From: Halorutilales archaeon Cl-col2-1
GTDB taxonomy: Archaea; Halobacteriota; Halobacteria; Halobacteriales; Afararchaeaceae
Direction of reading: 5' to 3'
Length of the DNA stretch: 64,000 nucleotides
Assembly: GCA_041891055.1 (NCBI GenBank)
Contig: CP169074.1
Location: forward strand, 896,001-960,000
Shown here: positions 1-64,000 of the stretch, piece after piece
How the letters are laid out: every line of letters begins with the position of its first letter
How positions within the stretch are numbered: position 1 is the stretch's first letter
Notes under the pieces: generated by a model
The model's input: only the letters and a program-made list of their open reading frames with translations
Databases searched by the model: none
What the model was told of the DNA's origin: nothing
Program-made: the position numbers and the translations under genes

Positions 1-832
1 GTTCGTACCACTGTTCGAGCCTAAGTCTGAGACGTGAGACGTGCTGTGTCGTACCTCCCGCGAACCTACCTTCATCTATAGTTACCCTGTCCTCTGTCGC
101 CTGGTTCTTCGAGTAGCCAGACTTGAATCCCATGTACATAGGCGCGTCTTCGTCGACTGGCTCCGAGTCAGGTATACCGTCGACGTCCTGGTTCTCGGCG
201 GGAAGTCCCTCACCCACGAAGCCCGTGCGTCTCTCGTTTCTCTCGAAGACACCGTCGAGCCGAGAGATCTTGACTCCGTTCGCCTCGTCGACCTCTCCCA
301 GAAGAGCCTCCTCGGCGGTGAGGACGGCAGTCGCGTGGTCGCTAGCGAGATGTAGGACGGCGTCGTGCTTGTCGGGCTCGGGGCTCTCGAAGTCGGCGAG
401 AGGCTCGGGCTTCGGAAGTTCTATCGGTGTATCGGCGTCGAATCTCTCGAAGTAGTAGGGCGAGTAGCCGACTGTGAAGAGGAGACCGTCGCTCCCCCAC
501 GCGAAGGCTTCTTCGAGGTCGCTGAGGGACTCTTCGACCGAGTCGCGGTCTTCTTCCGACGGGACGTCTCCGGAGTAGTCGAGGAAGACGAGAACGTGGT
601 GGCGGGGGTTCAGTGGGTTTCCGTGGTCGTCGCGTCTGAGGTAGTCGTTCCACGCGTGCTGTCTCTCGGGGAGATTAGACGTTCCACCGCGTGGTATACT
701 GTCGTCGGAACGTCCCATACACGCCGCGAGCGCCGAGGCTCCTCCTATCGCGACCGCCGACTTGAGGAACTCACGTCGGCTTATGCCCCTCACGTTGTCT
801 CGACTTTGGCTACGACTACCGCTCCGATCCAT
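1..832 (-). CDS. Tat-exported lipoprotein, probable Dyp-type heme peroxidase-like haloarchaeal family (runs off the window edge; not in ORF track)
   Basis: Manual translation from ATG at 832: MDRSGSRSQSRDNVRGISRREFLKSAVAIGGASALAACMGR...RQHAWNDYL...RRTGFVGEGLP...MYMGFKSG...; SRREFLK Tat motif and LAAC lipobox; no stop before position 1. Confidence 0.75.
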   Translation of the reverse strand, partial: MDRSGSRSQSRDNVRGISRREFLKSAVAIGGASALAACMGRSDDSIPRGGTSNLPERQHAWNDYLRRDDHGNPLNPRHHVLVFLDYSGDVPSEEDRDSVEESLSDLEEAFAWGSDGLLFTVGYSPYYFERFDADTPIELPKPEPLADFESPEPDKHDAVLHLASDHATAVLTAEEALLGEVDEANGVKISRLDGVFERNERRTGFVGEGLPAENQDVDGIPDSEPVDEDAPMYMGFKSGYSKNQATEDRVTIDEGRFAGGTTQHVSRLRLRLEQWYE

Positions 833-896
833 GTTCTGTTCTATACTCTGTGTAACCCTCTCAGAATAAACTGCGTTCTGGTACGTGAGTCTAAAA

Positions 897-1421
897 CTAG
901 AGCTGGTCGAAGAGACGTATGAAACGGTCGATGAGCTTGTCGGGGAGAGACGGAGAGACTATTTCGAGTAGGTCACGTGTCTTCTCGGGCTGTGTGAGGA
1001 CGACGTTGACCCTTCCTCCCATGTCGCGCTCCTTCTCGACTATCTCCTGTTCGATGAGATGGTCGAGATGCCACTCAAGCGTGCTCCTCGCTATGCCTAG
1101 CTCGTCAGTCATCTCCGACGGCTTCGCACCGTTCTCGTCTATGAGATGTAGGAGTATCTCGCGCGAGGTCTCACGACGGAAGAGTGCTAGTGCGTTTCTC
1201 TCCCAGTCGTCGTATGTCTCGGGGTAGTAATGCGTGTGTCCGTAAAGACTCTGTTCGACTATGTCCTTGCCCTCTTCGAGACGCCTGAGATGGTACTGAA
1301 CCTGTCCCGGAGCGAGGTCGAGAGACCGGACTATCTGGTTGAAGTAGACTCCCGGGTTACTCCTTATGTAGTCCTCTATCGTGCTACGCGTCTCGCTCAT
1401 TGTTCTATATTCCTCACCCAC
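897..1421 (-). CDS. Winged helix-turn-helix transcriptional regulator (two HTH units)
   Basis: NPGVYFNQIVRSLDLAPGQVQYHLRRL and ARSTLEWHLDHL motifs. Confidence 0.85.
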   Translation of the reverse strand: MGEEYRTMSETRSTIEDYIRSNPGVYFNQIVRSLDLAPGQVQYHLRRLEEGKDIVEQSLYGHTHYYPETYDDWERNALALFRRETSREILLHLIDENGAKPSEMTDELGIARSTLEWHLDHLIEQEIVEKERDMGGRVNVVLTQPEKTRDLLEIVSPSLPDKLIDRFIRLFDQL

Positions 1422-1953
1422 CGTCTAAAACGTCACGGATCTTGCGTGATAGCTTCTCCTCGCCGACGACTCCGGCGTGGCTCCACGCTACCTCGCCGTC
1501 GGTGTCGACTATCACGAGATACGGCATTCCCGTCGCACTCACGGATCTCGTGAGCTTTCCGTCGTCGTCGAATCCGACTGTCCAGTCTCCGCCGTTCTGG
1601 TTCCACCAGTCACGTATGTCGTCCCTCGTGACCGAGAGATCCTCGCCGACTAGCTGGTTTGTGACAGAGACGAAGACGGCTTCGTCCCCAAGACGTAACT
1701 CGACGGCTCCGAGCGAGTCCATCTGGTCGACACACGGAGCACACGTCGTAGAGAATATGTCTATTACAGTGACCTCGCCGTCGACGGGGACAGTCAGAGA
1801 GCCGGGCTGGCTTCCGCTCGCGTCGAGTGTGTCTACTTCGACCTGACTTAAACCCTGATCGGCGAAGGGACGCGTCAGACTCACCCACGCTCCTAAGGCT
1901 GTGAGACCCGTTCCGCCCAAGGCAGCGATAAGCTCACGTCGAGACAGGTTCAT
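1414..1953 (-). CDS. TlpA/ResA-like thiol-disulfide oxidoreductase, Tat signal
   Basis: SRRELI signal; CAPC motif; GMPYLVIVD cis-Pro loop. Confidence 0.85.
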   Translation of the reverse strand: MNLSRRELIAALGGTGLTALGAWVSLTRPFADQGLSQVEVDTLDASGSQPGSLTVPVDGEVTVIDIFSTTCAPCVDQMDSLGAVELRLGDEAVFVSVTNQLVGEDLSVTRDDIRDWWNQNGGDWTVGFDDDGKLTRSVSATGMPYLVIVDTDGEVAWSHAGVVGEEKLSRKIRDVLDGG

Positions 1954-1964
1954 AATATCTCACT

Positions 1965-2660
1965 CTACTCTTGCTCTTGGTGTGCCTCGCGCACCTCGGC
2001 GAGTGCATCACGTACCTCCTGCCACGAGGGCCCCGATGTCGTCGTCATAGTCCATGCCCTCTCGACGTAGCCTTCGGGATTCGCGAGTACTATGAGTCCG
2101 AGATGGGTGAAATGGTACTCAGTTCCTACTGCGGACTCCTTTCTGAACTGTATGCCGTACTTCTCGGCGACCACTTCCTTCGCCCTGTCCTCCGACTCAG
2201 GCCTAAGGTAATGCCAGTTTCCGGCGTCGAGATTTACGTTCATCCGGTCGGAGTACTCACGTAGCCTGTCGGCTGTGTCACGCGCGGGATCGAAGGTTAT
2301 AGGGAGAAAGACAACTTCGTCGGTGTAATCGTTCTTGATCGAGTCTGCCTGTACGTTGCTGAGTGTCGATATGAGACGTGGACAGACCGTGTTACAGTTC
2401 GAGTAGAAGAAGGTCATAAGGACATTGTTGTCGACCTGAGTCGTCGTGTACTCGTCGCCGGTTATGGGGTCGGTAAGAGTCGCCTCAGGCAGCTTCTGTC
2501 CGTAGGCTGGATATGACAGAGCCTCGCTCTTCGCCCTCTGACTCTCGCGTTTGTCGAGATACGTCTGACCGCCCGACGATCCCCCCATCACACTAGTACA
2601 GCCTGCGGTCGAGGCTACCGCTGTTGTCCCGAGAAGCTTGAGAAGGTTACGCCTCTTCAT
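1965..2660 (-). CDS. SCO1/SenC copper chaperone lipoprotein
   Basis: MKRRNLL...TAGC signal; CNTVCP (CxxxC) motif, ITFDPARD and conserved His; start moved to ATG at 2660. Confidence 0.9.
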   Translation of the reverse strand: MKRRNLLKLLGTTAVASTAGCTSVMGGSSGGQTYLDKRESQRAKSEALSYPAYGQKLPEATLTDPITGDEYTTTQVDNNVLMTFFYSNCNTVCPRLISTLSNVQADSIKNDYTDEVVFLPITFDPARDTADRLREYSDRMNVNLDAGNWHYLRPESEDRAKEVVAEKYGIQFRKESAVGTEYHFTHLGLIVLANPEGYVERAWTMTTTSGPSWQEVRDALAEVREAHQEQE

Positions 2661-2718
2661 TACTGGGGGATAGTGGAAAGGCGAGTATAACTCGTTTGGT
2701 ATGTGACTAGAAACCGGT

Positions 2719-3933
2719 CTAAGTGAAGCTGTCGAGCCCCTCGTCGTGTGTCTCTGCGTTCTCCTCACGTGGTGACTCGTTACCGTCGACAGTCACTGTG
2801 CTGTTCCAGTTGACGCTTCCCTCGACGCCGTCGTTCCAGCCTTCCTTGACATAGACCGACGTGAGACTTATCTCGTCGCCCGGGCGGAGTTGGATGTCGG
2901 CTTTTTCGCCCCAGAGAGCGACGCGCATCTCTCCAGACGGGTCGCTCACACGTATGTTTCTGACACTGCCCTCGCTGCCGTCGTCCCTTGTGAAGGTTCT
3001 CGTCTCCTCGACGTCTGTGACGACGCCGTCTATGTCGTAGGTCTCATCTATCTCGACGTCTTCTATGGGTGTCGAGTCGGGGACGAACTCGACCTCGTCG
3101 TCTGTCTTGTCTACAGTACCCCTGTCACCGACGTGGAGTTCGAGGTCGCCGTCATCGATCCTCGTGTAGCCGCCCTTGACTCTCACGACGTCGCCCTCGG
3201 TCAGCCGTTTGACGTCGTCGGCTCTTCCGTCCCAGAGAGTGAGACGTATCCAGTCGGTGTCGTCTCCTACGACGAGGTTCGAGACACGTCCCTCTTCTCC
3301 CTCATCGCGGTCGAAGGTTCTGACATCAGAGGTCTCTATCACCTCGGCGACTATCTCGACCTCCGACATGCCCTCAGTCAGATCTCCGACAGACGTCGCA
3401 GTGTCGATAACGTCGACGTCGGTCTCGTCGTCGGGTTCGACCTCTGTCGCGCTGACCTCGACACCGCCTCGGTATCCCTCCCTCGGCGAGCCGCCTATCT
3501 TGAGTACGTCTCCGACAGAGAGCTCGTCTATCGAGTCGGCGTACTCGTCCCAGAGTGCGACACGTACACGTCCGGTCTCGTCTCCGACCTCTATGTTGGC
3601 GACCTTTCCGTCGTCTCCGTCGTCCCTCTCGAAGCTACGTACATCGCCTATGTCGACGACCTTCGCGGTGAACTTGACCTCACTCATCTCGGTGGTTATG
3701 TCGTCGACCGAGTCGGTTATGCTGTCGTTCATCTCGTGGGCGACTAACTTCGCCGCGGTCGGAACGTCACAGAGCCCCCCCATCTGTTCGACCTTCTTCT
3801 CGACGAAGCCCTCGAACTCGTCCCTCGAAACGTCGGCGTCGACGTCAAGGTTCGAGTAAGTCTCCTCGACCGCCTCCAGTTCGTCGTCCGAAAAAGAGTG
3901 TCCCTCAGTGTCGTCAGTCGAACCCGAAGCCAT
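2719..3933 (-). CDS. rpa: Single-stranded DNA-binding replication protein A (three OB folds)
   Basis: Three repeats of the type DVRTFERDDG..G.V.N..VGD.TG.VRV.LW. Confidence 0.9.
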   Translation of the reverse strand: MASGSTDDTEGHSFSDDELEAVEETYSNLDVDADVSRDEFEGFVEKKVEQMGGLCDVPTAAKLVAHEMNDSITDSVDDITTEMSEVKFTAKVVDIGDVRSFERDDGDDGKVANIEVGDETGRVRVALWDEYADSIDELSVGDVLKIGGSPREGYRGGVEVSATEVEPDDETDVDVIDTATSVGDLTEGMSEVEIVAEVIETSDVRTFDRDEGEEGRVSNLVVGDDTDWIRLTLWDGRADDVKRLTEGDVVRVKGGYTRIDDGDLELHVGDRGTVDKTDDEVEFVPDSTPIEDVEIDETYDIDGVVTDVEETRTFTRDDGSEGSVRNIRVSDPSGEMRVALWGEKADIQLRPGDEISLTSVYVKEGWNDGVEGSVNWNSTVTVDGNESPREENAETHDEGLDSFT

Positions 3934-3974
3934 GAAAGACGAATAAGAAACGCGGTGTCTTATGTCTGTCTATA

Positions 3975-4955
3975 CTACACTCCGGCTCCGATAGCCTCCG
4001 CCTGTTCGTGGTAACGGTTACGTATAGTGACCTCTGTCACACTTGCCGCCTCGGCGACCTCCTTCTGTGTCCTCTTCTCGTTGCACAGAATAGAAGCGAG
4101 ATATATCGCGGCGGCGGCGTATCCTGTCGGCGACTTACCGCTGAGAAGACCCTGTTCGGCTGTGTCGTGTATTATGTCGCTCGCCTTCTGCTGTACCTCC
4201 TCGCTGAGGTCGAGGTCAGAAGCGAACCTCGGTACGAACTCGGCGGGGTCAGTCGGACCTATTTCGAGGTTGAGCTGACGTGCGACGTACCTGTAGGTTC
4301 TCGCTACCTCCTGTTTCTCGACACGTGAGACCTCGGCGATCTCGTCGAGCGAACGCGGTATGTTCTCCTGTCTGCACGCCGCGTAGAGCACTGAAGCCGC
4401 GACGCCCTCTATCGAACGTCCCGGGAGCAAGTTCTCGTCGAGTGCGCGTCTGTATATCATCGAGGCGACCTCACGCGTGCTCTCGGGTATGTTGAGCGAC
4501 GACGACATACGGTCTATCTCCCCGAGAGCGAACTGTAAGTTACGCTCCTTAGAGCCGCTCGTCCTTATGCGGTTCTGCCACTTGCGGAGCCTCTTCATCT
4601 GAGCGCGCCTGTCAGCGGAGAGCGACTGACCGAAGGCGTCCTTGTCCCTCCAGTCGATGTTGGTCGTGAGTCCCTTGTCGTGCATCCGCTGTGTCATGGG
4701 AGCTCCGACACGTGACTTCTCGTCACGCTCCTTCGAGTCGAATGCGCGCCACTCGGGACCTCTGTCGACCTGCTCGTCCTCGACGACGAGACCACAGTCC
4801 TGACAGACAGTCTCGCCCCTCTCAGAGTCCTCCACGAGGTTGTCGGAGCCACACTCGGGACATTCATGTACCGTCTCCTCTTCCGTCTCCTCCTCTTTCT
4901 CCGACTCAGAGCCCTGGTACTCTCTAACGGATTCTGATGACCTGAGATTAACCAT
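3975..4955 (-). CDS. tfb: Transcription initiation factor IIB
   Basis: CPECG...CQDCG Zn ribbon, DRGPEWRAF, cyclin repeats, [10 protein letters not shown]. Confidence 0.97.
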
Positions 4956-5075
4956 TATACTTATAATAACGTATCCCAAACATTTAAAGACTTCCCCGAA
5001 TTATATAGGCAAGTCGTAGACACGTAGTCGGAGACATGGAAAGCTATTAAGTCGCTCTCTCCGAGTATAGAAGGT

Positions 5076-5495
5076 ATGAAGTTCGCAGTCGCGGTCGACG
5101 GATCGGATCAGAGTGACAACGCCGTGAGTTACGCCATGAACATAGCCGAGTGTCTGGGTGCTTCGGTGACTCTCCTCCACTCGTCGGTTCCCGAGATATA
5201 CTCCGAGGGAGGAGACATGCTCATAGAGGACATGTCGGAAGCTGAGACGAGGGGCGAGACGGTACTCGCCGACGCGAGGGAGACAGCGGAGAGCCAGAAC
5301 TCGGAGATAGAGATAAGTGCTGAGCTGTTATACGGAGACCCCGCCGACGAGATAGTCAGGTACGCCGAGGACGAGGAGTTCGACGCGATCTACGTCGGAC
5401 ACAGGGGAATGTCACAGAAACAGGAGGATCTCATGGGAAGTGTCGCGCAGGAAATCGTAAGAAGGGCGTCGATGCCCGTGACTGTGGTAAGATGA
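5076..5495 (+). CDS. Universal stress protein
   Basis: VAVDGS...GDPADEIV...GHRG...MGSVAQ...PVTVVR. Confidence 0.93.
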   Translation: MKFAVAVDGSDQSDNAVSYAMNIAECLGASVTLLHSSVPEIYSEGGDMLIEDMSEAETRGETVLADARETAESQNSEIEISAELLYGDPADEIVRYAEDEEFDAIYVGHRGMSQKQEDLMGSVAQEIVRRASMPVTVVR

Positions 5496-5950
5496 CGGAC
5501 ACGGTCGAACTCCCTTTCGCACCCGTCGACAGCCTGATACGTGAAGCCGATCCCGAGATACGCGTGAGTGCAGACGCTTCGGAGAGGCTCGCCGAGGTTA
5601 TACAACGGAAGGGCGCGGAGGTCGCCGCCGAAGCCGCCGAGAAAGCCACCGACGACGGACGTAAGACGGTGATGGCGGACGACTTCGGCTTCAACTCCGA
5701 CCCCGGCCCCGATGAGGTCTCAAAGGACGATCTCTGTCTTCCGATCGCTCCCGTTGACAGGATAGCACGTCTCGACATACACAACTACAGGATAAGCGAG
5801 GAGGCGCGTCTCGTACTCGCCGACTACTTAGAGGACTGGGCGAAGGATATAGCGGCGTCGGCGGCGGATCTCGCACGCCACGCCGAGAGGAGAACAGTTC
5901 AGTCGGAGGACATAGACGCCTATCTCGAAATCTGTGGCGACGGCTCGTGA
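5492..5950 (+). CDS. hstA: Haloarchaeal doublet (tandem histone-fold) histone
   Basis: Two histone folds: ELPFAPVD..IR...RKTVMADD and LPIAPVDRIAR...RRTVQSED. Confidence 0.9.
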   Translation: MTDTVELPFAPVDSLIREADPEIRVSADASERLAEVIQRKGAEVAAEAAEKATDDGRKTVMADDFGFNSDPGPDEVSKDDLCLPIAPVDRIARLDIHNYRISEEARLVLADYLEDWAKDIAASAADLARHAERRTVQSEDIDAYLEICGDGS

Positions 5951-6019
5951 GACCGAAAACAACTCTTTTAAATATACGACGAACAAAGGGAGTAAGTAAG
6001 ACCGAATTCAAGTGATACT

Positions 6020-6589
6020 ATGGCAAAATCGTTCTACTCACACGTTCAGGAAGCCTGGAAGAACACCGATGAAGGTGACATCTCAGAGCTTCAGTGGAGA
6101 CGTATGCAGAGATGGAGGAAGCAAGGCGCAATTGAGAGGGTCGAGAGACCAACGCGTATAGACAGGGCGAGGTCTCTCGGATACAAGGCGAAGCAGGGTG
6201 TAGTCGTCTCACGTACGAGAGTCCGTAAGGGAACAGCGAGGAAGCAGCGTTTCAAGGCAGGAAGAAGGTCGAAGAGGACGGGTGTAACGAGAGTCACTCC
6301 GACGAAGAACACACAGAGGATAGCCGAGGAGAGAACTGCGCGCAGGTTCACAAACCTAGAGATCGTCAACTCGTACTGGGTCGGCGACGACGGAGACCAA
6401 GAGTGGTTCGAGGTCATACTCTACGACCCCGACCATCCCGCAGTTCAGAACGACCCCGACCTCAACTGGGTATGTGACGAGAGCCAGACGGGACGTGTCT
6501 TCCGCGGAAAGACGAGCGCGGGACAGTCAAACCGTGGTCTCGAGACACGCGGAAAGGGAGCCGAGAGGCTCCGACCCAGCAGAAGTTAA
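6020..6589 (+). CDS. rpl15e: 50S ribosomal protein L15e
   Basis: RPTRIDRARSLGYKAKQG, NSYWVG, GRVFRGKTSAG. Confidence 0.97.
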   Translation: MAKSFYSHVQEAWKNTDEGDISELQWRRMQRWRKQGAIERVERPTRIDRARSLGYKAKQGVVVSRTRVRKGTARKQRFKAGRRSKRTGVTRVTPTKNTQRIAEERTARRFTNLEIVNSYWVGDDGDQEWFEVILYDPDHPAVQNDPDLNWVCDESQTGRVFRGKTSAGQSNRGLETRGKGAERLRPSRS

Positions 6590-6598
6590 AATTTAATT

Positions 6599-7567
6599 TT
6601 AGTCGTCTCTCTCGTCTTCTTCTCTCAGACTCCTTATCTGCCTCATCTCCTCCCTGTGGAGGTCGACGACTATGTCGCTCAGGGAGCCGAAGATGAATAG
6701 CTGAACCCCCGCGAGGACGAGGAGTGCGGTGAGAACAGCGAGGAGGTTGTGGCTGATCCCGTTGACGTACCTGTCGTAGACTACGTAGAGACCCGAGACG
6801 AAGCCCGCTAAGAAGAGGAGTCCTCCTATGCTCCCGAAGTAAAAGAGTGGGTTGTTGGTCTTGGTCATACGGTAGATAGTGTAGCCTATCCTCGCGCCGT
6901 CCTTGATGGGATGTAGCTTGGTGTCTGCGGTCTCAGGACGTGACCTGTAAGAGACGGGAACGCTCACGACGTCGAGGTCGTGTTTGAGAGTCTCGACAGT
7001 CATCTCCGTCTCTATGCCGAATCCCTTCTCCTCTAAGTAGAGATCCTCAGCCGACCTTCTCGTGAAGGCACGGTAGCCGGTGAGTATGTCGCTGAGGTCT
7101 CTGCGGTGTGCGAGACTGAAGACACGGTTGAAGACCCTGTTTCCGACGTAGTTGAGACGCGTGAAGGCTCCCTCGTCGGGGTCTGAGAGGCGGTTTCCGA
7201 GTACGTGGTCGTAGCCTCTTTCGAGGGGTTCGAGGAGGAGTTCAACGTCTTCGGGGTCGTATGTCCCGTCTCCGTCTACCATCACGACGTAGGGCTCGTC
7301 TATGAGGTTTATCGCCTCCTGTACCGCCTGTCCCTTTCCGCTCCCCGACTGGACGACAACACGTGCGCCCTTCTCGCGGGCTATCTCACGCGTCTCGTCG
7401 TCGCTCCCGCCGTCGATAACGAGTATGTTGTTGAATCCTAATCCCGAGAACCCCTCGATGACCTCTCCTATGGCTCCCTCCTCGTTGAGTGTGGGTATGA
7501 GTACACAGACTTCGTCCTTTGAGACGTCTCTCACCTTCGTGTCGCCGAGGCTCTCGGGGTCTTTCAT
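6599..7567 (-). CDS. aglJ: GT2 glycosyltransferase AglJ (S-layer N-glycosylation)
   Basis: VLIPTLNEE, DGGSDD, SGKGQAV, DGDGTY, NPLFYFG, two C-terminal TM helices. Confidence 0.88.
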   Translation of the reverse strand: MKDPESLGDTKVRDVSKDEVCVLIPTLNEEGAIGEVIEGFSGLGFNNILVIDGGSDDETREIAREKGARVVVQSGSGKGQAVQEAINLIDEPYVVMVDGDGTYDPEDVELLLEPLERGYDHVLGNRLSDPDEGAFTRLNYVGNRVFNRVFSLAHRRDLSDILTGYRAFTRRSAEDLYLEEKGFGIETEMTVETLKHDLDVVSVPVSYRSRPETADTKLHPIKDGARIGYTIYRMTKTNNPLFYFGSIGGLLFLAGFVSGLYVVYDRYVNGISHNLLAVLTALLVLAGVQLFIFGSLSDIVVDLHREEMRQIRSLREEDERDD

Positions 7568-7622
7568 CTTATCAGTTGGGTTAGGAATGTGTGACTGACT
7601 CTAAAAGGCTGTCGTTGTACAC

Positions 7623-7721
7623 TGTCAAGTTTAGAGATGGTGTTGTGAAGAGCAGCATAGGATTTCAGCCAGTTAGAGATTGATTGGAGCTATTGGTTGG
7701 GAAGTGATCCCAGAACCGAGT
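7623..7721 (-). repeat. 99-bp direct repeat copy 1: isolated IS6-family 3' end (transposase C-terminus plus inverted repeat)
   Basis: Matches 10264-10362 with 3 mismatches; minus strand encodes ...WLKSYAALHN-like IS6 C-terminus and ends AACTTGACAGTG. Confidence 0.8.
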
Positions 7722-7798
7722 CAAAGCCAGGCAGTCTGTCAACAACAACACATTCCTTCGGTGAATTAGTAAATGAGTACAAGATATGGTGGTTATTC

Positions 7799-8545
7799 TT
7801 GACTAACGAAGAAGACAAGTCTACACTTAACTCTCTCATCGACCCAAAAGCTGCGGTCTCTTCAGAGGTAGAGGGAGCTGAGTCAGTATTAAGGATAGTC
7901 TCGGACAGGTACTGGGAGTCACTCGAGGATATAGCTGAAGAAGTTTCATATCTCTCCCACGAGGAAAGATTTAGGGAGTCTATCGAGTACATCGAAGAGA
8001 CCGAGCTGGATCTATCTCCCGAGAGCCTTCTCACAGACCATCGAGACCGTCTCAGAAAGACAGCTGAAGTTGTGGCATCTCGGGCGGAGACTACCCAGCG
8101 CGAGGTTCTTGACGGCATACTCTTCAAAGAAGAGGCTACAGAAAACGTCTTGATGACTGTTCTATTACACGAGATCCAGGAAGTCTCGGATCTTATATCC
8201 AAGGACATCTCACGTCAAAATGAAAAACAGGTGGTTTCGGTTCTTGTTTCCCTCCTCTCGCGGATTCATCTAATCGTGAACGACAGAGCTGAGACTGAGA
8301 ACGAGGAAACGATACTCGACATAGCCCTTGGAAAATATTATCTAAGCGAGCTATCAGGCAGACCTCAGCCTAAAAAACCATCTGAACTCAGCATAAAGAA
8401 GGTACGGAAAGGTATCCTAGTCTACGGAGCCGTCTTGGCATATCAGAACTCCGATATTTCTGTCGCTAGGGGAGCTGAGTTAGCCCATGTCGACAAGGCT
8501 GAGTTCGAGAAAATACTCTCTCAATATAGTGCTAAACAAGAGTAG
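7799..8545 (+). CDS. Hypothetical protein with C-terminal UPF0175-like HTH (start uncertain)
   Basis: Long ORF in AT-richer DNA; C-terminus YQNSDISVARGAELAHVDKAEF; TTG start after GGTGG chosen. Confidence 0.6.
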   Translation: MTNEEDKSTLNSLIDPKAAVSSEVEGAESVLRIVSDRYWESLEDIAEEVSYLSHEERFRESIEYIEETELDLSPESLLTDHRDRLRKTAEVVASRAETTQREVLDGILFKEEATENVLMTVLLHEIQEVSDLISKDISRQNEKQVVSVLVSLLSRIHLIVNDRAETENEETILDIALGKYYLSELSGRPQPKKPSELSIKKVRKGILVYGAVLAYQNSDISVARGAELAHVDKAEFEKILSQYSAKQE

Positions 8546-8571
8546 GCTGTTCAGCCTCAGAGAGTAAGAGT

Positions 8572-10206
8572 TCAGTTATCTTCACCCAAGAACTCAGCCG
8601 TGTATGTCTTGCCTCTGTATTTAGTGCCATTCGATGACCAACCTGTATCGCCGCCTTGGAGTCGGACAAGCTCAAGATTGAGTGCATTTACCTCAATCAC
8701 AACTCCTTCGACTCCGTCCTCGAAGAAGGGCACCGAGTACCTCAGATACCTGTGGTTTCCGTTGTATATCTGTTCGTCTATGACACGTCTACGTCTGTTC
8801 CCTGCTGTCTCCTCCGACCTCTCGACACGTACACGGGAGACAGGCACGTCTTCCGAGTCTATTGTATTAACCACTACTGTGTCGTCTTTTCTCTCGACTT
8901 CGACGTCGTCGGGCTTTTCTATGGTTAGCTCGGGAGCCTCGATATCGAGAAGCGCGGCGTGTCTTTCTCCTCCGAATTCTACGGCGTAGGCATACCTTCC
9001 ACCGCTGAGATAGTCGGCGGTTATCACCTCAGCGTCTGAACTCTGACACTCACATCCAGTTTCTTTTCCGTGGAAGAGATGGAGAGAGTATCTTTTTGTT
9101 CCACCTGGAGGTAGTATATCTGGCTCAGCACGTAGAGACTCTGAGAGTCTATCTCGATACGTCTCCCATATACGGAACCACTTGCCGTCGACGAGCTTAT
9201 ACAGAGCCGTGCCGTCGTCTGTTAACTCCTTGAGACCCCGGTTTATGAACTCGAACTCTATGTCGGCGGGAAGATCCGTCTTTTCCATCGACGGACGTAG
9301 GTATGTCTGTGTCTCGGAGTCAGCCTCGTGGAACCAGAGTGTCTCTGTCTCTGTCTCTGTCTCTGTCTTTTCGTTGTCTTCGTCGTCTTGGTCTCGGTTA
9401 GGAGTCTGTGGCAGGTCAGGCACGTCGACGTTCTCGAAGACGGATTCTTGGTCAGGACCTGGTGAGTGGGTTTCCCAGAGAGCAAGCGAGAGAGTTTCGC
9501 CGTCTCCCTGTGTACTGTAGGTACCTGTCGGTCTCCCCGAACTTTCGTGATGTCCCACGACGGCGTACTCGCCTACGAAGCCTCTTCCGGATTCGAGTCT
9601 GAAGGCTTCGGGAAGCCAGTCTCTTACCTCGCTCACACGCCACGTTCCCTCCTGAGCGTAGGTGTAGGGCTCGTCCTCGTAGTTAACCAGAGGATGGCTC
9701 GGTGTCGGTACGAGGTAGAGAAGGTCGCCATTCTCGTTGTAGAGTATCGGCTTGGTATCATAAGGTGGAGCCTCGGAGATCTTGTAGACGTACTCGAAGT
9801 CATTTCTGTTTACGACGGATATCTCTATCTTCGCAGGAGATTCCTGAGTTGCGGTCTCTGTGATACCGATACCGGCTGACACCGTTCCAAATACCGGATG
9901 CATCGAAGGTTTACTAAGCCCGACACGGTCGACGACCTGTGGTTGCGCCGAGAGTGTCAGAGGGAGAGTCTCGTAGTCGACGACCTGAGACACCTCTTCA
10001 AACCTGGCGTCGATCTCGTCTGCCGACAGAGTAGAATCGGGACGGGGTACCTGAGACTCCGTTTCAGCCCCACTATTTCCGTTTCCCGCAGAGGAATTAT
10101 TTATATCGCCTACTGACCCTTGCTGGCTTTGACCGAGACAGCCTGCGACCAAGACAGTCCCCGAAAGTCCCATATTTCTGAGAAATTCACGACGCTTTGA
10201 ATCCAT
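8572..10206 (-). CDS. Hypothetical Tat lipoprotein with internal domain duplication
   Basis: KRREFL...VAGC signal; 544 aa, acidic. Confidence 0.8.
   Translation of the reverse strand: MDSKRREFLRNMGLSGTVLVAGCLGQSQQGSVGDINNSSAGNGNSGAETESQVPRPDSTLSADEIDARFEEVSQVVDYETLPLTLSAQPQVVDRVGLSKPSMHPVFGTVSAGIGITETATQESPAKIEISVVNRNDFEYVYKISEAPPYDTKPILYNENGDLLYLVPTPSHPLVNYEDEPYTYAQEGTWRVSEVRDWLPEAFRLESGRGFVGEYAVVGHHESSGRPTGTYSTQGDGETLSLALWETHSPGPDQESVFENVDVPDLPQTPNRDQDDEDNEKTETETETETLWFHEADSETQTYLRPSMEKTDLPADIEFEFINRGLKELTDDGTALYKLVDGKWFRIWETYRDRLSESLRAEPDILPPGGTKRYSLHLFHGKETGCECQSSDAEVITADYLSGGRYAYAVEFGGERHAALLDIEAPELTIEKPDDVEVERKDDTVVVNTIDSEDVPVSRVRVERSEETAGNRRRRVIDEQIYNGNHRYLRYSVPFFEDGVEGVVIEVNALNLELVRLQGGDTGWSSNGTKYRGKTYTAEFLGEDN
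9339..9368. repeat. (TGTCTC)n hexamer microsatellite encoding a TE repeat
   Basis: gtgtctctgtctctgtctctgtctctgtct gives KTETETETETL. Confidence 0.8.
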
Positions 10207-10257
10207 GCCGGGACTAACAAGATTGTATTATCATTTAGTTCTGGTGGATAACTGATG

Positions 10258-10968
10258 GGAGGATGTCAAGTTTAGAGATGGTGTTGTGAGGAGCAGCATA
10301 GGATTTCAGCCAGTTAGAGATTGATTGGAGCTATTGGTCGGGAAGCGATCCCAGAACCGAGTAGTTCGGTGTGTTGCGAACCCAAAGTTTGCATACATCC
10401 AAAAATCGAAGATTTTTGAATATTTCAAGACACCGAACTACGACTCTAGTAGGATACGTTGTCCGTAATGCGTCGAGGCTAGATCTACCTTTACTGACGT
10501 CGACGTGGATCACCTTAAAGATGTCCACATCGACGACTGCCCAGACATACACTTGCTCTCCATCGATTTCCAGCTTAGTTTCGTCGACAGCAACTACATC
10601 CCGGTGATCGGTTTCCGGTTCGAAGGGGTGAGACAGTCGGTGATACCACTGTCTTCTTGTGAATCGAAGATTCACGGGATACGCGAATCTGTGATTCGCT
10701 CAACACAGCCTCATGCGAACGTTCGACCACCGGTTCTATATCACGGTACGATAAGCCGGCATAGTACAGGAAAGACGTTGCAAACGCGAAGCGTTTGACA
10801 GCCCACAAATCTCCGATTTGTGAACGCGACCACGCGTCTTTTCTTCAGAGTGTCTTCACGACAAAACTATTTCTTCTTTGCGTGCTTTCTCTATCACGTG
10901 GTTGAGCATTTTCCATCCCACAACAAAATTGCTCAACCATACTCTTACTCTCTAAGGTTAACACCGCC
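10258..10968 (-). mobile_element. Degenerate IS6-family insertion sequence
   Basis: Terminal motifs GGCGGTGTTAACC (10968 end) and TGTCAAGTT (10264 end); transposase fragments VAVDETKLEIDGEQVYVWAVVD and GLSYRDI...SHEAVRQWYHRL. Confidence 0.8.
10331..10909 (-). pseudogene. IS6-family DDE transposase pseudogene
   Basis: Frameshifts, internal deletion and three hairpin-unit insertions (about 10372-10420, 10655-10703, 10776-10824). Confidence 0.8.
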
Positions 10969-11026
10969 AGACGAGCCCTAGATATATGAGTCTCGGGTTG
11001 GTAGGTGGTCAATCGGGGGAAACAAA

Positions 11027-12232
11027 ATGAAAGAATCGAGACGTGACTTCCTTAAGAAGGTCGGTGTAGTAACGGGGGGAGTGTCAGTAGCGGGGTGTAT
11101 GGGGCAGACAGAAACGCAACAGACGGGAGGGCAGGATGGTGGTGGGGAGACTGGATCGGGCTCAGGTGGAGGCTCCGACATAGAGTCGTGGGAAGAGGCT
11201 CAACACGTCGCGACTGCTTCTTGGCTCTCCGACAACATAGACGACGTGACCGTGGTAGACGCTAGTCCTGTCGACGGTACGGGATACATAGACGGTGCTG
11301 TCGGGCTCGACGCGAGTCAGACGAGAGAGGCTCCGGCGACACCTCTCCATTTCGAGGTCAACGGCGTCATGAAGAGACCCGACGACCTCGCCGAAGTCTT
11401 CGGTCAGAACGGTATCTCGGAGACAGACGACGTCGTGGTCTACGACGAGTTCGGAGGTCTCTGGGCGGCTACGGTCGTCAAGAGCTTCATCTGGGCGGGA
11501 CACGAAGGCGACGTGAAGCTCTTCGAGGGCAACCGAACCTACTGGGCGGAGGAAGGAGGTGCGACATCAGAGAGCTTAACCGAACCATCAGGAGCCGACT
11601 ACTCACACAACGGTCCCGCGGAGGATCTCATCGTGACCGGAGTCGACGTTATGAGACATCTCAACGACGACTCGACTGTCTTCGTAGACAACAGGGACTT
11701 CGTCGAGTACACCGGAATAGAGGTGAGACGCCACGGAGGACCCAGTGGTTCGCGCGAGGATATGAACCACCGTGGAGGACATATACCCGGAGCGGAGCTT
11801 CTGCCGTGGAGACGTCTCCTCACAGACCCCGACAACGACGAGCTAACGACCGTGGGAACCAGCGATATAATACGTAGTCCCGCCCATCTGCGTCCCGTCA
11901 ACGAGGTGTCGTCGGAGTTAGGCGACCTGGGAGTGAGTCAGGATCAGACCGTTATCTCGTACTGCCAGACCGCCGTGAGGGGTGCTCTGCCGCTTCCGCT
12001 CCTGACTGACATGGGATACGACGTCCGTGTCTACGAGGGGGCCTACGAAGAGTGGGGAGGAAACCAGATAACACCCATAACAGACCTGCCGCCCGGTGGT
12101 GGATGGGCATACGAGAGAGCCGAAGAGTACGGCGGCTTCCCTGGCGGAGACGACTACGGCGCAGAACAGGAGTCATACAGCTCCGACGAGCTGCTTGAGA
12201 TACTCTACGACTCGCTCGAACCCGGTACGTAG
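11027..12232 (+). CDS. Tat lipoprotein thiosulfate/3-mercaptopyruvate sulfurtransferase (tandem rhodanese)
   Basis: SRRDFLK...VAGC; GHIPGA; active loop YCQTAVR; YEGAYEEW. Confidence 0.88.
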   Translation: MKESRRDFLKKVGVVTGGVSVAGCMGQTETQQTGGQDGGGETGSGSGGGSDIESWEEAQHVATASWLSDNIDDVTVVDASPVDGTGYIDGAVGLDASQTREAPATPLHFEVNGVMKRPDDLAEVFGQNGISETDDVVVYDEFGGLWAATVVKSFIWAGHEGDVKLFEGNRTYWAEEGGATSESLTEPSGADYSHNGPAEDLIVTGVDVMRHLNDDSTVFVDNRDFVEYTGIEVRRHGGPSGSREDMNHRGGHIPGAELLPWRRLLTDPDNDELTTVGTSDIIRSPAHLRPVNEVSSELGDLGVSQDQTVISYCQTAVRGALPLPLLTDMGYDVRVYEGAYEEWGGNQITPITDLPPGGGWAYERAEEYGGFPGGDDYGAEQESYSSDELLEILYDSLEPGT

Positions 12233-13518
12233 CCGACTTCCTCGGGTTCGGACGCTCCTGTTGGAGCCCGAGGCTCAGACGACTCCGAGTCGCTGAGACG
12301 GAATATACGTGACGCCGACTGGAGAGTCTCGTAGTCCTCCGACGCCGCAGCCTTCTTGAGCGACTGAGTCGGGTCGGAGAGTAGCTGTGAGACGAGAGAA
12401 CGCGTGAGATCGTTTATTATCTCCTTCTCGTCGTCGGAGAGAGTCGTGCCGTTTTCCTCTAGCCTCTCGAACGCCCTCTGTGTCTCAGTCTCCCTCAGAC
12501 CCTCGGCGTAGCTGTATATCCTCGACAGCATCTCCTGTGCCGCCTTCTCGTTGAGCTTGCGTTCGAGAACCCCCATCTCCTCCGAAATCATCTCCTCGAC
12601 CCTCTCCGCCGCCTCTCTCCGCGTTTCGAGGGACGAGTCGCTGACCTGTGAGAGATCGTCTATGTCTACGACATCTACCTCGTCGAGTTCATCTGCGTTC
12701 TGGTTGACGTCGCGCGGGTTGGCGAGGTCAACTACGAGGAGTTGGTGTCCGTCGAGATCCGACTTGTCGAATATGGGATGGGGAGCACCCGTCGCGGTCA
12801 CGACTATGTCGGCGGCATGGAGATGTCTCGAAAGCTCGGCGAACTTGACGGGCTCACCACCTATCTCGTCGGCGAGCTTCGCCGCTGTTTCGAAAGTTCT
12901 GTTAGCCACGAGTATGTCGTCGTACTCCTTATCCCTCGACGCGAGTGCCTTAGATACTAGCTCCCCCATGTCTCCCGCACCTATCACAAGGACAGTTATC
13001 CCTGAGAGATCGCCCAAACGTTCCTTAGCGACCTCAACGGCGGCGCTTCCCATCGATGCGTTGCCCTCGTTTATACGTGTCTCCGAACGCGCCCTTTCGC
13101 CAATATGTATTGACTTTATTATCGCAGTGTCGAGGGTGCTGTCAAGATGACCCTTCTCGGAAGCCTCGTGGTAGGCGTCGCGTATCTGTCCGAGTATCTC
13201 GTCCTCTCCGAGTACCATGCTTTCGAGACCACACGCGAGACGCATCAGATGACGTACCGACTCGGTGTGTCCCTTGTACTTCCTGAGTTCACGGTCTATC
13301 TCTATCTCGTCGGCGATCTCCTTGAGAGCCTCCCTTGGTGACTCTCCGGTGACATAGAACTCGGCTCTGTTACACGTCTGGAGCACAAACGCCTCTCTTA
13401 CCCCCTGCTTCGACTCCAGGCTGTCGAGAAGATAATCTACGTCGGGCTTACAGACCTCCTCTAGCTCGTTGACCTCCGCCCACTTGTGAGTTACAAGAAG
13501 GCTCCTGATCTCAGACAT
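12205..13518 (-). CDS. hemA: Glutamyl-tRNA reductase
   Basis: QTCNRAEFY, GLESMVLGEDEILGQ, IGAGDMG, DLANPRDV. Confidence 0.97.
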   Translation of the reverse strand: MSEIRSLLVTHKWAEVNELEEVCKPDVDYLLDSLESKQGVREAFVLQTCNRAEFYVTGESPREALKEIADEIEIDRELRKYKGHTESVRHLMRLACGLESMVLGEDEILGQIRDAYHEASEKGHLDSTLDTAIIKSIHIGERARSETRINEGNASMGSAAVEVAKERLGDLSGITVLVIGAGDMGELVSKALASRDKEYDDILVANRTFETAAKLADEIGGEPVKFAELSRHLHAADIVVTATGAPHPIFDKSDLDGHQLLVVDLANPRDVNQNADELDEVDVVDIDDLSQVSDSSLETRREAAERVEEMISEEMGVLERKLNEKAAQEMLSRIYSYAEGLRETETQRAFERLEENGTTLSDDEKEIINDLTRSLVSQLLSDPTQSLKKAAASEDYETLQSASRIFRLSDSESSEPRAPTGASEPEEVGYVPGSSES

Positions 13519-13524
13519 CTCAGG

Positions 13525-13653
13525 CTAGTCTTTGAGTACGAGTGTCCCGCTGAGTATCTGGTTGAGTATTATGACACCGACTACGACCAACCCTATTGCC
13601 GTGACCAAAGCCCAGTAGGTACTGCTCCCTTGTTCCAGCCCAAACACTTGCAT
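13525..13653 (-). CDS. Small 42-aa single-pass membrane protein (not in ORF track)
   Basis: MQVFGLEQGSSTYWALVTAIGLVVVGVIILNQILSGTLVLKD*; ends 6 bp before hemA; AT-rich TATA-like sequence upstream. Confidence 0.6.
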   Translation of the reverse strand: MQVFGLEQGSSTYWALVTAIGLVVVGVIILNQILSGTLVLKD

Positions 13654-13759
13654 ACGTCATACTATACCACAGTTTAAGTTAAATCTGTCGGAGTCCCCGA
13701 GTACGCCGCAGTACGAGACACGAAGCCTTTATGCCCACGGACACCACGCGTTGTTTCAG

Positions 13760-14440
13760 ATGGCACCACGACCCCGACTCGTGACTCTGCTACGGATTCC
13801 CGACGCCGTCTCACTCGCGAACACGGCTCTGGGATTCGCCGCGGTTACCTTCCTCCTCTCAGGTGACACAGATACAGCGGCACGTCTGGTTCTCCTGGCA
13901 GGAGTCGCCGACGGACTCGACGGTATATTAGCGCGTCAGTCGGGAACGAGTCAGATAGGCGTCGAACTCGACTCGCTCGCAGACGCAGTCTCCTTCGGCG
14001 TCGTCCCTGCGTCACTCGTCCACGTCGTCACGAGAGGCGAGTACACGTACCTCTCTCTGCTCTCCGTCGTCTTCCTCCTCTCCGCAGTCGTGCGTCTTGC
14101 GGTCTACAACGTCAAGGACTCCGACTCACCGGGGTTCACGGGAGTCCCGTCGACACTCGCAGGCATCACAGTCGCGTCGGCTTACCTCTCAGACCTCGGG
14201 GCTCCGACAGTCTTCTTCGTCTTACTCACGTCTGTACTCGCGTACCTCATGGTGATCGACACGTCGTACCCCGACCTCAGGGAAAGGGACGCAGTACTGA
14301 TGGGTGGACTCATAGGAGCCTCGGGTGTCTTTCCCGACGTAGCAGGGTCGGCTCTGCCGCGTCTACTTCTCGTCTTCCTCGTCCTCTTCGTCGTCGGAGG
14401 ACCGTCGCTATACCCGAACCCTGAGAAAGAAGGTCACTGA
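13760..14440 (+). CDS. pssA: CDP-alcohol phosphatidyltransferase (archaetidylserine synthase-like)
   Basis: DGLDGILAR...G..LDSLADAVSFGVVPA motif. Confidence 0.85.
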   Translation: MAPRPRLVTLLRIPDAVSLANTALGFAAVTFLLSGDTDTAARLVLLAGVADGLDGILARQSGTSQIGVELDSLADAVSFGVVPASLVHVVTRGEYTYLSLLSVVFLLSAVVRLAVYNVKDSDSPGFTGVPSTLAGITVASAYLSDLGAPTVFFVLLTSVLAYLMVIDTSYPDLRERDAVLMGGLIGASGVFPDVAGSALPRLLLVFLVLFVVGGPSLYPNPEKEGH

Positions 14441-14475
14441 GTTTATACCGAGAGGAGACTTATCTCTTCTATACC

Positions 14476-15501
14476 ATGACCGAGTCGGATCTCTGGACTT
14501 CTAAGCACTCACCTCGAAGCATCGACGAGGTCTCGTCCGTACATCCTGACGCCGAGAGTCTCCTGAGGAACGTAGCCGAGGGACGTCTCAATGCACTGAT
14601 ACACGGCTCCGAGGGGATCGGGAAGACCGCCGCAGCCAAAGCGATAGCGAGCGAGGAACACGGAGAAGCATACGAGAACTCGCTCTTCGTCCTCAACGCC
14701 TCCGACTTCTTCGGGATGACTAAGAAGGAGATAGCCGACGACCCGCGTTTCGAGGGCTTCATAACCTCGAAGAGACGCCGTAACTCGTCGAAGGCAGACC
14801 TCATGAACCACGTCCTCAAGGAGGTCGCCTCACACACGACTGTCGGAACCGGATTCAAGACCCTCGTGATCGACAACGCCGAGAGCATGAGACGTGACTT
14901 CCAGGAGTCGCTCAGAAGGGTAATGGAACGTCACTCCGAGACGTGCCAGTTCATACTCACGACTCGGTCGTCCTCAGGTGTGATACCGCCCATTAGGTCG
15001 AGATGTTTCTCGGTCTCACTCGGTGCTCCGACGAGGGAGAGAATAAGAGACAGACTCAAACAGATCGCAGACGAGGAAGGCGTCGAGTACGACGCGATGG
15101 GACTCGAATTCGTAGCCGAAGAGGCTGACGGAGACCTCCGGGAGGCGATCCTGACGTTACAGACGGTAGCCTCGGAGAAGGACGTCGTCACGATGTCCGA
15201 CGCGAACGAAGTCATAGACTCGGTCGTAGCTGGAGACATCGAAGAGGTGCTGAGTCTGTCGCGCGAGGGTAACTTCGACGACGCAGTTGACGTGATTGAT
15301 GACCTTCTGATAGACGAAGGCTTCTCTGGTGTCGAGATACTCGAAGGTCTCGTAGACGAAGTACGCAGGTCTGAGATAGATGACACTGAGGCGGCGAGGA
15401 TAGTACGTCTGATAGGAGAGGTCGAGGACGAGATGTCGGAAGCAGGGGGCAACAACGAGAGGATACATCTCGAACGTCTCGTCTCGGCAATAGCTTCGTG
15501 A
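14476..15501 (+). CDS. Replication factor C small-subunit homologue (clamp-loader AAA+)
   Basis: LWTSKHSP, GSEGIGKT, NASD, LRRVME, PPIRSRC. Confidence 0.88.
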   Translation: MTESDLWTSKHSPRSIDEVSSVHPDAESLLRNVAEGRLNALIHGSEGIGKTAAAKAIASEEHGEAYENSLFVLNASDFFGMTKKEIADDPRFEGFITSKRRRNSSKADLMNHVLKEVASHTTVGTGFKTLVIDNAESMRRDFQESLRRVMERHSETCQFILTTRSSSGVIPPIRSRCFSVSLGAPTRERIRDRLKQIADEEGVEYDAMGLEFVAEEADGDLREAILTLQTVASEKDVVTMSDANEVIDSVVAGDIEEVLSLSREGNFDDAVDVIDDLLIDEGFSGVEILEGLVDEVRRSEIDDTEAARIVRLIGEVEDEMSEAGGNNERIHLERLVSAIAS

Positions 15502-15548
15502 CGCACGACGTGCCTTAGACTTATCTGTTTAAAACGCCAAATCTCTTT

Positions 15549-16358
15549 ATGGGAGTAATACAGCGTTTCACCAACCTCGTACGTACTAAGCTCAACTCTC
15601 TGATAGGGCGTTTCGAGGATCCGTACGAGACACTCGACCAGGCTTACGAGGATCTCAAGGACGAGGAACAGAAGGTCAACAAGGGACTCACAGACCTCAA
15701 GACGTCTAAGAAACGTCTTGAGATGAGGAAGAGGAAGTTAGAGGAAGAAGTCGAGAAACGCAATAAGCAGGCGCGTGACGCCGTGGATCAGGAGAGGGAC
15801 GACCTCGCGAGAGAGGCGCTTGAGAAGAAGCAGTCGGCGATGTCACAGATAGAGGACTTAGAGGAGAAGATACAGCGTCTCGAAGCCCAGGAGGAAGACC
15901 TCAAGGAGAAACGCGAGAGACTCAAGACGAAGATAGAGGACTTCAAGACGAAGAAGGAGAGCATGAAAGCAGAGTACTCCGCCGCCGAGGCGTCGGTAAA
16001 GGTCAATGAGGCTGTGAGCGGCGCGGGCGACGAGATGGAGAACATCGACAGGACTGTCGACCGAGCACAAGAGGAGCTCGAAGAGATGAAGGCACGTTCG
16101 GAAGCCCTAGACGAGATGGATCAAGAAGGCGACTTAGAGTCGCCCTTCGAGGACTCCGACTCGATAGACGACGAGTTGGACAATATCTCGTCCCAGAACG
16201 CCGTCGAGGAGGAGCTTGAGACTCTCAAGACCGAGACTAAAGGAGATGAGGAAGCGGAAAAGGACGGAGTGAGTTCGGGGGAGAGTGAAAAGTCGGACTC
16301 CGACGAGGTCGAGAAGGAGCTTGAGGAGATAAAGAAAGATAACGACAACGGGGAGTAG
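15549..16358 (+). CDS. pspA: PspA/IM30 family protein
   Basis: MGVIQRF...EDP..L, DLAREAL, long coiled coil. Confidence 0.9.
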   Translation: MGVIQRFTNLVRTKLNSLIGRFEDPYETLDQAYEDLKDEEQKVNKGLTDLKTSKKRLEMRKRKLEEEVEKRNKQARDAVDQERDDLAREALEKKQSAMSQIEDLEEKIQRLEAQEEDLKEKRERLKTKIEDFKTKKESMKAEYSAAEASVKVNEAVSGAGDEMENIDRTVDRAQEELEEMKARSEALDEMDQEGDLESPFEDSDSIDDELDNISSQNAVEEELETLKTETKGDEEAEKDGVSSGESEKSDSDEVEKELEEIKKDNDNGE

Positions 16359-16420
16359 ACACAGCGCAGCCACCGGCTCCGATGCCGAAGCTGACGCTGA
16401 CGCCGAAGTCGAAGCCGAAG

Positions 16421-16816
16421 TTAGCCTTCTATCTCTTTCTCAATTCTGTCTATGTAGTCGTCACGTACGTCCTCCTCGGCGTAGAAGCCCCGGAGGTCAA
16501 AGTCGCCGGCGTTGAACTCCTCGGCTACCTCGACCATGTAGTCGACTGCGGCGTCGTAGTCGGGAAGAACACGTCCCACGGTGTGTGCCTCGACGTCGAC
16601 CTCCACGAAGAGGCTGACCCTCCAGCCGGTACGTCCGCCTATGCTCCCGGTGTCAGCCTCGACTACTGTCACGAGAGGTAGGCAGCGTCGTGGGTAGTCC
16701 TCAGCGTTGAAGATGTCGGGTCGGTAACAGATCACGACGCCCTCGTCCTCCGACCAGACGACCCAGCCCTCGGGCAGGTCGCGTCCGTCGTACTCCGTCT
16801 CTAGATCCCTGTCCAT
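16421..16816 (-). CDS. Conserved haloarchaeal hypothetical protein (DUF5820-like)
   Basis: LPEGWVVWSE...YRPDIF...CLP. Confidence 0.75.
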   Translation of the reverse strand: MDRDLETEYDGRDLPEGWVVWSEDEGVVICYRPDIFNAEDYPRRCLPLVTVVEADTGSIGGRTGWRVSLFVEVDVEAHTVGRVLPDYDAAVDYMVEVAEEFNAGDFDLRGFYAEEDVRDDYIDRIEKEIEG

Positions 16817-16908
16817 GGGAAGATTAGAGGGTGGAGACTAAAATACCTTAACTGAGAGGGCGAGGAGAAGGCTTATGGTGTTGGTCTTTGTACCAATAGT
16901 AGTAGAGG

Positions 16909-17391
16909 ATGGCTTCAGTAACGGATGAGGATATGATAACCATGGAAGACAATACACCGCCGCTGCACCCGATGGAACGTGAACAGCTTAAAGCTGAATC
17001 GACCCTTGTCGTCACAGTGAAATCCTCCGAGGAGTTTCACGAGGAAGTCACTGAAGGAATCCAAAACCTCAAGCACGGAGACTCAACAGACTCACCTCCG
17101 ACACTGTCGTTCACTACCTACGACGATCTAATGAAAATCCTCACGCCGAGAGTACTCGACCTCATAGAGACTATCCGACAGGAAGAGCCGTCGAGTATCA
17201 ATGAGACCGCTAGGATGGTGGACAGGGACGTTAAGAACGTCCACGAGGAGCTCAGCAGAGTCGCGCGACTCGGTATAATATTCTTCGAGGAAGAAGGACA
17301 GAGTAAGCGTCCTGTAGTCTGGTTCGATGAACTCGTGATCAACCTGCCATTCAGCCAAGAAAAGAAAGAAGCTGCTACCGTAGCTCCTTAG
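16909..17391 (+). CDS. HVO_A0114-like wHTH DNA-binding protein / putative antitoxin
   Basis: LTPRVLDLIETIRQEEPSSINETARMVDRDVKNVHEEL...KRPVVWFDEL. Confidence 0.8.
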   Translation: MASVTDEDMITMEDNTPPLHPMEREQLKAESTLVVTVKSSEEFHEEVTEGIQNLKHGDSTDSPPTLSFTTYDDLMKILTPRVLDLIETIRQEEPSSINETARMVDRDVKNVHEELSRVARLGIIFFEEEGQSKRPVVWFDELVINLPFSQEKKEAATVAP

Positions 17392-17396
17392 ATCCT

Positions 17397-18812
<1,416 letters not shown>

Positions 18813-18935
18813 TAGGCTTAGAGTAACGCGGAGACCACAAAAAAGCCTCTATCTTGATACAGCGAGAGAATCCCGCCCTTCCCGCGAAGGACGAGTGTTC
18901 CGACGCCCTGTCGGAACCGAGGACTGAGCAGGGCG

Positions 18936-19282
18936 TTAACGAGAGCGAGCCCTCGTTCGCACATCAGAACGCTTCGCGTTCTGAGGACGTTCGCTAATCT
19001 CTGATTAGCGTGCAAGCAAATCTTCGATTTGCATACGTTCAGAAATCAAAGATTTCTGAGCCCACGAGAGCAAAGCTCTCGGGACGTTCGCTAATCTCCG
19101 ATTAGCGAGCCATCAAACTCGTAGAGTTTGAGACGTTCACGAATCGGAAGATTCGCGTGCGTCCTCAGAAACTTCGTTTCCGGGCTTTCCACAAATCGAA
19201 GATTTGTGTAGTAGCCATTCGAAGAATGGCATACCTTCGGAATCAGAGATTCCGAGACACGAGAACGTAAGTTCTCGGGACG
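18936..19282 (+). repeat. Head-to-tail array of 7 double-hairpin mini-units (47-54 bp) inside the IS left end
   Basis: Units start T/TTC and mostly end ACG, e.g. ttcagaaatcaaagatttctgagcccacgagagcaaagctctcgggacg; 14 stem-loops. Confidence 0.85.
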
Positions 19283-19381
19283 GGAGTGAATCGCGTAAGC
19301 CCCGTGCCACAATCTCTGTGACTGTTGCCTGACTGAATACCCAACGTAAGTATTTAGTAGGGCAGAAACGTACAAATTCTT

Positions 19382-19525
19382 GTGCGAACGGAGATAGATA
19401 TGGAGCGCGGTGGGGACCTACACGAGCGAGTCAAAGAGTATGCTCGTGAGAATGGCATCCGCCATCCGCGTGCCTACCGCGAGCTAATTGAACAAGGGTT
19501 AGAGACGGATGGAAACAACGACTAA
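19382..19525 (+). CDS. 47-aa ribbon-helix-helix-like protein upstream of tnpB (not in ORF track)
   Basis: VRTEIDMERGGDLHERVKEYARENGIRHPRAYRELIEQGLETDGNND*; similar to 41246-41389; overlaps tnpB start. Confidence 0.65.
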   Translation: MRTEIDMERGGDLHERVKEYARENGIRHPRAYRELIEQGLETDGNND

Positions 19526-20840
19526 GACGCTCGAAGCGACCCTCGCGCCGCCGACAGCACACAAGGAGCGGAAACTGTGTGACTTGCTCGAAACCTACCG
19601 TGAGGGCCTACACGAAGCGTTCGACGCCGGGTGTGACACGATGAGCGCAACCAGCGACGTGGTGACGCCCTACGACTTACCGTATCAGGCGAAAGCGGCC
19701 CTGTGCAACTACGTCCCACAACTGCACGAAACCTACGATGCACAGGAGTTAGACGACGACCACCCGGTTCGGCTCACCAACCAGTCCGCCGAGTTCGACC
19801 ACTCTCCGGCGCGTGACTACGAGTTTACGTGGTGGGTGCCCCAGCCCGGTCGCGGAACGAATTTCTGGATACCTCTTCGCATCAACCCCGAACAGGAGGA
19901 TCTGTGGCACGACGTCGTAGACGGAGACGCTTCGGCAGGCCAACTCCGCCTGCAACAGAATCGTACATCGTGGACGCTACACGTCACTGTCGAGTTTCCG
20001 GTCGAAGAACCCGACTACGCGACAGACGGCGACGACGTGACGCACATCGGTCTGGACATTGGTGAAACCGCCCTGATAACGGGCTGTGCCCTCAAGGACG
20101 GTTCACCAACTGGCCCGTTCGTGTGTGACGGGAGCCGTGCGAAGCATCTCCGAAAAGAGATGCACACCACCCTGAAACGACTCCAAGAGCGTGACGCCGC
20201 CGAGTGGCGGATTGACGAACGGTTCGACTACTACCAGAACGCACTCACGGACATCATAGAGAAGGCGTCTCGGCAGGCAATCGAGTACGCCCGGCAATTC
20301 GAGAAGCCGGTGCTGGTGATGGAAAATCTGACGTACATCCGCGAAGAATTGGACTACGGCGCGTACATGAACCGGCGACTCCATGCGTGGGCGTTCGCTC
20401 GGTTACAGAACCGCGTCGAGGACAAAGCGCGAGAGGCCGGTATCCCAGTCAAATACGTCCGACCGGAGTACACCAGCCAGACGTGCCACGAGTGCGGCCA
20501 CATCGGAAACAGAGCCGCACAAGCCACGTTCCGGTGTACCAACGACGAGTGCCACATTACGGCGTTTCAGGGCGACATAAACGGCGCAATCAACGTTGCA
20601 CAACGGGCTGACCCGTGGGGAGAGAGCGTGCCGCTGAAACCGGCAGGCAATGACTCGCCTCGGGATGGGAGTGCCTGTGACAGCACCACGACCTCGTTCG
20701 AGACGGCGGAGCCGTCTCGTGATCACGAAAGACGCGACGCGTCTTTCGAACGACACCGTGAGACGAGCGAGAAACACTCGCAAATGACTCTCTCGGCCTT
20801 CCACGGGTCGGAACCCTCTACCAGCGATAGCCGCACTTAG
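19509..20840 (+). CDS. tnpB: RNA-guided endonuclease TnpB
   Basis: RuvC GLDIG / MENL / GDING; Zn finger CHECG...CTNDEC. Confidence 0.93.
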   Translation: METTTKTLEATLAPPTAHKERKLCDLLETYREGLHEAFDAGCDTMSATSDVVTPYDLPYQAKAALCNYVPQLHETYDAQELDDDHPVRLTNQSAEFDHSPARDYEFTWWVPQPGRGTNFWIPLRINPEQEDLWHDVVDGDASAGQLRLQQNRTSWTLHVTVEFPVEEPDYATDGDDVTHIGLDIGETALITGCALKDGSPTGPFVCDGSRAKHLRKEMHTTLKRLQERDAAEWRIDERFDYYQNALTDIIEKASRQAIEYARQFEKPVLVMENLTYIREELDYGAYMNRRLHAWAFARLQNRVEDKAREAGIPVKYVRPEYTSQTCHECGHIGNRAAQATFRCTNDECHITAFQGDINGAINVAQRADPWGESVPLKPAGNDSPRDGSACDSTTTSFETAEPSRDHERRDASFERHRETSEKHSQMTLSAFHGSEPSTSDSRT

Positions 20841-20941
20841 CTGGTATTCCCCATGTGTGGGAAGCCGCGCCGTCATCGGACTTCGTCCGATTGCCTGAGG
20901 GATCTTCGATCCCTCTCCGTTCACGGCGCGGAGGATGTCAC
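20600..20941 (+). ncRNA. Putative omega-RNA scaffold of element 1 (5' boundary approximate)
   Basis: Position overlapping the tnpB 3' end up to right-end TCAC, as established for TnpB elements. Confidence 0.55.
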
Positions 20942-20947
20942 TCGGAG

Positions 20948-21382
20948 TTAGTGGCAGCCGCACGATCCGCCGCCGTGTCCGCCTCCGCTTCTACTCCCAC
21001 AGCCACACGATCCAGACTTACTACCCGTCCCACACGAACACGACTCCTCGGTGAAGTTGGGGTTGTCGACGTCGAAGCCGGCTCCACTGCGCGACCTCAC
21101 GAACTCGACCGTGCCTCCTTCGACGGCTTCGTGAGACGACTCGTCTACCACGAATCTGATGCCGTCCGCCTCTACGACGTAGTCGGTCTCGTCGACCTCG
21201 TCGTCGAACCAGAGCTCGTACGTCGGCTCAGAACAGCATCCGCCGCCCTCGGCACGGAGACGTACGGCGTGTCCCTCAAGACCGTTCGAGTCCCTCATCT
21301 CCTTCGCCTTCTCAGCTGCAGTCTGTGTGACGTCTATGTCGGCTGTACGTGTCTGTTTCTGGTTTTGAGAATGAGTGCTCAT
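20948..21382 (-). CDS. HesB/IscA Fe-S cluster assembly protein with Cys/His-rich tail
   Basis: GGGCC, DNPN...SCSCG. Confidence 0.9.
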   Translation of the reverse strand: MSTHSQNQKQTRTADIDVTQTAAEKAKEMRDSNGLEGHAVRLRAEGGGCCSEPTYELWFDDEVDETDYVVEADGIRFVVDESSHEAVEGGTVEFVRSRSGAGFDVDNPNFTEESCSCGTGSKSGSCGCGSRSGGGHGGGSCGCH

Positions 21383-21485
21383 GCAACTGTAGGTTGTGAC
21401 CTGCTAACATAAGTCTTCCGTGACTTCGAGTCAGACGTATCTCATCTCTTAAGTAGGTGAAATTCGTATATAGGTTACTGGTAAG

Positions 21486-22349
21486 ATGGAGAACAGATTC
21501 ACAGACAGGGTCGAGGCGGTCAACGACGAGATCGACACAGTCGCCTCGGAGATAACACCCGAGCCGCTCTCGGACGCCGTGAGACATATCTCTCTGAGCG
21601 GCGGCAAACGTCTCAGACCCATTCTCACGACCGTCGCATGTGAGGCGGTCGGGGGAGATCCGCTAGACTCCGACGCCGTGCGTCACGCCACAGCAGTCGA
21701 GCTAGTCCACACCTCGGCACTCGTCGCCGACGACATAATCGACAGGTCGGAGATACGAAGAGGTGTCTCCTCGGTACACGAGAAATACGGACATCCGATG
21801 GCTGTTCTTTCGAGTAACGTCCTCATAGGTGAGGCTTTCGACCTCATAGAGTCGTCAGAGGCGGCGGAGGTCATGACCGACGCGCTCGTGCGTCTTGGAG
21901 AGGGCGAGGCTCTCGAACTCACGGAGGGTCTCGAAACAGTCGACGACTACTTCGACCTCGCTTACAAGAAGACGGGGTCTCTCTTCCTCGCGGCGTGTAA
22001 GCTAGGCGCGGTCTCGGGTGACGCGTCTCAGGAAGAGATAAGGTCTGTCGGGGAGTACGGCAGGAACATGGGGATAGCCTTCCAGATAAGGGACGACATA
22101 CTCGACTTCACTTCGAACCCCGGTGACCTTGGTAAGCCCGTCGGGGAGGACGCTCTGATGGAGAGACCCTCGCTCGTGGTGATACATTCGAAAGCGAACG
22201 ACGTCACTGTGGAGGAGTCGATAGGGTTCGCACGTGAGAGAGCTATGTCGTACGTCGAGGACGCGAGGAGTTCGCTAGATACTCTCGACGAAGACGCCAC
22301 CGAGAGCCTTGAAGAGATAGCCGACTTCGTCGTCGAGAGAACGAAGTGA
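21486..22349 (+). CDS. idsA: Geranylgeranyl diphosphate synthase
   Basis: GGKRLRP, DDIID..RRG, FQIRDDILD. Confidence 0.92.
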   Translation: MENRFTDRVEAVNDEIDTVASEITPEPLSDAVRHISLSGGKRLRPILTTVACEAVGGDPLDSDAVRHATAVELVHTSALVADDIIDRSEIRRGVSSVHEKYGHPMAVLSSNVLIGEAFDLIESSEAAEVMTDALVRLGEGEALELTEGLETVDDYFDLAYKKTGSLFLAACKLGAVSGDASQEEIRSVGEYGRNMGIAFQIRDDILDFTSNPGDLGKPVGEDALMERPSLVVIHSKANDVTVEESIGFARERAMSYVEDARSSLDTLDEDATESLEEIADFVVERTK

Positions 22350-22448
22350 AGTACTCCTTTCTTCGAGGACTGTTGGATACGGTACTATCGACGTAGTAGA
22401 TTTCACCGACACGTCAAACTTATATAGAGTAGTTTGTTAAGACTTGAC

Positions 22449-22763
22449 ATGGCTACAAAGAACGTTAGCCAGTGGGGGGAAGTCAGTACCGAAAACGTAG
22501 TTCTTCCGGTGGGGGTCTACCTCGGAGCCGTGGTATACAGCCTCGTATCCGTGGGGACATCGATGTCTCCGACTCCGGGGATGTTCGTGGCGGAGCTTCT
22601 CAAGTTCGGTCTGATAGGAACAGCGGGACTCGCCGTCTCGAACTACTGTACGTGTTTCAGCCGGTGTCCTTGTGGAGTGGTCGAGAGAGCCGTCAAGAAC
22701 ACGAAGATATACGCCGCGATAGGAGTTGTCTTAGGGGTTCTACTCGTAGCTGTCGTAGGGTAG
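22449..22763 (+). CDS. Hypothetical membrane protein
   Basis: Three hydrophobic segments; TATA-like TTATATA about 25 bp upstream. Confidence 0.65.
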   Translation: MATKNVSQWGEVSTENVVLPVGVYLGAVVYSLVSVGTSMSPTPGMFVAELLKFGLIGTAGLAVSNYCTCFSRCPCGVVERAVKNTKIYAAIGVVLGVLLVAVVG

Positions 22764-22825
22764 GTTTAGCTGCGCCCTTCAGTACAGTAAGACCTAACTG
22801 TCGGCTTCCGTTTAATAAGATAGAG

Positions 22826-23176
22826 ATGCCAGAGCCAGAGTTCCGAAGGGACAGCCCTCTCAAGCTCAGACTCGCAGAAGAGATAGACATAGACCGGGTT
22901 ATAGACCTGTTCGACTCCGCACGTTACAAGATACGGCATCTCGAAAGAAAGAGATGGAACGTCTCAGACGACAGGGAGATGTCATTATTCGAGATAAAGA
23001 TAAGCGAGGACGAGAGGTCTGTCACGGTGGTTCCAAAGGAGAGTACGACACCGGGAAGTATACGTGACTGTTACGGTCTTCTCGACGAGGAGATAGGCGT
23101 AGAGGAAGCCGAGAGTCTCGAAGACGAGGAGTACATAGACGAAGACCTAGAGACCGACGCCGACGACGTCATCTGA
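22826..23176 (+). CDS. Hypothetical protein
   Basis: Acidic ORF MPEPEFRRDSPLKLRLAEE...; TTTAATA upstream. Confidence 0.65.
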   Translation: MPEPEFRRDSPLKLRLAEEIDIDRVIDLFDSARYKIRHLERKRWNVSDDREMSLFEIKISEDERSVTVVPKESTTPGSIRDCYGLLDEEIGVEEAESLEDEEYIDEDLETDADDVI

Positions 23177-23179
23177 GAA

Positions 23180-24040
23180 TCAGTCGTCTCGGTGATCCGG
23201 GGATTCGTTGTCAGACTGAGACGTATCCGGACGCTCGTCCCGATGACGTACTAAGAGGACTGGCACACCGACCTTCTCGGATACTCTCTCGGGTACCTCT
23301 CCCATGAGTATGCTTTTTATAGAAGGCTCGGTCTCACCCATCACTACGACGTCGTAGTTCTTAGCGAACTCGGTGATCTCGCCCACAGGGTCGTCCGACT
23401 CGGCAACCTCAGTCTCTATCAGTGACGGGTCGATGCCCTCGTCGGTGAGTTTTTCCGAGCCGCCTCTGAGAAGAAGATCCCCCGACCCCTCGCCGTCCTC
23501 AGCTACGTGGACGAGCTTTACGACGGTCGTGTGTTGGTTGACGATACTCCCGACGACGTCGGCTATGCTGTCGAAGTTGACGTCACCTCTGACAGGTACG
23601 AGTATCCTCTCAACCTTCTCAGTGTTCTCGGGTACGAGAACTACGTCACAGTCCTCGTCGTCGGCTACCCTCTCGACAGTCTGTGTGCTGTCGTGTGTGA
23701 AGACGAGTGTGGACTCGACGTCCTCGGCGTACTCGCTGAATCCTTCAACTATGGCTTCGAGGGTATCCTGTGACTCGTCTCCGAACTGGTCGCGAGCCTG
23801 CTCAGAGGCGGTCTGCTCGGGGAGCTCGTAGTATCCGAGTATTAGTATGCCGAGTGGTGAGAGGAACTCGACGAGTGACGTGGGTATCTCCTGGGACTCG
23901 GGAAGCTCGACGGGTATTAGTATCCTCGGCTTCGAATCAGGTCTTGGCTCCGAATCAGTCGCTGTACCCATGTCTGTCTCCGTCTCAGTACGCCGTGGTT
24001 CGTCGTCTTGTGTGTCTCGGCTCATGTCATACCACATCAC
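23180..24040 (-). CDS. Two-domain universal stress protein
   Basis: [14 protein letters not shown]...[13 protein letters not shown]; coupled to APC permease. Confidence 0.85.
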
Positions 24041-25386
24041 GTTTCATCTTTTAATCTGACCCCCCTTCCGTAGACGAGATACCACACACCGGCTCCCAGT
24101 ATCACCGCGGTACCGACGAGGCGGGAGGTAGGCTGCATGAAGGCGATCAGAGCGAAGCTCGACAGACCTCCTAAGAGTGGCAGAACCGGATACGCAGGCG
24201 CGGTATAGTCGGGACTGTACCAGTCGGGGTTCCGGCGTCTGAGGGAGATCAGAACGAAACAGATCAGCCCGTACATCACGAGATGGAGGAAAGACGCGAC
24301 CTCGGCTAGAAGCTCGACCTCGCCGGTTGCGACGAGGAAGACGATGGGTCCTCCCGAGAGCATGAGAGAGATATGCGGGGTGTTGTACTTCCGGTTGAGC
24401 TTCCCAGCCTTCGAGGGTAGTAGCTTGTCACGGCTGAGGGCGTAGACCATCCTCGAAGCCCCGAGTATCGAGGCGTTCGCACTCGAAACTGTGGCGAGGA
24501 GCCCCGCGAAGGTCAGCGCAACGGCACCACCTTTTCCGAGAGATCCCCGTGCGACTTCGACTATCGCGGTCTCACCGAGCCTCGAAAGTTCTTGACTTCC
24601 CGTGAGGCTAGTCGTGACGAAGACCGTGAGGACGTAGAGGGTTCCGACGACTACGACGCTCCCCACCATAGCGCGCGGTAGATTCGTGCTCGGCTCCTTT
24701 ATGTCTCCGGCGACAGTGGCTATCTGTGCGAAGCCAAGGTACGAGGTGAAGACAAGTGCCGCGGTCTCGAAGATAGGGGGGTAGCCGTAGGGGGCGAACT
24801 CCTCGGGAACAGTCGCCCTCCCGAATACACCGAACGAGTCGAGGAGCGCGTAGCCGAGGAAGATGCTGAGTATCATGAGGAGGACAGTTACGACTCCGCT
24901 CTGGAGGTCACCCGTCTTCTCCGTGCCGGTTATGCTCAGAGCCGTGAGAAAGACGCCGACGACGACAGCCATGACCTCGGGTCCGACACTCACCCCGATC
25001 CCGAGTTCAGAGAGGGTCGACAGGGCGTAGCTCCCGAAGCCGACGAGGTAGAACGCCGCCGCGAATATGAGACCCGTCCATACTCCTATACCTATAAGAG
25101 CACCTGCGGGCGCTCCGAATCCCCGCGAGATGAAGTAGTAGCCGCCGCCGCTCTTCGGCATCGCTGTCGCGAGCTCTGAGGTCGGGAGAGCGACGAGAAG
25201 GGCAATCACGGCGCCAATTCCGAAGGAAGCCGCCGCGGCGACACCCGCCCTCCCAGCAGCAAGACCCGGGAAGACGAATATTCCCGCTCCGACCATCGTC
25301 CCGACTCCTATCGCCAGAGCACCCCCGAGACTGAGAGTTCGCTCTAGCTCTCTTTGGTCGTCGTTCCCCGGTATCTGTGTAGCCAT
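24037..25386 (-). CDS. APC-family amino acid permease
   Basis: [26 protein letters not shown], about 12 TM helices. Confidence 0.93.
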
Positions 25387-25435
25387 CTATCTCCGAATCG
25401 GTCTTCGCGGGTTAAAGTCCTTCGTCTACCGACTT

Positions 25436-25654
25436 CTATACTTCACACGTGTCGACGCCGAGTATTGAGTAGAGCCAGCAGCTCCTCGTGAAAGCGGTTC
25501 CGAGCATCAGTATAGCGACTATGCCGAGTATCGGCGAGAGTATCATCGGAAGGCTCTGTACCATTCCTCCGAGCATCGCCAACGAGACGACTCCCGCGAC
25601 GGCACCGATTACTATACGTACTATGCTGTCGGCTTTCCCCACGTTTTGCTCCAT
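25436..25654 (-). CDS. DUF2892/YgaP-like membrane protein
   Basis: NVGKADSIVR...C.LYSILGVDTC. Confidence 0.88.
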   Translation of the reverse strand: MEQNVGKADSIVRIVIGAVAGVVSLAMLGGMVQSLPMILSPILGIVAILMLGTAFTRSCWLYSILGVDTCEV

Positions 25655-25751
25655 AGTGCGTGTCTACAGTCTTGAATACAATAATAGTTAGGGCGAAAAG
25701 CCAGGACAGGTCGAAAGCTATAACTTGAGCACAGGACTACTTCGGATCACA

Positions 25752-25826
25752 GGGCGCGTAGCTCAGTTTGGACAGAGCATCGGACTTCTAATCCGACGGC
25801 CGGGGGTTCAAATCCCTCCGCGCCCG
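25752..25826 (+). tRNA. tRNA-Arg(TCT)
   Basis: GGGCGCG/CGCGCCC acceptor, TCGGA-CT-TCT-AA-TCCGA anticodon arm, GGTTCAAATCC. Confidence 0.97.
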
Positions 25827-25835
25827 TTCCTCTTC

Positions 25836-26669
25836 TCAGTTCTTCCCTCTCAGAGACTTCGAGAGTTCGGCGGCTATCCTCGGCTTCGATGGCTTGACCT
25901 GTGTCTCGTAGACTATCTCAGGTCTCTCGTATATCCTCTCGGCTGTCCATTTATAAAGCCTCGACGAGAGTATGACGGGAACCCTGACCCTGTAAGGTAT
26001 ATAGCCGAAGCCCTCCTCGGCTTTCTCCTGCCAGTCCCGGTACCTCTCGATCTGTCGACGCACGAACTCCCTGAAGCAGTCTGTCTTCGACATCGCCTCG
26101 TCCTCGGTGAGACTCTTGAGACCGTATCTCTCGATCTCCTCGCGCGGCATATACCTCCTTCCCATCTGTCTATCCTCCTGTATGTCACGTATGAAGTTAC
26201 AGTACTGCATCGACCTGCCGAGCATCTTTGCGTTCTCTCTCGCCTCGGATCTCAGCCCGAGGACACTCCACATCATCAGACCTATCACCTCAGCGGAGCC
26301 GTGTATATATTCGAGTGTCTCGTCGAGGCTGTCGTACTCCGTCTTCTTGGTGTCCTTCTCCATCGAGTCTAAGAAGGACTCGACCCAACTTCTCTCGAAG
26401 CCGTTGTCGCGTGCGACCCTCAGAAAGAGGTCGACGGTCTTGTTCCCCGACTCCCCCGACTCCCAGTTGTCGAAGGTCATACGTCTGAAGTCGAGGAGTG
26501 CGTGTCTGTCCTGGGGCATCTCGTCTACGAAGTCGTCGGCAGTCCTGACGTAGGCGTAGAGCCTGAAGACGTCCCTTCTGACGTCGGACGGGAAAAAGAG
26601 GCTACTGTAGTAGTACGAGGTCGAGTTCTGACTAAAGGTTCTCCTTATCTCGGGATCTATCTCTGACAT
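25836..26669 (-). CDS. crtB: Phytoene synthase
   Basis: LYAYVRTADDFVD, NFIRDIQED, GRRYMP. Confidence 0.92.
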   Translation of the reverse strand: MSEIDPEIRRTFSQNSTSYYYSSLFFPSDVRRDVFRLYAYVRTADDFVDEMPQDRHALLDFRRMTFDNWESGESGNKTVDLFLRVARDNGFERSWVESFLDSMEKDTKKTEYDSLDETLEYIHGSAEVIGLMMWSVLGLRSEARENAKMLGRSMQYCNFIRDIQEDRQMGRRYMPREEIERYGLKSLTEDEAMSKTDCFREFVRRQIERYRDWQEKAEEGFGYIPYRVRVPVILSSRLYKWTAERIYERPEIVYETQVKPSKPRIAAELSKSLRGKN

Positions 26670-26927
26670 CTGGTGTCCTGGTTAGGCGCGGAGGAGTCCC
26701 TGGTCTTCGTGTCGATTTTGACGGCTTATTCCCCGGTGTACTCTCGCGGCAGAATTCCCTGCTGGCTCGTGTCGGGTGTATTTACACAAGGAGATTCCTC
26801 TGTGTATTATCGTCTCTCAGAACATTAATCTCTTTTGGTGGTGTAGCCCAAACCCGAAGACCGCGATGAGGTCGACCTGTAGGTTCGCCCACAGTAGCTT
26901 TTTAAATTCGACTCCCGAATACACAGC

Positions 26928-28424
26928 ATGGCGACCGAAGACGGGGGTAGAGAAAGCGATGCGGACGTTGTGGTTGTGGGTGGTGGCATAGGCGGTCTCT
27001 CGGCGTCGGCTTTCCTGTCGAAGAAGGGATACAGGGTCGAGTTGGTCGAGAAAAACGCCTCTGTCGGCGGCAGAGCGTCTGTCTTCGAGGAGGACGGCTT
27101 TAGGTTCGACATGGGACCGTCGTGGTACCTGATGCCCGACATCTTCGACAGGTTCTTCGCGAAGTTCGGACGTGAGACGGAGGAGTACTACTCCCTCAAC
27201 AGGCTTGACCCCAACTACCGAATATTCTTCAAGGACGGTGACCGGGTCGACGTTCCAGCGAGTCCCGACAAGGCAGCGAGACTCTTCGAGAGCTACGAGG
27301 ACGGAGCCGGAGAGGCGTTCAGGAAATACCTTGAGAAGTCAGAGGAGACCTATGAGATAGGAATGAACGAGTTCGTCCTAGAGGACAGAAACAGGATACG
27401 TGACTACCTCTCTCTCGACGTCCTTCGGAACGCACGGGGTATCAGTCTTCTCAAGAAGATGCAGGATCACGTCGAGGAGTACTTCGAGAACCCGAAGCTA
27501 CAGCAGATCACCCAGTACACGCTCGTCTTCCTCGGCGGAGCACCTTACAACACTCCGGCTCTCTACAGCCTCATGAGCCACGTCGACTTCAACATGGGTG
27601 TCTACTACCCCGAGGGAGGCATCTACTCGGTGATGGAGGCTCTGAGAGAGCTCGCCGAGGAAGAGGGAGTCGAGTTTTCGTTGGGAGAGGAGGTAACCAC
27701 GATAGACCGTTCAGACGGCCAGGTCGTAGTCGAGACCAAGAACCGAAGTATAGACTGTGACGCCGTCGTCTCGAACGCCGACTACGCCCACACTGAGACA
27801 CAGCTTCTACCCGACGAGTACACGACCCACGACTCCGACTACTGGGACTCAAGGACTTACGCGCCGTCGGCTTTCCTCGTCTACCTCGGAGTCGATAAGG
27901 AGCTACCCGAACTCGAACACCACTCTCTCGTGCTTCCCGAGAACTGGAACCCGCATTTCGAGTCGATATTCGACAGTCCGTCTCTTCCCGACGATCCTGC
28001 CTACTATATCTGTAACCCGACACGTACCGACGACACCGTCGCTCCCGAGGGCAAGTCGGCGATATTCGTCCTCGTCCCGATAGCCGCCGAACTCAGCCTG
28101 ACAGACGACGAGAGACAGGAGTTCCGTGACGCGGTCATAGACGACATAGAGGAGAACACCGGCGTCGAACTCAGAGACAGGATAGAGTACGAGAGGATCT
28201 TCGCGGGCAGGGAGTTCCAGAGTAGGTACAACAGCTACAACGGTACCGCCCTCGGAATAGCCCACACTCTGAGGCAGACGTCTGTTCTGAGACCCAAACA
28301 GAGATCGAAGAAGATGGAGGGTCTCTACTACGTCGGTCAGTACACCAACCCGGGTATAGGGATGCCGATGTGTCTCATAAGCGGAGAACACGTAGCCGAG
28401 AAGGTCGAGAACGACATCGGGTGA
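26928..28424 (+). CDS. crtD: Phytoene desaturase family (carotenoid 3,4-desaturase)
   Basis: VVGGGIGGL, FDMGPSWYLMPD, PGIGMPMCLISG; first gene of crtD-lye-cruF. Confidence 0.9.
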   Translation: MATEDGGRESDADVVVVGGGIGGLSASAFLSKKGYRVELVEKNASVGGRASVFEEDGFRFDMGPSWYLMPDIFDRFFAKFGRETEEYYSLNRLDPNYRIFFKDGDRVDVPASPDKAARLFESYEDGAGEAFRKYLEKSEETYEIGMNEFVLEDRNRIRDYLSLDVLRNARGISLLKKMQDHVEEYFENPKLQQITQYTLVFLGGAPYNTPALYSLMSHVDFNMGVYYPEGGIYSVMEALRELAEEEGVEFSLGEEVTTIDRSDGQVVVETKNRSIDCDAVVSNADYAHTETQLLPDEYTTHDSDYWDSRTYAPSAFLVYLGVDKELPELEHHSLVLPENWNPHFESIFDSPSLPDDPAYYICNPTRTDDTVAPEGKSAIFVLVPIAAELSLTDDERQEFRDAVIDDIEENTGVELRDRIEYERIFAGREFQSRYNSYNGTALGIAHTLRQTSVLRPKQRSKKMEGLYYVGQYTNPGIGMPMCLISGEHVAEKVENDIG

Positions 28425-28429
28425 CCCGA

Positions 28430-29278
28430 ATGGGAATGGAATCCGGGAACGTATTCGACGGTCTCAGGTACCTTCTCAGGCTGTCACGTCCTCGTTTCTG
28501 GCTCTATCTCGCGGGTCCCGCGGTTCTCGGTGCCGTCTTAGGTGCAAACTCGGTAGACGACCTCCTCAGTCCGACGCCGGCTTTCCTCGTCCTTTACTTC
28601 CTGATACCCGCGAACGTGATGCTCTACGGTGTCAACGACTACTTCGACAGGGAGATAGACGAGGAGAACCCGAAGAAAGAAGCCAAGGAGTCGGTATACA
28701 GACGGTCGAGATGGGTCGACACAGTCGTAGGTGTGTCACTCCTGATTATGGTAGGTCTCACGGTGGCTCTCGGATCTCCCTCTATGGCAGCCTTCGTCTT
28801 CCTGAGCGTGGGTTACAGCGCACCGCCTCTGAGGTTCAAGACGAAGCCTTTCCTCGACTCGTTGTCGAACGGTCTCTACATACTCCCGTTCGTCGTGAGC
28901 CACGTCGCCGTGTCGGGGGAGTATCCCCCTGCTCTGACCGTCGCCGGGGGATGGCTCTGGACTATGGCTATGCATACCTTCTCGGCGATACCCGACATAC
29001 AGCCCGACAGACGTGCGGGTATACGGACGACTGCGACGTTTCTCGGGAGACGCCGAACCTACGTCTACTGTACGGCTGTCTGGCTTCTGTCGGCTGTAAC
29101 CGTCGGCGTCTGGAACTCGCGTCTCGGAGGAGTGATCCTCGTCTACCCCGTCCTGTCGGCTCTCTTCTACGTCTCGAACCTCACCGACTCGGAGGCATAC
29201 TGGTACTATCCTTACATAAACAGCCTCGTGGGAATGGTTTTAACCCTCGCTGGTCTACTCCGACTACCCGATGTATAG
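28430..29278 (+). CDS. lyeJ: Lycopene elongase (UbiA-family prenyltransferase)
   Basis: SRPRFWLYLAGP, YGVNDYFD, AIPDIQPDR. Confidence 0.9.
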   Translation: MGMESGNVFDGLRYLLRLSRPRFWLYLAGPAVLGAVLGANSVDDLLSPTPAFLVLYFLIPANVMLYGVNDYFDREIDEENPKKEAKESVYRRSRWVDTVVGVSLLIMVGLTVALGSPSMAAFVFLSVGYSAPPLRFKTKPFLDSLSNGLYILPFVVSHVAVSGEYPPALTVAGGWLWTMAMHTFSAIPDIQPDRRAGIRTTATFLGRRRTYVYCTAVWLLSAVTVGVWNSRLGGVILVYPVLSALFYVSNLTDSEAYWYYPYINSLVGMVLTLAGLLRLPDV

Positions 29279-30071
29279 GCTCGAAGAGGTAGTCTCGGAG
29301 AACAGGTTCGTCATCTCGGTCGTGTTTCCCGTGATGGGAGCCTTAGCCTTCGTGGGATCGGCTGAGGGACTTCTTCCCGAAGTACTCCGGTTCAATCCCT
29401 TGGTGATACTTCTCGGGACTCTCGTGATGAGGCTTCCCCTCGTCTCGGGTTTAGAGCCCCTCGTCGACAGGAAGGCAGTAGGTGGTCTCGGGGCACTCAC
29501 GGTATATACCTACGCCATAGAGTTCGTGGGTCTAAGAACCGGGTTCCCGTACGGAAGCTTCGAGTACGTCGTGAGTCTGGGTCCCGTATTAGGAGGGCTC
29601 CCCGTGGCTCTGCCAGTCTTCTTCATACCTCTCGTCTTGAACGCGTATCTGGTCAGTCTCCTCTTAGGTCTGAGGCGCCGCGCCAGACTCGTAGCCACGG
29701 TAGCCCTCGTCGTCGCCATCGACGGAGTCCTTGACCCCGCGGCTGTCTCACTCGGTGTCTGGAAGTACTCCGAGGGCGTATTCTACGGTGTTCCTCTATC
29801 GAACTACGCCGGATGGCTCCTGAGCGGCTCGGTCGCGGCTCTTCTGATAGAGACGTCTCTCGACACAGACGGCGTACGTCGGAGGCTCTCAGAGACCGAC
29901 TTCATGCTAGACGACTTCGTTAGCTTCCAGATACTCTGGGGATCTGTCAACGTCTACTACTCGAACTGGATACCCGTAGCTCTCGTAGGAATCAATCTCG
30001 TAATACTCCACAGAGTCGGATTCGACTTCGCGTTCCTGAGAGAGACGTCTCTCAGAGATTACTGTCTCTGA
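29271..30071 (+). CDS. cruF: Bisanhydrobacterioruberin hydratase
   Basis: TGFPYGSFEY, LDPAAV, GVPLSNYAGW. Confidence 0.9.
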   Translation: MYRLEEVVSENRFVISVVFPVMGALAFVGSAEGLLPEVLRFNPLVILLGTLVMRLPLVSGLEPLVDRKAVGGLGALTVYTYAIEFVGLRTGFPYGSFEYVVSLGPVLGGLPVALPVFFIPLVLNAYLVSLLLGLRRRARLVATVALVVAIDGVLDPAAVSLGVWKYSEGVFYGVPLSNYAGWLLSGSVAALLIETSLDTDGVRRRLSETDFMLDDFVSFQILWGSVNVYYSNWIPVALVGINLVILHRVGFDFAFLRETSLRDYCL

Positions 30072-30238
30072 TGCGAATACGGAAAGGATTAGGGGGAATT
30101 GGGGGATCAAGTAGCCCTGTGCCACTTGGTACATCCATACGTAGATTCCCACGTCTAATAAACTTATCGATTACCACACCTGGCGAGTGGTGGTAGTTCC
30201 AACAGAAGTTGGTTATACGATGAGTTCGACTGAGAGGT

Positions 30239-30910
30239 ATGGAGCTAGAGAGATTCGTCGAGTCGAACTCGACAACTGAGACCGAGGATGAGTTCGAGCT
30301 TGAGAACAAGAGAACACTCGACATAGAAGTAGACGGGAGTGTGATGACGAAAGCCGGAGCTATGGTCGCATACGAAGGTGACCTGTCGTTCACGGGGAAG
30401 TCGTCAGCCGAGGGAGGAATAACGGGTTTCCTGAAGGAGGCAGCCACGGGTGAGGGGACGCCGGTGATGAAGGTCGAGGGACAGGGTCACGTCTACGTCG
30501 CAGACCAGGGAAAGAAGATACAGATACTGTCTCTCGACACTGACGAGGCAATCTCAGTAAACGGAAACGACGTCCTCGCGTTCGAGGACTCGGTCGAGTA
30601 CGAGATAGGAACTATCGGAAGTGTAGGCGGCGCGTCGGCGGCGGGTCTCACGAACGTCTACCTCTCGGGACCGGGAACCGTAGCCATAACTACACACGGC
30701 GAGCCTCTGGTTCTGACGCCGCCGGTGAACACCGACCCCGACGCGACCGTTGCATGGAGCGATAACCTGTCCCCGAGCATAGACACCGACAGGAGCCTGA
30801 GCGACGCGGTCGGACAGTCGTCGGGTGAGACCTACCAGATGGCTTTCGAGGGAGACTCGGGCTTCGTCGTCGTTCAGCCCTTCGAGGAGACACCACACAG
30901 GACTCAGTAG
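30239..30910 (+). CDS. AIM24 family protein
   Basis: KAGAMVAYEGD, TGEG, VDPDA-like TDPDATVAW, GFVVVQP. Confidence 0.88.
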   Translation: MELERFVESNSTTETEDEFELENKRTLDIEVDGSVMTKAGAMVAYEGDLSFTGKSSAEGGITGFLKEAATGEGTPVMKVEGQGHVYVADQGKKIQILSLDTDEAISVNGNDVLAFEDSVEYEIGTIGSVGGASAAGLTNVYLSGPGTVAITTHGEPLVLTPPVNTDPDATVAWSDNLSPSIDTDRSLSDAVGQSSGETYQMAFEGDSGFVVVQPFEETPHRTQ

Positions 30911-30922
30911 ACAGTAGACCGG

Positions 30923-30937
30923 CGAAAAGTTTATTAT
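30923..30937 (+). promoter_or_regulatory. BRE/TATA promoter candidate for the downstream RNA
   Basis: CGAAAAG-TTTATTAT about 25 nt upstream of the structured region. Confidence 0.6.
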
Positions 30938-30959
30938 CTTCCATTATGTATAGTATTCC

Positions 30960-31357
30960 GCTTCGAGGGAGCACACTGGACGGCCCTCTGTGACCGTCTC
31001 CTAGACTTCGAGTCGGGAGTCAGTCGCACGGTCTAAGGGTCGAAAACCGAACCGTCCGTAGAAGGGCGACGAGGAGATAAGATCCTATGGAGAAGCGCAG
31101 AATCCCTGCAGACGTAAAAAGGTGAAAGTCCTTAAGGGAGGGCGAAACTCCCTCCTACGTGTGCGGTTCCGCCGGGGACGAGAACACAAGTCCGTTAAGA
31201 TCGGTCTATGTGTTCTCCCTCCGGAGGGACACGTTAAGACCAAGTAATGGACGACGCGCGAAGCGGCGTTCGTGAAACCGGCGAAAGCCGGATATGGTCG
31301 TAGAGGGATTCGGAAAACGGCTCCAGTCCGGGTTCAAGCCTCGTAGTGTCGGTTCGT
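30960..31357 (+). ncRNA. Unassigned ~400-nt highly structured non-coding RNA candidate
   Basis: 14-bp long-range helix 30984-30997/31294-31307 with three G-U pairs; GAAA tetraloop and T-loop-like hairpins; no credible ORF; upstream TATA. Confidence 0.75.
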
Positions 31358-31543
31358 ATTTACAGGTAATACAGCAGAATGCCCCCGTCTTTAGGCGTAT
31401 GCAAATCGCTACGTGATTTGCTTGCTCAGAGATCTCCGATTTCTGAACGGGGGATGAATGCGTCAACTCCTTAGCCTACCGCGCTACGTAGACCACTTGG
31501 ATATTCATTGTTTTTATATGCTCTACAACCAAATACAATTGTA

Positions 31544-32593
31544 ATGGTCACGACGACGGTGACGGTAAAGTTCCACCAACCCACCCGCGAACGTAGACGT
31601 GAATGGCAGAGAGCCATGCGCCTCTACCGCGACACTAAGCAGTACGTTATAGACGGGTGGGAGGACGACGACTTCGGTATGTCCGTCACTACGTCGGAGA
31701 TAGACAACGAACTCTACGCCGCCATACAGAACCAAGCGATACGTGAGGCTAAGAGTGACTACAAACGCGACGGCATCGTGGAGTACCACCAAAGCCAACC
31801 TTTCGCCGTCAACAACCAGAATTGGGAGGTTGACACTACCGACAACGGCAACGTCGTCCTCGGATTCCCCTGTATAACCGGATGGTGGTACACTCCCGTA
31901 GAAGTCTACGACGAGGTAGATGAAGCCGTACAGAAGCTCGTGGACGGTGAAGGTAACAAGTCACGCCTCCAAGTCTACCGTCGTGGTTCTGAGTGGTACG
32001 CCACATTCAACGTCGAACACGAGCAAGACGTGGGTGGCGAAACGCCTGTCGGCGTAGATATAGGACACAACCACGTCCTCGCTGTCCGTGTACCTGACGA
32101 GGACGAATCCATGCTCGTATCAGGTAAGGAAGCGAAGTACGTCCGGCGTAAGTATCGTTCCCTACGTGATTCGCTACAACAAGCGGGTGCGCTTCGCGCA
32201 CGTAACCGCGTGGGTAACAAAGAACAACGCCGGATTAAGGACATGAACCACAAACTCTCCCGTCAACTCGTAGAGTTTGCTTCCGAGTTCGAAAACGCCG
32301 TGATACGTATGGAGGACTTAGAAGGTATACGTGACGGTAACGGTTGGGATGGCGTCCACTCATGGCACTTCTACCAGATACAGGAGTTCATCACGTATAA
32401 AGCAGAGAAAGAAGGTATTGAGGTGGAGAAGGTAGATCCCCACAACACGAGTCAGATGTGTTCAGAGTGTGGTGAGGATGAAGACACGGTGCGTGACGGC
32501 GACCACTTCACGTGTCACGAGTGCGGATACGAACGCCATGCAGACCTGAACGCGGCGAACAATATAGCGAGACTGGAGGGAGAACCTTGTTAA
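31544..32593 (+). CDS. tnpB: RNA-guided endonuclease TnpB (compact, about 349 aa)
   Basis: GVDIG / MEDL / ADLNA; CSECG...CHECG; TTTTTATAT about 25 bp upstream of ATG 31544. Confidence 0.93.
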
Positions 32594-32640
32594 GCAAATC
32601 GGAGATTTGCGTACCGTCGGAAATCTTCCGATTTCCGAGA

Positions 32641-32941
32641 CTCGGCGTAACAGTCCGGCTGACGAACCGAGTGCCACGCGGGATTAGACAACCCGCCGGT
32701 CTTAGACTGCCTACCGTGAGTAGGGTGGAAGGCGGCTTTGACACCGCTACGTGTGCTGTAAAGGAGCGTCGGAGTGATAACGACGCCCGACCTATGAAGG
32801 AGTCACTCGAAAGCGTACCCGAACTCCGAGGAAAGGCACAACCTTAATATCCCCTTCGGTGATTCCCGCGTTCGTGAATCGAAGATTCACGAGCCATCCG
32901 AGCTTCGCTCGGAGACGTCTTTAGGCGCGGGAGGATGTCAA
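32641..32941 (+). ncRNA. Putative omega-RNA of element 2
   Basis: Structured non-coding interval between tnpB and right end; shares motifs with 45960-46228. Confidence 0.7.
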
Positions 32942-33774
32942 TTCTCATGTATCCAAAGGTCACCGTAGAAGTCGTCCTGTTCGAGACTGACCTCGCCTCG
33001 TGAAGACAGGAAGAGTAGACTGAGGTAGGTATTGACGACACGTGAACGTGACACGGCTTCGGCAACTAGCTCACGGAAGAGAACCTCGTCACGTCTCTCG
33101 AACTCAGTGGCGAGGCGTTCGGAGACTCTCTCTATCTCATCCTCTATGTCGTCCTCGTGTGCAGTCTCTACGGCGTCGTCGGTCGTTGTCTCGGGCTCAT
33201 GTGGTCGTGAGCTAGGTACAGGAGTCGAGTACGCCTCGGGTGAGGAGGATGTATCGTACTCCCGTCTCTGTTTCCAGACGCGTTTCCTCTCCCTGTCCCT
33301 CAGCTCCCGTACTAGCTCGTCGAGTGTCTCGGGATGTGCGTTCCGTCTCGTAGTCTTACGTTCGAGGCGTCTCTCCATCTCGGCTTCGAGGCTGTCAACA
33401 GGGTCGTACTCCGCGCCCGAGCCGGTGGTATCGGCGTGTTCTTCGGTTCTGGGGCTGTGGAAGAGTGCCTCGGGTTCGTCTTCGTCCCGGTCGTCGTCCT
33501 CGTCGTCACCGTCGTCGACGACGTAGTCACTCTTCATGCGCAGGAGTATACTCGCATAGAGGAGAGCCTTTCCCGTGCGTATGAGGTCGTTCGAGTCTAT
33601 CCTTTCGAGGAACTTGTCGGTGACACGTGGTATGTCGATGTCCCACGGGTCTATCTCGCCCTCCTCGGCGAGTCTCACGAGGACGTCGACGGGCTCGTCT
33701 ATCGCATCTTGTGACGTCCCGGCGTCTCCTTCGCCGTCGGTCTCAGTCGGCTTCTGCGGCTGTTTCCTCTTCAT
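32938..33774 (-). CDS. scpA: Segregation/condensation protein A (kleisin)
   Basis: GEIDPWDIDI, ASILLRMKS, YLSLLFL, QDDFYGDLW; follows smc. Confidence 0.93.
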   Translation of the reverse strand: MKRKQPQKPTETDGEGDAGTSQDAIDEPVDVLVRLAEEGEIDPWDIDIPRVTDKFLERIDSNDLIRTGKALLYASILLRMKSDYVVDDGDDEDDDRDEDEPEALFHSPRTEEHADTTGSGAEYDPVDSLEAEMERRLERKTTRRNAHPETLDELVRELRDRERKRVWKQRREYDTSSSPEAYSTPVPSSRPHEPETTTDDAVETAHEDDIEDEIERVSERLATEFERRDEVLFRELVAEAVSRSRVVNTYLSLLFLSSRGEVSLEQDDFYGDLWIHEN

Positions 33775-36700
33775 TCTGACTGTCGTCGTTGAGACGGACT
33801 CCCGTGACTCTTGATACGTTGTCTCCCTCCATCGTGACCCCAACTGTGCGCTCCGCCTTCTCCACCATCTGTGTCCGGAGGCTCACGACTATGAACTGTG
33901 TGTCGTCGGAGATGTCATCTATCATCTCAGCTACCCTGTCGGCGTTGGGCGCGTCAAGGAACATGTCGACCTCGTCAAAGGCGTAGAACGGAGCCGGAGT
34001 GTAACGCTGTATGGCGAATATGAACGAGAGAGCTGTGAGTGATCTCTCGCCCCCACTCATCGACTCCAGACGTTTGACGGGCTTGTCAGAGGGTTTCGCC
34101 TCTATTGTCATGCCTCCCTCAAAGGGGTCGTCGGGCTCCTCTAAGACGAGTTCCCCCGAGCCGTCGGAGAGACGTCTGAAAACTTCCTCGAACTCGGAGT
34201 TTATCTCGTCGAAAGCCTCGCGGAACTTGTCGTGTTTGAGATCCTCGTACCTGTCTATCCTGTCAAGTATCTCGTCCCTCTCGTCCTCGAGTGTCTCCTT
34301 CCGGCTCGTGAGATCGTCTTTCCTCTCACGTACCTCGTCGTACTCGTCTATCGCGAGCATGTTGACGGGCTCCAGATCCTCCATCTGGGACTCGATTTCG
34401 TCTATTGACGACCGTATTTCGGAGTAGCCCGGTATCTCGTCGTCTTCGTAGTCACCGGGGTCAACCTCGTCTTCGAGTTCGTCCGCCTCGTCTTCGAGTG
34501 ACGACCTCTCAGTTCTGAGAGCCTCTATCCTCTCGTCCGCCTCGTCGATCTTCCTGCGTATCCCGTCGCGCTCCTCGACTGCTTCCTCAAGTTGGTCTTC
34601 GAGGCTTTCGAGTGTCTGACGTAGCTCACCTATCTCGTCCTCTATCTCGTCTATGCGTTCCTTCTTATCGTCGCGTTCGTCCTCAAGCTCATCTATTTCG
34701 TCCCTCAGGTCACGTATGAGGTCTTCCTTCTCGTCACGGCTCTCGTCAAGACTCTCTATCTTCTCCTCTAACTCGTCTATCCTGTCAGTCCTGTACTCCT
34801 TCTCAAGCTCCAACTCGTTGAGGTCGGCGTCGACGTCACGTAGCCGGTCCTCGATATCGGATATTTCTTCTCTGAGGGCGTCGGCTTTCTCGGAGAGGTC
34901 GGATATCTCCGAGTCGGAGAGTTCGTCTTCGAGTTCTTCTATCTCCGACTCGTGAGACTCGATCTCGTCGTCGAGACCTTCGACCTCTTCGTCTATCTCC
35001 TCCATCCTCTCGCGTTTCTCCGCCTTGGTGTCCTCTAAGCCGTCGAGTCTCTCACGTGCGTCTTCGAGGCTTTCTTCGAGGTCACCACGTCTGTCTTCGA
35101 GGTCTTCGAGACGTCTCTCGTACCTCTCAACACTTGACTCCGACGACGTGATACGGTCTTTGACATCGTCGAGACGTGCCTCGACGGAGGAAATCTCGTC
35201 CCTGAGAGACGCACGTTGTGATTCGAGTTCCTCGATTCTGTCTGCGAGCTTCTCAAGTGTGCCCTTCGACCCGAACGAGTACCGCGACCCCTTCTTAGAT
35301 CCACCCGTCATAGCACCGCTTTTCTCGACTAAGTCGCCGTCGAGTGTCACCATCCGGTAGCTTCCCATCATCTCCCTCGCGGTCTCCATGTCCTTGACGA
35401 CGAGGGTGTCGCCCAGGACGTAAGAGAAGACAGACGAGTAGACGTCGTCGAACTCGACGAGGCTGTAGGCGTAGTCAACGACGCCGTCCTTCGAGAGGGG
35501 CTTCTTCGAGAGCGACCTCGTGTTCATCTCGGAGATGGGGAGGAAGGTCGCACGTCCTGCGTTGCGCCTCTTGAGGTACTCTATCGCTCTCTGACCCACA
35601 CTGTCGTCGTCGACCACGACGTGAGCCATCCTGCCTCCCGCAGCAGTCTCGACGGCTGTGGCGTACTTCTGTGAGACACTCCCGAGGTCAGCGATAGTAC
35701 CGTGGACGCCGTCTATGTCGGAGTTGAGAACAGTACTGACCGCCTTCGAGTAGCTACTTCCGTCGGAGCCCTGACGCGCCTGTTCCTGTGCGAACTCCTC
35801 CTGTTTCGACCTCAGAGACTCCTCGATGTCCTCTAAGTCTCTCCTCAGGTCGTCTCTCTCGTCTTCGAGGTCGTCTTTCACATCCCTGAGTTCTTCGAGG
35901 TTGTGTCTCTCGTTTTCGAGCGACTCCTCTATCTCCCCTATCTCCTCGTCGACCTCCGTGATCTCGTTCTGTGTCTCACGTATCTCCTTCTCAAGATTGT
36001 CCTCCTCACGCGACCTCCTTCGCGCCTCGTCCAAGAGGCGATCCTTCTCTCGCATCAGGTCATTCTTCTCGTCACGTAGATCCTCGACCTCGGTTTTGTG
36101 ATCCTCAAGAGACTCACGCACGTCGGCGTACTCGCCCTCAGCCTCGTCTATACGTTCCTCGACGTCTTCGAGGGCTGACTCCTTCGACGAGAGGTCTGAC
36201 TTGAGACTCGACTTCTCGACCTTCTTCTCACGTATCTCGGATTCGAGGTCTTCAATCTCCTCGTTCGCCTTGTCTATCCCGACGAAAGCCTGTCTCTTCT
36301 CCTTCTCGTACTCGTCGAGGCTCTCCTCAGCGTTCTCTATCCTGTCTCTCTTTCCGGATATCTTCGCCTTGATCTCCTCTATCTCCGACTTGAGTTCGAG
36401 ACGTTCATCCTCGCCCTTTCGGCGTATCTCGTCCTCGACCTCCTTGACCTCGCTCTCAACCTCGTCGACGAGAGACTCGGCGTCTTCGAGGTCGTCCTCT
36501 AACTCCTCCTTCATCTCCTTCTCGTCGGCAATCTCGTCCTCCAACTCTTCAATCTCGTCGTTTATCTGGTGGAGCTTCGCGACCGAGAGGAGACCCTCCT
36601 TCTCCTGCTTCTCCTCCCTGAGTTCACGGTATTCGAGAGCCTTGTCCCTCTCGTCCTTGAGTGAGTCGAGACGTTCGTCTATCTCGTCGAGTATCAGGTC

Positions 36701-37321
36701 GACCCTCTCGACCCTCTCCTCGACGGTGTCGAGTTCGCCGCGCGCTTCTTCCTTCTTCTCGTCGAACTCGGCGGTTCCAGCCGCCTCCTCGACTATGCGC
36801 CGTCTCTCTGTCGACGACATCTGTATTATCTCTGTGACGTCCCCCTGCATCACGACGTTGTATCCCTCTGGGGTGATACCCGCGCTCGCGAGGAGTTCCT
36901 GTATGTCGGAGAGGTTACACGACCTTCCGTTAATGTAGTAGTACGAGTAGTAGTCGTTCTCCGTCTTTTTTATGCGTCTCTTGATCACGACTTCGTCGGG
37001 GTCGCTTACTTCACCCGCCGCTGTACGTATCTCGTCGGGCTGAACTGTACGGTCGGAGTTGTCGAGGACTACCTCAACGCTCGCCTCTCGCGCTGAGTCG
37101 CCCTCGGGAGGATCGTAGAGGAGGTCAGGGAGACGCTCGGCTCTCATGCCTCTCGTACGAGCGAGTCCGAGAGCGAAGAGTATACTGTCGATCAGATTAC
37201 TCTTACCGCTCCCGTTGGGTCCGCTTATAGTAGTGAAGCCCTCGTAGAACGGGACAGTAGTGGGTCTCCCGAATGACTTGAAGCCGTCTATACTTATCTC
37301 TTTTATATGCATCGGCGTCAA
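33743..37321 (-). CDS. smc: Chromosome segregation protein SMC
   Basis: GPNGSGKSN, hinge GRATFLP, MSGGE, FDEVD. Confidence 0.97.
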   Translation of the reverse strand: MTPMHIKEISIDGFKSFGRPTTVPFYEGFTTISGPNGSGKSNLIDSILFALGLARTRGMRAERLPDLLYDPPEGDSAREASVEVVLDNSDRTVQPDEIRTAAGEVSDPDEVVIKRRIKKTENDYYSYYYINGRSCNLSDIQELLASAGITPEGYNVVMQGDVTEIIQMSSTERRRIVEEAAGTAEFDEKKEEARGELDTVEERVERVDLILDEIDERLDSLKDERDKALEYRELREEKQEKEGLLSVAKLHQINDEIEELEDEIADEKEMKEELEDDLEDAESLVDEVESEVKEVEDEIRRKGEDERLELKSEIEEIKAKISGKRDRIENAEESLDEYEKEKRQAFVGIDKANEEIEDLESEIREKKVEKSSLKSDLSSKESALEDVEERIDEAEGEYADVRESLEDHKTEVEDLRDEKNDLMREKDRLLDEARRRSREEDNLEKEIRETQNEITEVDEEIGEIEESLENERHNLEELRDVKDDLEDERDDLRRDLEDIEESLRSKQEEFAQEQARQGSDGSSYSKAVSTVLNSDIDGVHGTIADLGSVSQKYATAVETAAGGRMAHVVVDDDSVGQRAIEYLKRRNAGRATFLPISEMNTRSLSKKPLSKDGVVDYAYSLVEFDDVYSSVFSYVLGDTLVVKDMETAREMMGSYRMVTLDGDLVEKSGAMTGGSKKGSRYSFGSKGTLEKLADRIEELESQRASLRDEISSVEARLDDVKDRITSSESSVERYERRLEDLEDRRGDLEESLEDARERLDGLEDTKAEKRERMEEIDEEVEGLDDEIESHESEIEELEDELSDSEISDLSEKADALREEISDIEDRLRDVDADLNELELEKEYRTDRIDELEEKIESLDESRDEKEDLIRDLRDEIDELEDERDDKKERIDEIEDEIGELRQTLESLEDQLEEAVEERDGIRRKIDEADERIEALRTERSSLEDEADELEDEVDPGDYEDDEIPGYSEIRSSIDEIESQMEDLEPVNMLAIDEYDEVRERKDDLTSRKETLEDERDEILDRIDRYEDLKHDKFREAFDEINSEFEEVFRRLSDGSGELVLEEPDDPFEGGMTIEAKPSDKPVKRLESMSGGERSLTALSFIFAIQRYTPAPFYAFDEVDMFLDAPNADRVAEMIDDISDDTQFIVVSLRTQMVEKAERTVGVTMEGDNVSRVTGVRLNDDSQNEEETAAEAD

Positions 37322-37530
37322 GCCACGTATATGTCGTCGCCGCTGTCGTTGTCGTCGTCCTCGTCGACGGAGACACCTACCTCCTCGCGGTCTATCTCCG
37401 CTTTCTCCGACTCCTCGATCTCGCTCAGACGCTCTTTCACGTCTACCATCTCTCTCGCAAGTGACTCGACCATCTTCTCAAGTTCGTCGATCTTCGCCTC
37501 GGTGTCCGAGTTAGAGTCAGAGCGTGACAT
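37318..37530 (-). CDS. Small acidic coiled-coil protein upstream of smc
   Basis: 70-aa ORF ending DDIYVA, overlapping smc start. Confidence 0.75.
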   Translation of the reverse strand: MSRSDSNSDTEAKIDELEKMVESLAREMVDVKERLSEIEESEKAEIDREEVGVSVDEDDDNDSGDDIYVA

Positions 37531-37638
37531 CTCATCTACTCTATACCTTCACGTCCCATAAGTCCAACGTATGACACACGTATGCCGTTGTGCGAAAAGC
37601 GTTGGACTATTAGACTCTAAGTAGAAAACTGATCCGAA

Positions 37639-38211
37639 TTACTCGAGAGTGTCGGCTAGCTCCTCAGCCGCCTCGTCGACTCCGCCGTCGGGATTCTTGA
37701 CTATCTTGACAGTCGCGCCCGTGAGTGTGGCGTAGCTCATCGCCGCCGACCTGTTCATGTTCTGGTGAGTGTCTATCTCTCCCGTCCTCTCGAAGTCCCT
37801 GTCACGAGTCTCGTCGTCTATCCTTCTGAAGAGAATCTCCTCGGGGTCGGTCTCTATGAGAGCTATCGTGTCGGGTTCGAGACCTTCGAGAACCCACTCG
37901 GGAAGTCCAGGGAGGTAGCCCTCAGGCGTCTTTATGGCGCAGTGTGTGTCGACGAGGACGTTGGTGTCCTCAGCCATCTCGGCTATACGCTCTCCCGCCT
38001 GTGCCTGTATCTCCTTCTGCTGGTCGCTCGGGAGCTTCCTGAGTTCGTCCCTGTCCTCGACGAGACCCTCGTCACGTGCAGTCTCAAGCATCTGAGTACC
38101 GAACGAGACTATCTCGTACTCGACTTGCCTGTCCTCCAGAAGCTCAAGACTCCTCTCTGCTACGGTTGTGGCTCCGACTCCGGGAACGCCTGTGAGCACT
38201 GCTACCGTCAT
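37639..38211 (-). CDS. adkA: Archaeal-type adenylate kinase
   Basis: TGVPGVGATTV, DRDELRKL, DTHCAIKTPEGYLPGLP. Confidence 0.93.
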   Translation of the reverse strand: MTVAVLTGVPGVGATTVAERSLELLEDRQVEYEIVSFGTQMLETARDEGLVEDRDELRKLPSDQQKEIQAQAGERIAEMAEDTNVLVDTHCAIKTPEGYLPGLPEWVLEGLEPDTIALIETDPEEILFRRIDDETRDRDFERTGEIDTHQNMNRSAAMSYATLTGATVKIVKNPDGGVDEAAEELADTLE

Positions 38212-38330
38212 ACTACGAGTCAGTCTTTCCTTACCAATAAATCAACCTATATCCCGAAGCCCGAACCAACCCGTAGGTTTAAATACGACCGAGACATAAG
38301 GAGTCTCCGGTTACGGTTAAATGATCAACT

Positions 38331-38951
38331 ATGTCAGAGTCAGACAACACATCCGACAAGACTGAAGAGCTCAGAGATCTCTTCGTGGAAGTAACAGACG
38401 AGTCCACGGTCACAGAGGAGAAGAAGGAGTCACACGGCACTCTCAAGGACGAGGAAGAGATCAACGAGGAGATAGAAGGTACAGTCGAGGAGATGCTAGA
38501 TAGGTACGGTATCGACACCAAGCTAGACACAGATGACCTCGTCGAACTTGTGCGTCTCTACCACGACGGCTACTCAGACACGGAGATCGCCCGAGATCTC
38601 GGTGATGAGAAGCTCAACAAGACCGTCGCGCGGACGCGGGTTAAGCTCCATCTCTTCCGCGAGTCGGACTTCGATCCGCCGTTCGACATCGACCGCCTGC
38701 GTGAGTTCGTCGACGACGACCTGACGACAGCGGAGATGGCTGACGAACTCGACGTGAGTAAGAGTACTGTTCGTTCGTACGTCCACGTCATAGAGGCAGA
38801 GAACGAGGCAGACCGCGCGAACCACAAGTACCAGGACAGGTTCAAGAACCTGCTTGAGGATCGCGAGATATCCGAGAGGATCACGTCGTCGGCGACGGAG
38901 GACGGTCTCCAGGAGGCTACCGAGGGACTCGAAGTAGACGTCGACATGTAA
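38331..38951 (+). CDS. Conditioned-medium-induced protein 4-like HTH protein
   Basis: KTEELRDLFVEVTDESTVTE, SDTEIARDLG, EDGLQEATEG. Confidence 0.8.
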   Translation: MSESDNTSDKTEELRDLFVEVTDESTVTEEKKESHGTLKDEEEINEEIEGTVEEMLDRYGIDTKLDTDDLVELVRLYHDGYSDTEIARDLGDEKLNKTVARTRVKLHLFRESDFDPPFDIDRLREFVDDDLTTAEMADELDVSKSTVRSYVHVIEAENEADRANHKYQDRFKNLLEDREISERITSSATEDGLQEATEGLEVDVDM

Positions 38952-38954
38952 GAG

Positions 38955-39545
38955 ATGTCGGCGACAGACGAAGCGGTCGAAGCCCTGCGTGACGGGGGTG
39001 TCATTCTCTACCCGACGGAGACTGTCTACGGTCTCGGAGCCGACGCTCTCGATCCCAACGCAGTAGAGCAGGTCTTCGAGATAAAGGAGAGACCGCGTTC
39101 GAAGCCGGTCTCAGTCGCTTTCGGCGACTTCGAGACGGTGAAGGAGTACACGAAACCGAGTGACGACGCAGTGAGTATGATCGAGGATCTTCTTCCGGGA
39201 CCTGTGACAGTTCTGGTTCCGAAGACCGACTCGATCCCGGACGTTCTCACAGCGGGGTCAGAGGTCGTCGGCGTGAGGATACCCGACCACGACGTCGCTC
39301 TCGAAATAACGCGCGAGTTCGGTCCTATAACCAGCACAAGTGCCAACATATCCGGGAAGTCCTCGTCAGCCACCTTTGAGGACATTGACCCTAAGATTCT
39401 AGAACGGGTCGACGCAGCCCTTGACGGCGGCAGGGCGAGGTACGAACTCGGAAGCACCGTTGTCGACACGCGCGACTGGGGGATAGTACGTGAGGGAGCG
39501 ATGTGTGACGAAGTCGAGGACTGGATGACATCCTCCGCGCCGTAA
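38955..39545 (+). CDS. sua5: L-threonylcarbamoyladenylate synthase (Sua5/TsaC)
   Basis: PTETVYGL, KERP..KP, PGPVT, STSANISG; last codons supplied by the IS right end. Confidence 0.93.
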   Translation: MSATDEAVEALRDGGVILYPTETVYGLGADALDPNAVEQVFEIKERPRSKPVSVAFGDFETVKEYTKPSDDAVSMIEDLLPGPVTVLVPKTDSIPDVLTAGSEVVGVRIPDHDVALEITREFGPITSTSANISGKSSSATFEDIDPKILERVDAALDGGRARYELGSTVVDTRDWGIVREGAMCDEVEDWMTSSAP

Positions 39546-39580
39546 ACGGCGCGGTTTCCTCCGTGGGAGTCTCAGTCGGT

Positions 39581-40978
39581 CTAAGACTCGCCGGAAGCAA
39601 CATTCCCGTCACGGTGGACGGTACTCAGGTCTGTGCGCTGTTCTTTGGGACTTTCGTGAGAGTGTGATACCTCCAGCCAATCGTGGCTGTCCCACTCGAA
39701 CCGTGCTCGAAAACGCTGCGCGTTTTCGGCATCCCGGAAATTGGAGATTTCCGAGGACACGGGCCGTGCCATCGGCCTGACTTCTTTGCTCGTATGCCGC
39801 TTCAGGAACGTTTCTGACGCCGTAAGGTCGGCATGACCCTCGAATCCACACTGGCAGGTGAGCGTGTCCTGATGCCGTGTCGTTCGGTCTGTCGAACCAC
39901 ACTGGGGACACTCTTGGCTGGTCCACGCTTCCGACCGGACTTCGACCGAGATACCGTATTCCTCGGCGGTACATGCCAGTCGCTCGGTGAATTTCCTGAA
40001 CGCCCAGAAGTTGTGGGTCTTGGCGTTCGTCTCGACCGACCAGTGGGTTTCGAGTACGTCGGTCAACCCGCCGATATACACGGTATCGACACCTTCGGTA
40101 TACAGTCGTTCCAGCAGGTCACGACACAGTGCTTCTTGTGCGTGATCCCGGCGACGGGTTCGCTTTCGGTACAGCCGCCGAATACGCTTGCTACTGTATT
40201 TTCCTTCTTCGAGTTTCGACTTCAACCGGGCGATTTCCCGCGTCGTTTCGCGGAATCGCTGGAACAACTCACGGCCTTCGTACAGGTATTGCTCGCCGGT
40301 CGTGGTGGTACAGGCAACGAGATTGTTTGCACCAATGTCCAGAGCGGCCTTTTCGTCGGCCAGTGGAGTCTCCCGTGTCTCGTCAGAAACAGTCACGGGT
40401 TGCGAAGCTCTGAAGGTGCTATCAGTCTCGTCGTACCACAGGTCTAGTCGGCCTTGGTCTTCGTAGTCAGGCCAGTTCAGGTCGCCAACTATTTCCAGCC
40501 GAAGACGGCTTTTCGGGCTGTTGTGCTTGTCTCGGAGTTCTTTTCCGACGACCATTTCAAGCCGGGATCGGTCGCCCCATTCGACGGTGTAGGCATCCTT
40601 TCGGACGACGCCTTTGAGAACACGTCCGTCGTCCTCGTTACCACGGAAGCCTGGCGGTTCAGGGTGTTCCGTGACCGACGTGTTCGATTCGTCGTGATAC
40701 GCTTTTTTATTCTCGAAGAACGACCGCCACGCTTCGGTGTTTGCTCGCCGGACAGTTTGAGCGGTGGACGCGCCAAGCACGCCTTTGTATTTGCCTTCGA
40801 GCGCGCCGGTATCGGTGTCCCATACGTCGCCCTCGAAGCCGTCCTCGTCGTTGTAGCGCATGAGGCGCTGGTAGTTAATCTCGTTCCAGAGAGCGGCGGA
40901 AGCGTCCAACAGGTCGCGTAGCACCTGCTCACCATCGTCGGTGAGTGGTCGAACGGCGAACGTGTTGGCGCGCTTCAT
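39581..40978 (-). CDS. tnpB: TnpB-family nuclease with altered RuvC-II region
   Basis: ALDIG, IGGL (no acidic residue), [20 protein letters not shown]. Confidence 0.9.
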
Positions 40979-41024
40979 GCCACAATTCTTTTCACGTCTT
41001 CACGTCAAATAAGTCTTGTGAGAC

Positions 41025-41249
41025 ATGACCGTTGACACACCGCTTACGTGTTACATCTGTGGAGAAACGGACGACTGGACAACCGTTGACTTGATTGGCT
41101 GTTTCGAGGACCGACAAGCCGCAGGGGAACGGTTTGAAGAAAAACATGGGAAGAAGCCGGAAAGTTATCTGTTCGTCTGTCCCGAGTGCAAAGAGGAGAA
41201 CCCGCACCATGCCGAAAACTGCTACGAGAAGTACGGGGGAGTCCAATGA
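41025..41249 (+). CDS. Small Zn-finger-like protein (IS passenger)
   Basis: CYICG...CPEC; 74 aa; divergent from tnpB. Confidence 0.65.
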   Translation: MTVDTPLTCYICGETDDWTTVDLIGCFEDRQAAGERFEEKHGKKPESYLFVCPECKEENPHHAENCYEKYGGVQ

Positions 41250-41389
41250 GGCCAGCAATTGACCTTTCCTATGGATTGCACGGTCGTCTGAAAGATTACG
41301 CCGAAGCAAATGACTTGGAACTTTCAGAAGCGTATGCAGAGGTGTTAGAAGCTGGTCTGGAAGCGTTGGAGACTCAAGACCAGCAGTAA
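41246..41389 (+). CDS. 47-aa ribbon-helix-helix-like protein (IS passenger)
   Basis: MRPAIDLSYGLHGRLKDYAEANDLELSEAYAEVLEAGLEALETQDQQ; ATGA overlap with previous ORF. Confidence 0.75.
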   Translation: MRPAIDLSYGLHGRLKDYAEANDLELSEAYAEVLEAGLEALETQDQQ

Positions 41390-41558
41390 CTCGGCGGCTT
41401 CTCACCAGAGCTTACGCGATTCACTCCCGTCCTCGAAAATCGAAGATTTTCGGGTGCAGCAAGACCTCCGGTCTTGCCATGCCCCTGTTCGCTCCTCGGT
41501 TCCGACTGAGCGTCGGAACACTCGTCACTCACGGGAAGGGCGGGATTCTCTCGCTGAA

Positions 41559-42314
41559 TCAAGACAGCTTCGACCTTATGCGCGAGAGGAGAGAAGTCTT
41601 ACGTGAGCAGTTCGACGAGTAGTCACACGGCTCACATCTGGTTGTGTTCGGAGTCTTCGAGGGTATCTCTCCGTCGACTGCTTTCCTGAGGCTTTCGAGA
41701 ACCGAGTCGAGACGTCTCTCGTACCGACGGCTCACACGTGTCTCGCGCACGACTCCACGTCTCGGATACTCGACGTACGCCGTCTCAACGTCTTCTCCGA
41801 ACTCCAACTCTACGAGACGTGCCGCGGCTGTGGCTTCGATCCTGTGTGGCTCCCAGACACCGTTCTCCGGAGGGGTTCCTGTCTTGATGACCGACGGACG
41901 GTATTCACCCTCGACTGAGAGTATCTTGTCGAGAGTACCGTGTATCTGTGCCTCGGAGCCAGCGTCTATATAAGTCTCCTCTCGCCACGGCGACTCTATC
42001 TCGTCCCAGAAGTCGGAGTCAGTTCTTGTCTGTCGGAGTCGTGATCTGACCTCGTCTAAGTCAATTCCCTCAGAGTCGAGGAGATCGGGAGATATATCGT
42101 CTCCGTAATCGTACTCCGCGAGGTCAACCGCGTCCCCAACGGCTCCCCGTGGGTCTTCGATGAAGTCACCGTACCTGTACGCAATCTGATTGAGCACGAG
42201 GTAGACGGGACTTATGCTCGGAGAGTCGTCGGTGTCGAGGTCGAAGTAGAACTGACGTGGACAGTAGGCTCCCTGTCGAAGATCCGAGAGGCTGAACCGG
42301 TCTCTAGTCTGCAT
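41559..42314 (-). CDS. Solo Cas4/Dna2-like PD-(D/E)xK nuclease with Fe-S cysteines
   Basis: AYCPRQFYF, GTLDKI...IKTG, CEPCDYSSNC; no cas1/cas2 nearby. Confidence 0.85.
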   Translation of the reverse strand: MQTRDRFSLSDLRQGAYCPRQFYFDLDTDDSPSISPVYLVLNQIAYRYGDFIEDPRGAVGDAVDLAEYDYGDDISPDLLDSEGIDLDEVRSRLRQTRTDSDFWDEIESPWREETYIDAGSEAQIHGTLDKILSVEGEYRPSVIKTGTPPENGVWEPHRIEATAAARLVELEFGEDVETAYVEYPRRGVVRETRVSRRYERRLDSVLESLRKAVDGEIPSKTPNTTRCEPCDYSSNCSRKTSLLSRIRSKLS

Positions 42315-42372
42315 CCACAGGTGGCTTTCGTCCTCGGAGTACTTATTTGTATTTGAGGTTCGTGTGGTAGAT

Positions 42373-42792
42373 ATGGCGGAGTCAGACACGGGAGAAACAC
42401 ACGACGAGTACAGATCCGGGTACTGCAACATAGGTGAGTACGAAAGGAGAAAGAGATACACGGTCGCTGTGCTAGGCTTCGTCGCGTCGGCTGTATACGT
42501 CGCTGTGATACTGCTGACCGAAATACCCGGCTACCTCGTAGTCGGAGTCTTCGTTCCCCTGACTGTCGGATTTGAGGGTTACATACAGGGAAAGAGGTCT
42601 TTCTGTGTGACTCTGGGTCTCCTCGGTAAGTACAGTTTCTCGTCAGAGGCGTCCGGGTCAGACTCGGGTGACGTGACGGACTCCGAGGAGAGGAGGTCGG
42701 ACAGACTCTACGCTCTCCGTATAACCGTCACGGCACTGACAGCCGCGGCTCTGACTACCACAGCCATCTACATCGGGGTCACGTCGATTTGA
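42373..42792 (+). CDS. Hypothetical membrane protein
   Basis: GYCNIG..ERRKR followed by three TM segments. Confidence 0.75.
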   Translation: MAESDTGETHDEYRSGYCNIGEYERRKRYTVAVLGFVASAVYVAVILLTEIPGYLVVGVFVPLTVGFEGYIQGKRSFCVTLGLLGKYSFSSEASGSDSGDVTDSEERRSDRLYALRITVTALTAAALTTTAIYIGVTSI

Positions 42793-42880
42793 GAGGACGA
42801 GTGGAGGGAACGAGACGGAGTTTTCGATGAATTTATGTCTGTGACGTGTATAAGTATGGATGTACGGCAGATAGGTGACG

Positions 42881-43066
42881 TTGTGAGGCAGAGCTTCACA
42901 GCGCACAAAGAGTCTGGGACGTTCAGAAATCAGAGATTTCTGAGCCCACGAGATCATAGATCTCGGGACGTTCAGCAATCTCCGATTGATGAGCCAACAA
43001 GATCGGAGATCTTGTGAAGTCTCCGAATAGAGTTCGGATGCCAGCATAATCGAAGATTATGCGACG
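42881..43066 (+). repeat. Array of 4 double-hairpin mini-units abutting and overlapping tRNA-Gly
   Basis: Units at 42881, 42922, 42971 and 43020; unit 42922-42970 nearly identical to 19038-19086. Confidence 0.8.
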
Positions 43067-43131
43067 GTAGTGTAGTGGTATCACGTGACCCTGCCACGGT
43101 CACAACACGGGTTCAAATCCCGTCCGTCGCA
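43061..43131 (+). tRNA. tRNA-Gly(GCC)
   Basis: GCGACGG/CCGTCGC acceptor, TGACC-CT-GCC-AC-GGTCA anticodon arm, GGTTCAAATCC. Confidence 0.96.
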
Positions 43132-43141
43132 CTACTACTAG

Positions 43142-43909
43142 ATGTATTTCTCCGACCTACTCGAAGAAGCCGAGAGGGAGGAAAGAGTCCTCCGAGTCTA
43201 TAACTACACCGGAACCAGAGGTATGTTAGACGTAGTCTCGGAGTATCTCAGTGCGTGGAACGTCGATGTCGAACTCTGTGGCGAGAACACGTCGATTCCC
43301 GGGAACACAGCTGTTCTGGGGACTCCCGAGAACCCCAACGCGGCTTCCGTGGTAGACGACATCTACACCTACCTCGCATACAGAGGAGATAGGGAGAAGT
43401 CGGAGGATGACTTCGGGAGAAAGGAGACACCCGAGGTCATAAGCGAGCTGTACGGCTCGACGTTCGAGTTCGAGACGAAGGCGAGCCTCGTGACGGCGTC
43501 ACACGAGGTCGAGGGTACGGCTCTACGCAGAGGCGAAGGCACTGTATATTCGGGTTTCCAGAGACTCCCACTCGTCGAGGATCAGTGGGGTACTTACTCG
43601 GAGATGGCTTCTCTTGGGATAGACGTCCACGTATACGGATCACGCGGATTCTCAGAAGACACCTGGAGACCACCCGACTCCGACGAGACAGAGGTCACGT
43701 TCCACGTGAGTGACTCGCCTCAGATACAGAGGTACTGGTTCGTCGTCTTCGATGGGGGCGACGGCACTGGACGCGCGCTACTCGCTGAGGAGCGCGAGCC
43801 CAGGAGTTACTACGGCTTTCTGACCGACGACTACCGAAGAGTCACACGGATTGTCGACGTCATCGACTCGGTCGAGACCCAGACTCAGAAGGAACGTCGA
43901 TCCGACTGA
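43142..43909 (+). CDS. DICT sensory domain protein
   Basis: SGFQRL, DVHVYG, YWFVVFDG...ALLAEE...YYGF. Confidence 0.88.
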   Translation: MYFSDLLEEAEREERVLRVYNYTGTRGMLDVVSEYLSAWNVDVELCGENTSIPGNTAVLGTPENPNAASVVDDIYTYLAYRGDREKSEDDFGRKETPEVISELYGSTFEFETKASLVTASHEVEGTALRRGEGTVYSGFQRLPLVEDQWGTYSEMASLGIDVHVYGSRGFSEDTWRPPDSDETEVTFHVSDSPQIQRYWFVVFDGGDGTGRALLAEEREPRSYYGFLTDDYRRVTRIVDVIDSVETQTQKERRSD

Positions 43910-45272
43910 ACTCGAACCTCGCGCCTCCGTCGTCGCTCTCGACGACATCCACTTCCCAGCCGTGTGACTCGGCTATCTCCTCTACTATGTCGAGACCCAG
44001 ACCCGTACCTGTCTCCGAGGTCGTGTATCCCGACTCAAGCACCTCGTCACGTTCGTTCTCAGGAATTCCCTCGCCGTCGTCCTCGACGTAGAAGCCATCG
44101 ACGTCTGCGAGACTTCCGACACGGACAGTAACGTCGTTACCTCCGTGTTCTACGGAGTTCCTGAATAGATTTTCGAGCATCTGTTGGACGCGTCCGGGAT
44201 GTGCGCAGAGTGTAAGGTCGTCGTCGACTACGAGATCCGCACAGACTCTCTCCTCCGACTCGGAGTCGACGCTCGCGTAACAGTTCTCGGCAATCTCGGA
44301 GAGGCTGACCTCCCGAATCTCCTCGTCGGAAACACCATCTCCTCGTGTCAGAGTCAGGACGTCGTCTATTATGTCCTCCATCCGTCGGAGAGCCTTCTGT
44401 GCTTTGTCGAGACTCTGGTCGACGGCTTCGTCCTCACATGTGCAGCTCTCCGCGACGAGTCGGAGACGTCCTTCTGCGACGTTGAGAGGGTTTCTGAGGT
44501 CGTGTGAGACGACGCTTGCGAACCTGTCGAGCCTCTTGTTCCGCTCCTCAAGACTCGCCTCGTACTCACGTATCCGGGATATATCACGTCCAGTACAGAC
44601 GATCCCGGCTACGTCGCCGTCCTCGTACATCAAAGAGGCAGAGAAGAGTCCGGGTATCGTTTCTCCGTCCTTCGTCTCGAAACTTGCCTCTACCCCGTCA
44701 ATTCCGCCTCTGTCGATAGCCTCCTGTACGGGACTCGGACCTTCCTCGACCGGAAGTTCTCCGTCGGCGAAGACCGTCTTACACGAAGATCCCAGAAGCT
44801 CGTCCTCGTCGTAGCCCAGAAGATCCACGAGAGCACCGTTTACACGTGTTATGCTTCCGTCACGTGATACCACCATCAGACTCTCCTCCATCGCCTCAAG
44901 TATCCCCGAGAGGTAGTCGCGCGAGTAGGTCGTGTCGTGGAGTTCGTCTACCGTCTTCCGGCTTGTTACCACGACGAGGAAGACGAAGACGCCGCCAAGG
45001 GAGAAGACGGACGCCGTCGTAGCCGAGACCGATCCGGCTCCCGTAGCTACGACCGTAAAGGCTCTTAGGTAGCCGGCTACGAAGACTACCATCAGAAGTA
45101 GGAGGCCTCTCCAGCAGTTCTTCCGAGGAGTTCCCGTGTCGACCGACCTGATCATCCCGACTGTCTGGTACACCGAGAGCACGAGAAAAAGAGTTCCGAG
45201 TCCGATAAGAGCCATGATCCCCGACGTGGACACGGCTGGTACGGCTGTAATCTGTGCCATTGTCAACCCCAC
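43860..45272 (-). CDS. Membrane-bound PAS sensor histidine kinase
   Basis: Three TM helices, PAS, SHDLRNPL, NLFRNSVEH, DDGEG, GTGLGL. Confidence 0.93.
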   Translation of the reverse strand: MGLTMAQITAVPAVSTSGIMALIGLGTLFLVLSVYQTVGMIRSVDTGTPRKNCWRGLLLLMVVFVAGYLRAFTVVATGAGSVSATTASVFSLGGVFVFLVVVTSRKTVDELHDTTYSRDYLSGILEAMEESLMVVSRDGSITRVNGALVDLLGYDEDELLGSSCKTVFADGELPVEEGPSPVQEAIDRGGIDGVEASFETKDGETIPGLFSASLMYEDGDVAGIVCTGRDISRIREYEASLEERNKRLDRFASVVSHDLRNPLNVAEGRLRLVAESCTCEDEAVDQSLDKAQKALRRMEDIIDDVLTLTRGDGVSDEEIREVSLSEIAENCYASVDSESEERVCADLVVDDDLTLCAHPGRVQQMLENLFRNSVEHGGNDVTVRVGSLADVDGFYVEDDGEGIPENERDEVLESGYTTSETGTGLGLDIVEEIAESHGWEVDVVESDDGGARFEFSRIDVPSESGSRPSR

Positions 45273-45423
45273 CTAATACCCTCTACAAGAAGGAGGGTAT
45301 ATAATACCACTGCAAACTTTCAGGCTATAAATGTGGGTAAAAAGCACCCTATTCGTGGGTTCGTCCTTGGAGGAAAGAGATACCTGAGGAAACCGTTATA
45401 TGTCGTCGCCGTGAACTCCGTCT

Positions 45424-45699
45424 ATGGAGAAGGACGAACACGCGGTCGTGACGGTTACAGGTGCTGACCATCCAGGTATTGTGGCCTCCGTCACACAGAC
45501 CCTCGCCGACCTCAACGTAAACATAGAGGACATCTCACAGACGGTCGCGAGCGGCTTCTTCACTATGATACTCATAGCGAGCCTCCAGGGGACAGCAGTC
45601 GACGACCTCCGTGACGCCCTAAACGACGCCGCCGAGGACGAAGGGGTCGAGATTATAGTCCAACACCGTGACCTCTTCGAACATATGCACCGCATATGA
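45424..45699 (+). CDS. ACT domain protein (UPF0237-like)
   Basis: VVTVTGADHPGIVA...NIEDISQTV...LFEHMHRI. Confidence 0.88.
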   Translation: MEKDEHAVVTVTGADHPGIVASVTQTLADLNVNIEDISQTVASGFFTMILIASLQGTAVDDLRDALNDAAEDEGVEIIVQHRDLFEHMHRI

Positions 45700-45737
45700 T
45701 AACGTTAATGTGAGACTGACTCCTCTCATAGACTGGA

Positions 45738-45844
45738 GCCCGGGTGGCTTAGCCGGTCATAGCGCCGCACTCATAGGGCATTCGAGTAAGGCGCTCGTCT
45801 CCTGAGACATGCGGAGGCCGAGGGTTCGAAACCCTCCCCGGGCA
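45738..45844 (+). tRNA. tRNA-Met(CAT) elongator with 33-nt intron (45776-45808)
   Basis: GCCCGGG/CCCGGGC acceptor; CCGCA-CT-CAT-A|intron|A-TGCGG; bulge-helix-bulge CTCA/TGAG. Confidence 0.93.
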
Positions 45845-45857
45845 TACTTAAGCTTAC

Positions 45858-46228
45858 AGATGAGACAGCAGAATGCCTGACCCTTTAGGGTCAGGATGAA
45901 TGCTTAACTGGATATTCAACACAAGGAATATATTGCTCAAATACGTATCGAGTGTAACCGCCGTAACATTAGGTTGACGTAAGCGGAAGCTCGCAGACTG
46001 AACAACCTGCCGTTGAGCAAGGTCTTCGACCTTGCGAAGACACGCTCACCATGAGTGGGGAGATAGGCACGTTTGACCGTGCTGTACGGGCTGTAAACCA
46101 CGCTTTTGGTAATAATTAGGCGGGAACCCATGACACGACTCCCGAAAGGGAACTTGACCGTTAGGAAACGCCCAACCTTAATATCCGCTTCGCGGATTCC
46201 TCCGTCTTCAGGCGGAGGAGGAGGTCAA
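45858..46228 (+). mobile_element. Non-autonomous IS200/IS605 derivative: ends plus omega-RNA, no ORF
   Basis: TTAC|AGATGAGACAGCAGAATG-CCTGACCC-TTTA-GGGTCAGG left end; GATT-CCTCCG...CGGAGG-AGGAGGTCAA right end; same end family as element 2. Confidence 0.85.
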
Positions 46229-46320
46229 TCTATACTTCACCGAGTTCGGACAGAGACAGTACTCCGTCTGAGTTTCGCGTCCAGAAGCTTTTTACTTCGC
46301 GGGTTGTATTACCCAGTTGT

Positions 46321-47235
46321 ATGACTGAGTTTAACGGCTTCGCCGACGCCACAGAGGCAGAGGTCACGAGAGCGATAGGGAAAGAATGGTCAGACGAGTT
46401 CCTCGACTTCACCGAGAGCGACGTCATAGTACTCGGGGGTGGACCTTCGGGTCTCACCGCCGCAAAGGAGCTCTCGGAGAGGGGGGTCAAGACGATGGTT
46501 GTCGAGAAGAACAACTACCTCGGAGGAGGCTTCTGGCTCGGCGGCTTCCTCATGAACAAGGTCACCGTAAGAAGCCCCGCCGAGGAGATACTCGACGAGA
46601 TAGATGTCGATTACGACGAATCGGACGAGGCGGACGGTCTCTACGTCGCAAACGGACCCCACGCGTGTTCGGCTCTCATAAAGTCAACGTGTGACGCGGG
46701 GGCGAAGATACAGAACATGACCGAGTTCACCGACATAGTCGTGAGGGACGGACACCGAGTCTCGGGAATAGTCATGAACTGGACCCCCGTCCACGCACTT
46801 CCGAGAGAGATAACGTGTGTCGACCCCGTCGCAGTCGAGTCTAAGCTCGTGATAGACGCAACGGGTCACGAGGCGATGGCGGTCAAGAAGTTAGAGGAGA
46901 GAGGTGCTCTCGAAATACCGGGTGCTGGAGACTCAGACATGGACGCTACCGAGGACGAGGAGTACGGCGCTCCTGGACACGACTCGCCGGGTCATGACTC
47001 GATGTGGGTCGGAGAGTCGGAGGACGCAGTCGTAGAGAAGACGGGTCTCGTCCATCCCGGACTCATAGCCACGGGAATGGCGACCGCGACAGCACACGGT
47101 CTCCCGAGGATGGGTCCGACATTCGGCGCTATGCTCCTCTCGGGGAAGAAGGCGGCACAGGTCGCACTCGATGAGCTAGGAGTCGACGCGCCGTCGGTGG
47201 ATATGTCGGTCGATCCGGCTCCCGCCGACGACTGA
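46321..47235 (+). CDS. thi4: Thiamine thiazole synthase
   Basis: [39 protein letters not shown]. Confidence 0.95.
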
Positions 47236-47304
47236 TCCTGCTTTCTCGTTTGGTTCCGGACGCCGGATGACTTATACGGAACCGGCGTTAATCCAAGAGA
47301 CGAG

Positions 47305-48723
47305 ATGAGCCGAGAAGTCACCGTCTCCGAGGTTCTCGACAGAATTCCCGTGGGGAGGTTCCACAGACGTCTTCTGGGAATCTGTGGGAGCGCGTGGGCG
47401 TTCGACGGAATGGAGGTCATACTAATCAGTTTCACGCTCCCTGTCCTGAGTAACGCGTGGGGTCTCACGGGTATATTCGAGGGTCTACTCGGAAGCGCGA
47501 GCCTGATGGGAATGATCGCGGGGAACTGGATCTGGGGTGCATACGCCGACACGAACGGCAGGAAGAAGGCGTTCGAGTGGACAGTTCTCTTCTACTCCGT
47601 CTTTACGGGTCTGACGGCTCTGGCGACGGGTTTCTACTCGGGCTTCGGACTGCGTTTCCTCACGGGCGTCGGACTCGGGGGTGCTCTCGCTGTCGACACC
47701 TCCTACCTCTCCGAACATCTCCCGACACAGGAGAGAGGTAAGTACGTGGTCTACCTCGACGCCTTCTGGCCCCTCGGGAACCTCCTAGCCGTCGTACTCG
47801 CGTGGTTCTTCCTCTCGGTGGTCTCATCGGGCGGTATGATAGACATACCCGTCTTTGGAGAGGTCGCTAACTGGAGAGTCCTGTTCGCCGCGGCGTCGTT
47901 CCCCGCTCTCACCGTATTCGTGATAAGGAGGGGACTCAGCGAGACGCCGTACTACCTCGCTCTCAAGGGCGAGATAGAAGCCGCGAACGACCGTATACGT
48001 GAGATAGCCGAGGAAAACGGAGAGGAGTTCACACCCATCTCGGCGGAGGAGGTCAGGGAGACTCCGTCGCCCGGCTTCTCACGTCTCTTCGAGTCGGATC
48101 TGAGGAAACAGACTGCGATGATCACGACGGCGTGGTTCGGCGTAAACCTCGGCTACTACGGAGTCTTCATCTGGCTTCCGAGTACGGTAGGAGCCGCGGG
48201 GGTTGTCGGCAACGTGACGGTCGGTGGTCTTACCTTCGAGAGCATATACCTCTACTTCGTCCTGATCGCAGTCGTCCAGTTCCCCGGCTACTTCAGCGCG
48301 GCGTACCTAGTCGAGAGGATAGGACGGAAGCCCACGCTCGGATCGTACCTCGTCCTCTCGGGGGTCTTTACGTTCGTCTTCGCAGTCTCGATGCCCGACG
48401 TCTCCTTCTTCGGTATAGGTGCCGAGTCGAGCCTGAGTAGCTTCATAGCGGGTCTCCTCGGCGCGAGCTTCTTCGCTCTCGGAGCCTGGGGAGCGATATA
48501 CGCCTACACTCCCGAGCTCTTCCCGACGGAGGCACGTGCGACGGGCAACGGCTTCGCGGGGGGAGTCGGAAAGATAGGAGCGGTCATAGGTCCCATACTC
48601 GCAGGCGTACTCGTCGGACGAGGATACCTCGTCGCACTCGCTCCCTTAGCGGCGTCGTTCGTTTTAGGCGGCGTCGTCGTACTGCTTCTCGGACGTGAGA
48701 CGAAGGGGGAGCCATTATTCTGA
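47305..48723 (+). CDS. MFS transporter (SV2/aromatic acid-like)
   Basis: WAFDGME, ADTNGRK, YTPELFPTEARATG. Confidence 0.92.
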   Translation: MSREVTVSEVLDRIPVGRFHRRLLGICGSAWAFDGMEVILISFTLPVLSNAWGLTGIFEGLLGSASLMGMIAGNWIWGAYADTNGRKKAFEWTVLFYSVFTGLTALATGFYSGFGLRFLTGVGLGGALAVDTSYLSEHLPTQERGKYVVYLDAFWPLGNLLAVVLAWFFLSVVSSGGMIDIPVFGEVANWRVLFAAASFPALTVFVIRRGLSETPYYLALKGEIEAANDRIREIAEENGEEFTPISAEEVRETPSPGFSRLFESDLRKQTAMITTAWFGVNLGYYGVFIWLPSTVGAAGVVGNVTVGGLTFESIYLYFVLIAVVQFPGYFSAAYLVERIGRKPTLGSYLVLSGVFTFVFAVSMPDVSFFGIGAESSLSSFIAGLLGASFFALGAWGAIYAYTPELFPTEARATGNGFAGGVGKIGAVIGPILAGVLVGRGYLVALAPLAASFVLGGVVVLLLGRETKGEPLF

Positions 48724-48724
48724 C

Positions 48725-49531
48725 ATGACGGCGGAAACAGATCTAAGGCAGACGGTTCATTTCTATCTCCACGACAGGGATACTCGTCTCGGAAAAGCGA
48801 TAGATCTGGGTATAATACTCCTCAACGCAGTCTTCGTCCTCGTCTATGTCGCTGAGACGTACACGTCGGGGTTCTGGGAGGGTCTACTCTGGGATATAGA
48901 GGTCGGCATAACCCTCGTCTTCGTCGTCGAGTACGTCGCACGTATCTACTCAGCCGACAACAGACTGAGACAGACATACGACGTCTACTCCGTGATAGAC
49001 CTCGTCTCTATACTCCCGACGTTACTCATACTCGTCTTCTCGACGACGGCTGTCGCGGGTCTGAGCTTCCTGAGAGTCCTCCGTGTCCTCAGGATATTCC
49101 GTTTCCTGCGTTTCTTGGAGGACGAGAAGTTCTTCTTCGGAACCGTCTCGGAGGAGTCTCTCCGGGGTGCGCGTCTCCTCACCACCGTCTTCATCATATT
49201 CTTCGTGACAGCCGGCTTCTTCTATTCCTTCGAGAACACCGTCAACCCCGAGGTGAACACATTCGGTGACAGCCTCTACTTCACGGTTGTCGCGCTCTCG
49301 ACTGTCGGATTCGGGGACATAGTTCCGACGACACGTCTCGGAAGGCTGACGGCTGTCTTAGGAATTACTGCGGGGATAATCTTCATACCGTGGCAGGCGA
49401 GCCGTATAATAAGAACGTGGACCCACGAGGGAAAGGTCTCAAAGCCGTGTCCCGACTGCGGTACGGAGTACCACGACCCCGACGCCGTCTACTGCCGGGT
49501 CTGTGGAGCGGAGATCGAGTCGGACGGCTGA
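48725..49531 (+). CDS. Voltage-gated-type potassium channel with C-terminal Zn ribbon
   Basis: S4 LRVLRVLRIFRFLR; filter TVGFGD; CPDCG...CRVCG. Confidence 0.92.
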   Translation: MTAETDLRQTVHFYLHDRDTRLGKAIDLGIILLNAVFVLVYVAETYTSGFWEGLLWDIEVGITLVFVVEYVARIYSADNRLRQTYDVYSVIDLVSILPTLLILVFSTTAVAGLSFLRVLRVLRIFRFLRFLEDEKFFFGTVSEESLRGARLLTTVFIIFFVTAGFFYSFENTVNPEVNTFGDSLYFTVVALSTVGFGDIVPTTRLGRLTAVLGITAGIIFIPWQASRIIRTWTHEGKVSKPCPDCGTEYHDPDAVYCRVCGAEIESDG

Positions 49532-49537
49532 ATGGAG

Positions 49538-51631
49538 TTACTCCTCGACGGGTAAGCCGGTGTCCCTCCAGCCGTCTACGCCGCCTTGTATGTTGACTAC
49601 GTCCTCGAATCCGTTCCTCGCGAGTATCTGTGCCGCCTTAGCACTCCTCCCGCCCTTCTTACAGTAGACTACGACACGGTTCGACTCTATCTCGTCGAGT
49701 CTGTCACGTACCTCGTCGTGGGGTATCAGGTAGTCGGTTCCGGGTATTCTGTAGTCGGTGTGTTCGTCCTGGGTTCGGACATCGACCAGGACGTAGTCGT
49801 CCGAGTCGAGGATACGGTCGGCTTCTTCGGGAGTCGCCTCACTGAAGTCGCCGCCTCTGAACTCGAACTCGCTGACGAGGTTACGGAGGCTCTCGGTTCT
49901 GTTAGAGAGATTATTTGTCGACTCGGCGACCTCAGAGATCGTCTCTGTCTGTCTCTGTGACGCCGACCTGACGTTTTTCGCCTCCGCAGCCGTCTCCTCG
50001 CTTATGCTCGCGACGTCGTCGACCATCGAGACGACCTCCTGAGTCGAGTCCGCCTGGTCGTCGGTTGCGTCGGAGATCTCCTGGACTCCCGTGTTGGTCT
50101 CCTCGACGTTCTCGACGACGTCCTCAAATGCTTCGAGTGCGTCGTTTACTGTGTCGACACCCGTTGTGATTCGATCCTTGACCTCGTCTATCTCCTCGAC
50201 GGTGGCGTCGGTCTGGCTCTGTACGTCGTCTATGAGGCTCTCTATCTCCTCCGCCGACTCCTTCGTCTCCTCGGCGAGGCTCTTGACCTCGTTTGCGACG
50301 ACCTCGAAGCCATCTCCAGCCTCTCCCGCCCTCGCCGCCTCTATGCTCGCGTTGAGTGCGAGGAGGTTGGTCTGGTCGGCTATGTCGGTGATGACCTCGA
50401 CGACCTCATTGATCTCCTCCATCCTGTCGTCTAGCTCCGCGACCTGTTCGACCGTCTCGTCTGTTCTCCGGTCGATCTCCTCCATCTCGTCCATCGCTTG
50501 TTTCGCCGAGTCACGTCCCGACTCGCCTATATCGGCTGTCTCACGTGACTTCTGAGCGACGTTGTCCGCCGACGACGCTATCTCCTCTATCGTCGCAGAC
50601 AGGTCGCTCATCTCGTTCGAGATTCTCTGAAGGTTGTCGGACTGTTCCTCGGAGCCGTCGGATATCTCCTTCACCGACTCGGTGACCTCCTCACTCGCCT
50701 CTCTTATGCTGTTGTGACGCTGTCTGACCTCCTCGCTCGCCGAAGCCACCTCGTCCGCCGCCTCACGTATCTCCTTGACAGTCCTCTCCCACTCGTCGAC
50801 CATCTGGTTGAACGACTCGGCTACCGACTCCATGGCTCCGTTGACATGTGTGTCGGTGTCTATACGGCGTGTCAGATCGCCGTCAGCGACCTCCGACATA
50901 ATCTCCCCGTACTCCTCGGCGAGCCTCTTCCTCTCGGCTAGCTCGTCCTGTATCCCCTCGTTGTACGAGTGGAGGTAGGTGTCGACTGCGACCTGCATGT
51001 CGAGGTTGAGTATACGTAGGACAGAGAGTATCTGTCTCACACCCTCGTCTATCTCGTGTCTTATCTCTTCCTCGACGTCGGAGCCGATACCGGCTTCGGA
51101 GTCGCCGGTCAGCGACGAGACGACTCCGCCTCCGTCGGATGCGGCTCCGTCTAAGCTCTCGACGACGTTCTCCTGTATCCTCTCGCTTATCAGGGGAAGT
51201 ATGAGCTCGTAGTAGACGCCGTACTGACCTATGTACTGCTTGAGGGGCATGTCAATTAGGTCGTGTACCTTGCCTATCCTCGCGCGGTTCTCGAAGTACT
51301 CCTCGTCGTAGTCACCCGTCGCGAGGGTGACGAGGTAAGCCGACTGAGTCCGTTTGAGCGACTCGACGTCACGTGTCGACCTGTCTATGACATCGAGTGT
51401 CTGGTCGTAAGAAGTCAGCTTGTCGTAGAAGTCACCGACGAGGTCACTCTGGTACTCACGGAAGAGATCCTCCATCTCGGAGAGTCTCCTTTCGTCCTCG
51501 GAGTCGAAGTCGATGAAGTCCTTCCTCCACTCGATCTCTTCGTCGTCGATACCTATCTCGTCCATGAGGGAACCGACGTCTATCTCACGACTTCTCTCAG
51601 AGGCACCGAAGACGGACCGCTCATCTGACAT
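49538..51631 (-). CDS. hemAT: Globin-coupled aerotaxis transducer (HemAT-like) fused to C-terminal rhodanese
   Basis: Sensor globin RIGKVH...[12 protein letters not shown]; HAMP; [21 protein letters not shown]; rhodanese DVRT..E...IPG...YCKKGGRS. Confidence 0.9.
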
Positions 51632-51694
51632 TGTCTTACGTATGTCAGGAAGATATTTATGGCTTGTCAGTCGGACGTCGGCTGTCTCCGAGGT

Positions 51695-52099
51695 TTAAGA
51701 TCGACATCTGTGGAGGTCGACAGCCTTCCGTATACGGTTGACAAGCATCGCGTGTTCCTGGCTGTCGTTCTGTTTCGACGCGAGATAAGAGACGCCCGAG
51801 TCGATAGCCTCGGGAGCCACGGAGCTGAGGGGCTTGGCTGTTAGAAGAATAAACGGAGCTTCGAAGCCGGCGTCCCTGAGCTCTCCGAGAAGCTCAACCC
51901 CGTTCATACGCGGCATCTCGTAGTTCGAGACTACACAGTCTATACAGCCTGCGTCCTGGGGGCTTCGGGCGAGTTCGAGAGCCTCGTCGGGCGATCTGAC
52001 AGCCGTCGTCTCGAATCCGTGGGACTCCTCTAAGACGGACTTAATCCTCTTCGAGAAGAACTCACTGTCGTCGACTATGAGCACGTGAGTATCCGCCAT
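51695..52099 (-). CDS. Stand-alone receiver domain lacking the phosphoacceptor Asp
   Basis: VLIVDD...DCVVSNYEMPRMNG...PFILLT. Confidence 0.85.
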   Translation of the reverse strand: MADTHVLIVDDSEFFSKRIKSVLEESHGFETTAVRSPDEALELARSPQDAGCIDCVVSNYEMPRMNGVELLGELRDAGFEAPFILLTAKPLSSVAPEAIDSGVSYLASKQNDSQEHAMLVNRIRKAVDLHRCRS

Positions 52100-52350
52100 T
52101 AACTCAAACGTACATTCATACCAGTATAAATCTGTGGAGACACGTCGAAAAAACGTCGAAGGTGAGCAGATCATGGACTGCTTGGTCTGGCTGCACAGGA
52201 CGACGGCGGGCAGTAAACACCGTCTCCGATGTATATGTAGTACTCACACGGTATTAACTAAATTGGTACATTACTCTATACGCAGACGTGGAATTATATG
52301 ACGTCTCCCAAAACCAAAGAAGGTTAAGCCAAAATACCGAAGACTCACCA

Positions 52351-53130
52351 ATGATAGCGACTCTGGGTCCCGAGGGTACCTACTCCCACCGTGCGTCGCT
52401 CGAAATCTGTGACGACATAGTCTTCTACGACAGCGTACACGAGATAGCTGACTCGGTCTCCGCCGGGGACGTCAAAGGAGGTGTCGTGCCTGTCGAGAAC
52501 TCGATTGAGGGAAGCGTCAACACTACTCTCGATGTACTCGCCGACTACGACGTTTACGTCCGCAAGGAGATACTCGTAGAGATCCACCACGCCCTAATAT
52601 CACAGTCGGAGGGGTTCGACGAGATAGCGAGCCATCCACAGGCTCTCGCACAGTGCCGTTCGTTCTTAGAGGCGGAGTACCCAGACGTCCATCTGAGATC
52701 GGTGAGTAGCACCGCGAAGGGGGTCGAGGAAGCCCGGGAGGACTCAGACATCGCTGCGATAGCACATCCCGACCTCGCTTCCGATGGGTTAGAGGTCGTA
52801 GCCGAGGATATACAGGACGTCGCCGCAAACGTCACGAGATTCTTCTATCTCACGACCGAGAGGTACGACGAGGGCGGCAAGACTACGGTAGTCGTATACC
52901 CCGGAAACGACAGACCTGGTCTCCTCTACGACATACTCGGCGTCTTCAAGGAACGCGGTGTCAACCTCACACGTATTGAGTCGCGCCCCTCGAAACGCGA
53001 ACTCGGCGACTACGTCTTCCATATCGACTACGAGGGGGGCTACGATGAGGAGATACTTGAGGGTCTCAACGACAAAGTTGACTGGATAAAGTACCTCGGA
53101 AGCTACGAGACTATGAGGGTCTCTGGGTAG
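52351..53130 (+). CDS. pheA: Prephenate dehydratase
   Basis: LGPEGTYS, PVENSIEG, SHPQALAQC, NVTRF, LTRIESRP. Confidence 0.96.
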   Translation: MIATLGPEGTYSHRASLEICDDIVFYDSVHEIADSVSAGDVKGGVVPVENSIEGSVNTTLDVLADYDVYVRKEILVEIHHALISQSEGFDEIASHPQALAQCRSFLEAEYPDVHLRSVSSTAKGVEEAREDSDIAAIAHPDLASDGLEVVAEDIQDVAANVTRFFYLTTERYDEGGKTTVVVYPGNDRPGLLYDILGVFKERGVNLTRIESRPSKRELGDYVFHIDYEGGYDEEILEGLNDKVDWIKYLGSYETMRVSG

Positions 53131-53134
53131 CAGA

Positions 53135-53782
53135 CTAGATCCTCATCTCGTCCTCGAACCAGTCCCTATAAGTCTTCGCCCTTTCAAGCCTCTCGCGCGC
53201 TATACGTCTCCCCGTCTCGGTCTCGATCCAGCCGAGCGTCTTCTCGCCTCTCTCGATCACCCTGTCTATCATATCGGGAACCTCGGTATGGGATCTCGCC
53301 TCGTAGCCGACACGCATCGACATCATCGTCGCTCCTCCGACTCCTATCTTGTCTATGGCGTCGCTCTCTATGAGTATCTTCGACTCGAGAGGAAGATTGG
53401 ACTCCATGTCGCCTATGTGGTCGAGAATCGTGCGTCGGACGTCGTCTATGAAGGCGTCGGAGTACCCCCTCTTGTCGAGGTACTCCTCGGCTATGTCGGC
53501 ACCCTCGTCGGCGTGGTCTTCCTGGTCAGCTTCGAACTTCGCAACGTCGTGGAAGAGTGTCGCAACCTTGACTACGTCGACGTCGGCGCCCTCCTCACGT
53601 CCTATCCTCTCAGCGAGTCCGAAGGCTCCCATTATGTGGTCGAACCTGTAACGTGGCGAGTGCCAAGGATACCATCTCATCCGGTCTCCGTCGGTGTCGA
53701 CGGTGTCCTGGAGATGTGACCTCACGAACTCCTCCATCTCGCGGAAGTCGTCACGGTCTATCTCCTCGGCTGCCGTCCCCAT
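53135..53782 (-). CDS. HD domain phosphohydrolase
   Basis: H...FHDVAK...DH...H...DAID. Confidence 0.88.
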   Translation of the reverse strand: MGTAAEEIDRDDFREMEEFVRSHLQDTVDTDGDRMRWYPWHSPRYRFDHIMGAFGLAERIGREEGADVDVVKVATLFHDVAKFEADQEDHADEGADIAEEYLDKRGYSDAFIDDVRRTILDHIGDMESNLPLESKILIESDAIDKIGVGGATMMSMRVGYEARSHTEVPDMIDRVIERGEKTLGWIETETGRRIARERLERAKTYRDWFEDEMRI

Positions 53783-53881
53783 CTATCCACCTCCCGTGAG
53801 GTCTTTTCGAGTTCGGGATGAACCGTATTCGTTTTCATGTTCTTAAATAAAACCCCAGATTAATTAGAATTCGGGGTCGAG

Positions 53882-54997
53882 TCAGTCGCCGACTTGTTTT
53901 CTGCCGCCGAGTCTGTCAGGATGTACCTCGCCCGCGCGTATGAGGAAGTCGACTGTGACGAGTGCCATCATCGCCTCGACAACGGGGACGGCTCTCGGAG
54001 GTATGACGGGGTCGTGTCTTCCCGTCACCGAGATCGGAACGTCGTCCTCACCCGTCTCCCAGTCGACTGTGTGCTGTTCCTTGGGTATCGAAGACGGCGC
54101 CCGGAATGAGACCTCGCATCTCACGGGCATTCCGTTAGTGATTCCGCCTAAGACTCCTCCGGCGTTGTTAGTCTCGGTGACTATCTCGTCGTCTTCGTAG
54201 ACCCACTCGTCGTTTAGCTCGTACCCCGTCATCTCTGTGACACGTTTACCGACGCCTATCTCGAAGGCGGTCGATGCGTTTATACTCATCATAGCCTTCG
54301 CGAGAACCGACTCGAACTTGTCGTAGATCGGCTCGCCGAGTCCCTTGGGGACGCCGGTGGCGTAACACTCGACGCTCCCGCCTATCGAGTCGCCGCTCTC
54401 CTTGTAGTCGAGTATGAGATCCTGCATCTCGTCAGCCTTGTCGGGGTCGGCACATCTCACGTCGTTTGACTCGGAGTTCTCGATGATCTCCTCGAACGAC
54501 GCCTCCGCACGTACGTCGCCTATCTGGTTGACGTGTGCCTTGATCTGAATCCCCTTGTCGTCGAGTATCTTCTTGGCTATCCCCGCGGCGGCGACCCTGC
54601 ATGCCGTCTCGCGCGCGCTCGAACGTCCCCCTCCTCTCCAGTCACGTGTGCCGTGTTTCGCCTCGTAGGTGAAGTCGGCGTGTCCGGGGCGCGGCTTCGT
54701 GATGAAGTCCTCGTACTTCGAGGAGTCGGAGTCCTTGTTCCAGATAATCATAGAGATAGGAGTCCCCTGTGTCTCGCCGTCGAAGACACCCGAGAGTATC
54801 TCGACTTTGTCCGCCTCACCGCGCGATGTCGAGACGTCGCTCTGTCCCGGCTTCCGTCTGTCGAGGTCTTTCTGTATCTCCTCCTCAGAGAGCTCTATCC
54901 CCGCGGGACAGCCATCGACGACTACTCCTATCGCCTCGCCGTGGGACTCGCCCCACGTCGTAATCTTGAACTCATCTCCGAAGCTGTTTCCGTTCAT
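53882..54997 (-). CDS. aroC: Chorismate synthase
   Basis: GESHG, RPGHAD, GGGRSSARET, GRHDP. Confidence 0.97.
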   Translation of the reverse strand: MNGNSFGDEFKITTWGESHGEAIGVVVDGCPAGIELSEEEIQKDLDRRKPGQSDVSTSRGEADKVEILSGVFDGETQGTPISMIIWNKDSDSSKYEDFITKPRPGHADFTYEAKHGTRDWRGGGRSSARETACRVAAAGIAKKILDDKGIQIKAHVNQIGDVRAEASFEEIIENSESNDVRCADPDKADEMQDLILDYKESGDSIGGSVECYATGVPKGLGEPIYDKFESVLAKAMMSINASTAFEIGVGKRVTEMTGYELNDEWVYEDDEIVTETNNAGGVLGGITNGMPVRCEVSFRAPSSIPKEQHTVDWETGEDDVPISVTGRHDPVIPPRAVPVVEAMMALVTVDFLIRAGEVHPDRLGGRKQVGD

Positions 54998-55139
54998 CTT
55001 GTCCTAAGATTACGTGGAGATGCCATAAATATCGGGTATGTCACCGCGAACAACGGGAATGTCTGTCGGTGTCTGTCGGAGACGTAGTATTGTGGGAAAT
55101 CCCCAAAACATTAAGTTAGATCACGGCATATCCACGAAT

Positions 55140-55586
55140 ATGAGCCAGCACGAAGACTCAAAGAGTTCTCGGGATGAGAAAGAGAAGATCCGTGAGAAGA
55201 AGATGAAAGAGATGATGGGCGAAGGCTCCGACGAGACCGGCGAGACGCCCGACGAGACCGGCGAGACGCCCGACGAGCCCGTACACGTACACAGTGCCGC
55301 GGAGCTCGACGACCTTGTCACGACACACGACGTCGTATTCGTCGACTTCTACGCCGACTGGTGTGGGCCGTGCCAGATGCTCGAACCCGTAGTCGAGTCG
55401 CTAGCCGCCTCTACAGACGCCGCAGTCGCGAAGGTCGACATAGACGAACAGCAGGAGCTAGCGATGAAGTACCGTGTCCAGAGCGTCCCGACGATGTACC
55501 TCTTCTCGGGAGGCGAGCCCGTAGAACAGGTCATGGGAGTACAGCAGGAGAGTCAGCTCAGGTCGCTGATACAGCAGTACACTTGA
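55140..55586 (+). CDS. trxA: Thioredoxin
   Basis: WCGPC; 21-bp tandem duplication (DETGETP x2) in N-terminal extension. Confidence 0.93.
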   Translation: MSQHEDSKSSRDEKEKIREKKMKEMMGEGSDETGETPDETGETPDEPVHVHSAAELDDLVTTHDVVFVDFYADWCGPCQMLEPVVESLAASTDAAVAKVDIDEQQELAMKYRVQSVPTMYLFSGGEPVEQVMGVQQESQLRSLIQQYT

Positions 55587-55607
55587 GATGAGATAGAGTA
55601 GAGTGGC

Positions 55608-55979
55608 GTGAACTACCCCGACCTACAGCGTTCGGCTTACGCCTCACTTGTTGAGGTCGGGGCTTCCAGCGAAGTTTCCTTCAGAGTCTGACCAGATTCA
55701 AGGCAGAGAGACTTATTCGCTGTGGGATGTCCACGACCCGCTCTAGACTCTCTTTCCCAAACGGCTTGTTCGGGAGGTTGAGCTTACCTGTCAAACATGG
55801 CAAAACGACAAGAACCGGATGGTTGTTGCCGTCTGCTTTGAGGGTTTGAGTTAGTTCCACGTTTGACAAGTTAACATACGTTATATTATAGTATTAGATT
55901 TGTGGTTGTCGGGCGTATCCCCTCCCTACTCATCTGCTAAAGCAGATTCCTTGACGAAGGGGCCTTACCCTCGATTTGG
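55608..55979 (-). mobile_element. Internally deleted IS200/IS605 element (ends, tnpB N-terminal stub and omega-RNA region)
   Basis: Minus-strand right end GAAG-CCCCGACCT...AGGTCGGGG-TAGTTCAC; left end GGGTAAGGCCCC...GGGGATACGCCCGAC; stub VELTQTLK. Confidence 0.75.
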
Positions 55980-56029
55980 ATAAATGGCGTAGACAACAGA
56001 TTGAATAAGACTAAGCTTTTATCTATTCC

Positions 56030-57061
56030 ATGGCAGACACAGACTCTTCGGAAGTACGTGACGTAGTCATAGCGGGATCGGGAATGGCGGGTTCGACAGC
56101 CGCGATATACGCCGCGCGCGCCGACCTCAATCCTCTCGTCTTAGAGGGCGACGAGCCCGGCGGTCAGCTTACTCTTACGACTGACGTCGAGAACTTCCCC
56201 GGCTTCCCCGAGGGGGTCGGAGGCTTCGAACTCGTCGACAACTGTAAGGAGCAGGCGTCTAAGTTCGGCGCAGAGTACAGGTCGTCGTCTGTCGTAGACG
56301 TCGACCTCGACGAGAGACCCTACACAGTGGAGCTCGACGACGGCGACGTCGTGGAGACGCGTTCTTTCGTGGTTGCCTCGGGCGCGAGCGCGAGATGGGT
56401 GGGTGCGGAGAACGAGGACGAGATGATGGGACACGGACTCTCGACGTGTGCGACGTGTGACGCCGCCTTCCACAGGGACGACGTCGTCCTCGTCGTGGGA
56501 GGAGGCGACTCGGCGATGGAGGAGGCGCTCTTCCTCACGAAGTTCGCGAAGGAGGTCGCTATCGTCCACAGACGTGACGAGCTACGTGCCTCGGAGATAA
56601 TGAAGGAGAGGGCGATCGACAACGACGATATACATTTCCTCTGGAACACCGAACTAGTCGAGATAGAGGGAAGCCCCGACGAGGGGGTCACCGGAGCGAA
56701 GCTAGTGAAACACCCCGACGGCTACCCGAAGGAGAAGTACGAGGAGGGCAGCGATGAGGTCGAGGAGATAGACTTCGACTGCCAGGGCATATTCTACGCG
56801 ATAGGACACACTCCCAACACCGACTATCTCGAAGGAACAGACGTCGAGCTAGACGAAGACGGCTACGTCGAGTCGCTCGAAGGCAACACCTCGGAGACAG
56901 GAGTCGAGGGAGTCTTCGTCGCGGGTGACGTCTCTGACAGGAAGTACCAGCAGGCTATAACCGCCGCCGGAATGGGATGTATGGCAGCGATGGACGCAGA
57001 GGAGTACATCGAGGAGATAGAGGACGAAGAGAGAAGAGAAGCAGAGACTGCGGCTGACTGA
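56030..57061 (+). CDS. trxB: Thioredoxin reductase
   Basis: GGQL..T..VENFPGF, CATCD, GGGDSAMEEA, HRRDELRA. Confidence 0.95.
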   Translation: MADTDSSEVRDVVIAGSGMAGSTAAIYAARADLNPLVLEGDEPGGQLTLTTDVENFPGFPEGVGGFELVDNCKEQASKFGAEYRSSSVVDVDLDERPYTVELDDGDVVETRSFVVASGASARWVGAENEDEMMGHGLSTCATCDAAFHRDDVVLVVGGGDSAMEEALFLTKFAKEVAIVHRRDELRASEIMKERAIDNDDIHFLWNTELVEIEGSPDEGVTGAKLVKHPDGYPKEKYEEGSDEVEEIDFDCQGIFYAIGHTPNTDYLEGTDVELDEDGYVESLEGNTSETGVEGVFVAGDVSDRKYQQAITAAGMGCMAAMDAEEYIEEIEDEERREAETAAD

Positions 57062-57067
57062 CTAAGA

Positions 57068-57808
57068 CTAAGCTATCTCCCTACTCGTCTCGACTGTTAT
57101 CCTCTCTCCTATGTCGAGCTTTATAGTCTCATCGGGTGGGACTCCGTCGCGTATCTTGGTGACGGCGAGTCTATTTTCTATCTTATCACCCTCGGGATCT
57201 ATCATGAGGTAGAAGACTACGTCTGAGACCCCGAGGACGTACTCCTCGTCGCGCGTCAGAGGACGGTCTCCCTTCGTAATATGGAGACATGCGATACCCG
57301 AGGATGCGTGGGTGACCTCGTGTATCCGTCTCAGGGAAGTCTTGTACTCGTTCTGTTTCTGTCTGACGTACTCCGAGAAGGAGTCGAAGACGACGTTCTG
57401 TGGCTCGTCGGTGTCGAGACTATCCAAGCCGTCGAGGATATCCTGAGTCGTAGTTGTAGTTGTAGTCGTAGTCGTGTCGGTTTGGGTTCTGTCGGAGTCA
57501 CGATCCTCGGAGTCCTGGATTCCGACCTCAACGACGTTCAACGTCTCTTCGGACTCCAACTCGTCTTGATCCTCATCGTCTAGGTACTCTCCGACGCTAC
57601 CCGAGTCGAGCTCTCCGATGGATCGGACTATGCTCTCGGACGGACGTGAGTTGGTAAAGTAGAGAGTCGGTCGCGTGAGTGCGAGCTGTTCGAGGAAGAG
57701 CTCCCCCATACTCATGGGATGTGAGACGAGAGAGATTACGCTCCCCTCCGGGACGCCGCCGTCGAGACGTGAGTCGAGAATACTGATTCCTGTGTTGAGA
57801 CTAGACAT
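57068..57808 (-). CDS. RAD55/KaiC-like ATPase domain, probably inactive
   Basis: TGISILDSRLDGGVP.G; Walker A degenerate (HPMSMGE); VVFDS; poly-Thr linker. Confidence 0.82.
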   Translation of the reverse strand: MSSLNTGISILDSRLDGGVPEGSVISLVSHPMSMGELFLEQLALTRPTLYFTNSRPSESIVRSIGELDSGSVGEYLDDEDQDELESEETLNVVEVGIQDSEDRDSDRTQTDTTTTTTTTTTQDILDGLDSLDTDEPQNVVFDSFSEYVRQKQNEYKTSLRRIHEVTHASSGIACLHITKGDRPLTRDEEYVLGVSDVVFYLMIDPEGDKIENRLAVTKIRDGVPPDETIKLDIGERITVETSREIA

Positions 57809-57809
57809 G

Positions 57810-59888
57810 TTACATGAATATGAAGACGCCGAGAGCAATGAGTGTTAGCACTATGCTGTACTTGAAGCCGCTGTATATACTGTTCTCACCCATCTGTCCC
57901 GCGAGGAGACCGCTCGAAAATGCCTGTATGATAGCTGAATGGAAGAGAACCATACGGTAGGTGTCGAGTGGTATCTCCTCGAAGCTCAACGCACCTCCTC
58001 CCGCCTGGCTCAGTCCCTCGGCTCCCGAGGTCGATTCGGCGATGTTAGTGAGGAATGTGTTGTCGAGTATGACGACGACGAAGAGGAAGACGAGAAAGCT
58101 GATAATTATGATAACGACGTAGATTATCATGTTCTGGAATCGCTCGCGGTCGAGCTTGTAGGCACTCTCGACATCTCTCGCCGCGACCTCAAGGACATCG
58201 CCTATGTCCCCGCTCGACTCGTTCGCCTTTGTGATGAGCTTCACAGTCCGAGAAAGACGCGGAATCTCCATCCGGTTAGCGAACCGTATGAAAGAGTCGT
58301 TGAGATCGGCGTCCCACTCTATCTCGGTGTAGACCTTCTCGAACTCATTGGCGAGAACACCGGTCGAAGTCTCGTAGACCATCTGAAGGCTCTCGGTGAG
58401 TGTCATCCCCGTCTCGTTCGCGCCAGAGAGCTTCTTGAGTGTGTCGGGAAGCTCCCTCAGAACCTTCCTCCTACGTCTCATCTTTAGCTCGTGGAAGAGC
58501 GACAGGGGGAAAGAGACTGTGAGCGCCGGGATTACGAAGAGGGTCGCTGTATTCCAGATAGGACGGCTCTTGAGAGCCGAGAAGGTCGGGGTTGAGACCC
58601 CCGTGAGGACGAAAGCCGCGAATACGGCGACTGCGACGGGAGCCGTCACGACGACTGTGAGGATCGGCTGTCTCTTGACAGACGAGAGGGGGTTCCTGAG
58701 GAACTTCTTGACCCGTTCCTTCTTCTTCGCTCTCTTGAGTGACTTATATCTCGGGTCATCGGCGAGCTTCTCTCCGTCATCTGTCTCCCTGTCAGCCCAG
58801 TCCTCTATCTCGAACTCGTCGAACTCGGTCTTGAGCTTGCTACTCGACTGCTCACCCCCCGTAGAGAGTATGTCAATCACGAAGGCGAATCCGAGACTTC
58901 CGAGTGGTATCACTAGGTAGACGATGGCGTATATCTGTGTCAGACTCGCTCCGCCGAGGACGCTCATAATGACTGTGATGATTATGATGAAGAGTGGACC
59001 CGCGACGAAGGCTGTGACGTACGACTCGGCTATGAGAGCGAGTGTGTCGAGGAATCCCTTCTGCTCCTGTCTCGCGCGTTCGAGATACTGTTCACTCTTC
59101 TGGAGTAGGAAAGGGGTTATGTCACCTCCCGAGTCGACTATGCCGAGGAGGTCGTCGAGGAAGTCCTCCATGCTATCGCTCGGCGTGGTCTCGCTCGCGT
59201 TACGGAGCGCGAGACGCAGGTCGCTCCCGAAGTACTCCATGTCGTTGAGTATCATCTTGAACTCGTTCGAGACCTCTCCGTAGGCGTCGTCGGCGTTTGC
59301 GATAGCCTCTATGACCTCGACTATATTCATGCCTCCACGTGACAGGGCGTACATGAAGGTGACTGCATGAGGAAGCGTCGTGTTGATCTCCCTCTTGCGC
59401 TCCCCGGCGTGAAAGCTGGGTATGTAGTAGAGGACGGCACCCGCTATCACTCCGAAGAAGACCGAGAGGACGACAGCAGAGAAGACTCCGGTCAGTACCG
59501 TCTTGTTGTTCTCTATGAAGACTGCGACGTTCGGCGGCACCGTCACACCGAGGGTATACTGGGAGAATATACCGAGTGACGCGAGGATGTACGTAACACC
59601 GATGCCGAGACCCGCACCGAGGAGTCCGAGGAGGACTGAGTAGAAGGCAACCCGCGAGAGATACATGTCGTATCCGACCTCCATCTTCGCCTGATGTAGC
59701 TTCTTACGCAGGTCAGCGTAACTGTCCTCGCGCCTCTGGAAGTAGTCGCCGAAGATACGGTAGGCTATTCTGTCGACGAACCTCACGGCTCGGGTGGCTA
59801 AGTCAGTGTCGTCGGGTTCGGTTCCGGGACTGAGGTCGCCGGGTTTGTCGTCTGCTTCGGAACCCTGTGGCTGTGTCTGGTTCGACAT
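57810..59888 (-). CDS. pilC: Type IV pilus membrane platform protein (two T2SSF domains)
   Basis: LPHAVTFMYALSRGG, AESYVT, LPDTLKKL..ANETG. Confidence 0.9.
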   Translation of the reverse strand: MSNQTQPQGSEADDKPGDLSPGTEPDDTDLATRAVRFVDRIAYRIFGDYFQRREDSYADLRKKLHQAKMEVGYDMYLSRVAFYSVLLGLLGAGLGIGVTYILASLGIFSQYTLGVTVPPNVAVFIENNKTVLTGVFSAVVLSVFFGVIAGAVLYYIPSFHAGERKREINTTLPHAVTFMYALSRGGMNIVEVIEAIANADDAYGEVSNEFKMILNDMEYFGSDLRLALRNASETTPSDSMEDFLDDLLGIVDSGGDITPFLLQKSEQYLERARQEQKGFLDTLALIAESYVTAFVAGPLFIIIITVIMSVLGGASLTQIYAIVYLVIPLGSLGFAFVIDILSTGGEQSSSKLKTEFDEFEIEDWADRETDDGEKLADDPRYKSLKRAKKKERVKKFLRNPLSSVKRQPILTVVVTAPVAVAVFAAFVLTGVSTPTFSALKSRPIWNTATLFVIPALTVSFPLSLFHELKMRRRRKVLRELPDTLKKLSGANETGMTLTESLQMVYETSTGVLANEFEKVYTEIEWDADLNDSFIRFANRMEIPRLSRTVKLITKANESSGDIGDVLEVAARDVESAYKLDRERFQNMIIYVVIIIISFLVFLFVVVILDNTFLTNIAESTSGAEGLSQAGGGALSFEEIPLDTYRMVLFHSAIIQAFSSGLLAGQMGENSIYSGFKYSIVLTLIALGVFIFM

Positions 59889-59894
59889 GGTTTA

Positions 59895-62027
59895 TCAGAC
59901 GTCTACGGAGGCTCTCTCTTCGAGCGATTCGACGTCTAGCTCACCCTCACGTATACGTTCTATTATCTTCTCGGGATCTGTCATGAATGTCTGTATCGTG
60001 CGTGAGACCTCGCGGTAGTCGGTTATGTCGTTGTCGACGAGGTACTCCAGAACCTCACGTCGCATGTCGATCTGATGTTCGAGCTCCTCGTCGCTCCAGC
60101 CTCTCGACCGTTTTATCTCCTCTAAGGCGGTCGACTGTCCCGTCCGCATGAACGAGTCAGACTCGGCGTCCCACTGGAATATGTCGTTCGTACGTATGTT
60201 CTGTGTCTTGGGGTCGATACCGATTATCTCGACGAGCTTCATGTTACGTCTGACCCTCTTTCCGCCGACGAATGTCTGTGACTGTATCGAGACTATGTCG
60301 AGTGCCTTGAGCATCGACCTCGGGACGCTTATAGGCGGGTTTTCGAGACGGTGTATCGCGGCGTCGACCGAGTCGGCATGCATAGTCGAGTAGGTCGTGT
60401 GCCCCGTAGACATCGCCTGGAAGAGCGTGAGAGCCTCCTCACCACGTACCTCTCCGACTATGAGGTACTCGGGGCGCTGTCTCAGGGCGGCGCGGAGAAG
60501 CTCGTACATGTTTATCTCTCCCGTGTCATCCTCCGAGAACGACTCTCTCGTGACACTCGGAATCCAGTTGGTGTGAGGGAGAGTAATCTCACGCGTGTCC
60601 TCTATCGAGACGACCTTACTCTTAGGAGGTATGAAGAGCGAGACGGCGTTCATGCTCGTCGTCTTACCACTCGCCGTACCTCCCGCGAAGATCAGCGACT
60701 TGTTATTCTCGATACAGATCCAGAGGTACGCCATCTCCTCGAGTGAGAAGGTGTCCCAGTTGAGGAGATCTATCGGTGTAAAGGGTATCTCGTTGAACTT
60801 ACGTATCGTGAAGGTCGATCCACGCGAGGTTATCTCACTTCCGAGTGTAAGCTGTATACGTGATCCGTCGGGCATGCTCGCGTCGACCATCGGGTTGGCT
60901 ACCGAGACGTGCTTTCCGCTCCTCTGTGCGAGCTTGATAACGAACGAGTCTAGCTCGTCCTTCTCGAACTCGACGTTTGTCATCAGGTCGCGGTAGTCAC
61001 GGTGGTAGACGAAGACAGGAACCCCGACGCCGTCGCACGATATGTCCTCTATGTCGGGGTCACGCATTATGGGGTCTATCTTGCCGTCGTGTATGTAGTC
61101 GCGCTTGAGGTAGTAGAGTATCTTAGAGAGTGAGCCGTCGTCGATGTCGATTCCGTAGGTGTCGATTATCTTCCTCGTCCTCCTCTCTATAACAGTTTCC
61201 TTGTCCTCAGACTCGTGGGTATCCTCGTGCATGAGGACGTCGCGGAGACGCTGTTTGATATCCTCCCTCACCGTCCTCTCGAACTCGTCGAGACTCGGCT
61301 CCGAGATATGGTAACGGAAGTCGTTCTCCTCGTCGTTGTAGAGTATCGAGATATATGCGTAGGGCTTGTTGACCCAGTACCTCTCGTACTCCTCATAGCC
61401 TTCGAGACCCTCAAACTCGGCTATGTTACTCTTAGCCGCATTGAGGAGCGAGGAGACCTCCTCGTCGGAGAACGCCTCGGATACCTCCTCCGAGTCGAAG
61501 AAGTCCCTGACGTCCTCGACCATCTTCTCGGGCTCGATGCTCTCCTTCTGAACCTGTGTCGGCATCTCGCTCATCACCTGAGGCTCTCCGTCGTCCTCGT
61601 CCTGGATCACATCATCCAGATCCATCTCGTCAGTACTATCCATGTTGTCCACGTCAGCGTCCATGCCGACATCGCCTGAGTCGAGTACGTCGCGTTTCTT
61701 TATCTCGGAGGACTCGTCGGACTCTGCCCCGTCGTCTTGGTGACCCGCTTCGTCGGGCTCGTCACGGCTGATGCCCATTCTCTCTTCGACCTCTTCCTCT
61801 ATGTCATCGGGTATTAGGTCGCTCGGGTCGGTGTCGTCGACCCCGAAGTCGGATACGCCGGTCTCTCCGTCGTGTGTCTCGTCGTCGGAGTCACCGTCAC
61901 CGTCGACATCGGAGACGTCCGGCTCCTCACGTGAGTCCGTGTCTCCGCCCCTGTGTCGGTCGCTTTGGCTGTCACTCTCCTCTTCTACATCGTCGCTGTC
62001 CCTGTTCTTATCGCCCTTTCCGTCCAA
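59895..62027 (-). CDS. pilB: Type IV pilus assembly ATPase with long acidic N-terminus (start uncertain)
   Basis: GGTASGKTT, SIEDTREI, LRQRPEYLIVGEVRG, TGH...TMHA. Confidence 0.93.
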   Translation of the reverse strand: MDGKGDKNRDSDDVEEESDSQSDRHRGGDTDSREEPDVSDVDGDGDSDDETHDGETGVSDFGVDDTDPSDLIPDDIEEEVEERMGISRDEPDEAGHQDDGAESDESSEIKKRDVLDSGDVGMDADVDNMDSTDEMDLDDVIQDEDDGEPQVMSEMPTQVQKESIEPEKMVEDVRDFFDSEEVSEAFSDEEVSSLLNAAKSNIAEFEGLEGYEEYERYWVNKPYAYISILYNDEENDFRYHISEPSLDEFERTVREDIKQRLRDVLMHEDTHESEDKETVIERRTRKIIDTYGIDIDDGSLSKILYYLKRDYIHDGKIDPIMRDPDIEDISCDGVGVPVFVYHRDYRDLMTNVEFEKDELDSFVIKLAQRSGKHVSVANPMVDASMPDGSRIQLTLGSEITSRGSTFTIRKFNEIPFTPIDLLNWDTFSLEEMAYLWICIENNKSLIFAGGTASGKTTSMNAVSLFIPPKSKVVSIEDTREITLPHTNWIPSVTRESFSEDDTGEINMYELLRAALRQRPEYLIVGEVRGEEALTLFQAMSTGHTTYSTMHADSVDAAIHRLENPPISVPRSMLKALDIVSIQSQTFVGGKRVRRNMKLVEIIGIDPKTQNIRTNDIFQWDAESDSFMRTGQSTALEEIKRSRGWSDEELEHQIDMRREVLEYLVDNDITDYREVSRTIQTFMTDPEKIIERIREGELDVESLEERASVDV

Positions 62028-62105
62028 AAGGATTCACCCAGAACTGGAAGTAGTATTGGTATCAGACGACATAAGTGTTGGGGGGACATGCTGGGAAACT
62101 CTTTA

Positions 62106-62819
62106 ATGCCGGACAGCCAACTAGAGTCTATGCTTCCCGACTGCGAGACGGTTTACGAGAATCTCAAGACTAGCTTTGTCGACGTCGAAGCACTGAGGGA
62201 CGACATCGAGAGACAGAGGATAAGCGGCTATCTCAGGTTCGAAGGACGTGGGGACGAGGGAGTAGTCGTGTTCGAGGAGGGTGAGCCTCAGAAAGCGAGA
62301 GTTGAGACAGGAGATACCACGGAGGTACTCGAAGAGTTCGACGAGGTGCTGGAGATACTCGCCACAGGAGAGTACAGCCTCGAAGTCTCCGACTGTGACG
62401 ACACCGAGATACAGATAATACGTAACCAGATGACAGGAAGCATCGTCGAGGAGAACCTCTCGACACGTTACATAAATCTCAGAAACTACCTTCTCAAGCT
62501 CGACGACGACTTCGACGGCTACATAACAGTTGACGAGGATGAGTTCCAGGGTATGATTACGATCGAAGACGGCGACGCGTCGGGTGCTATTCTCGAAACC
62601 GACGGTGAAGCCGTAATGGGCAACGACGCCGTAGACGAGATACTCGGTGCCTCGGAGGAGAGAAATCTACATCTCGACGTCTACCGGATCGAGGAGGAGA
62701 CCGACGACGACGAGACGACCGACAGGGTGAAGCAGGAGATAGAGAAGATATCCGAGGACTTCGAGGACAAGGCGGACGAGATACTCGACGACATGGGGCT
62801 CAACCCCGACGATCTTTAG
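62106..62819 (+). CDS. Hypothetical protein, DUF2226-like duplicated domain
   Basis: Two repeats: ENL.T..V/IN...L....F/ISGY....EG.....G. Confidence 0.65.
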   Translation: MPDSQLESMLPDCETVYENLKTSFVDVEALRDDIERQRISGYLRFEGRGDEGVVVFEEGEPQKARVETGDTTEVLEEFDEVLEILATGEYSLEVSDCDDTEIQIIRNQMTGSIVEENLSTRYINLRNYLLKLDDDFDGYITVDEDEFQGMITIEDGDASGAILETDGEAVMGNDAVDEILGASEERNLHLDVYRIEEETDDDETTDRVKQEIEKISEDFEDKADEILDDMGLNPDDL

Positions 62820-62824
62820 CTAGC

Positions 62825-63034
62825 CTACCTCTCGTTTTTCTTTATCGACTGAATGCTCGACTGAAGCTTCTCGACCTCGTCGTCGGTGAGCTGAACCTCC
62901 GACTGGAGGCTCTCCACCTTGTTCTTGAGCTGTTTTATCCTGACGTGCATCAGGTAGTTTATGCCGAGCATCACGAGTATTACCGCCGAGAGTATACCGA
63001 TTAACGCGTTTATTATCAAGCTCATGTTTATCAT
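62825..63034 (-). CDS. Small single-TM coiled-coil protein
   Basis: N-terminal hydrophobic helix then heptad pattern; overlaps minD stop. Confidence 0.75.
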   Translation of the reverse strand: MINMSLIINALIGILSAVILVMLGINYLMHVRIKQLKNKVESLQSEVQLTDDEVEKLQSSIQSIKKNER

Positions 63035-63813
63035 CCGAATAACGTCTTTGCCATTCTGGAGACGAATCCCTCTTCTTCCTCCTCCTCGGATATCTCATCC
63101 TCGAACTCCTCACCCGAGAGACGTGACGCGAGTCTCTTGTACGCCCTCGAAGCCGGAGAGTTGGGGGAGTGTACGACCACGGGACGTTTGTAGATCGCCG
63201 ACTTCCTGACCTCGGGATCCTCGGGGACACGTTCGAGAACCTCGACCTCAAGTATCTCCTCTATCCTCTCGACATTCATCTCACTCTCCTCGTTGCTAGT
63301 CCTCGTGAGTACGGCACCCGCAACGTCAGTTCCGAGCTTCTCAGCCATTATGTTGGTCTTGGTGGCATCAGCCATGCTCGATATCTCGGGATTGACGACG
63401 AGTATAACCTCATCAGCTACCGAGAGGGGTATCATGCTCTCCTTGCTCAGACCCGCTGGGGCGTCTATGAGTAGATACTCGGTCTTCTTGGTTATGTAAG
63501 TGAGTGCCTCTTCGAGACGGTCGGAGTCGGCTTTCTCGAACCCTTCAAGAGAGAGTCCCGCGGGTACGACCTTGAGTCCCTCGTAGCTCTCGTAGACTGC
63601 GTTGTTGACAGTCTCCTCACCAGAGAGAACCTGGTGGAGCGTAACCGGCTCCTCCTCGTGTCCGAGGACGAGTCCGAGATTCGCCATGCCTATGTCAGCG
63701 TCGAGTACAGTCGTCTCCTTCCCGAGCTGTGCGAGAGCAGTCCCGAGGTTAACCGTAGTAGTTGTCTTTCCCGTTCCTCCTTTTCCGGAGGCTATCGTGA
63801 ACACCTTCGTCAT
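63031..63813 (-). CDS. minD: MinD/ParA ATPase with C-terminal amphipathic helix
   Basis: SGKGGTGKTT, DADIGMANL, DAPAG, C-terminus GFVSRMAKTLFG. Confidence 0.93.
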   Translation of the reverse strand: MTKVFTIASGKGGTGKTTTTVNLGTALAQLGKETTVLDADIGMANLGLVLGHEEEPVTLHQVLSGEETVNNAVYESYEGLKVVPAGLSLEGFEKADSDRLEEALTYITKKTEYLLIDAPAGLSKESMIPLSVADEVILVVNPEISSMADATKTNIMAEKLGTDVAGAVLTRTSNEESEMNVERIEEILEVEVLERVPEDPEVRKSAIYKRPVVVHSPNSPASRAYKRLASRLSGEEFEDEISEEEEEEGFVSRMAKTLFG

Positions 63814-63819
63814 TCTGTG

Positions 63820-64000
63820 TCACCCGAACATCCCTGATATGCGGTCGACTATGCTCGATCCCTTCTCGGTCGTCTCGTGCTCGCCGTTCCCCGACGACTG
63901 GGCGACCATCCTGTGGAGATATGTGTCTATCGCCAGCTGCATGTCGAAGTTGATGAGGCGGAGGTAGGCGAGTATGTCGTTCCTGAGTTCGTCGAGGTCG
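63820..64000 (-). CDS. 3' end of a sensor-globin/protoglobin-like protein (truncated by window edge; not in ORF track)
   Basis: ...DILAYLRLINFDMQLAIDTYLHRMVAQSSGNGEHETTEKGSSIVDRISGMFG*; matches HemAT globin H helix [21 protein letters not shown]. Confidence 0.75.
   Translation of the reverse strand, partial: DLDELRNDILAYLRLINFDMQLAIDTYLHRMVAQSSGNGEHETTEKGSSIVDRISGMFG

Follow-up and report, generated by a model that had tools for sequence, protein, structure and literature searches.

The CGTC-tagged REPs, which include the Rickettsia elements RPE-4 and RPE-6 and the Neisseria element dRS3, are described as short repeats with an unpaired CGTC (or TGTC/CCTC) head, a stem of 8–9 bp, a loop of 4–5 nt and a CCA-like tail (Di Nocera et al. 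2013, PMC3733652). In that description they occur in bacterial phyla only, with head-to-head dimers dominating and tail-to-tail dimers rare. SMR-A of Haloquadratum walsbyi comprises HqIRS42, HqIRS43 and HqIRS55, elements of ~110 bp with more than 95% identity within a type and prominent terminal inverted repeats (Dyall-Smith et al. 2011, PMC3119063); the same report describes PATEs as gene-less derivatives of IS200/IS605. The REP/BIME and REPIN-RAYT systems of Proteobacteria are portrayed as hairpin repeats that form inverted doublets, or mosaic arrays in which linkers alternate, thought to be moved as single-stranded DNA by Y1/HUH enzymes in trans (PMC3116915, PMC3479197). How such repeats move is a question left open by the SMR and CGTC-REP authors (PMC3119063, PMC3733652).

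Here we analyse double-hairpin units in a 64-kb stretch of haloarchaeal DNA (the window). The initial annotation had likened them to REP/BIME and to the Haloquadratum SMRs, an apt comparison as far as the published descriptions go (PMC3733652, PMC3119063). The units are apparently the first archaeal member of the REP-like kind, closest to dimers of CGTC-tagged REPs (including the Rickettsia RPEs) and to SMR-A. They share with the CGTC-tagged REPs, as described, a short perfect stem-loop, a CGTC-type head that stays unpaired and, for hairpin 1 alone, a CCA-like tail, a predominance of dimers of opposed units whose partners' stems differ, insertion inside palindromes (in some of the bacterial families), positions in frame within known protein genes (there ~20–30 residues) and the lack of an adjoining dedicated transposase gene (PMC3733652). 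They differ from that description in their archaeal host, in loops mostly of 3 nt rather than 4–5, in one head that reads CGTTC, in the frequency of long head-to-tail arrays, and in a mobile piece that is a tail-to-tail dimer with a 4–6-nt spacer instead of predominantly head-to-head.

Like SMR-A, the units are haloarchaeal and transposase-free, have terminal inverted repeats reported there as unrelated to any transposon, produce no target duplication (PMC3119063) and insert in near-terminal palindromes of IS605-type elements, here the end hairpins of TnpB insertion sequences; their length of about 46–57 nt and very diverse stems set them apart from SMR-A by its description. With REP/BIME they have in common the non-autonomous hairpin repeat in doublets and arrays. 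Unlike REP/RAYT as outlined in those papers, they have no GTAG head and no single-copy RAYT flanked by repeats: the sole Y1 gene lies beside tnpB, and the hairpins near it sit inside an IS end hairpin. Nor are a unit's two hairpins mutually complementary, so that the long hairpin described for REPINs cannot form. PATEs, too, are reported to have hairpins near both ends, no target duplication and insertion beside a short specific sequence (PMC3119063), but our units are far shorter, and their hairpins do not resemble the ones in the resident IS200/IS605-type elements, which the units attack instead of deriving from. We reject a PATE or other IS200/IS605 derivative, the IS ends of this genome (GTTCCGAC-n5-GTCGGAAC, CCCGCG..CGCGGG and CCCCGCCC..GGGCGGGG) differing from the AATC-NNN-GATT type. 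A MITE is likewise rejected, since flank identity varies from 0 to 13 nt where a target duplication of fixed length would be expected.

Units in the window

Alleles were compared between the host genome (G000), the one same-genus genome, from a sister species (G001), genomes of other families and metagenome contigs. Copies were sought with a covariance model, R1, built from 22 units, of which the window contributed 4, and modelling no flank. Double hairpins are present, far above chance, at every position where the initial annotation had placed them:

10372..10425, no strand assigned: variant unit with two hairpins, placed in the hairpin loop of an IS6 remnant (GGTTCGGTGT...ACACCGAACC); missing from the G001 IS6 copy; single-hairpin partial R1 matches
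10655..10703, minus strand: 49-nt unit breaking the IS6 transposase frame; empty G001 allele CCACTGTCT|CACAGC; metagenome contigs X1 and X2 join 10654 to 10704
10776..10826, minus strand: unit within the IS6 palindrome GAAAGACGCG-ACCA-CGCGTCTTTC; R1 42.8 bits on the minus strand; inverted in G001 and the X1/X2 contigs
18936..19282, plus strand: 7-unit array within a TnpB insertion sequence, in the stem at its left end (CCCGCCCT...AGGGCG^GG); compared with G001, 7 other genomes and contigs
20694..20753, no strand assigned: 60-nt variant unit in the 3' part of tnpB (ORF 19509-20840, Pfam); contigs from 4 of 4 runs skip from 20693 to 20754, 60 nt
20871..20919, minus strand: variant unit 3' of tnpB, from its sequence; R1 E=0.014; no empty allele seen
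30892..32952, plus strand: entire TnpB insertion sequence hosting three units, missing from G001 (G001 comparison, Pfam)
31396..31449, minus strand: unit placed in an IS hairpin (CCCCCG-tctttagg-CG^GGGG) that lies upstream of tnpB 31508-32593 (junction comparison, R1 match)
32591..32642, plus strand: unit beginning at the tnpB stop codon (junction comparison, R1 26.4 bits)
32871..32917, plus strand: unit splitting the IS right-end hairpin CCCGCG^TCTTTAGGCGCGGG; R1 54.4 bits
39527..41560, minus strand: entire TnpB insertion sequence hosting two units, missing from G001 (G001 comparison, Pfam)
39702..39759, minus strand: variant unit in tnpB (ORF 39581-40978, minus strand; junction comparison, Pfam, R1)
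41430..41481, plus strand: variant unit in a second IS copy, at the same left-end site as the 18936 array (IS-end comparison, R1)
42867..43055, plus strand: 189-nt insertion (~4 units) that separates tRNA-Gly from its upstream region; G001 allele GTACG-C-ATTATGCGACGG, without the array
43061..43132, plus strand: tRNA-Gly(GCC), the host feature adjoining the array (Rfam tRNA)

The G001 orthologue of the 18936 array carries 2 different units, and copies of the IS left end that hosts it are mostly empty (20 loci fetched, 7 other genomes), empty copies being found in G001, G002, G004, G005 and G017. The 81-nt stretch around the unit at 32871..32917 is 100% identical to G001 contig C70, and in the G001 homologue of tnpB 39581-40978 the interval between flanking matches is ~51 nt shorter. 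With filters off, R1 gives 51 matches at E<=1 in the whole window. All 22 matches with E<0.005 fall within the intervals of the initial annotation, and the remainder of the 64 kb contains nothing comparable. Four units, at 10372, 10655, 20697 and 20873, are variant types with weak or single-hairpin matches (E 0.014-0.97).

Architecture and abundance

In each unit two short perfect hairpins are joined tail to tail, their CGT(T)C heads pointing outward: CG|TTC-hairpin1-GAGCC(A)-hairpin2-GACG|. In the main type, of 47-51 nt, (CG)TTC is followed by hairpin 1 (often AATC-NNN-GATT), GAGCC(A), hairpin 2 and GACG; over all types the length is about 46-57 nt, with one 60-nt variant at 20694..20753. GACG, which reads CGTC on the other strand, ends 21 of the 22 seed units; at the opposite end a preceding CG makes the head CGTTC (19 of 20 matches in other genomes, 8 of 13 in the window). 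CGT(T)C...GACG is the only terminal inverted repeat, and the linker gives a CCA-like tail to hairpin 1 alone. Stems are 7–9 bp with an abrupt limit at 9 bp (133 hairpins of 9 bp against 5 of 10 bp), loops are of 3 nt in 1068 of 2345 hairpins of contig C1 and in most seed units, and 2-5 nt separate the hairpin feet from the unit ends.

A census of the host genome finds 338 hairpins in 124 arrays, and R1 gives at least 158 matches there at E<=1, with scores for 150 of the 1853 candidates. Contig C1 contains 189 copies of AATC-N3-4-GATT and C2 contains 23, as opposed to 15 in a 500-kb first-order Markov simulation; C1 holds 135 clusters of at least two hairpins, compared with 35 in a second-order simulation of equal length. 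Identical units stand in differing contexts (e.g. C1 78755-78803 and 915038-915086), and the NNNNAATC stems number 24 distinct ones over 124 hairpins. Orientation follows regional runs without agreement with GC-skew replichores. Arrays hold head-to-head and tail-to-tail junctions, and ...GACG|TTC... joins units head-to-tail.

Pairing in the alignment of the 22 units extends to 96.5% of cells, a figure partly built in because the seeds were chosen for perfect stems, and both sides change in 11 of 17 pairs; mean column identity among these selected units is 74%. None of 500 shuffles matches this pairing, slid controls are 9-50% paired, and one-sided changes number 0 in 368 cells of this biased seed. 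A compensatory pair proposed earlier is real (GAGAGC-aaa-GCTCTC at 19038-19086 and GAGATC-ata-GATCTC at 42922-42970). The suggestion drawn from it, that structure is selected, is less secure: the stems are perfect Watson-Crick palindromes with hardly any mismatched intermediates (338 perfect hairpins versus 7 with a single mismatch, of which one is G-T, no excess), and a unit in the SAM synthetase gene, common to both species, decays in G001 with two uncorrected stem changes and no compensation. Recent copying or templated repair may thus explain the perfect stems, as opposed to long-term selection.

Filled and empty alleles and the mechanism of movement

Over 739,407 nt compared between G001 and G000 there are 16 indels with at least two hairpins, of which 11 consist of one or more family units (9 filled in G000, 2 in G001). 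Three of the five intragenomic indels are single units, and metagenome contigs skip 49, 347 (18933 to 19281) and 60 nt at unit boundaries. Units thus insert as discrete 47-57-nt pieces or several together (2 units in three of the interspecies events, 4 in one), and filled and empty alleles show the inserted piece to be the tail-to-tail dimer. The view that the units are protein-free and mobile is borne out by these alleles in G001, other families and metagenome contigs. The empty sites that the initial annotation asked for exist in relatives; its claim that deleting a unit restores the host is matched by real empty alleles for the IS6 unit 10655-10703 and, at the IS end hairpins, is evident from the sequence itself. 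We consider it very probable that the units are a mobile REP-like element. The genome is 2 Mb long with a single Y1 gene, its units run into the hundreds, and many insertions are recent by comparison with the sister species; this is a compact, well-bounded archaeal system for studying how hairpin repeats without a transposase move.

No target duplication of fixed length is seen, identity between flank and terminus being 0, 2, 3, 4, 8, 9 or 13 nt. Most units directly follow CG or TG and themselves end in CG: CG precedes 19 of 20 R1 matches in 10 other genomes (a set of 20 in which one larger repeat accounts for 4) and, in the window, 8 of 13. Empty alleles of two interspecies indels carry a single CG or TG, and two IS6 insertions (10372, 10655) have no CG at the junction. 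As proposed earlier, the 3' GACG recreates the preferred target, and the arrays therefore run head-to-tail. Targets are often palindromes such as TnpB-IS end hairpins, with insertion in loops or stems; TnpB-IS windows make up 3.7% of the genome and hold 53 of 124 arrays (11.5-fold enrichment), at least one array lying at 25 of 32 TnpB loci.

Filled sites carry CG on either flank where empty sites carry it once, junctions are near-palindromic around CG, and the genome has phage-integrase family genes; these features would suit a serine or tyrosine site-specific recombinase exchanging strands at the central CG of the junction GAACGTTC/GGACGTTC and integrating small circular or hairpin intermediates. 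We regard this as very unlikely: a 49-bp double-stranded circle seems implausibly small, some insertions lack CG, and a search that covered recombinases other than the serine type linked no such gene to the arrays, one integrase gene being itself broken by two units.

Taken as a whole, the explanation we lean towards, by a modest degree, is a non-autonomous mobile DNA family of the REP/BIME kind that moves as a single strand through a Y1/HUH enzyme. Since the units carry no gene they move in trans, as had been suggested. They would travel as folded single-stranded DNA, an enzyme making one cut on the 3' side of the ...CG that flanks the unit on the left and another at the 3' end of the unit itself; insertion would favour single-stranded sites or sites similar to that end, and each unit would regenerate its own target, giving rise to arrays. 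The TTC, GAGCC and GACG segments are kept across haloarchaeal families while the stems vary, which fits a protein reading the ends and the fold. The best candidate would be a Y1/HUH transposase of the IS200/IS605 type.

The single-strand Y1/HUH mechanism, as a part of this explanation, is put forward tentatively. The host genome has one Y1 TnpA gene, IS-borne beside tnpB, which rules out a stand-alone RAYT for this sole Y1 gene; six family hairpins (~3 units) lie in the end hairpin just downstream of it. The proposed co-occurrence of units and enzyme does not discriminate, because Y1 genes are found in 5 of 5 genomes tested, including G002, which has no R1 match in the class-wide search, and no link between an enzyme and the units was found. 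The variable flank identity, the two IS6 insertions that lack CG and an orientation that does not follow the replichores also speak against this mechanism. The unit hairpins are unlike the IS end hairpins of this genome, and in IS608 the hairpin feet are reportedly spaced more widely from the ends than the 2-5 nt seen here.

In three cases (the tRNA-Gly leader, a tRNA 3' end and the integrase gene) native target DNA forms the right arm of the terminal hairpin, which simple peel-and-paste does not predict. In the tRNA-Gly array this arm reaches 43063, and its GCATAATC hairpin is unique in both genomes searched. Such arms are in line with the main rival to Y1/HUH transposition, template switching, where copy choice in replication between arrays and microhomology sites, with no dedicated enzyme, is joined by intrastrand quasi-palindrome correction that keeps or makes hairpins perfect. 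So are the variable flank identity (0 to 13 nt), the joint arrival of several units, the shuffling of hairpin modules among units seen in the NNNNAATC stems, and the scarcity of mismatched hairpins with no G-T excess. On the other hand, many events comprise exactly one unit with the same sharp ends, some of them without microhomology (IS6 and two interspecies indels), and the kept TTC, GAGCC and GACG suggest protein recognition. High copy number occurs in this genus only among the 151 genomes searched with R1, although palindrome replication errors should be universal, and the two stem changes in the SAM synthetase copy were left uncorrected. We judge template switching rather improbable.

A bolder reading, which we hold to be quite doubtful, joins the archaeal CGT-headed dimers and the bacterial CGTC-tagged REPs/RPEs in one ancient cross-domain mobile class that a host or orphan enzyme would drive, the target building or completing the terminal hairpin and the arm being either a copy of native DNA beside ...CG or exchanged for it. 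If this were true, the class would make new perfect palindromes at chosen sites, and a target-built hairpin would account for the absence of a transposase linked to the CGTC class.

Genomic settings and distribution

The initial annotation placed the units in mobile DNA and RNA genes alone and saw no unit within a core protein gene. Both statements are correct for the window and fail genome-wide: 71 of the 124 arrays lie outside TnpB-IS windows, ordinary genes have units between them, and units stand in frame within core genes (SAM synthetase, Hel308 helicase and M24 peptidase). "RNA genes" narrows to tRNA flanks, the tRNA-Gly 5' leader in the window and a tRNA 3' end elsewhere. Within protein genes, units that are divisible by 3 in length and contain no stop codon are translated as D-V...D peptides. 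They add 16-37 residues to essential archaeal enzymes without killing them, and the phenomenon known from Rickettsia RPEs is thereby seen in a second domain of life. For annotation in this lineage, the arrays account for long leaders of tRNAs, for IS ends that are disrupted and for unusual insertions seen in housekeeping proteins.

The tRNA-Gly array, placed between the tRNA and its upstream region, would become a transcribed leader should the original promoter still be in use, and in tandem gene contexts units are mildly co-oriented with flanking genes (20 versus 10), as might be expected of terminators, processing signals or small-RNA arrays under RNA-structure selection without DNA mobility. 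We find such a role extremely improbable: G-U pairing is essentially absent, no Rfam family matches the units (Rfam finds only 3 tRNAs in the window), and arrays are spread over the four intergenic contexts (20, 22, 24 and 27) roughly as available sequence allows. They also lie on the coding strand inside genes and inside IS hairpins, and presence differs between close relatives. A structured non-coding RNA family was rejected, given the lack of a curated Rfam match and of RNA-type G-U covariation.

Weaker relatives of the units occur in 47 of 149 other Halobacteria. This genus also harbours a separate ~113-nt family with four hairpins, closer to SMR-A in size and represented by two of the indels between G001 and G000.

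Architecture and census of the double-hairpin units

The genome of Halorutilales archaeon Cl-col2-1 (G000; 2.06 Mb, four contigs, 99.5% complete) carries the short repeats described in the initial annotation, and the double hairpins claimed there are real: each interval contains two adjoining perfect hairpins. Array units of the main type have the form TTC-G-nn-AATC-nnn-GATT-nn-CGA-GCC(A/C)-hairpin 2-G(A/G)ACG over 47-51 nt, with a 7-9 bp stem and a 3-4 nt loop in hairpin 2, and neighbouring units are joined as ...GACG/TTCG... (slash, junction). Considering both strands, a unit consists of two CGT(T)C-hairpin-tail modules in opposite orientation with a tail-to-tail joint. The loops are for the most part pyrimidine-rich in hairpin 1 and GNA in hairpin 2, and the loop-closing base pair is C-G. 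Variants of 54-57 nt also occur, as do units with a different linker (e.g. TGCACC or TACATC).

The motif AATC-N3-4-GATT was counted 189 times in contig C1 (CP169074.1) and 23 times in C2, compared to 15 times in 500 kb of first-order Markov sequence. Stems of 8 bp (224) and 9 bp (133) are in large excess and stop sharply at 10 bp (5), while clusters with at least two hairpins number 135 in C1 versus 35 in an equal-length second-order Markov simulation. A stricter rule yields 338 hairpins in 110 arrays on C1 and 14 on C2. The latter is a small contig of low G+C content (116 kb, 49.6%), and its array density is about twice that of the 1935-kb chromosome.

We built a covariance model of the main type (R1) from 22 seed units selected for perfect stems; in this preselected alignment, pairing extends to 96.5% of cells, and changes on both sides are seen in 11 of 17 pairs. 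With 150 of its 1853 genomic candidates scored, R1 gave at least 158 matches at E<=1; the window contained 51, and all 22 of those with E<0.005 fall inside the intervals annotated initially. An Rfam scan of the window matched tRNAs alone and no family for the units. One of these tRNA matches (45738-45844, 107 nt), not reported by ARAGORN, is probably an intron-containing archaeal tRNA.

Among 151 Halobacteria genomes searched with R1, only G000 (at least 40) and its same-genus relative G001 (at least 41) have many matches, both being at the limit of 40 scored candidates. Weaker ones (1-7 per genome, 36-51 bits), with the same CG/TTCG...GACG/ architecture, are found in 47 of the other 149. The exact consensus pattern recovered 18 stretches in five public assemblies of Halobacteriales-type archaea.

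Filled and empty alleles

The reading of these units as mobile elements proved sound, as filled and empty alleles are found in G001, in other genomes and in metagenome contigs. G001, a draft of 120 contigs, is the sole same-genus comparison genome. Over 739,407 nt the two genomes differ by 16 indels with at least two hairpins, 11 of which are one to four family units (nine filled in G000, two in G001); two belong to a separate four-hairpin family of about 113 nt and three are other elements. Paralogous sequences inside G000 likewise differ by three single-unit indels.

At individual loci, the G001 allele lacks a 189-nt array upstream of tRNA-Gly. In the interrupted IS6 transposase region, the units at 10372 and 10655 are missing in G001 and the unit at about 10778 is present but inverted, within a palindrome. 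The seven-unit array at 18936 interrupts a TnpB insertion sequence in the stem of its left end, ...CAGGGCG^GGAGTG... (caret, point of insertion), where G001 holds two different units. The majority of 20 copies of this left end (in G001, G002, G004, G005, G008, G010, G017 and G024) are uninterrupted at the array site, and a second G000 copy (41430) bears yet another unit at the identical position. Contigs of four metagenome runs skip 10654-10704 (49 nt), 18933-19281 (347 nt) and 20693-20754 (60 nt); the highest share of sampled words in any sequencing run was 0.31, and the single RNA run listed had a share of 0.04. A search of a plasmid collection for the IS6 region turned up one weak Halobellus match and no empty allele.

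Across several haloarchaeal families the IS left end itself (18848-18935 and 19278-19330) keeps 85-94% identity, unusually high for non-coding DNA. This points to a recent spread or to a functional structure of its RNA or DNA. The G001 comparison also showed three other differences in the window:

16354-16418: C-terminal end of a gene, with a 65-nt Asp/Ala/Ser-rich stretch in G000 and 8 nt in G001
16818-17394: segment of about 577 nt in G000 with an HVO_A0114-family protein; 29 unrelated nt in G001
25812-25827: tRNA-Arg 3' end, directly followed in G001 (C85 998-1144) by a 145-nt insertion that resembles an integrative-element scar or att site and is flanked by a 16-nt direct repeat of this 3' end

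Distribution among mobile and ordinary genes

The initial annotation had confined the units to mobile DNA and RNA genes. Genome-wide this is wrong. TnpB-locus windows, 3.7% of the genome, hold 53 of the 124 arrays, and 25 of 32 TnpB loci bear at least one; part of this enrichment arises because IS copies share one array (e.g. 533469, 979447 and C2 51551). The other 71 arrays lie chiefly between ordinary genes, with the four orientation contexts at 20, 22, 24 and 27. We found no preference for gene 3' ends in the intergenic context, and no simple relation between unit orientation and cumulative GC skew.

Units also lie within real, Pfam-assigned genes and leave the frame open.

Table. Units within protein genes.
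SAM synthetase: 54 nt, 18 residues DVRESEDSRAHEDSKSPR; shared by G000 and G001, missing from the aligned G006 and G008 sequences
Hel308-type helicase: two units in G000; G001 with one extra 48-nt unit at the same site
M24 peptidase: 48 nt; G001 allele empty
Phage-type integrase: 99 nt; G001 allele empty
tnpB at 20694-20753: 60 nt; skipped by metagenome contigs
ThiN: insert judged from domain length only
Phosphodiesterase C-terminus: insert judged from domain length only
DNA polymerase B intein: insert judged from domain length only

SAM synthetase matches in G002-G008 are about 18 aa shorter. The family-B DNA polymerase (G000 C1 641670-646688) has 1672 residues, with intein and LAGLIDADG domains and the hairpin unit in the intein region. 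Four shorter ORFs (100-209 aa; C1 near 21339, 241062, 735449 and 1618560) span a unit in frame, three of them with an alternative G001 allele; the ORF at 241062, the one of the four scanned against Pfam, had no match. A unit carrying a stop codon disrupts one PIN-domain gene. The six G000/G001 events in ORFs have net lengths of 48, 54, 48, 99, 48 and 48 nt, each divisible by 3, and include those in the M24 peptidase (48), the integrase (99), the PIN-domain gene (48) and C1 21337 (48). At most of the frame-preserving sites displayed, the canonical strand is read in a single frame that starts with GAC-GTT (D-V) and ends with GAC, as in DVHQSKIDEPVNQRLTDG and DIRESEDSRAHENESSRDT. GAC/G may combine two roles, as the preferred target and as a context in which Asp codons very commonly occur in an acidic proteome.

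The SAM synthetase unit differs between G000 and G001 at 3 of 54 nt (whole gene, 51 of 1302 nt). In G001 it carries two stem changes without compensation, and therefore old copies decay. Only 7 single-mismatch hairpins surround the 338 perfect ones, with G-T not favoured over A-C in these small numbers. Moreover, 124 hairpins are built from only 24 different NNNNAATC stems, whose partner hairpins are combined freely. Perfect stems are probably a sign that copies are recent, were repaired from a template or passed a filter as they transposed.

Ends, targets and mode of movement

Filled sites read ...CG/TTC...GACG/... and empty sites have one CG or TG. CG precedes 19 of 20 R1 matches in ten other genomes; R1 has no flank term, and one larger repeat accounts for 4 of the 20. 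CG is missing from the junctions of two IS6 insertions. A fixed-length target duplication is absent, the identity between flank and unit end being 0, 2, 3, 4, 8, 9 or 13 nt. Palindromes are frequent among the targets.

Table. Palindromes used as targets.
Loop of GGTTCGGTGT...ACACCGAACC
Stem of GAAAGACGCG...CGCGTCTTTC
CCCCCG-tctttagg-CG^GGGG
CCCGCG^TCTTTAGGCGCGGG
CCCCGCCC...GGGCGGGG hairpin adjoining the only tnpA gene of the genome (Y1 TnpA, C1 979038-979397)

Three events have a terminal hairpin whose right arm consists of native DNA or duplicates it: in the tRNA-Gly leader (GCATAATC, an arm unique in both genomes searched), at a tRNA 3' end (TGGACCG repeated) and in the integrase gene (TCTCGGGACG repeated). 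It follows that targets tend to look like the 3' end of the unit itself. These results show that insertion is discrete, trans-dependent, next to CG and without fixed duplication, with a bias to palindromes and to sites like the unit's 3' end.

Our best reading, held tentatively, is that a Y1/HUH-type enzyme transposes the units as single strands; it would cut 3' of ...CG both at the left flank and at the end of the unit. Such cuts mirror the way in which IS200/IS605 elements use their target and right end, and would explain the arrays, the missing duplication and the preference for DNA that forms hairpins. The native terminal arms and the variable microhomology better fit a spread by replication template switching, which we consider somewhat less likely than the Y1/HUH reading. 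As to the enzyme, the Y1 gene search of G000 and the presence of Y1 genes in five genomes revealed no link to the units: the co-occurrence test proposed initially does not discriminate, as Y1 genes are present in 5/5 genomes tested, among them one for which the class-wide R1 search gave no match.

The closest known repeats are found in bacteria and in Haloquadratum. According to the available parts of Di Nocera et al. (2013, PMC3733652), CGTC-tagged REPs have 8-9 bp stems, a CGTC head and a CCA tail and are mostly dimers; some families lie within palindromes and some in frame in genes, Rickettsia RPE-4 and RPE-6 are members, and no associated transposase was found. On that account, the haloarchaeal units match them in nearly all behaviours but differ in loop length, the kind of dimer that moves, array formation and host domain. 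The SMR-A repeats of Haloquadratum, in the available parts of Dyall-Smith et al. (2011, PMC3119063), are about 110 bp long with terminal inverted repeats and no duplication, target palindromes near the ends of IS605-type elements and PATEs, and have a mobilisation termed 'enigmatic'. Our literature search for units of about 50 nt in haloarchaea surfaced only this 2011 paper and no prior description; the accessible portions of a bioRxiv genomic-language-model paper and of the RepRanger paper held nothing specific to haloarchaea. The units are thus apparently new and the first archaeal representative of the tagged-REP/SMR kind, SMR-A being compared by its published description.

The family of about 113 nt (G000 C1 100867-100970; G001 C1 34581-34685) is nearer to SMR-A in size than the 49-nt units are, and 8-11 nt of its target (..TCAT) recur at its 3' end (...TTTTCGCTCAT).

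What the first reader, a model, noticed from the sequence alone, without database searches (positions are those of the whole stretch)
30960..31357. Unassigned ~400-nt highly structured RNA gene with its own promoter
Seen: the interval after the AIM24 gene has no credible ORF and follows BRE/TATA CGAAAAGTTTATTAT (30923-30937). It can fold almost end to end. Outer helices: GAGC-ACAC/GUGU..GUUC and CUGGA/UCCAG. A 14-bp helix CCCUCUGUGACCGU (30984-30997)/AUGGUCGUAGAGGG (31294-31307) has three G-U pairs, which favours pairing as + strand RNA. Inner domains: GUCGC-ACGGU...ACCGU...GCGAC; GCG..CUGCAGACGUA/UACGUGUGCGG..CGC enclosing AAGG-UGAAAGU-CCUU and GGGAG-GGCGAAA-CUCCC; CCGGC-GAAA-GCCGG; and a tRNA T-arm-like CGGG-UUCAAGC-CUCG near the 3' end. 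GAGAACACA (31180-88)/UGUGUUCUC (31209-17) crosses GUCCGUUA (31190-97)/UAAUGGAC (31245-52), implying a pseudoknot or conformational switch. It lacks the RNase P (GAGGAAAGUCC...ACAGAA), SRP and group II D5 signatures. It lies outside the neighbouring IS, which starts after TTAC at 31364. Inference: a large archaeal ncRNA or ribozyme-like molecule, comparable in size and complexity to OLE/GOLLD/ROOL/raiA-class RNAs, that I cannot assign.
Basis: partly seen in the sequence, partly recalled or inferred. Interest (0 to 1): 0.88.

Follow-up and report, generated by a model that had tools for sequence, protein, structure and literature searches.

The report
New circular RNA tied to HARP
The interval encodes a conserved, highly folded RNA that a close relative cuts out of its transcript and closes into a ring the way archaeal introns are, and whose gene travels with the gene for the puzzling protein-only RNase P (HARP), giving that enzyme a candidate RNA partner.

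Summary
The feature is real. Window 30923-31361 (+) holds a promoter-driven gene for a structured RNA with no Rfam 15 match. Homologues occur in 43 of 151 genomes of the same order and in 5 of 132 other genomes of the phylum. On 41 sequences, 66 of 82 modelled pairs show compensatory changes; 87.6% of cells pair, against 33-45% when partners are slid.

[quoted passage not shown] RNA contigs from 4 runs of 4 studies, laid on a Haloferax homologue, join its ends into a 281-nt circle. The canonical BHB cut predicts exactly 281 nt. The window's predicted circle is 30975-31337 (363 nt); this is inferred, not observed.

The gene tracks HARP (PIN_5). Of 43 RNA-bearing genomes, 33 have HARP, against 18 of 108 without the RNA. 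The two genes lie within 1.5 kb in 13 genomes of 7 families. All 16 HARP genomes lacking the ligase Rnl3 carry the RNA.

Function is unknown. My best guess is a stable circular partner or regulator of HARP.

The parts
30923..30937 (+). BRE/TATA-like promoter element (CGAAAAGTTTATTAT)
   Evidence: Sequence. Conserved in G011/G027, and TATA-like elements sit at -44 to -54 from P2 in 22 of 25 listed homologues. The transcription start near 30958-30962 is inferred from spacing and was not measured.
30957..30974 (+). 5' leader: 5' strand of outer stem P1 (P1b CGAGG 30964-30968), 5' strand of the 4-bp BHB helix (GAGC 30969-30972), and the first two nt of the 5' bulge. Predicted to be discarded.
   Evidence: The discarded bulge positions vary across the family.
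30973..30975 (+). 5' bulge of the BHB motif (ACA). Predicted cut between 30974 and 30975.
   Evidence: 3-nt bulge in 40 of 41 aligned sequences. The third nt is A in 40 of 40. The cut rule is taken from the window's own tRNA-Met intron and matches the Haloferax joint.
30975..31337 (+). Predicted mature circular RNA (363 nt)
   Evidence: BHB geometry. The homologous stretch of a Haloferax locus is a 281-nt circle in RNA contigs of 4 runs. The circle in this organism is inferred, not observed.
30976..30982 (+). P2 5' strand (pairs with 31325-31331)
   Evidence: 96.2% of cells paired; 4 of 7 pairs show compensatory change.
30983..31034 (+). P3 arm (variable hairpin)
   Evidence: base of helix 71% paired; length varies between lineages.
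31036..31086 (+). P4 arm with conserved internal loops (AAAACCGA / ACGAGG) and a GUAGAA loop
   Evidence: Helices 5 and 6: 12 of 15 pairs show compensatory change.
31089..31106 (+). 5' strands of P5 (GGAGA) and P6 (GAAUCCC) with the conserved GGAGAANCG stretch
   Evidence: P5 94.8% and P6 93.4% paired.
31107..31229 (+). Lineage-specific insertion (about 105 nt, shared with G011/G027/G114) plus variable hairpin P7
   Evidence: Absent from the 37 shorter family members. Compensatory pairs within it among the 3 long forms.
31235..31299 (+). Most conserved domain: AAGACCAAGUA, P8 (GACC/GGUC), P9 hairpin, P10 hairpin with GAAA loop
   Evidence: This is the basis of models R1 and R2.
31305..31331 (+). 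3' strands of P6, P5 and P2 with the invariant GGAAAACG (31312-31319)
31332..31338 (+). 3' strand of the 4-bp BHB helix (GUUC) and the 3' bulge (AAG). Predicted cut between 31337 and 31338.
   Evidence: The 4-bp helix is 99.4% paired.
31339..31361 (+). 3' trailer: 3' strand of P1 (CCUCG 31339-31343) and a T-run (UAUUU 31357-31361) taken as terminator
   Evidence: T-rich runs follow P1 in the homologues. The terminator is inferred.

Best explanation
Window 30923-31361 (+) is a stand-alone gene for a member of an undescribed family of structured archaeal RNAs.

Biogenesis. The primary transcript starts about 15 nt before, and ends about 20 nt after, a terminal stem that contains a canonical bulge-helix-bulge motif. 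The tRNA-splicing endonuclease (EndA) cuts after the second nucleotide of each 3-nt bulge, and RtcB joins the ends. The product is a covalently closed circle, predicted at 363 nt here (30975-31337) and 216-363 nt across the family. The circle keeps a four-way junction (P2, P3, P4, P5) and a conserved 3' domain (P6-P10).

Function. The circle works with HARP, the PIN_5 protein-only RNase P homologue. I think it most likely acts as an exonuclease-proof RNA that HARP oligomers bind, either as a regulator or pseudo-substrate or as a specificity cofactor.

Possible docking site. Ligation creates a conserved 7-nt loop (GUYCWAA) on a 12-bp P2+P5 stack. That stack is preceded by the invariant GGAAAACG. 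This pre-tRNA-minihelix-like element is a candidate docking or cutting site.

Status of each step:
- Shown: family, structure, BHB motif, circle in a homologue, genomic linkage to HARP.
- Inferred: circle in this organism, the enzymes involved, binding to HARP, the mode of action.
For: Real RNA family:
- No Rfam match.
- R2 hits in 43 of 151 genomes of the order, and in 5 of 132 genomes of other families of the phylum.
- On 41 sequences, 82 pairs are 87.6% paired, against 33-45% for slid partners. 66 pairs carry compensatory changes, and 0 of 500 shuffles reach any measure.

BHB motif:
- Strict geometry (4 paired bp, two 3-nt bulges, flanking helices) in 34 of 41 sequences.
- The window's own tRNA-Met intron shows the cut rule.
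- EndA and RtcB genes are present in this genome.

Circle:
- On Haloferax gibbonsii locus L062, a joint 5894->5614 ('goes back 281') appears in all 4 RNA runs laid, from 4 studies.
- X9 gives a 281-nt contig at depth 7227 and a 59-nt junction contig at depth 5793, against flanking contigs at 45-413.
- X13 gives a 310-nt contig that wraps round the joint.
- The BHB rule predicts 281 nt for Haloferax.
- Nucleotides retained at the junction are conserved (A at column 28 in 40/40, A at column 485 in 34/40, G480 40/40, U481 39/40, C483 37/40). The discarded bulge positions vary (19-24 of 40).

HARP link:
- The PIN_5 protein of this genome matches solved 'RNA-free ribonuclease P' chains at E 2e-35 and TIGR03875.
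- Order sample counts are RNA+HARP+ 33, RNA+HARP- 10, RNA-HARP+ 18, RNA-HARP- 90. Odds ratio 16.5; genomes are related, so this overstates.
- Among the 100 high-quality genomes the counts are 24, 2, 13, 61.
- In families f6, f7, f15 and f17 (51 genomes) the 15 RNA genomes are exactly the 15 HARP genomes.
- RNA and HARP matches lie within 1.5 kb in 13 of the 33 genomes, in 7 families and 8 genera. Arrangements are divergent, convergent, or in Rnl3-HARP-RNA trios.
- The same adjacency occurs in 4 named Haladaptatus records, 3 Halorussus plasmids and 2 of 16 metagenome contigs.
- All 16 HARP+ Rnl3- genomes of the order sample carry the RNA, and all 18 HARP+ genomes without the RNA carry Rnl3.
- All 5 RNA genomes outside the order have HARP.
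Against: - No RNA data were examined for the window's own organism. Circularity there rests on homology.
What argues against a tandem DNA copy is that each of the 29 haloarchaeal loci holds a single match.
- 7 of 41 sequences fail the strict BHB test. Six of them are one f9/f14 subgroup in which the outer-helix register is unclear.
- H. volcanii circRNA-seq lists seven BHB circles and none of about 281 nt (passages only). I could not test whether that strain has the gene.
- The HARP link is not absolute. G039 (99% complete) has the RNA (90 bits) but no HARP or remnant nearby. 18 HARP genomes lack the RNA, including the same-genus G001, where the syntenic AIM24-ScpA gap is about 40 nt.
- In this genome HARP lies 46 kb away.
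- Linkage could reflect joint horizontal transfer rather than joint function.
- There is no evidence of physical binding.
- The T-loop likeness of the junction loop fails in family f28, where the loops are GCCYAAA.
- ARAGORN finds no permuted tRNA in the circles: 0 hits in 40 of 41, and the single hit (G022) lies on the complementary strand.
Confidence: 0.68

Rival explanations
1. The RNA is a substrate in a cut-and-reseal cycle. HARP opens the circle at the minihelix-like site, leaving 5'-phosphate and 3'-OH ends. Rnl3, where present, closes it again. The linear and circular forms would then have different activities.
For: RNase P-type cleavage leaves the end chemistry that an ATP-dependent ligase needs (established knowledge; discussed in the mBio paper). 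Rnl3-HARP-RNA trios occur in G043, G013, G103 and G085. A 12-bp stack with a conserved single-stranded GGAAAACG lies on its 5' side.
Against: 16 of the 33 RNA+HARP+ genomes lack Rnl3. In X9 the junction contig reaches about 80% of the body depth, and in X13 the contig closes on itself, so most molecules appear closed. No ends were seen, but contigs cannot show them.
Confidence: 0.2
2. The HARP link is hitch-hiking. The RNA gene and the HARP gene sit on the same mobile or variable DNA and are gained and lost together without working together. The RNA then has an unrelated role, for example as a scaffold of another RNP or as a ribozyme.
For: Both genes are patchy. The RNA sits on Halorussus megaplasmids, next to a DUF1424 Rep gene in G027, and beside an IS here. 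It is missing from the syntenic site of same-genus G001. G039 has the RNA without HARP.
Against: Adjacency recurs in 8 genera in three different arrangements, with otherwise unrelated neighbours. Co-occurrence also holds where the genes are far apart or on different contigs (for example G000, G022, G146, G092). All 16 HARP+ Rnl3- genomes have the RNA. No match in viral contigs.
Confidence: 0.2
3. In this organism the RNA is a linear ncRNA. The terminal stem merely closes the fold and protects the ends, and the BHB-like geometry is not used.
For: No RNA data for this organism. 7 of 41 family members deviate from strict BHB.
Against: The window's motif is canonical: 5-bp, 4-bp and 6-bp helices with 3-nt bulges. 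EndA and RtcB are present. The homologue is circular at exactly the predicted sites. Retained junction nucleotides are conserved while discarded ones vary.
Confidence: 0.08
4. It is part of the neighbouring IS200/IS605-type element, for example a guide or omega-like RNA for the TnpB at 31508-32593.
For: It lies 3 nt upstream of the TTAC after which the IS begins, and TnpB is adjacent.
Against: Homologues in other genomes have no adjacent TnpB. The RNA is single-copy here, while the IS end is repeated in the sister genome. TnpB guide RNAs lie at the 3' end of the element (established knowledge). No Rfam omega or HEARO hit.
Confidence: 0.02

Closest known systems
Archaeal BHB substrates: tRNA introns and 16S/23S processing stems that give circular RNAs (EndA + RtcB)
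   Same: Same motif geometry and the same cut positions. The circular product has the predicted size. The enzymes are encoded in this genome.
   Different: There is no host tRNA, rRNA or mRNA. The 'exons' are about 15-25-nt flanks with no conservation, while the excised circle is the conserved, structured part. It is a gene of its own, with promoter and terminator.
   Same: Size range, many covarying helices, conserved junction nucleotides, unknown biochemical role.
   Different: No Rfam match to any of them. It is archaeal, circular, and linked to a PIN_5 nuclease gene.
RNase P RNA (archaeal type A)
   Same: A roughly 300-400-nt structured RNA with paired termini in the precursor. It is genomically tied to an RNase P-type enzyme (HARP).
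   Different: No hit to RF00373 even at E<=10. The genome's true RNase P RNA is at G000:C1:335485-335916 with 171.5 bits. The conserved regions CR-I to CR-V are absent.
RNA decoys or antidotes of proteins (6S RNA; ToxI of type III toxin-antitoxin systems). This is a 'works like' comparison made from recall only.
   Same: An abundant stable RNA whose gene accompanies the gene of an RNA-binding or RNA-cutting protein. The PIN nuclease is almost never found 'alone' (49 of 50 and 51 of 51 HARP genomes have the RNA or Rnl3).
   Different: No tandem repeats and no co-transcription with the nuclease gene; the two genes are often unlinked. Inhibition was not tested.
Circularised SRP RNA of Thermoproteus and permuted tRNA genes (recalled, not read here)
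   Same: BHB-dependent circularisation is used to make a functional non-intron RNA.
   Different: Those are permuted versions of known RNAs. Here no known RNA is recognised in any permutation: ARAGORN on doubled circles finds nothing in 40 of 41, and SRP RNA is elsewhere.
TnpB/IscB guide (omega) RNAs
   Same: A structured RNA next to a TnpB gene in this window.
   Different: It lies outside the IS, is conserved without TnpB in other genomes, and has no Rfam hit.

Membership tests
BHB-processed circular RNA (EndA/RtcB substrate) | Two 3-nt bulges on opposite strands separated by a 4-bp helix and flanked by helices | tested here: met
   Window: CGAGG-GAGC-[ACA]-CUGGAC ... GUCCGG-GUUC-[AAG]-CCUCG. 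Strict in 34 of 41 family members. The 4-bp helix is 99.4% paired.
BHB-processed circular RNA (EndA/RtcB substrate) | Cleavage after the 2nd nucleotide of each bulge, then joining of the two ends | tested here: inconclusive
   Met for a Haloferax homologue: the joint is at the predicted sites (1-nt ambiguity) and the circle is 281 nt, as predicted. Not observed for the window's own organism.
BHB-processed circular RNA (EndA/RtcB substrate) | Splicing endonuclease and RtcB ligase encoded by the genome | tested here: met
   PF01974 at G000:C1:1358925-1359680 and PF01139 at C1:53973-55268. That they act on this RNA was not tested.
Archaeal RNase P RNA (RF00373) | Match to the covariance model with conserved regions CR-I to CR-V | tested here: not met
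   No hit at E<=10 in 30800-31600. The real gene is elsewhere, at 171.5 bits.
Archaeal SRP RNA (RF01857) | Match to the covariance model | tested here: not met
   No hit. SRP RNA is at G000:C1:1729706-1730015 with 203.8 bits.
tRNA or permuted tRNA | Cloverleaf found in linear or circularly permuted order | tested here: not met
   ARAGORN on doubled circles: nothing in 40 of 41. The one hit, in G022, is on the opposite strand.
OLE / GOLLD / ROOL / raiA / HEARO and other Rfam 15 families | Match to any of 4227 covariance models | tested here: not met
   Best score 15.2 bits against a gathering score of 49. The Haloferax homologue's best is 10.2 bits.
TnpB omega RNA of the adjacent IS | Lies inside the element at the 3' end of tnpB and recurs with the IS | tested here: not met
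   It is upstream of and outside the IS, is single-copy, and its homologues lack a neighbouring TnpB.
HARP-bound RNA (proposed, no precedent) | Physical association with HARP oligomers | not testable with these tools
   Only genomic co-occurrence and adjacency are shown.
Type III toxin-antitoxin RNA antitoxin | Tandem repeat array upstream of, and co-transcribed with, the nuclease gene | tested here: not met
   Single non-repetitive gene. It lies divergent from, convergent with or unlinked to HARP.

The most novel reading that the evidence does not exclude
HARP in archaea that already have the RNase P ribonucleoprotein is kept for this circle, not for bulk tRNA processing. The BHB ligation creates a pre-tRNA-minihelix-like element: a 7-nt loop on a 12-bp stack with a GGAAAACG 'leader'. 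HARP dodecamers dock on it. Together with, or instead of, the ligase Rnl3, this forms a previously unknown RNA-protein system in which a genome-encoded circular RNA regulates, guides or is switched by a protein-only RNase P. That would make this the first dedicated circular-RNA gene family with a defined protein partner in prokaryotes.
Probability: 0.3. Interest if true: 0.95.

Novelty: categorically new. Interest (0 to 1): 0.9.

Why it matters
Two open questions become testable.

- **What HARP is for.** The role of HARP in archaea that also have RNase P is unknown. Knock-outs in Haloferax and Methanosarcina show no phenotype. The only clue so far was co-occurrence with the ligase Rnl3 (mBio 2025, read). 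This RNA is a second partner. It is present in all 16 HARP genomes of the order sample that lack Rnl3.
- **Whether prokaryotes have genes for circular RNAs.** This would be a family of stand-alone genes whose product is a conserved, abundant, highly structured circle made by the intron machinery without any host gene.

The RNA is absent from Rfam 15. It could be added as a family with a curated structure, which would improve annotation of haloarchaeal genomes.

Tried and rejected
Known RNA families:
- Divergent RNase P, SRP, omega/HEARO and riboswitch readings were rejected by cmscan at gathering score and at E<=10, and by finding RNase P and SRP RNAs elsewhere.
- A passing likeness of AAGGCCAAGUA to part of RNase P RNA was recalled from memory. 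The CM alignment of this genome's RNase P RNA did not support it, so I dropped it.
- Permuted tRNA: ARAGORN found nothing in 40 of 41 doubled circles.

- The 14-bp long-range helix and the pseudoknot are not conserved.

Apparent tandem copies:
- The 'tandem' weak R1 hits in G015, G085 and others are single RNAs with an insertion of about 190 nt in P10.

Other collections:
- Phage records gave no match. Viral contigs gave 0 matches to the pattern.
- PADLOC had no hit for HARP or Rnl3, so I make no defence-system claim.
- Two alphaproteobacterial pattern hits (L052, L065) and the matching metagenome contig L100 lie in a coding region and are chance hits.
- The sigma-70 and terminator scan is not suited to archaea and I did not use it.

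Literature:
- No paper describing this RNA or a HARP-linked ncRNA was found with searches.
- I read the mBio 2025 text, parts 1-2 of 3.
- I saw passages only of PMC10941002, PMC7714728, PMC12558985 and bioRxiv 10.64898/2026.10.21.760802.
- Supplementary tables (HARP and Rnl3 distribution; circRNA lists) were not seen and could bear on whether this circle was detected before.

Limits on what was done:
- Parts of L062 without contig cover are not used as evidence.
- I did not test H. volcanii itself for the gene.
- I ran no phylogenetically corrected association test and no R-scape.
- I looked at no RNA data for the window's organism.
Full report

The interval 30960-31357 lies between an AIM24 gene (30239-30910) and a TnpB gene (31508-32593). 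Only short ORFs of 40-94 aa overlap it.

The motif CGAAAAGTTTATTAT is at 30923-30937. The + strand folds to -168.6 kcal/mol (z -3.72; 0 of 100 shuffles as good). The - strand gives z -1.55.

Rfam 15 finds only three tRNAs in the whole window at gathering score. In 30800-31600 at E<=10 nothing exceeds 15.2 bits. The genome's RNase P RNA (171.5 bits) and SRP RNA (203.8 bits) are elsewhere. The element is single-copy in this 2.06-Mb genome.

**2. A conserved family**

BLASTN found partial matches in 6 of 60 relatives. Three full-length sequences already gave 35 of 111 RNAalifold pairs with compensatory changes.

Two covariance models were built and searched:

| Model | Built from | Sample searched | Genomes with a hit |
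|---|---|---|---|
| R1 (3' domain) | alignment A3 | 151 genomes of the order | 41 |
| R2 (35 sequences, 160 positions) | alignment A6 | 151 genomes of the order | 43, one doubtful (G088, 27 bits) |
| R2 | alignment A6 | 132 genomes of other families of the phylum | 5: four low-GC genomes of f28 and one of f34 |

A pattern scan of one genome per species gave 31 loci. Of these, 29 are haloarchaeal: 16 Haloferax species, Haladaptatus, Haloarculaceae and MAGs. The other two are chance hits in alphaproteobacterial coding DNA.

Three Halorussus megaplasmids also carry the RNA. No phage record matched and no viral contig matched the pattern.

Sizes differ between lineages. Most members are about 265-330 nt as precursors. 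The window and three relatives carry an insertion of about 105 nt. Genus g15 has an insertion of about 190 nt in P10.

**3. Structure**

On a 41-sequence MAFFT alignment (A4), the RNAalifold consensus has 82 pairs in 12 helices.

| Measure | Structure | Control |
|---|---|---|
| Cells forming a standard pair | 87.6% | 72.7% column shuffles; 33-45% slid partners |
| Pairs with changes on both sides | 66 | 33-44 slid |
| Covariation score | 0.482 | 0.09-0.13 slid |
| Shuffles reaching any measure | 0 of 500 | n/a |

Caveat: the structure was derived from this same alignment, which favours it over the slid versions. The size of the gap and the many pair types make a chance origin implausible.

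The architecture is:
- a terminal stem (P1, a 4-bp helix, P2);
- a four-way junction with arms P3 and P4;
- P5 and P6 leading to a conserved domain with P8, P9 and P10.

Unpaired stretches such as GGAAAACG (31312-31319) and AAGRCCAAGUA are nearly invariant.

In the three nearest homologues they pair only 7-11 of 14 and 3-5 of 8, and they compete with covarying helices.

**4. [quoted passage not shown]

In the window the termini read CGAGG-GAGC-[ACA]-CUGGAC ... GUCCGG-GUUC-[AAG]-CCUCG. That is a 4-bp helix between two 3-nt bulges on opposite strands, flanked by helices. The strict form holds in 34 of 41 sequences. Six of the seven misses are one subgroup (f9/f14) with an unclear outer register, and one is a misaligned row.

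The window's own intron-bearing tRNA-Met (45738-45844) shows the same topology, with cuts after the second nucleotide of each bulge.

All four show one joint, 5894->5614, 'goes back 281'.

| Run | Evidence |
|---|---|
| X9 | 281-nt contig at depth 7227; 59-nt junction contig at depth 5793; flanking contigs at 45-413 |
| X13 | 310-nt contig that wraps round the joint |
| X2 | 141-nt contigs crossing the joint |
| X1 | joint supported by one contig at depth 10.5 |

The canonical BHB rule predicts a 281-nt circle for Haloferax at those very positions, within the 1-nt ambiguity the tool reports.

Across the family, the nucleotides kept at the junction are conserved while the discarded bulge nucleotides vary:

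| Position | Fate | Conservation |
|---|---|---|
| column 28 | kept | A in 40/40 |
| column 485 | kept | A in 34/40 |
| G480 / U481 / C483 | kept | 40, 39, 37 of 40 |
| columns 26, 27, 486 | discarded | most common base in 19, 21, 24 of 40 |

EndA and RtcB are encoded in this genome.

Limits on this evidence:
- These are contigs, not reads.
- No DNA control run was laid.
- Nothing was observed for the window's own organism.

For the window I therefore infer, rather than show, a 363-nt circle (30975-31337).

**5. Link to HARP**

Where neighbours are conserved, the neighbour is a PIN_5 gene annotated 'RNA ligase partner protein'. This genome's copy matches TIGR03875 and solved 'RNA-free ribonuclease P' chains at E 2e-35, so it is HARP.

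In the 151-genome order sample, true HARP (at least 207 bits) occurs in 51 genomes and Rnl3 in 35, all of them HARP+. Cross-tabulated with R2:

| | HARP+ | HARP- |
|---|---|---|
| RNA+ (all 151) | 33 | 10 |
| RNA- (all 151) | 18 | 90 |
| RNA+ (100 high-quality genomes) | 24 | 2 |
| RNA- (100 high-quality genomes) | 13 | 61 |

Of the 10 RNA+ HARP- genomes, eight are 63-89% complete. The other two are G039 and the doubtful G088.

Fisher odds ratios are 16.5 and 56. The genomes are related, so these overstate the association.

Pattern within families is more telling. In f6, f7, f15 and f17 (51 genomes), the 15 RNA genomes are exactly the 15 HARP genomes.

The RNA and HARP matches lie within 1.5 kb in 13 of the 33 genomes, spread over 7 families and 8 genera:
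- divergent: G108, G061, G032, G118, G143, G130, G138;
- convergent: G023, G053, G043, G013;
- RNA just downstream of Rnl3 in an Rnl3-HARP pair: G103, G085.

Four named Haladaptatus loci and 2 of 16 metagenome stretches (many under 3 kb) show the same adjacency.

All 16 HARP+ Rnl3- genomes have the RNA. All 18 HARP+ RNA- genomes have Rnl3.

In the phylum sample, 50 genomes have HARP and 47 have Rnl3. The three HARP+ genomes without Rnl3 are G022 and G170 (both RNA+) and G154 (neither). So HARP is almost never without Rnl3 or this RNA.

Exceptions:
- G039 has the RNA without HARP or any remnant nearby.
- The same-genus genome G001 has HARP and Rnl3 but no RNA. Its AIM24-ScpA gap is about 40 nt where this genome has the RNA gene plus an IS.
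- In this genome HARP (C1:881017-881631) is 46 kb from the RNA, and Rnl3 is 143 kb away.

**6. How it most likely works**

Shown:
- a conserved structured RNA;
- a BHB motif;
- a circle in a homologue;
- genomic coupling to HARP.

Inferred:
- EndA and RtcB make the circle here too.
- The circle is the functional product, because conservation lies inside it and at the junction.

My preferred function is an abundant, exonuclease-resistant RNA that HARP oligomers bind, as a regulator or pseudo-substrate or as a cofactor.

One structural lead comes from my own reading and was not tested:
- P2 (7 bp) and P5 (5 bp) share a continuous strand and give a 12-bp stack.
- The ligation-made 7-nt loop GUYCWAA caps that stack.
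- The invariant GGAAAACG precedes it and A-N-C-G follows it.
- The layout recalls a pre-tRNA acceptor/T-arm minihelix.

Against this lead, the other arms leave from the opposite strand compared with tRNA. The f28 loops read GCCYAAA, and ARAGORN sees no tRNA.

The rivals are a cut-and-reseal substrate of HARP and Rnl3, mere co-transfer, a linear RNA in this organism, and an IS-associated RNA. They are weighed in their own sections.

**7. Comparison with what is known, and novelty**

The biogenesis is that of archaeal introns and circular pre-rRNAs. Here, though, there is no host gene.

It is not a member of RNase P, SRP, tRNA, omega RNA or any Rfam 15 family; each was tested and not met.

The mBio 2025 paper on HARP and Rnl3 (read) mentions no RNA partner. 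Passages of the JBC 2024 review, the H. volcanii EndA/circRNA study and the 2025 archaeal circRNA survey describe nothing like it. Six literature searches found no description.

I rate it categorically new as an RNA class and as a gene-plus-partner arrangement, made by a known pathway. Interest 0.9.

Noticed in passing
window 31364-32941: An IS200/IS605-type element with a TnpB gene (31508-32593; Cas12f1-like TNB 88 bits) is inserted right after TTAC (31360-31363), 3 nt past the RNA gene's T-run. Its right-end stretch (about 32861-32941) recurs at 82-100% identity on many contigs of the same-genus genome G001.
   Followed up: partly
window 30892-32952 versus G001:C43:7764-7803: The sister species has only about 40 nt between AIM24 and ScpA. 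The RNA gene with its promoter, plus the IS, form a roughly 2-kb presence/absence difference within the genus. No target duplication was seen.
   Followed up: partly
window 45738-45844: A tRNA-Met (CAU) gene with a 33-nt intron in a canonical BHB motif. ARAGORN did not report it, but Rfam's tRNA model did.
   Followed up: partly
order and phylum genome samples (no window coordinates): HARP is almost never 'alone'. In the order sample, all 51 HARP genomes have Rnl3 (35), the RNA (33) or both (17). In the phylum sample, 49 of 50 do; the exception is G154, an assembly of about 120 contigs.
   Followed up: partly
L003 (G027) 2000-3142: A DUF1424 'putative rep protein' gene (238 bits) lies just downstream of the RNA gene in G027. 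This hints at an integrated plasmid or virus beside it.
   Followed up: no
L042 (G004), L037 (G050), L089 (G085), L078 (G015): Large lineage-specific insertions (about 60-200 nt, some G+C-rich with their own hairpins) sit in P7 or P10 of the RNA. They made R1 report 'tandem' hits.
   Followed up: partly
window 28370-30071: A UbiA-family prenyltransferase gene (28370-29278) overlaps a carotenoid biosynthesis (Caroten_synth) gene (29271-30071) upstream of AIM24. This looks like a bacterioruberin-type pair; that name is my recall.
   Followed up: no
window 32938-37321 (-): ScpA (32938-33843) is followed by a 1192-aa ORF (33743-37321) on the minus strand, convergent with the RNA/IS block. The long ORF was not searched against any family; reading it as SMC is a guess.
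   Followed up: no
L019/L020/L023/L025/L026/L060 (families f9, f14): In this subgroup the helix outside the 3' bulge does not pair in the aligned register (1-3 of 5 pairs), although the 4-bp helix and P2 are perfect. Either the motif is relaxed there or the outer stem is shifted.
   Followed up: no

Follow-up and report, generated by a model that had tools for sequence, protein, structure and literature searches.

Tandem two-hairpin modules of a mobile family precede and overlap the tRNA-Gly(GCC) gene of a Halorutilales archaeon

The 186-nt array that precedes and overlaps tRNA-Gly(GCC) in Halorutilales archaeon Cl-col2-1 is a member of a genome-wide family of ~50-nt, two-hairpin, non-coding mobile modules. 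Our analyses show that these modules obey a defined grammar, that they are tied to the ends of IS200/IS605-type elements, and that their arrays are polymorphic between genomes. From the same data we infer where the array entered, a candidate for the enzyme that would mobilize the modules, and a transcript in which the array would form a long leader of the tRNA. Positions are numbered along the window, the 64-kb stretch of DNA analysed here; G000 denotes the genome that holds it, G001 the only genome of the same genus, and the one other member of the family-level group, in the set compared, and X1 a metagenome run.

The array at tRNA-Gly(GCC) and its state in relatives

The array (42881-43066) consists of four head-to-tail hairpin modules of 41, 49, 49, and 47 nt, and the final six bases of the last module, GCGACG at 43061-43066, are also nucleotides 1-6 of the tRNA. 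Both points had been made in a preliminary description of this DNA; its coordinates were upheld when the units were reread, TRF detected a 49-nt period, and the shared six bases follow from the ARAGORN and Rfam calls. ARAGORN and Rfam both place the tRNA at 43061-43132 (or 43131), with an RF00005 score of 69.1 bits over model positions 1-71 (gathering score, 29), a cloverleaf above the curated score, and a complete acceptor stem, which identify it as a tRNA. ARAGORN finds 43 tRNA genes in the 2.06-Mb genome, and no other tRNA-Gly among them has a GCC anticodon. The parts of the locus are as follows, hpA and hpB being the two hairpins of a module.

42867 to 42880, forward strand: GCAGATAGGTGACG, the native leader end plus displaced tRNA nucleotides 1-6 if the array entered inside the tRNA, or the start of the insert if it entered the leader
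42881 to 42921, forward strand: module 1, degenerate, with the hairpin GTGAGGC-AGA-GCTTCAC (one G-T pair), a decayed second hairpin, and the end GGGACG
42922 to 42970, forward strand: module 2, canonical, TTC-hpA(TCAGAAATC/GATTTCTGA)-GCCCA-hpB(CGAGATC/GATCTCG)-GGACG
42971 to 43019, forward strand: module 3, canonical, with hpA TCAGCAATC/GATTGATGA (one mismatch), hpB ACAAGATC/GATCTTGT, and the end GAAG
43020 to 43066, forward strand: module 4, with an hpA-like TCCGAA-TAGAG-TTCGGA, the linker TGCCA, hpB GCATAATC-GAA-GATTATGC, and the tail GACG
43061 to 43132, forward strand: tRNA-Gly(GCC) (ARAGORN, Rfam)

The last hairpin of the array, GCATAATCGAAGATTATGC, lies at 43044-43062. Module 2 has matches of 90-93% over 52-69 nt at four further loci of the genome, and hpB of module 3 with its tail has 25-27-nt matches, 96-100% identical, at four other loci; a search of the genome found no paralogue above chance for module 1, for 42867-42880, or for module 4. 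The leader and tRNA together (278 nt) fold at -115.7 kcal/mol, compared with -80.3 ± 4.7 in 200 shuffles, none of which is as good (z = -7.5), and Rfam gives no family match to the array at E values up to 1. Two open reading frames cross it, at 42835-43017 (forward) and 42658-43047 (reverse), both overlapping hairpins in which the changes between strains are compensatory for pairing. Two other identities were considered and dropped: a C/D-box small RNA, since the TGATGA (42987-42992) belongs to the arm of a hairpin, and a mini-CRISPR, since the units are too short and lack spacers.

The preliminary description had taken the array for an insertion, and the comparison that it proposed, alignment to the locus of a relative (here G001), supports the view that it is inserted mobile DNA. 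G001 has the same promoter region and an identical 5' part of the tRNA, joined without the array as ...GTATAAGTATGGATGTACG-CATTAT-GCGACGGTAGTG (also written ...TATAAGTATGGATGTACG-CATTAT-GCGACGGTAGTG); the tRNA is identical over the part shown and the flanks are ~80% identical. The alignment breaks between 42866/42869 and 43055/43057. On the tRNA side, ATTATGCGACG of G001 (CATTAT-GCGACGG) matches 43056-43066 exactly, and G001 retains ATTAT, the 3' arm of the last array hairpin. On the promoter side, position 42867 is G in the window, T in the X1 strain, and missing from G001.

A near-identical strain carries the array in a different state. A 1152-nt contig from X1 aligns without gaps to 41944-43095, and of the 26 differences listed (among 36), 9 fall in the 923-nt flank and 17 in the ~190-nt array. 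Twelve of the listed changes make module 2 equal to module 3 at 48 of 49 positions, and A43018C turns the GAAG end of module 3 into GACG. Module 2 has been replaced in X1 by a copy of module 3, which means that whole modules are exchanged within a short time. A scan of metagenome contigs with the protein of the downstream DICT-domain gene gave five loci at 29-35% identity, none with a tRNA. Elsewhere in the window, a third tRNA (45738-45844, forward strand; 56.8 bits) is called by Rfam only, being missed by ARAGORN, and its length of 107 nt indicates that it probably carries an intron.

A genome-wide module family linked to IS200/IS605-type elements

A search of G000 with 42849-43131 gave 35 matches. 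The family core, AATCNNNGATT (AATC-NNN-GATT), occurs 194 times in the genome compared with 14-25 times in five shuffles of C1; further copies lie in the window at 10404-10808, 32597, and 32877. Outside the core, Watson-Crick pairing holds for 79-89% in the four stem pairs and drops to 27-52% once partners are shuffled, and all four base-pair types are seen at the first two of these positions; the stems thus co-vary while the core stays fixed. C1 has 454 perfect hairpins with a stem of at least 7 and a 3-nt loop, compared with 202 in a Markov-1 shuffle, and in 132 of the 454 the innermost stem bases are AATC. Arrays of at least three adjacent perfect hairpins occur 34 times in the genome and not once in a Markov-1 shuffle of C1; the tRNA-Gly array, counted as the 35th, escaped the scan owing to a mismatch or a 5-nt loop in two of its hairpins. 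The largest tandem arrays contain up to 15 perfect hairpins (scanned with a stem of at least 6 and a loop of 3).

These arrays can be read as a grammar. A type-1 module of 47-50 nt consists of T, hairpin A (TC-xxx-AATC NNN GATT-xxx-GA), GCC(A), hairpin B (for example, CGAGATC NNN GATCTCG), and (G)GACG; it starts with its T after CG, often GACG, and ends in (G)ACG. A second module type uses different linkers (ggtgca, catgc). CG or GACG precedes the modules at most sites, with CG-T on the 5' side of 43 of 64 A hairpins; one 97-nt insert of four hairpins, of a different module type, follows GGAT and is present in G000 and absent from G001. The A-hairpin pattern has 56 matches in G000, 43 in G001, and none when reversed as a control; counts are low in two other families of the order, and 25 of 201 genomes have at least one match. 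Each type-1 module, entering after CG or GACG and ending in GACG, would recreate its own entry site, so that arrays would lengthen and be renewed one module at a time.

The family is tied to IS200/IS605-type elements. A tnpB gene is in range of 16 of the 35 arrays, on the right-end side in 8 and on the left-end side in 8; none is in range of the other 19, several of which carry the flanks of tnpB-less derivatives. The A and B hairpins of the family are found near tnpB genes, which relates them to the palindromes at IS605-type ends of this genome. One such element lies upstream of the tRNA-Gly array.

39584 to 40978, reverse strand: tnpB of an ISH12-like element, 465 aa, with OrfB_IS605 and TNB domains
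41430 to 41482, forward strand: 53-nt two-hairpin module after CCCG in the left end of the ISH12-like element

The element as a whole (39584-41563, reverse strand) has a 137-aa open reading frame without a Pfam match at the place of the ISH12 tnpA. Over 69 nt (the query began at 41500), the left end of the element shares 98.6% identity with that of ISH12 from Halobacterium phage phiH, which is striking between genomes of ~55% and ~65% GC. A search of the phage collection matched only this ISH12 end. In phiH the left end lacks the module and reads ...CAGGGC/GGGAGTG (slashes mark junctions), and in different copies the same site holds 0, 2, 4, or ~14 hairpins, the array of ~14 lying at window 18964-19255 (G000:C1:914964-915255). 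At this site the insertion has made no target duplication (CCCG/53 nt/CCCTG); at GACG sites the GACG tail of a module is indistinguishable from a 4-bp duplication, and two similar hairpins form a pseudo inverted repeat. At the right ends, an omega-RNA-type stem, AAGCCTCG...CGGGGCTT, encloses 47, 96, or 147 nt, corresponding to one, two, or three modules, in seven distinct copies from the two genomes (eight are listed, two of them being the same G001 site). At one orthologous site, G001 has three modules after AAGCG and G000 has none; at others, the arrays of G000 and G001 differ by many modules. The left end, the right-end stem, and the comparison of the two genomes together identify the single module as a unit of insertion.

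A candidate enzyme is encoded in the genome, which has 33 matches to the TnpB zinc-ribbon (TNB) domain and one Y1_Tnp gene. The latter, the single match to PF01797 (133.7 bits; a 138-aa open frame at G000:C1:979038-979397), lies ~1 kb from a divergently oriented tnpB, an arrangement like that of an IS200/IS605 element. A Y1 (IS200-type) TnpA is therefore available in trans, and its activity on the modules is our assumption. The end hairpins of ISH12 itself are GC-rich with loops of 4-5 nt, unlike the modules, and the family hairpins found in IS ends are inserts; for this reason it is a guess that the single Y1 TnpA would mobilize the modules in trans. No more than 50 nt downstream of the Y1 gene is a six-hairpin array (979447-979586) enclosed by CCCCGCCC...GGGCGGGG, which recurs at C1:533469 and C2:51551.

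Probable entry of the array and predicted transcription through it

Modules also adjoin other tRNA genes. The hpB subtype of module 4, GC..AATC...GATT..GC followed by GACG, occurs once in G000, in module 4, and twice in G001, and all three copies adjoin the acceptor strand of a tRNA at GACG/G, the two in G001 at GACG/GAGCA of tRNA-Glu sequence. In one part of G001, a 3' fragment of tRNA-Glu(ctc) is split exactly after GACG by a 49-nt module (CCCTGACG/...GCGACG/GAGCA), and an intact copy of tRNA-Glu(ctc) lies 60 nt upstream. In another, the 3' end of the intact tRNA-Glu(ttc) holds a 48-nt module flanked by a 12-nt repeat, and G000 has none there.

Side observations in G000 concern the 3' ends of tRNA genes. 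In 4 of the 43 genes, a hairpin takes the last 2-3 bases of the tRNA as its first stem bases (on C1, tRNA-Pro cgg at 182186, tRNA-Glu ttc at 372195, tRNA-Ile gat at 1656390, and tRNA-Ala cgc at 1671529), and at tRNA-Thr(ggt) (C1, 614973) a hairpin begins one base past the tRNA end. The 3' end and hairpin of tRNA-Pro(cgg) and tRNA-Ile(gat) are duplicated 50-130 nt downstream, as repeats of 10 nt and at least 21 nt. These 3'-end hairpins resemble either additional module entries or what is left of integrated elements. Partial 3' copies of tRNA-Glu(ctc) (41 nt, 100%) also lie far from the gene, at G000:C1:1277907-1277947 and at locus L038, as left by integrative elements.

Where the tRNA-Gly array entered must be judged from its edges. 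The preliminary description placed its entry inside the tRNA, after nucleotide 6. This reading is plausible and favoured by the module grammar, short of proof: the junction and the tRNA-Glu cases fit it, and the ATTAT of G001 fits an insertion into the leader as well. On balance we lean toward entry inside the tRNA in a form that includes a later deletion. In this form, an ancestor of both species would have received the array behind the GACG that makes up tRNA-Gly nucleotides 3-6, at an empty site reading ...GATAG/G(C/T)GACGGTAGTG; module 4 would supply tRNA nucleotides 1-6, and the GTGACG at 42875-42880 would be the displaced original. Only an array ending in GCGACG would be tolerable at the site, because such an array rebuilds the acceptor 5' strand of a single-copy tRNA. 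G001 would then have deleted ~42869 to 43056, sparing the last half-hairpin, ATTAT. Two further features support entry inside the tRNA: module 4 is complete (hairpin, TGCCA, hairpin, GACG) only if it extends to 43066, and the array begins with TT right after GACG, as other type-1 arrays do. The extra deletion required in G001 counts against it, as does the four-hairpin insert after GGAT, which departs from the CG rule. The relic proposed in the preliminary description fares less well. GTGACG does differ from GCGACG by one mismatch, but GACG is a generic module boundary, which makes a relic indistinguishable from it, and local alignment of 42867-42910 to the 5' half of the tRNA is no better than in shuffles (P = 0.75). 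A leader-end matrix, which is too weak to separate the two entry points, scores -2.7 for the leader expected from entry inside the tRNA (42863-42874), -3.0 for the leader of G001, and 1.9 for the present leader.

A less probable course, to which we would give perhaps half the credence, is that the array entered wholly within the leader, after the CG of GTACG (42866), with ATTAT and tRNA nucleotides 1-6 native; the array-free locus would read ...GTACGCATTAT/GCGACGG, and the 5' arm of the last hairpin would have been made complementary to native sequence by template switching or microhomology junction repair. It offers the simplest alignment to G001, a single clean indel of 189 nt with identity up to GTACG and again from ATTATGCGACGG onward, and it too has the array enter after CG, as elsewhere. 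In addition, the last hairpin has GCAT/ATGC as its outer stem, which is atypical of a family that mostly has TCG/CGA, and hairpins whose first stem bases are the final 2-3 bases of a tRNA do occur at tRNA 3' ends. Against it, native sequence would have to complete a module truncated in the hpB loop, offering 7 nt of complementarity followed by GACG, and 10 of 12 bases would also have to equal the 3' part of the G001 tRNA-Glu modules. Moreover, the insert would start with the non-canonical GCAGATAGG, and no template-switch event was seen at any other array edge. An early reading of our own, a plain 189-nt insertion into the leader that would have refuted entry inside the tRNA, was downgraded in light of the module grammar and the tRNA-Glu cases. 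What likelihood is left falls to entry inside the tRNA without a deletion in G001, or to something else. In this genus tRNA-Gly(GCC) has A-U as acceptor pair 4:69, compared with U-A or C-G in 10 tRNA-Gly copies at 9 loci from other families of the order; the A-U may have been left by replacement of the 5' strand or may be ordinary variation.

Wherever the array entered, it now separates the tRNA from its likely promoter. A 14-nt BRE/TATA matrix was built from the other 42 tRNA genes, whose sites start at -55 to -29 with a median score of 8.8, and it distinguishes two upstream sequences.

42827 to 42840, forward strand: ATGAATTTATGTCT, the best candidate BRE/TATA promoter, matrix score 4.7
42849 to 42856, forward strand: TATAAGTA, the TATA box of the preliminary description, not among matrix hits of at least 0.3, present in G001

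A score of 4 is reached by 0.5% of genome positions. G001 keeps ATGAATTTATGTCT with one change, starting at -46 from the tRNA +1 and thus within the range of the other genes. By comparison, TATAAGTA scores below 0.5 and in G001 lies only 24 nt before the tRNA +1, while the A/T boxes of other tRNA genes start, by eye, at about -37 to -30. We consider the preliminary promoter assignment to be probably off by ~20 nt, 42827-42840 being the better fit, and TATAAGTA to be possibly a -10 A/T element. The transcription start is predicted near 42857-42862, upstream of the array, and a further GTGACG (42841-42846) stands between that point and the candidate TATA. Transcription would run from the old promoter through the array, in which the longest T run (42867-43060) is 3 and no terminator-like site was found, with a sigma-70/terminator scan that is unsuited to archaea. 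The pre-tRNA would carry a ~200-nt leader with 6-7 hairpins that RNase P would remove at 43061. In the predicted fold the hairpins are retained, and the final one competes for G1 and C2 of the tRNA, and in the minimum-energy fold GUACGG of the leader (GTACGG, 42862-42867) can pair with the 3' acceptor strand.

It is improbable that the array instead brings a promoter of its own, from which the tRNA would be transcribed with a short leader starting within or just after the modules. AATAGA (43025-43030) does lie at about -36 to -31 from the tRNA +1, and the TATA match is poor for some tRNA genes of this genome, with matrix scores of -1.7 to 4.8 at the low end. Yet the best hits inside the array score 5.4 at -129 and 2.6 at -19, and no hit of at least 0.3 in the array starts between -55 and -29. 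Least credible is that the multi-hairpin leader is a selected RNA element and no tolerated parasite, kept, for example, to control pre-tRNA stability or processing or to be released as a small RNA: compensatory changes maintaining the hairpins, the want of a T run or terminator, presence in two strains, and a fold far more stable than shuffles would suit such a role, but the sister species has the same single-copy tRNA without the array, module 2 has been swapped between near-identical strains, the same modules occupy IS ends and many unrelated sites, module 1 is decaying, and there is no matching Rfam family.

Relation to known elements and biological meaning

REP and BIME sequences are short extragenic palindromes with conserved flanks and compensatory stems, clustered and present in hundreds of copies per genome, with a presumed link to a Y1 enzyme (RAYT). 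The modules described here are also numerous, dispersed, extragenic, and clustered, with conserved flanks. In contrast, they belong to an archaeon, are arranged head to tail rather than alternating, and for about half of the arrays are located within IS ends; no solitary RAYT-like gene flanked by repeats was seen, the only Y1 gene sitting near tnpB. The "peel-and-paste" elements of the IS200/IS605 group (ISH12, IS608, ISDra2) insert 3' of a short fixed sequence without target duplication, in a strand-specific manner that involves hairpin recognition. The modules, likewise strand-specific and built on hairpins, differ from them in having no gene, in hairpins distinct from the GC-rich ends of ISH12, and in a target of only CG or GACG. 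Integrative elements in tRNA genes carry a replacement for the displaced tRNA end, and the displaced piece is found on their far side. The tRNA-Gly insert would similarly regenerate tRNA sequence, and duplicated tRNA 3' ends of 10-21 nt stand beside hairpins in this genome; at tRNA-Gly, however, the end concerned is the 5' end, the regenerated stretch would be 6 nt, and the inserted DNA, 186 nt between promoter and tRNA, is non-coding and comes without an integrase.

The closest parallels by description are in Haloquadratum walsbyi, in which PATEs are described as non-coding, palindrome-based elements without terminal inverted repeats or target duplication (PMC3119063). According to the same account, PATE palindromes resemble IS605-type ends and "terminal-only" versions of ~52 bp appear mobile, while SMR-A elements, ~110 bp long with inverted terminal repeats, insert into near-terminal palindromes of IS605-type elements and PATEs, and insertions vary between strains (PMC3119063). 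Likened on these descriptions, the present family is also non-coding, palindromic, tied to IS605-type elements, and variable between strains, and the tRNA-Gly array, at 186 nt, is as a PATE would be, too short to code and without a transposase gene inside. Relative to the PATEs and SMR-A elements so described, the family differs in its two-hairpin units of 47-53 nt and in its tandem arrays in IS left ends, omega-RNA-type stems, and tRNA ends. The RepRanger paper, in the sections consulted, treats archaeal palindromes in general terms only (PMC12306157). In our literature searches, no account of haloarchaea turned up in which tandem two-hairpin modules occupy tRNA ends or TnpB RNA scaffolds.

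Collectively, these results describe an archaeal analogue of bacterial REP/BIME sequences with defined filled and empty sites, in which array turnover is caught in one strain pair and apparent loss in one species pair. The presence of modules inside TnpB RNA scaffolds bears on the evolution and insertion tolerance of guide RNAs. At tRNA-Gly, a single-copy and presumably essential tRNA gene tolerates the separation of promoter and tRNA body by ~190 nt of mobile hairpin DNA. If our reading of the junction is right, a 47-nt non-coding element can replace the first six bases of a tRNA, which would make it a 5'-end, integrase-free counterpart of the tRNA 3'-end regeneration performed by integrative elements. 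More tentatively, the modules may represent a new class of archaeal mobile element, made of site-recreating ~50-nt units that colonize the omega-RNA scaffolds and left ends of TnpB transposons as well as acceptor-coding DNA of tRNA genes, surviving in the latter only if they rebuild the tRNA end. If so, tRNA-Gly would be a case at its 5' end and tRNA-Glu and tRNA-Pro would be cases at their 3' ends, and essential tRNA genes would become carriers of long structured leaders or trailers.
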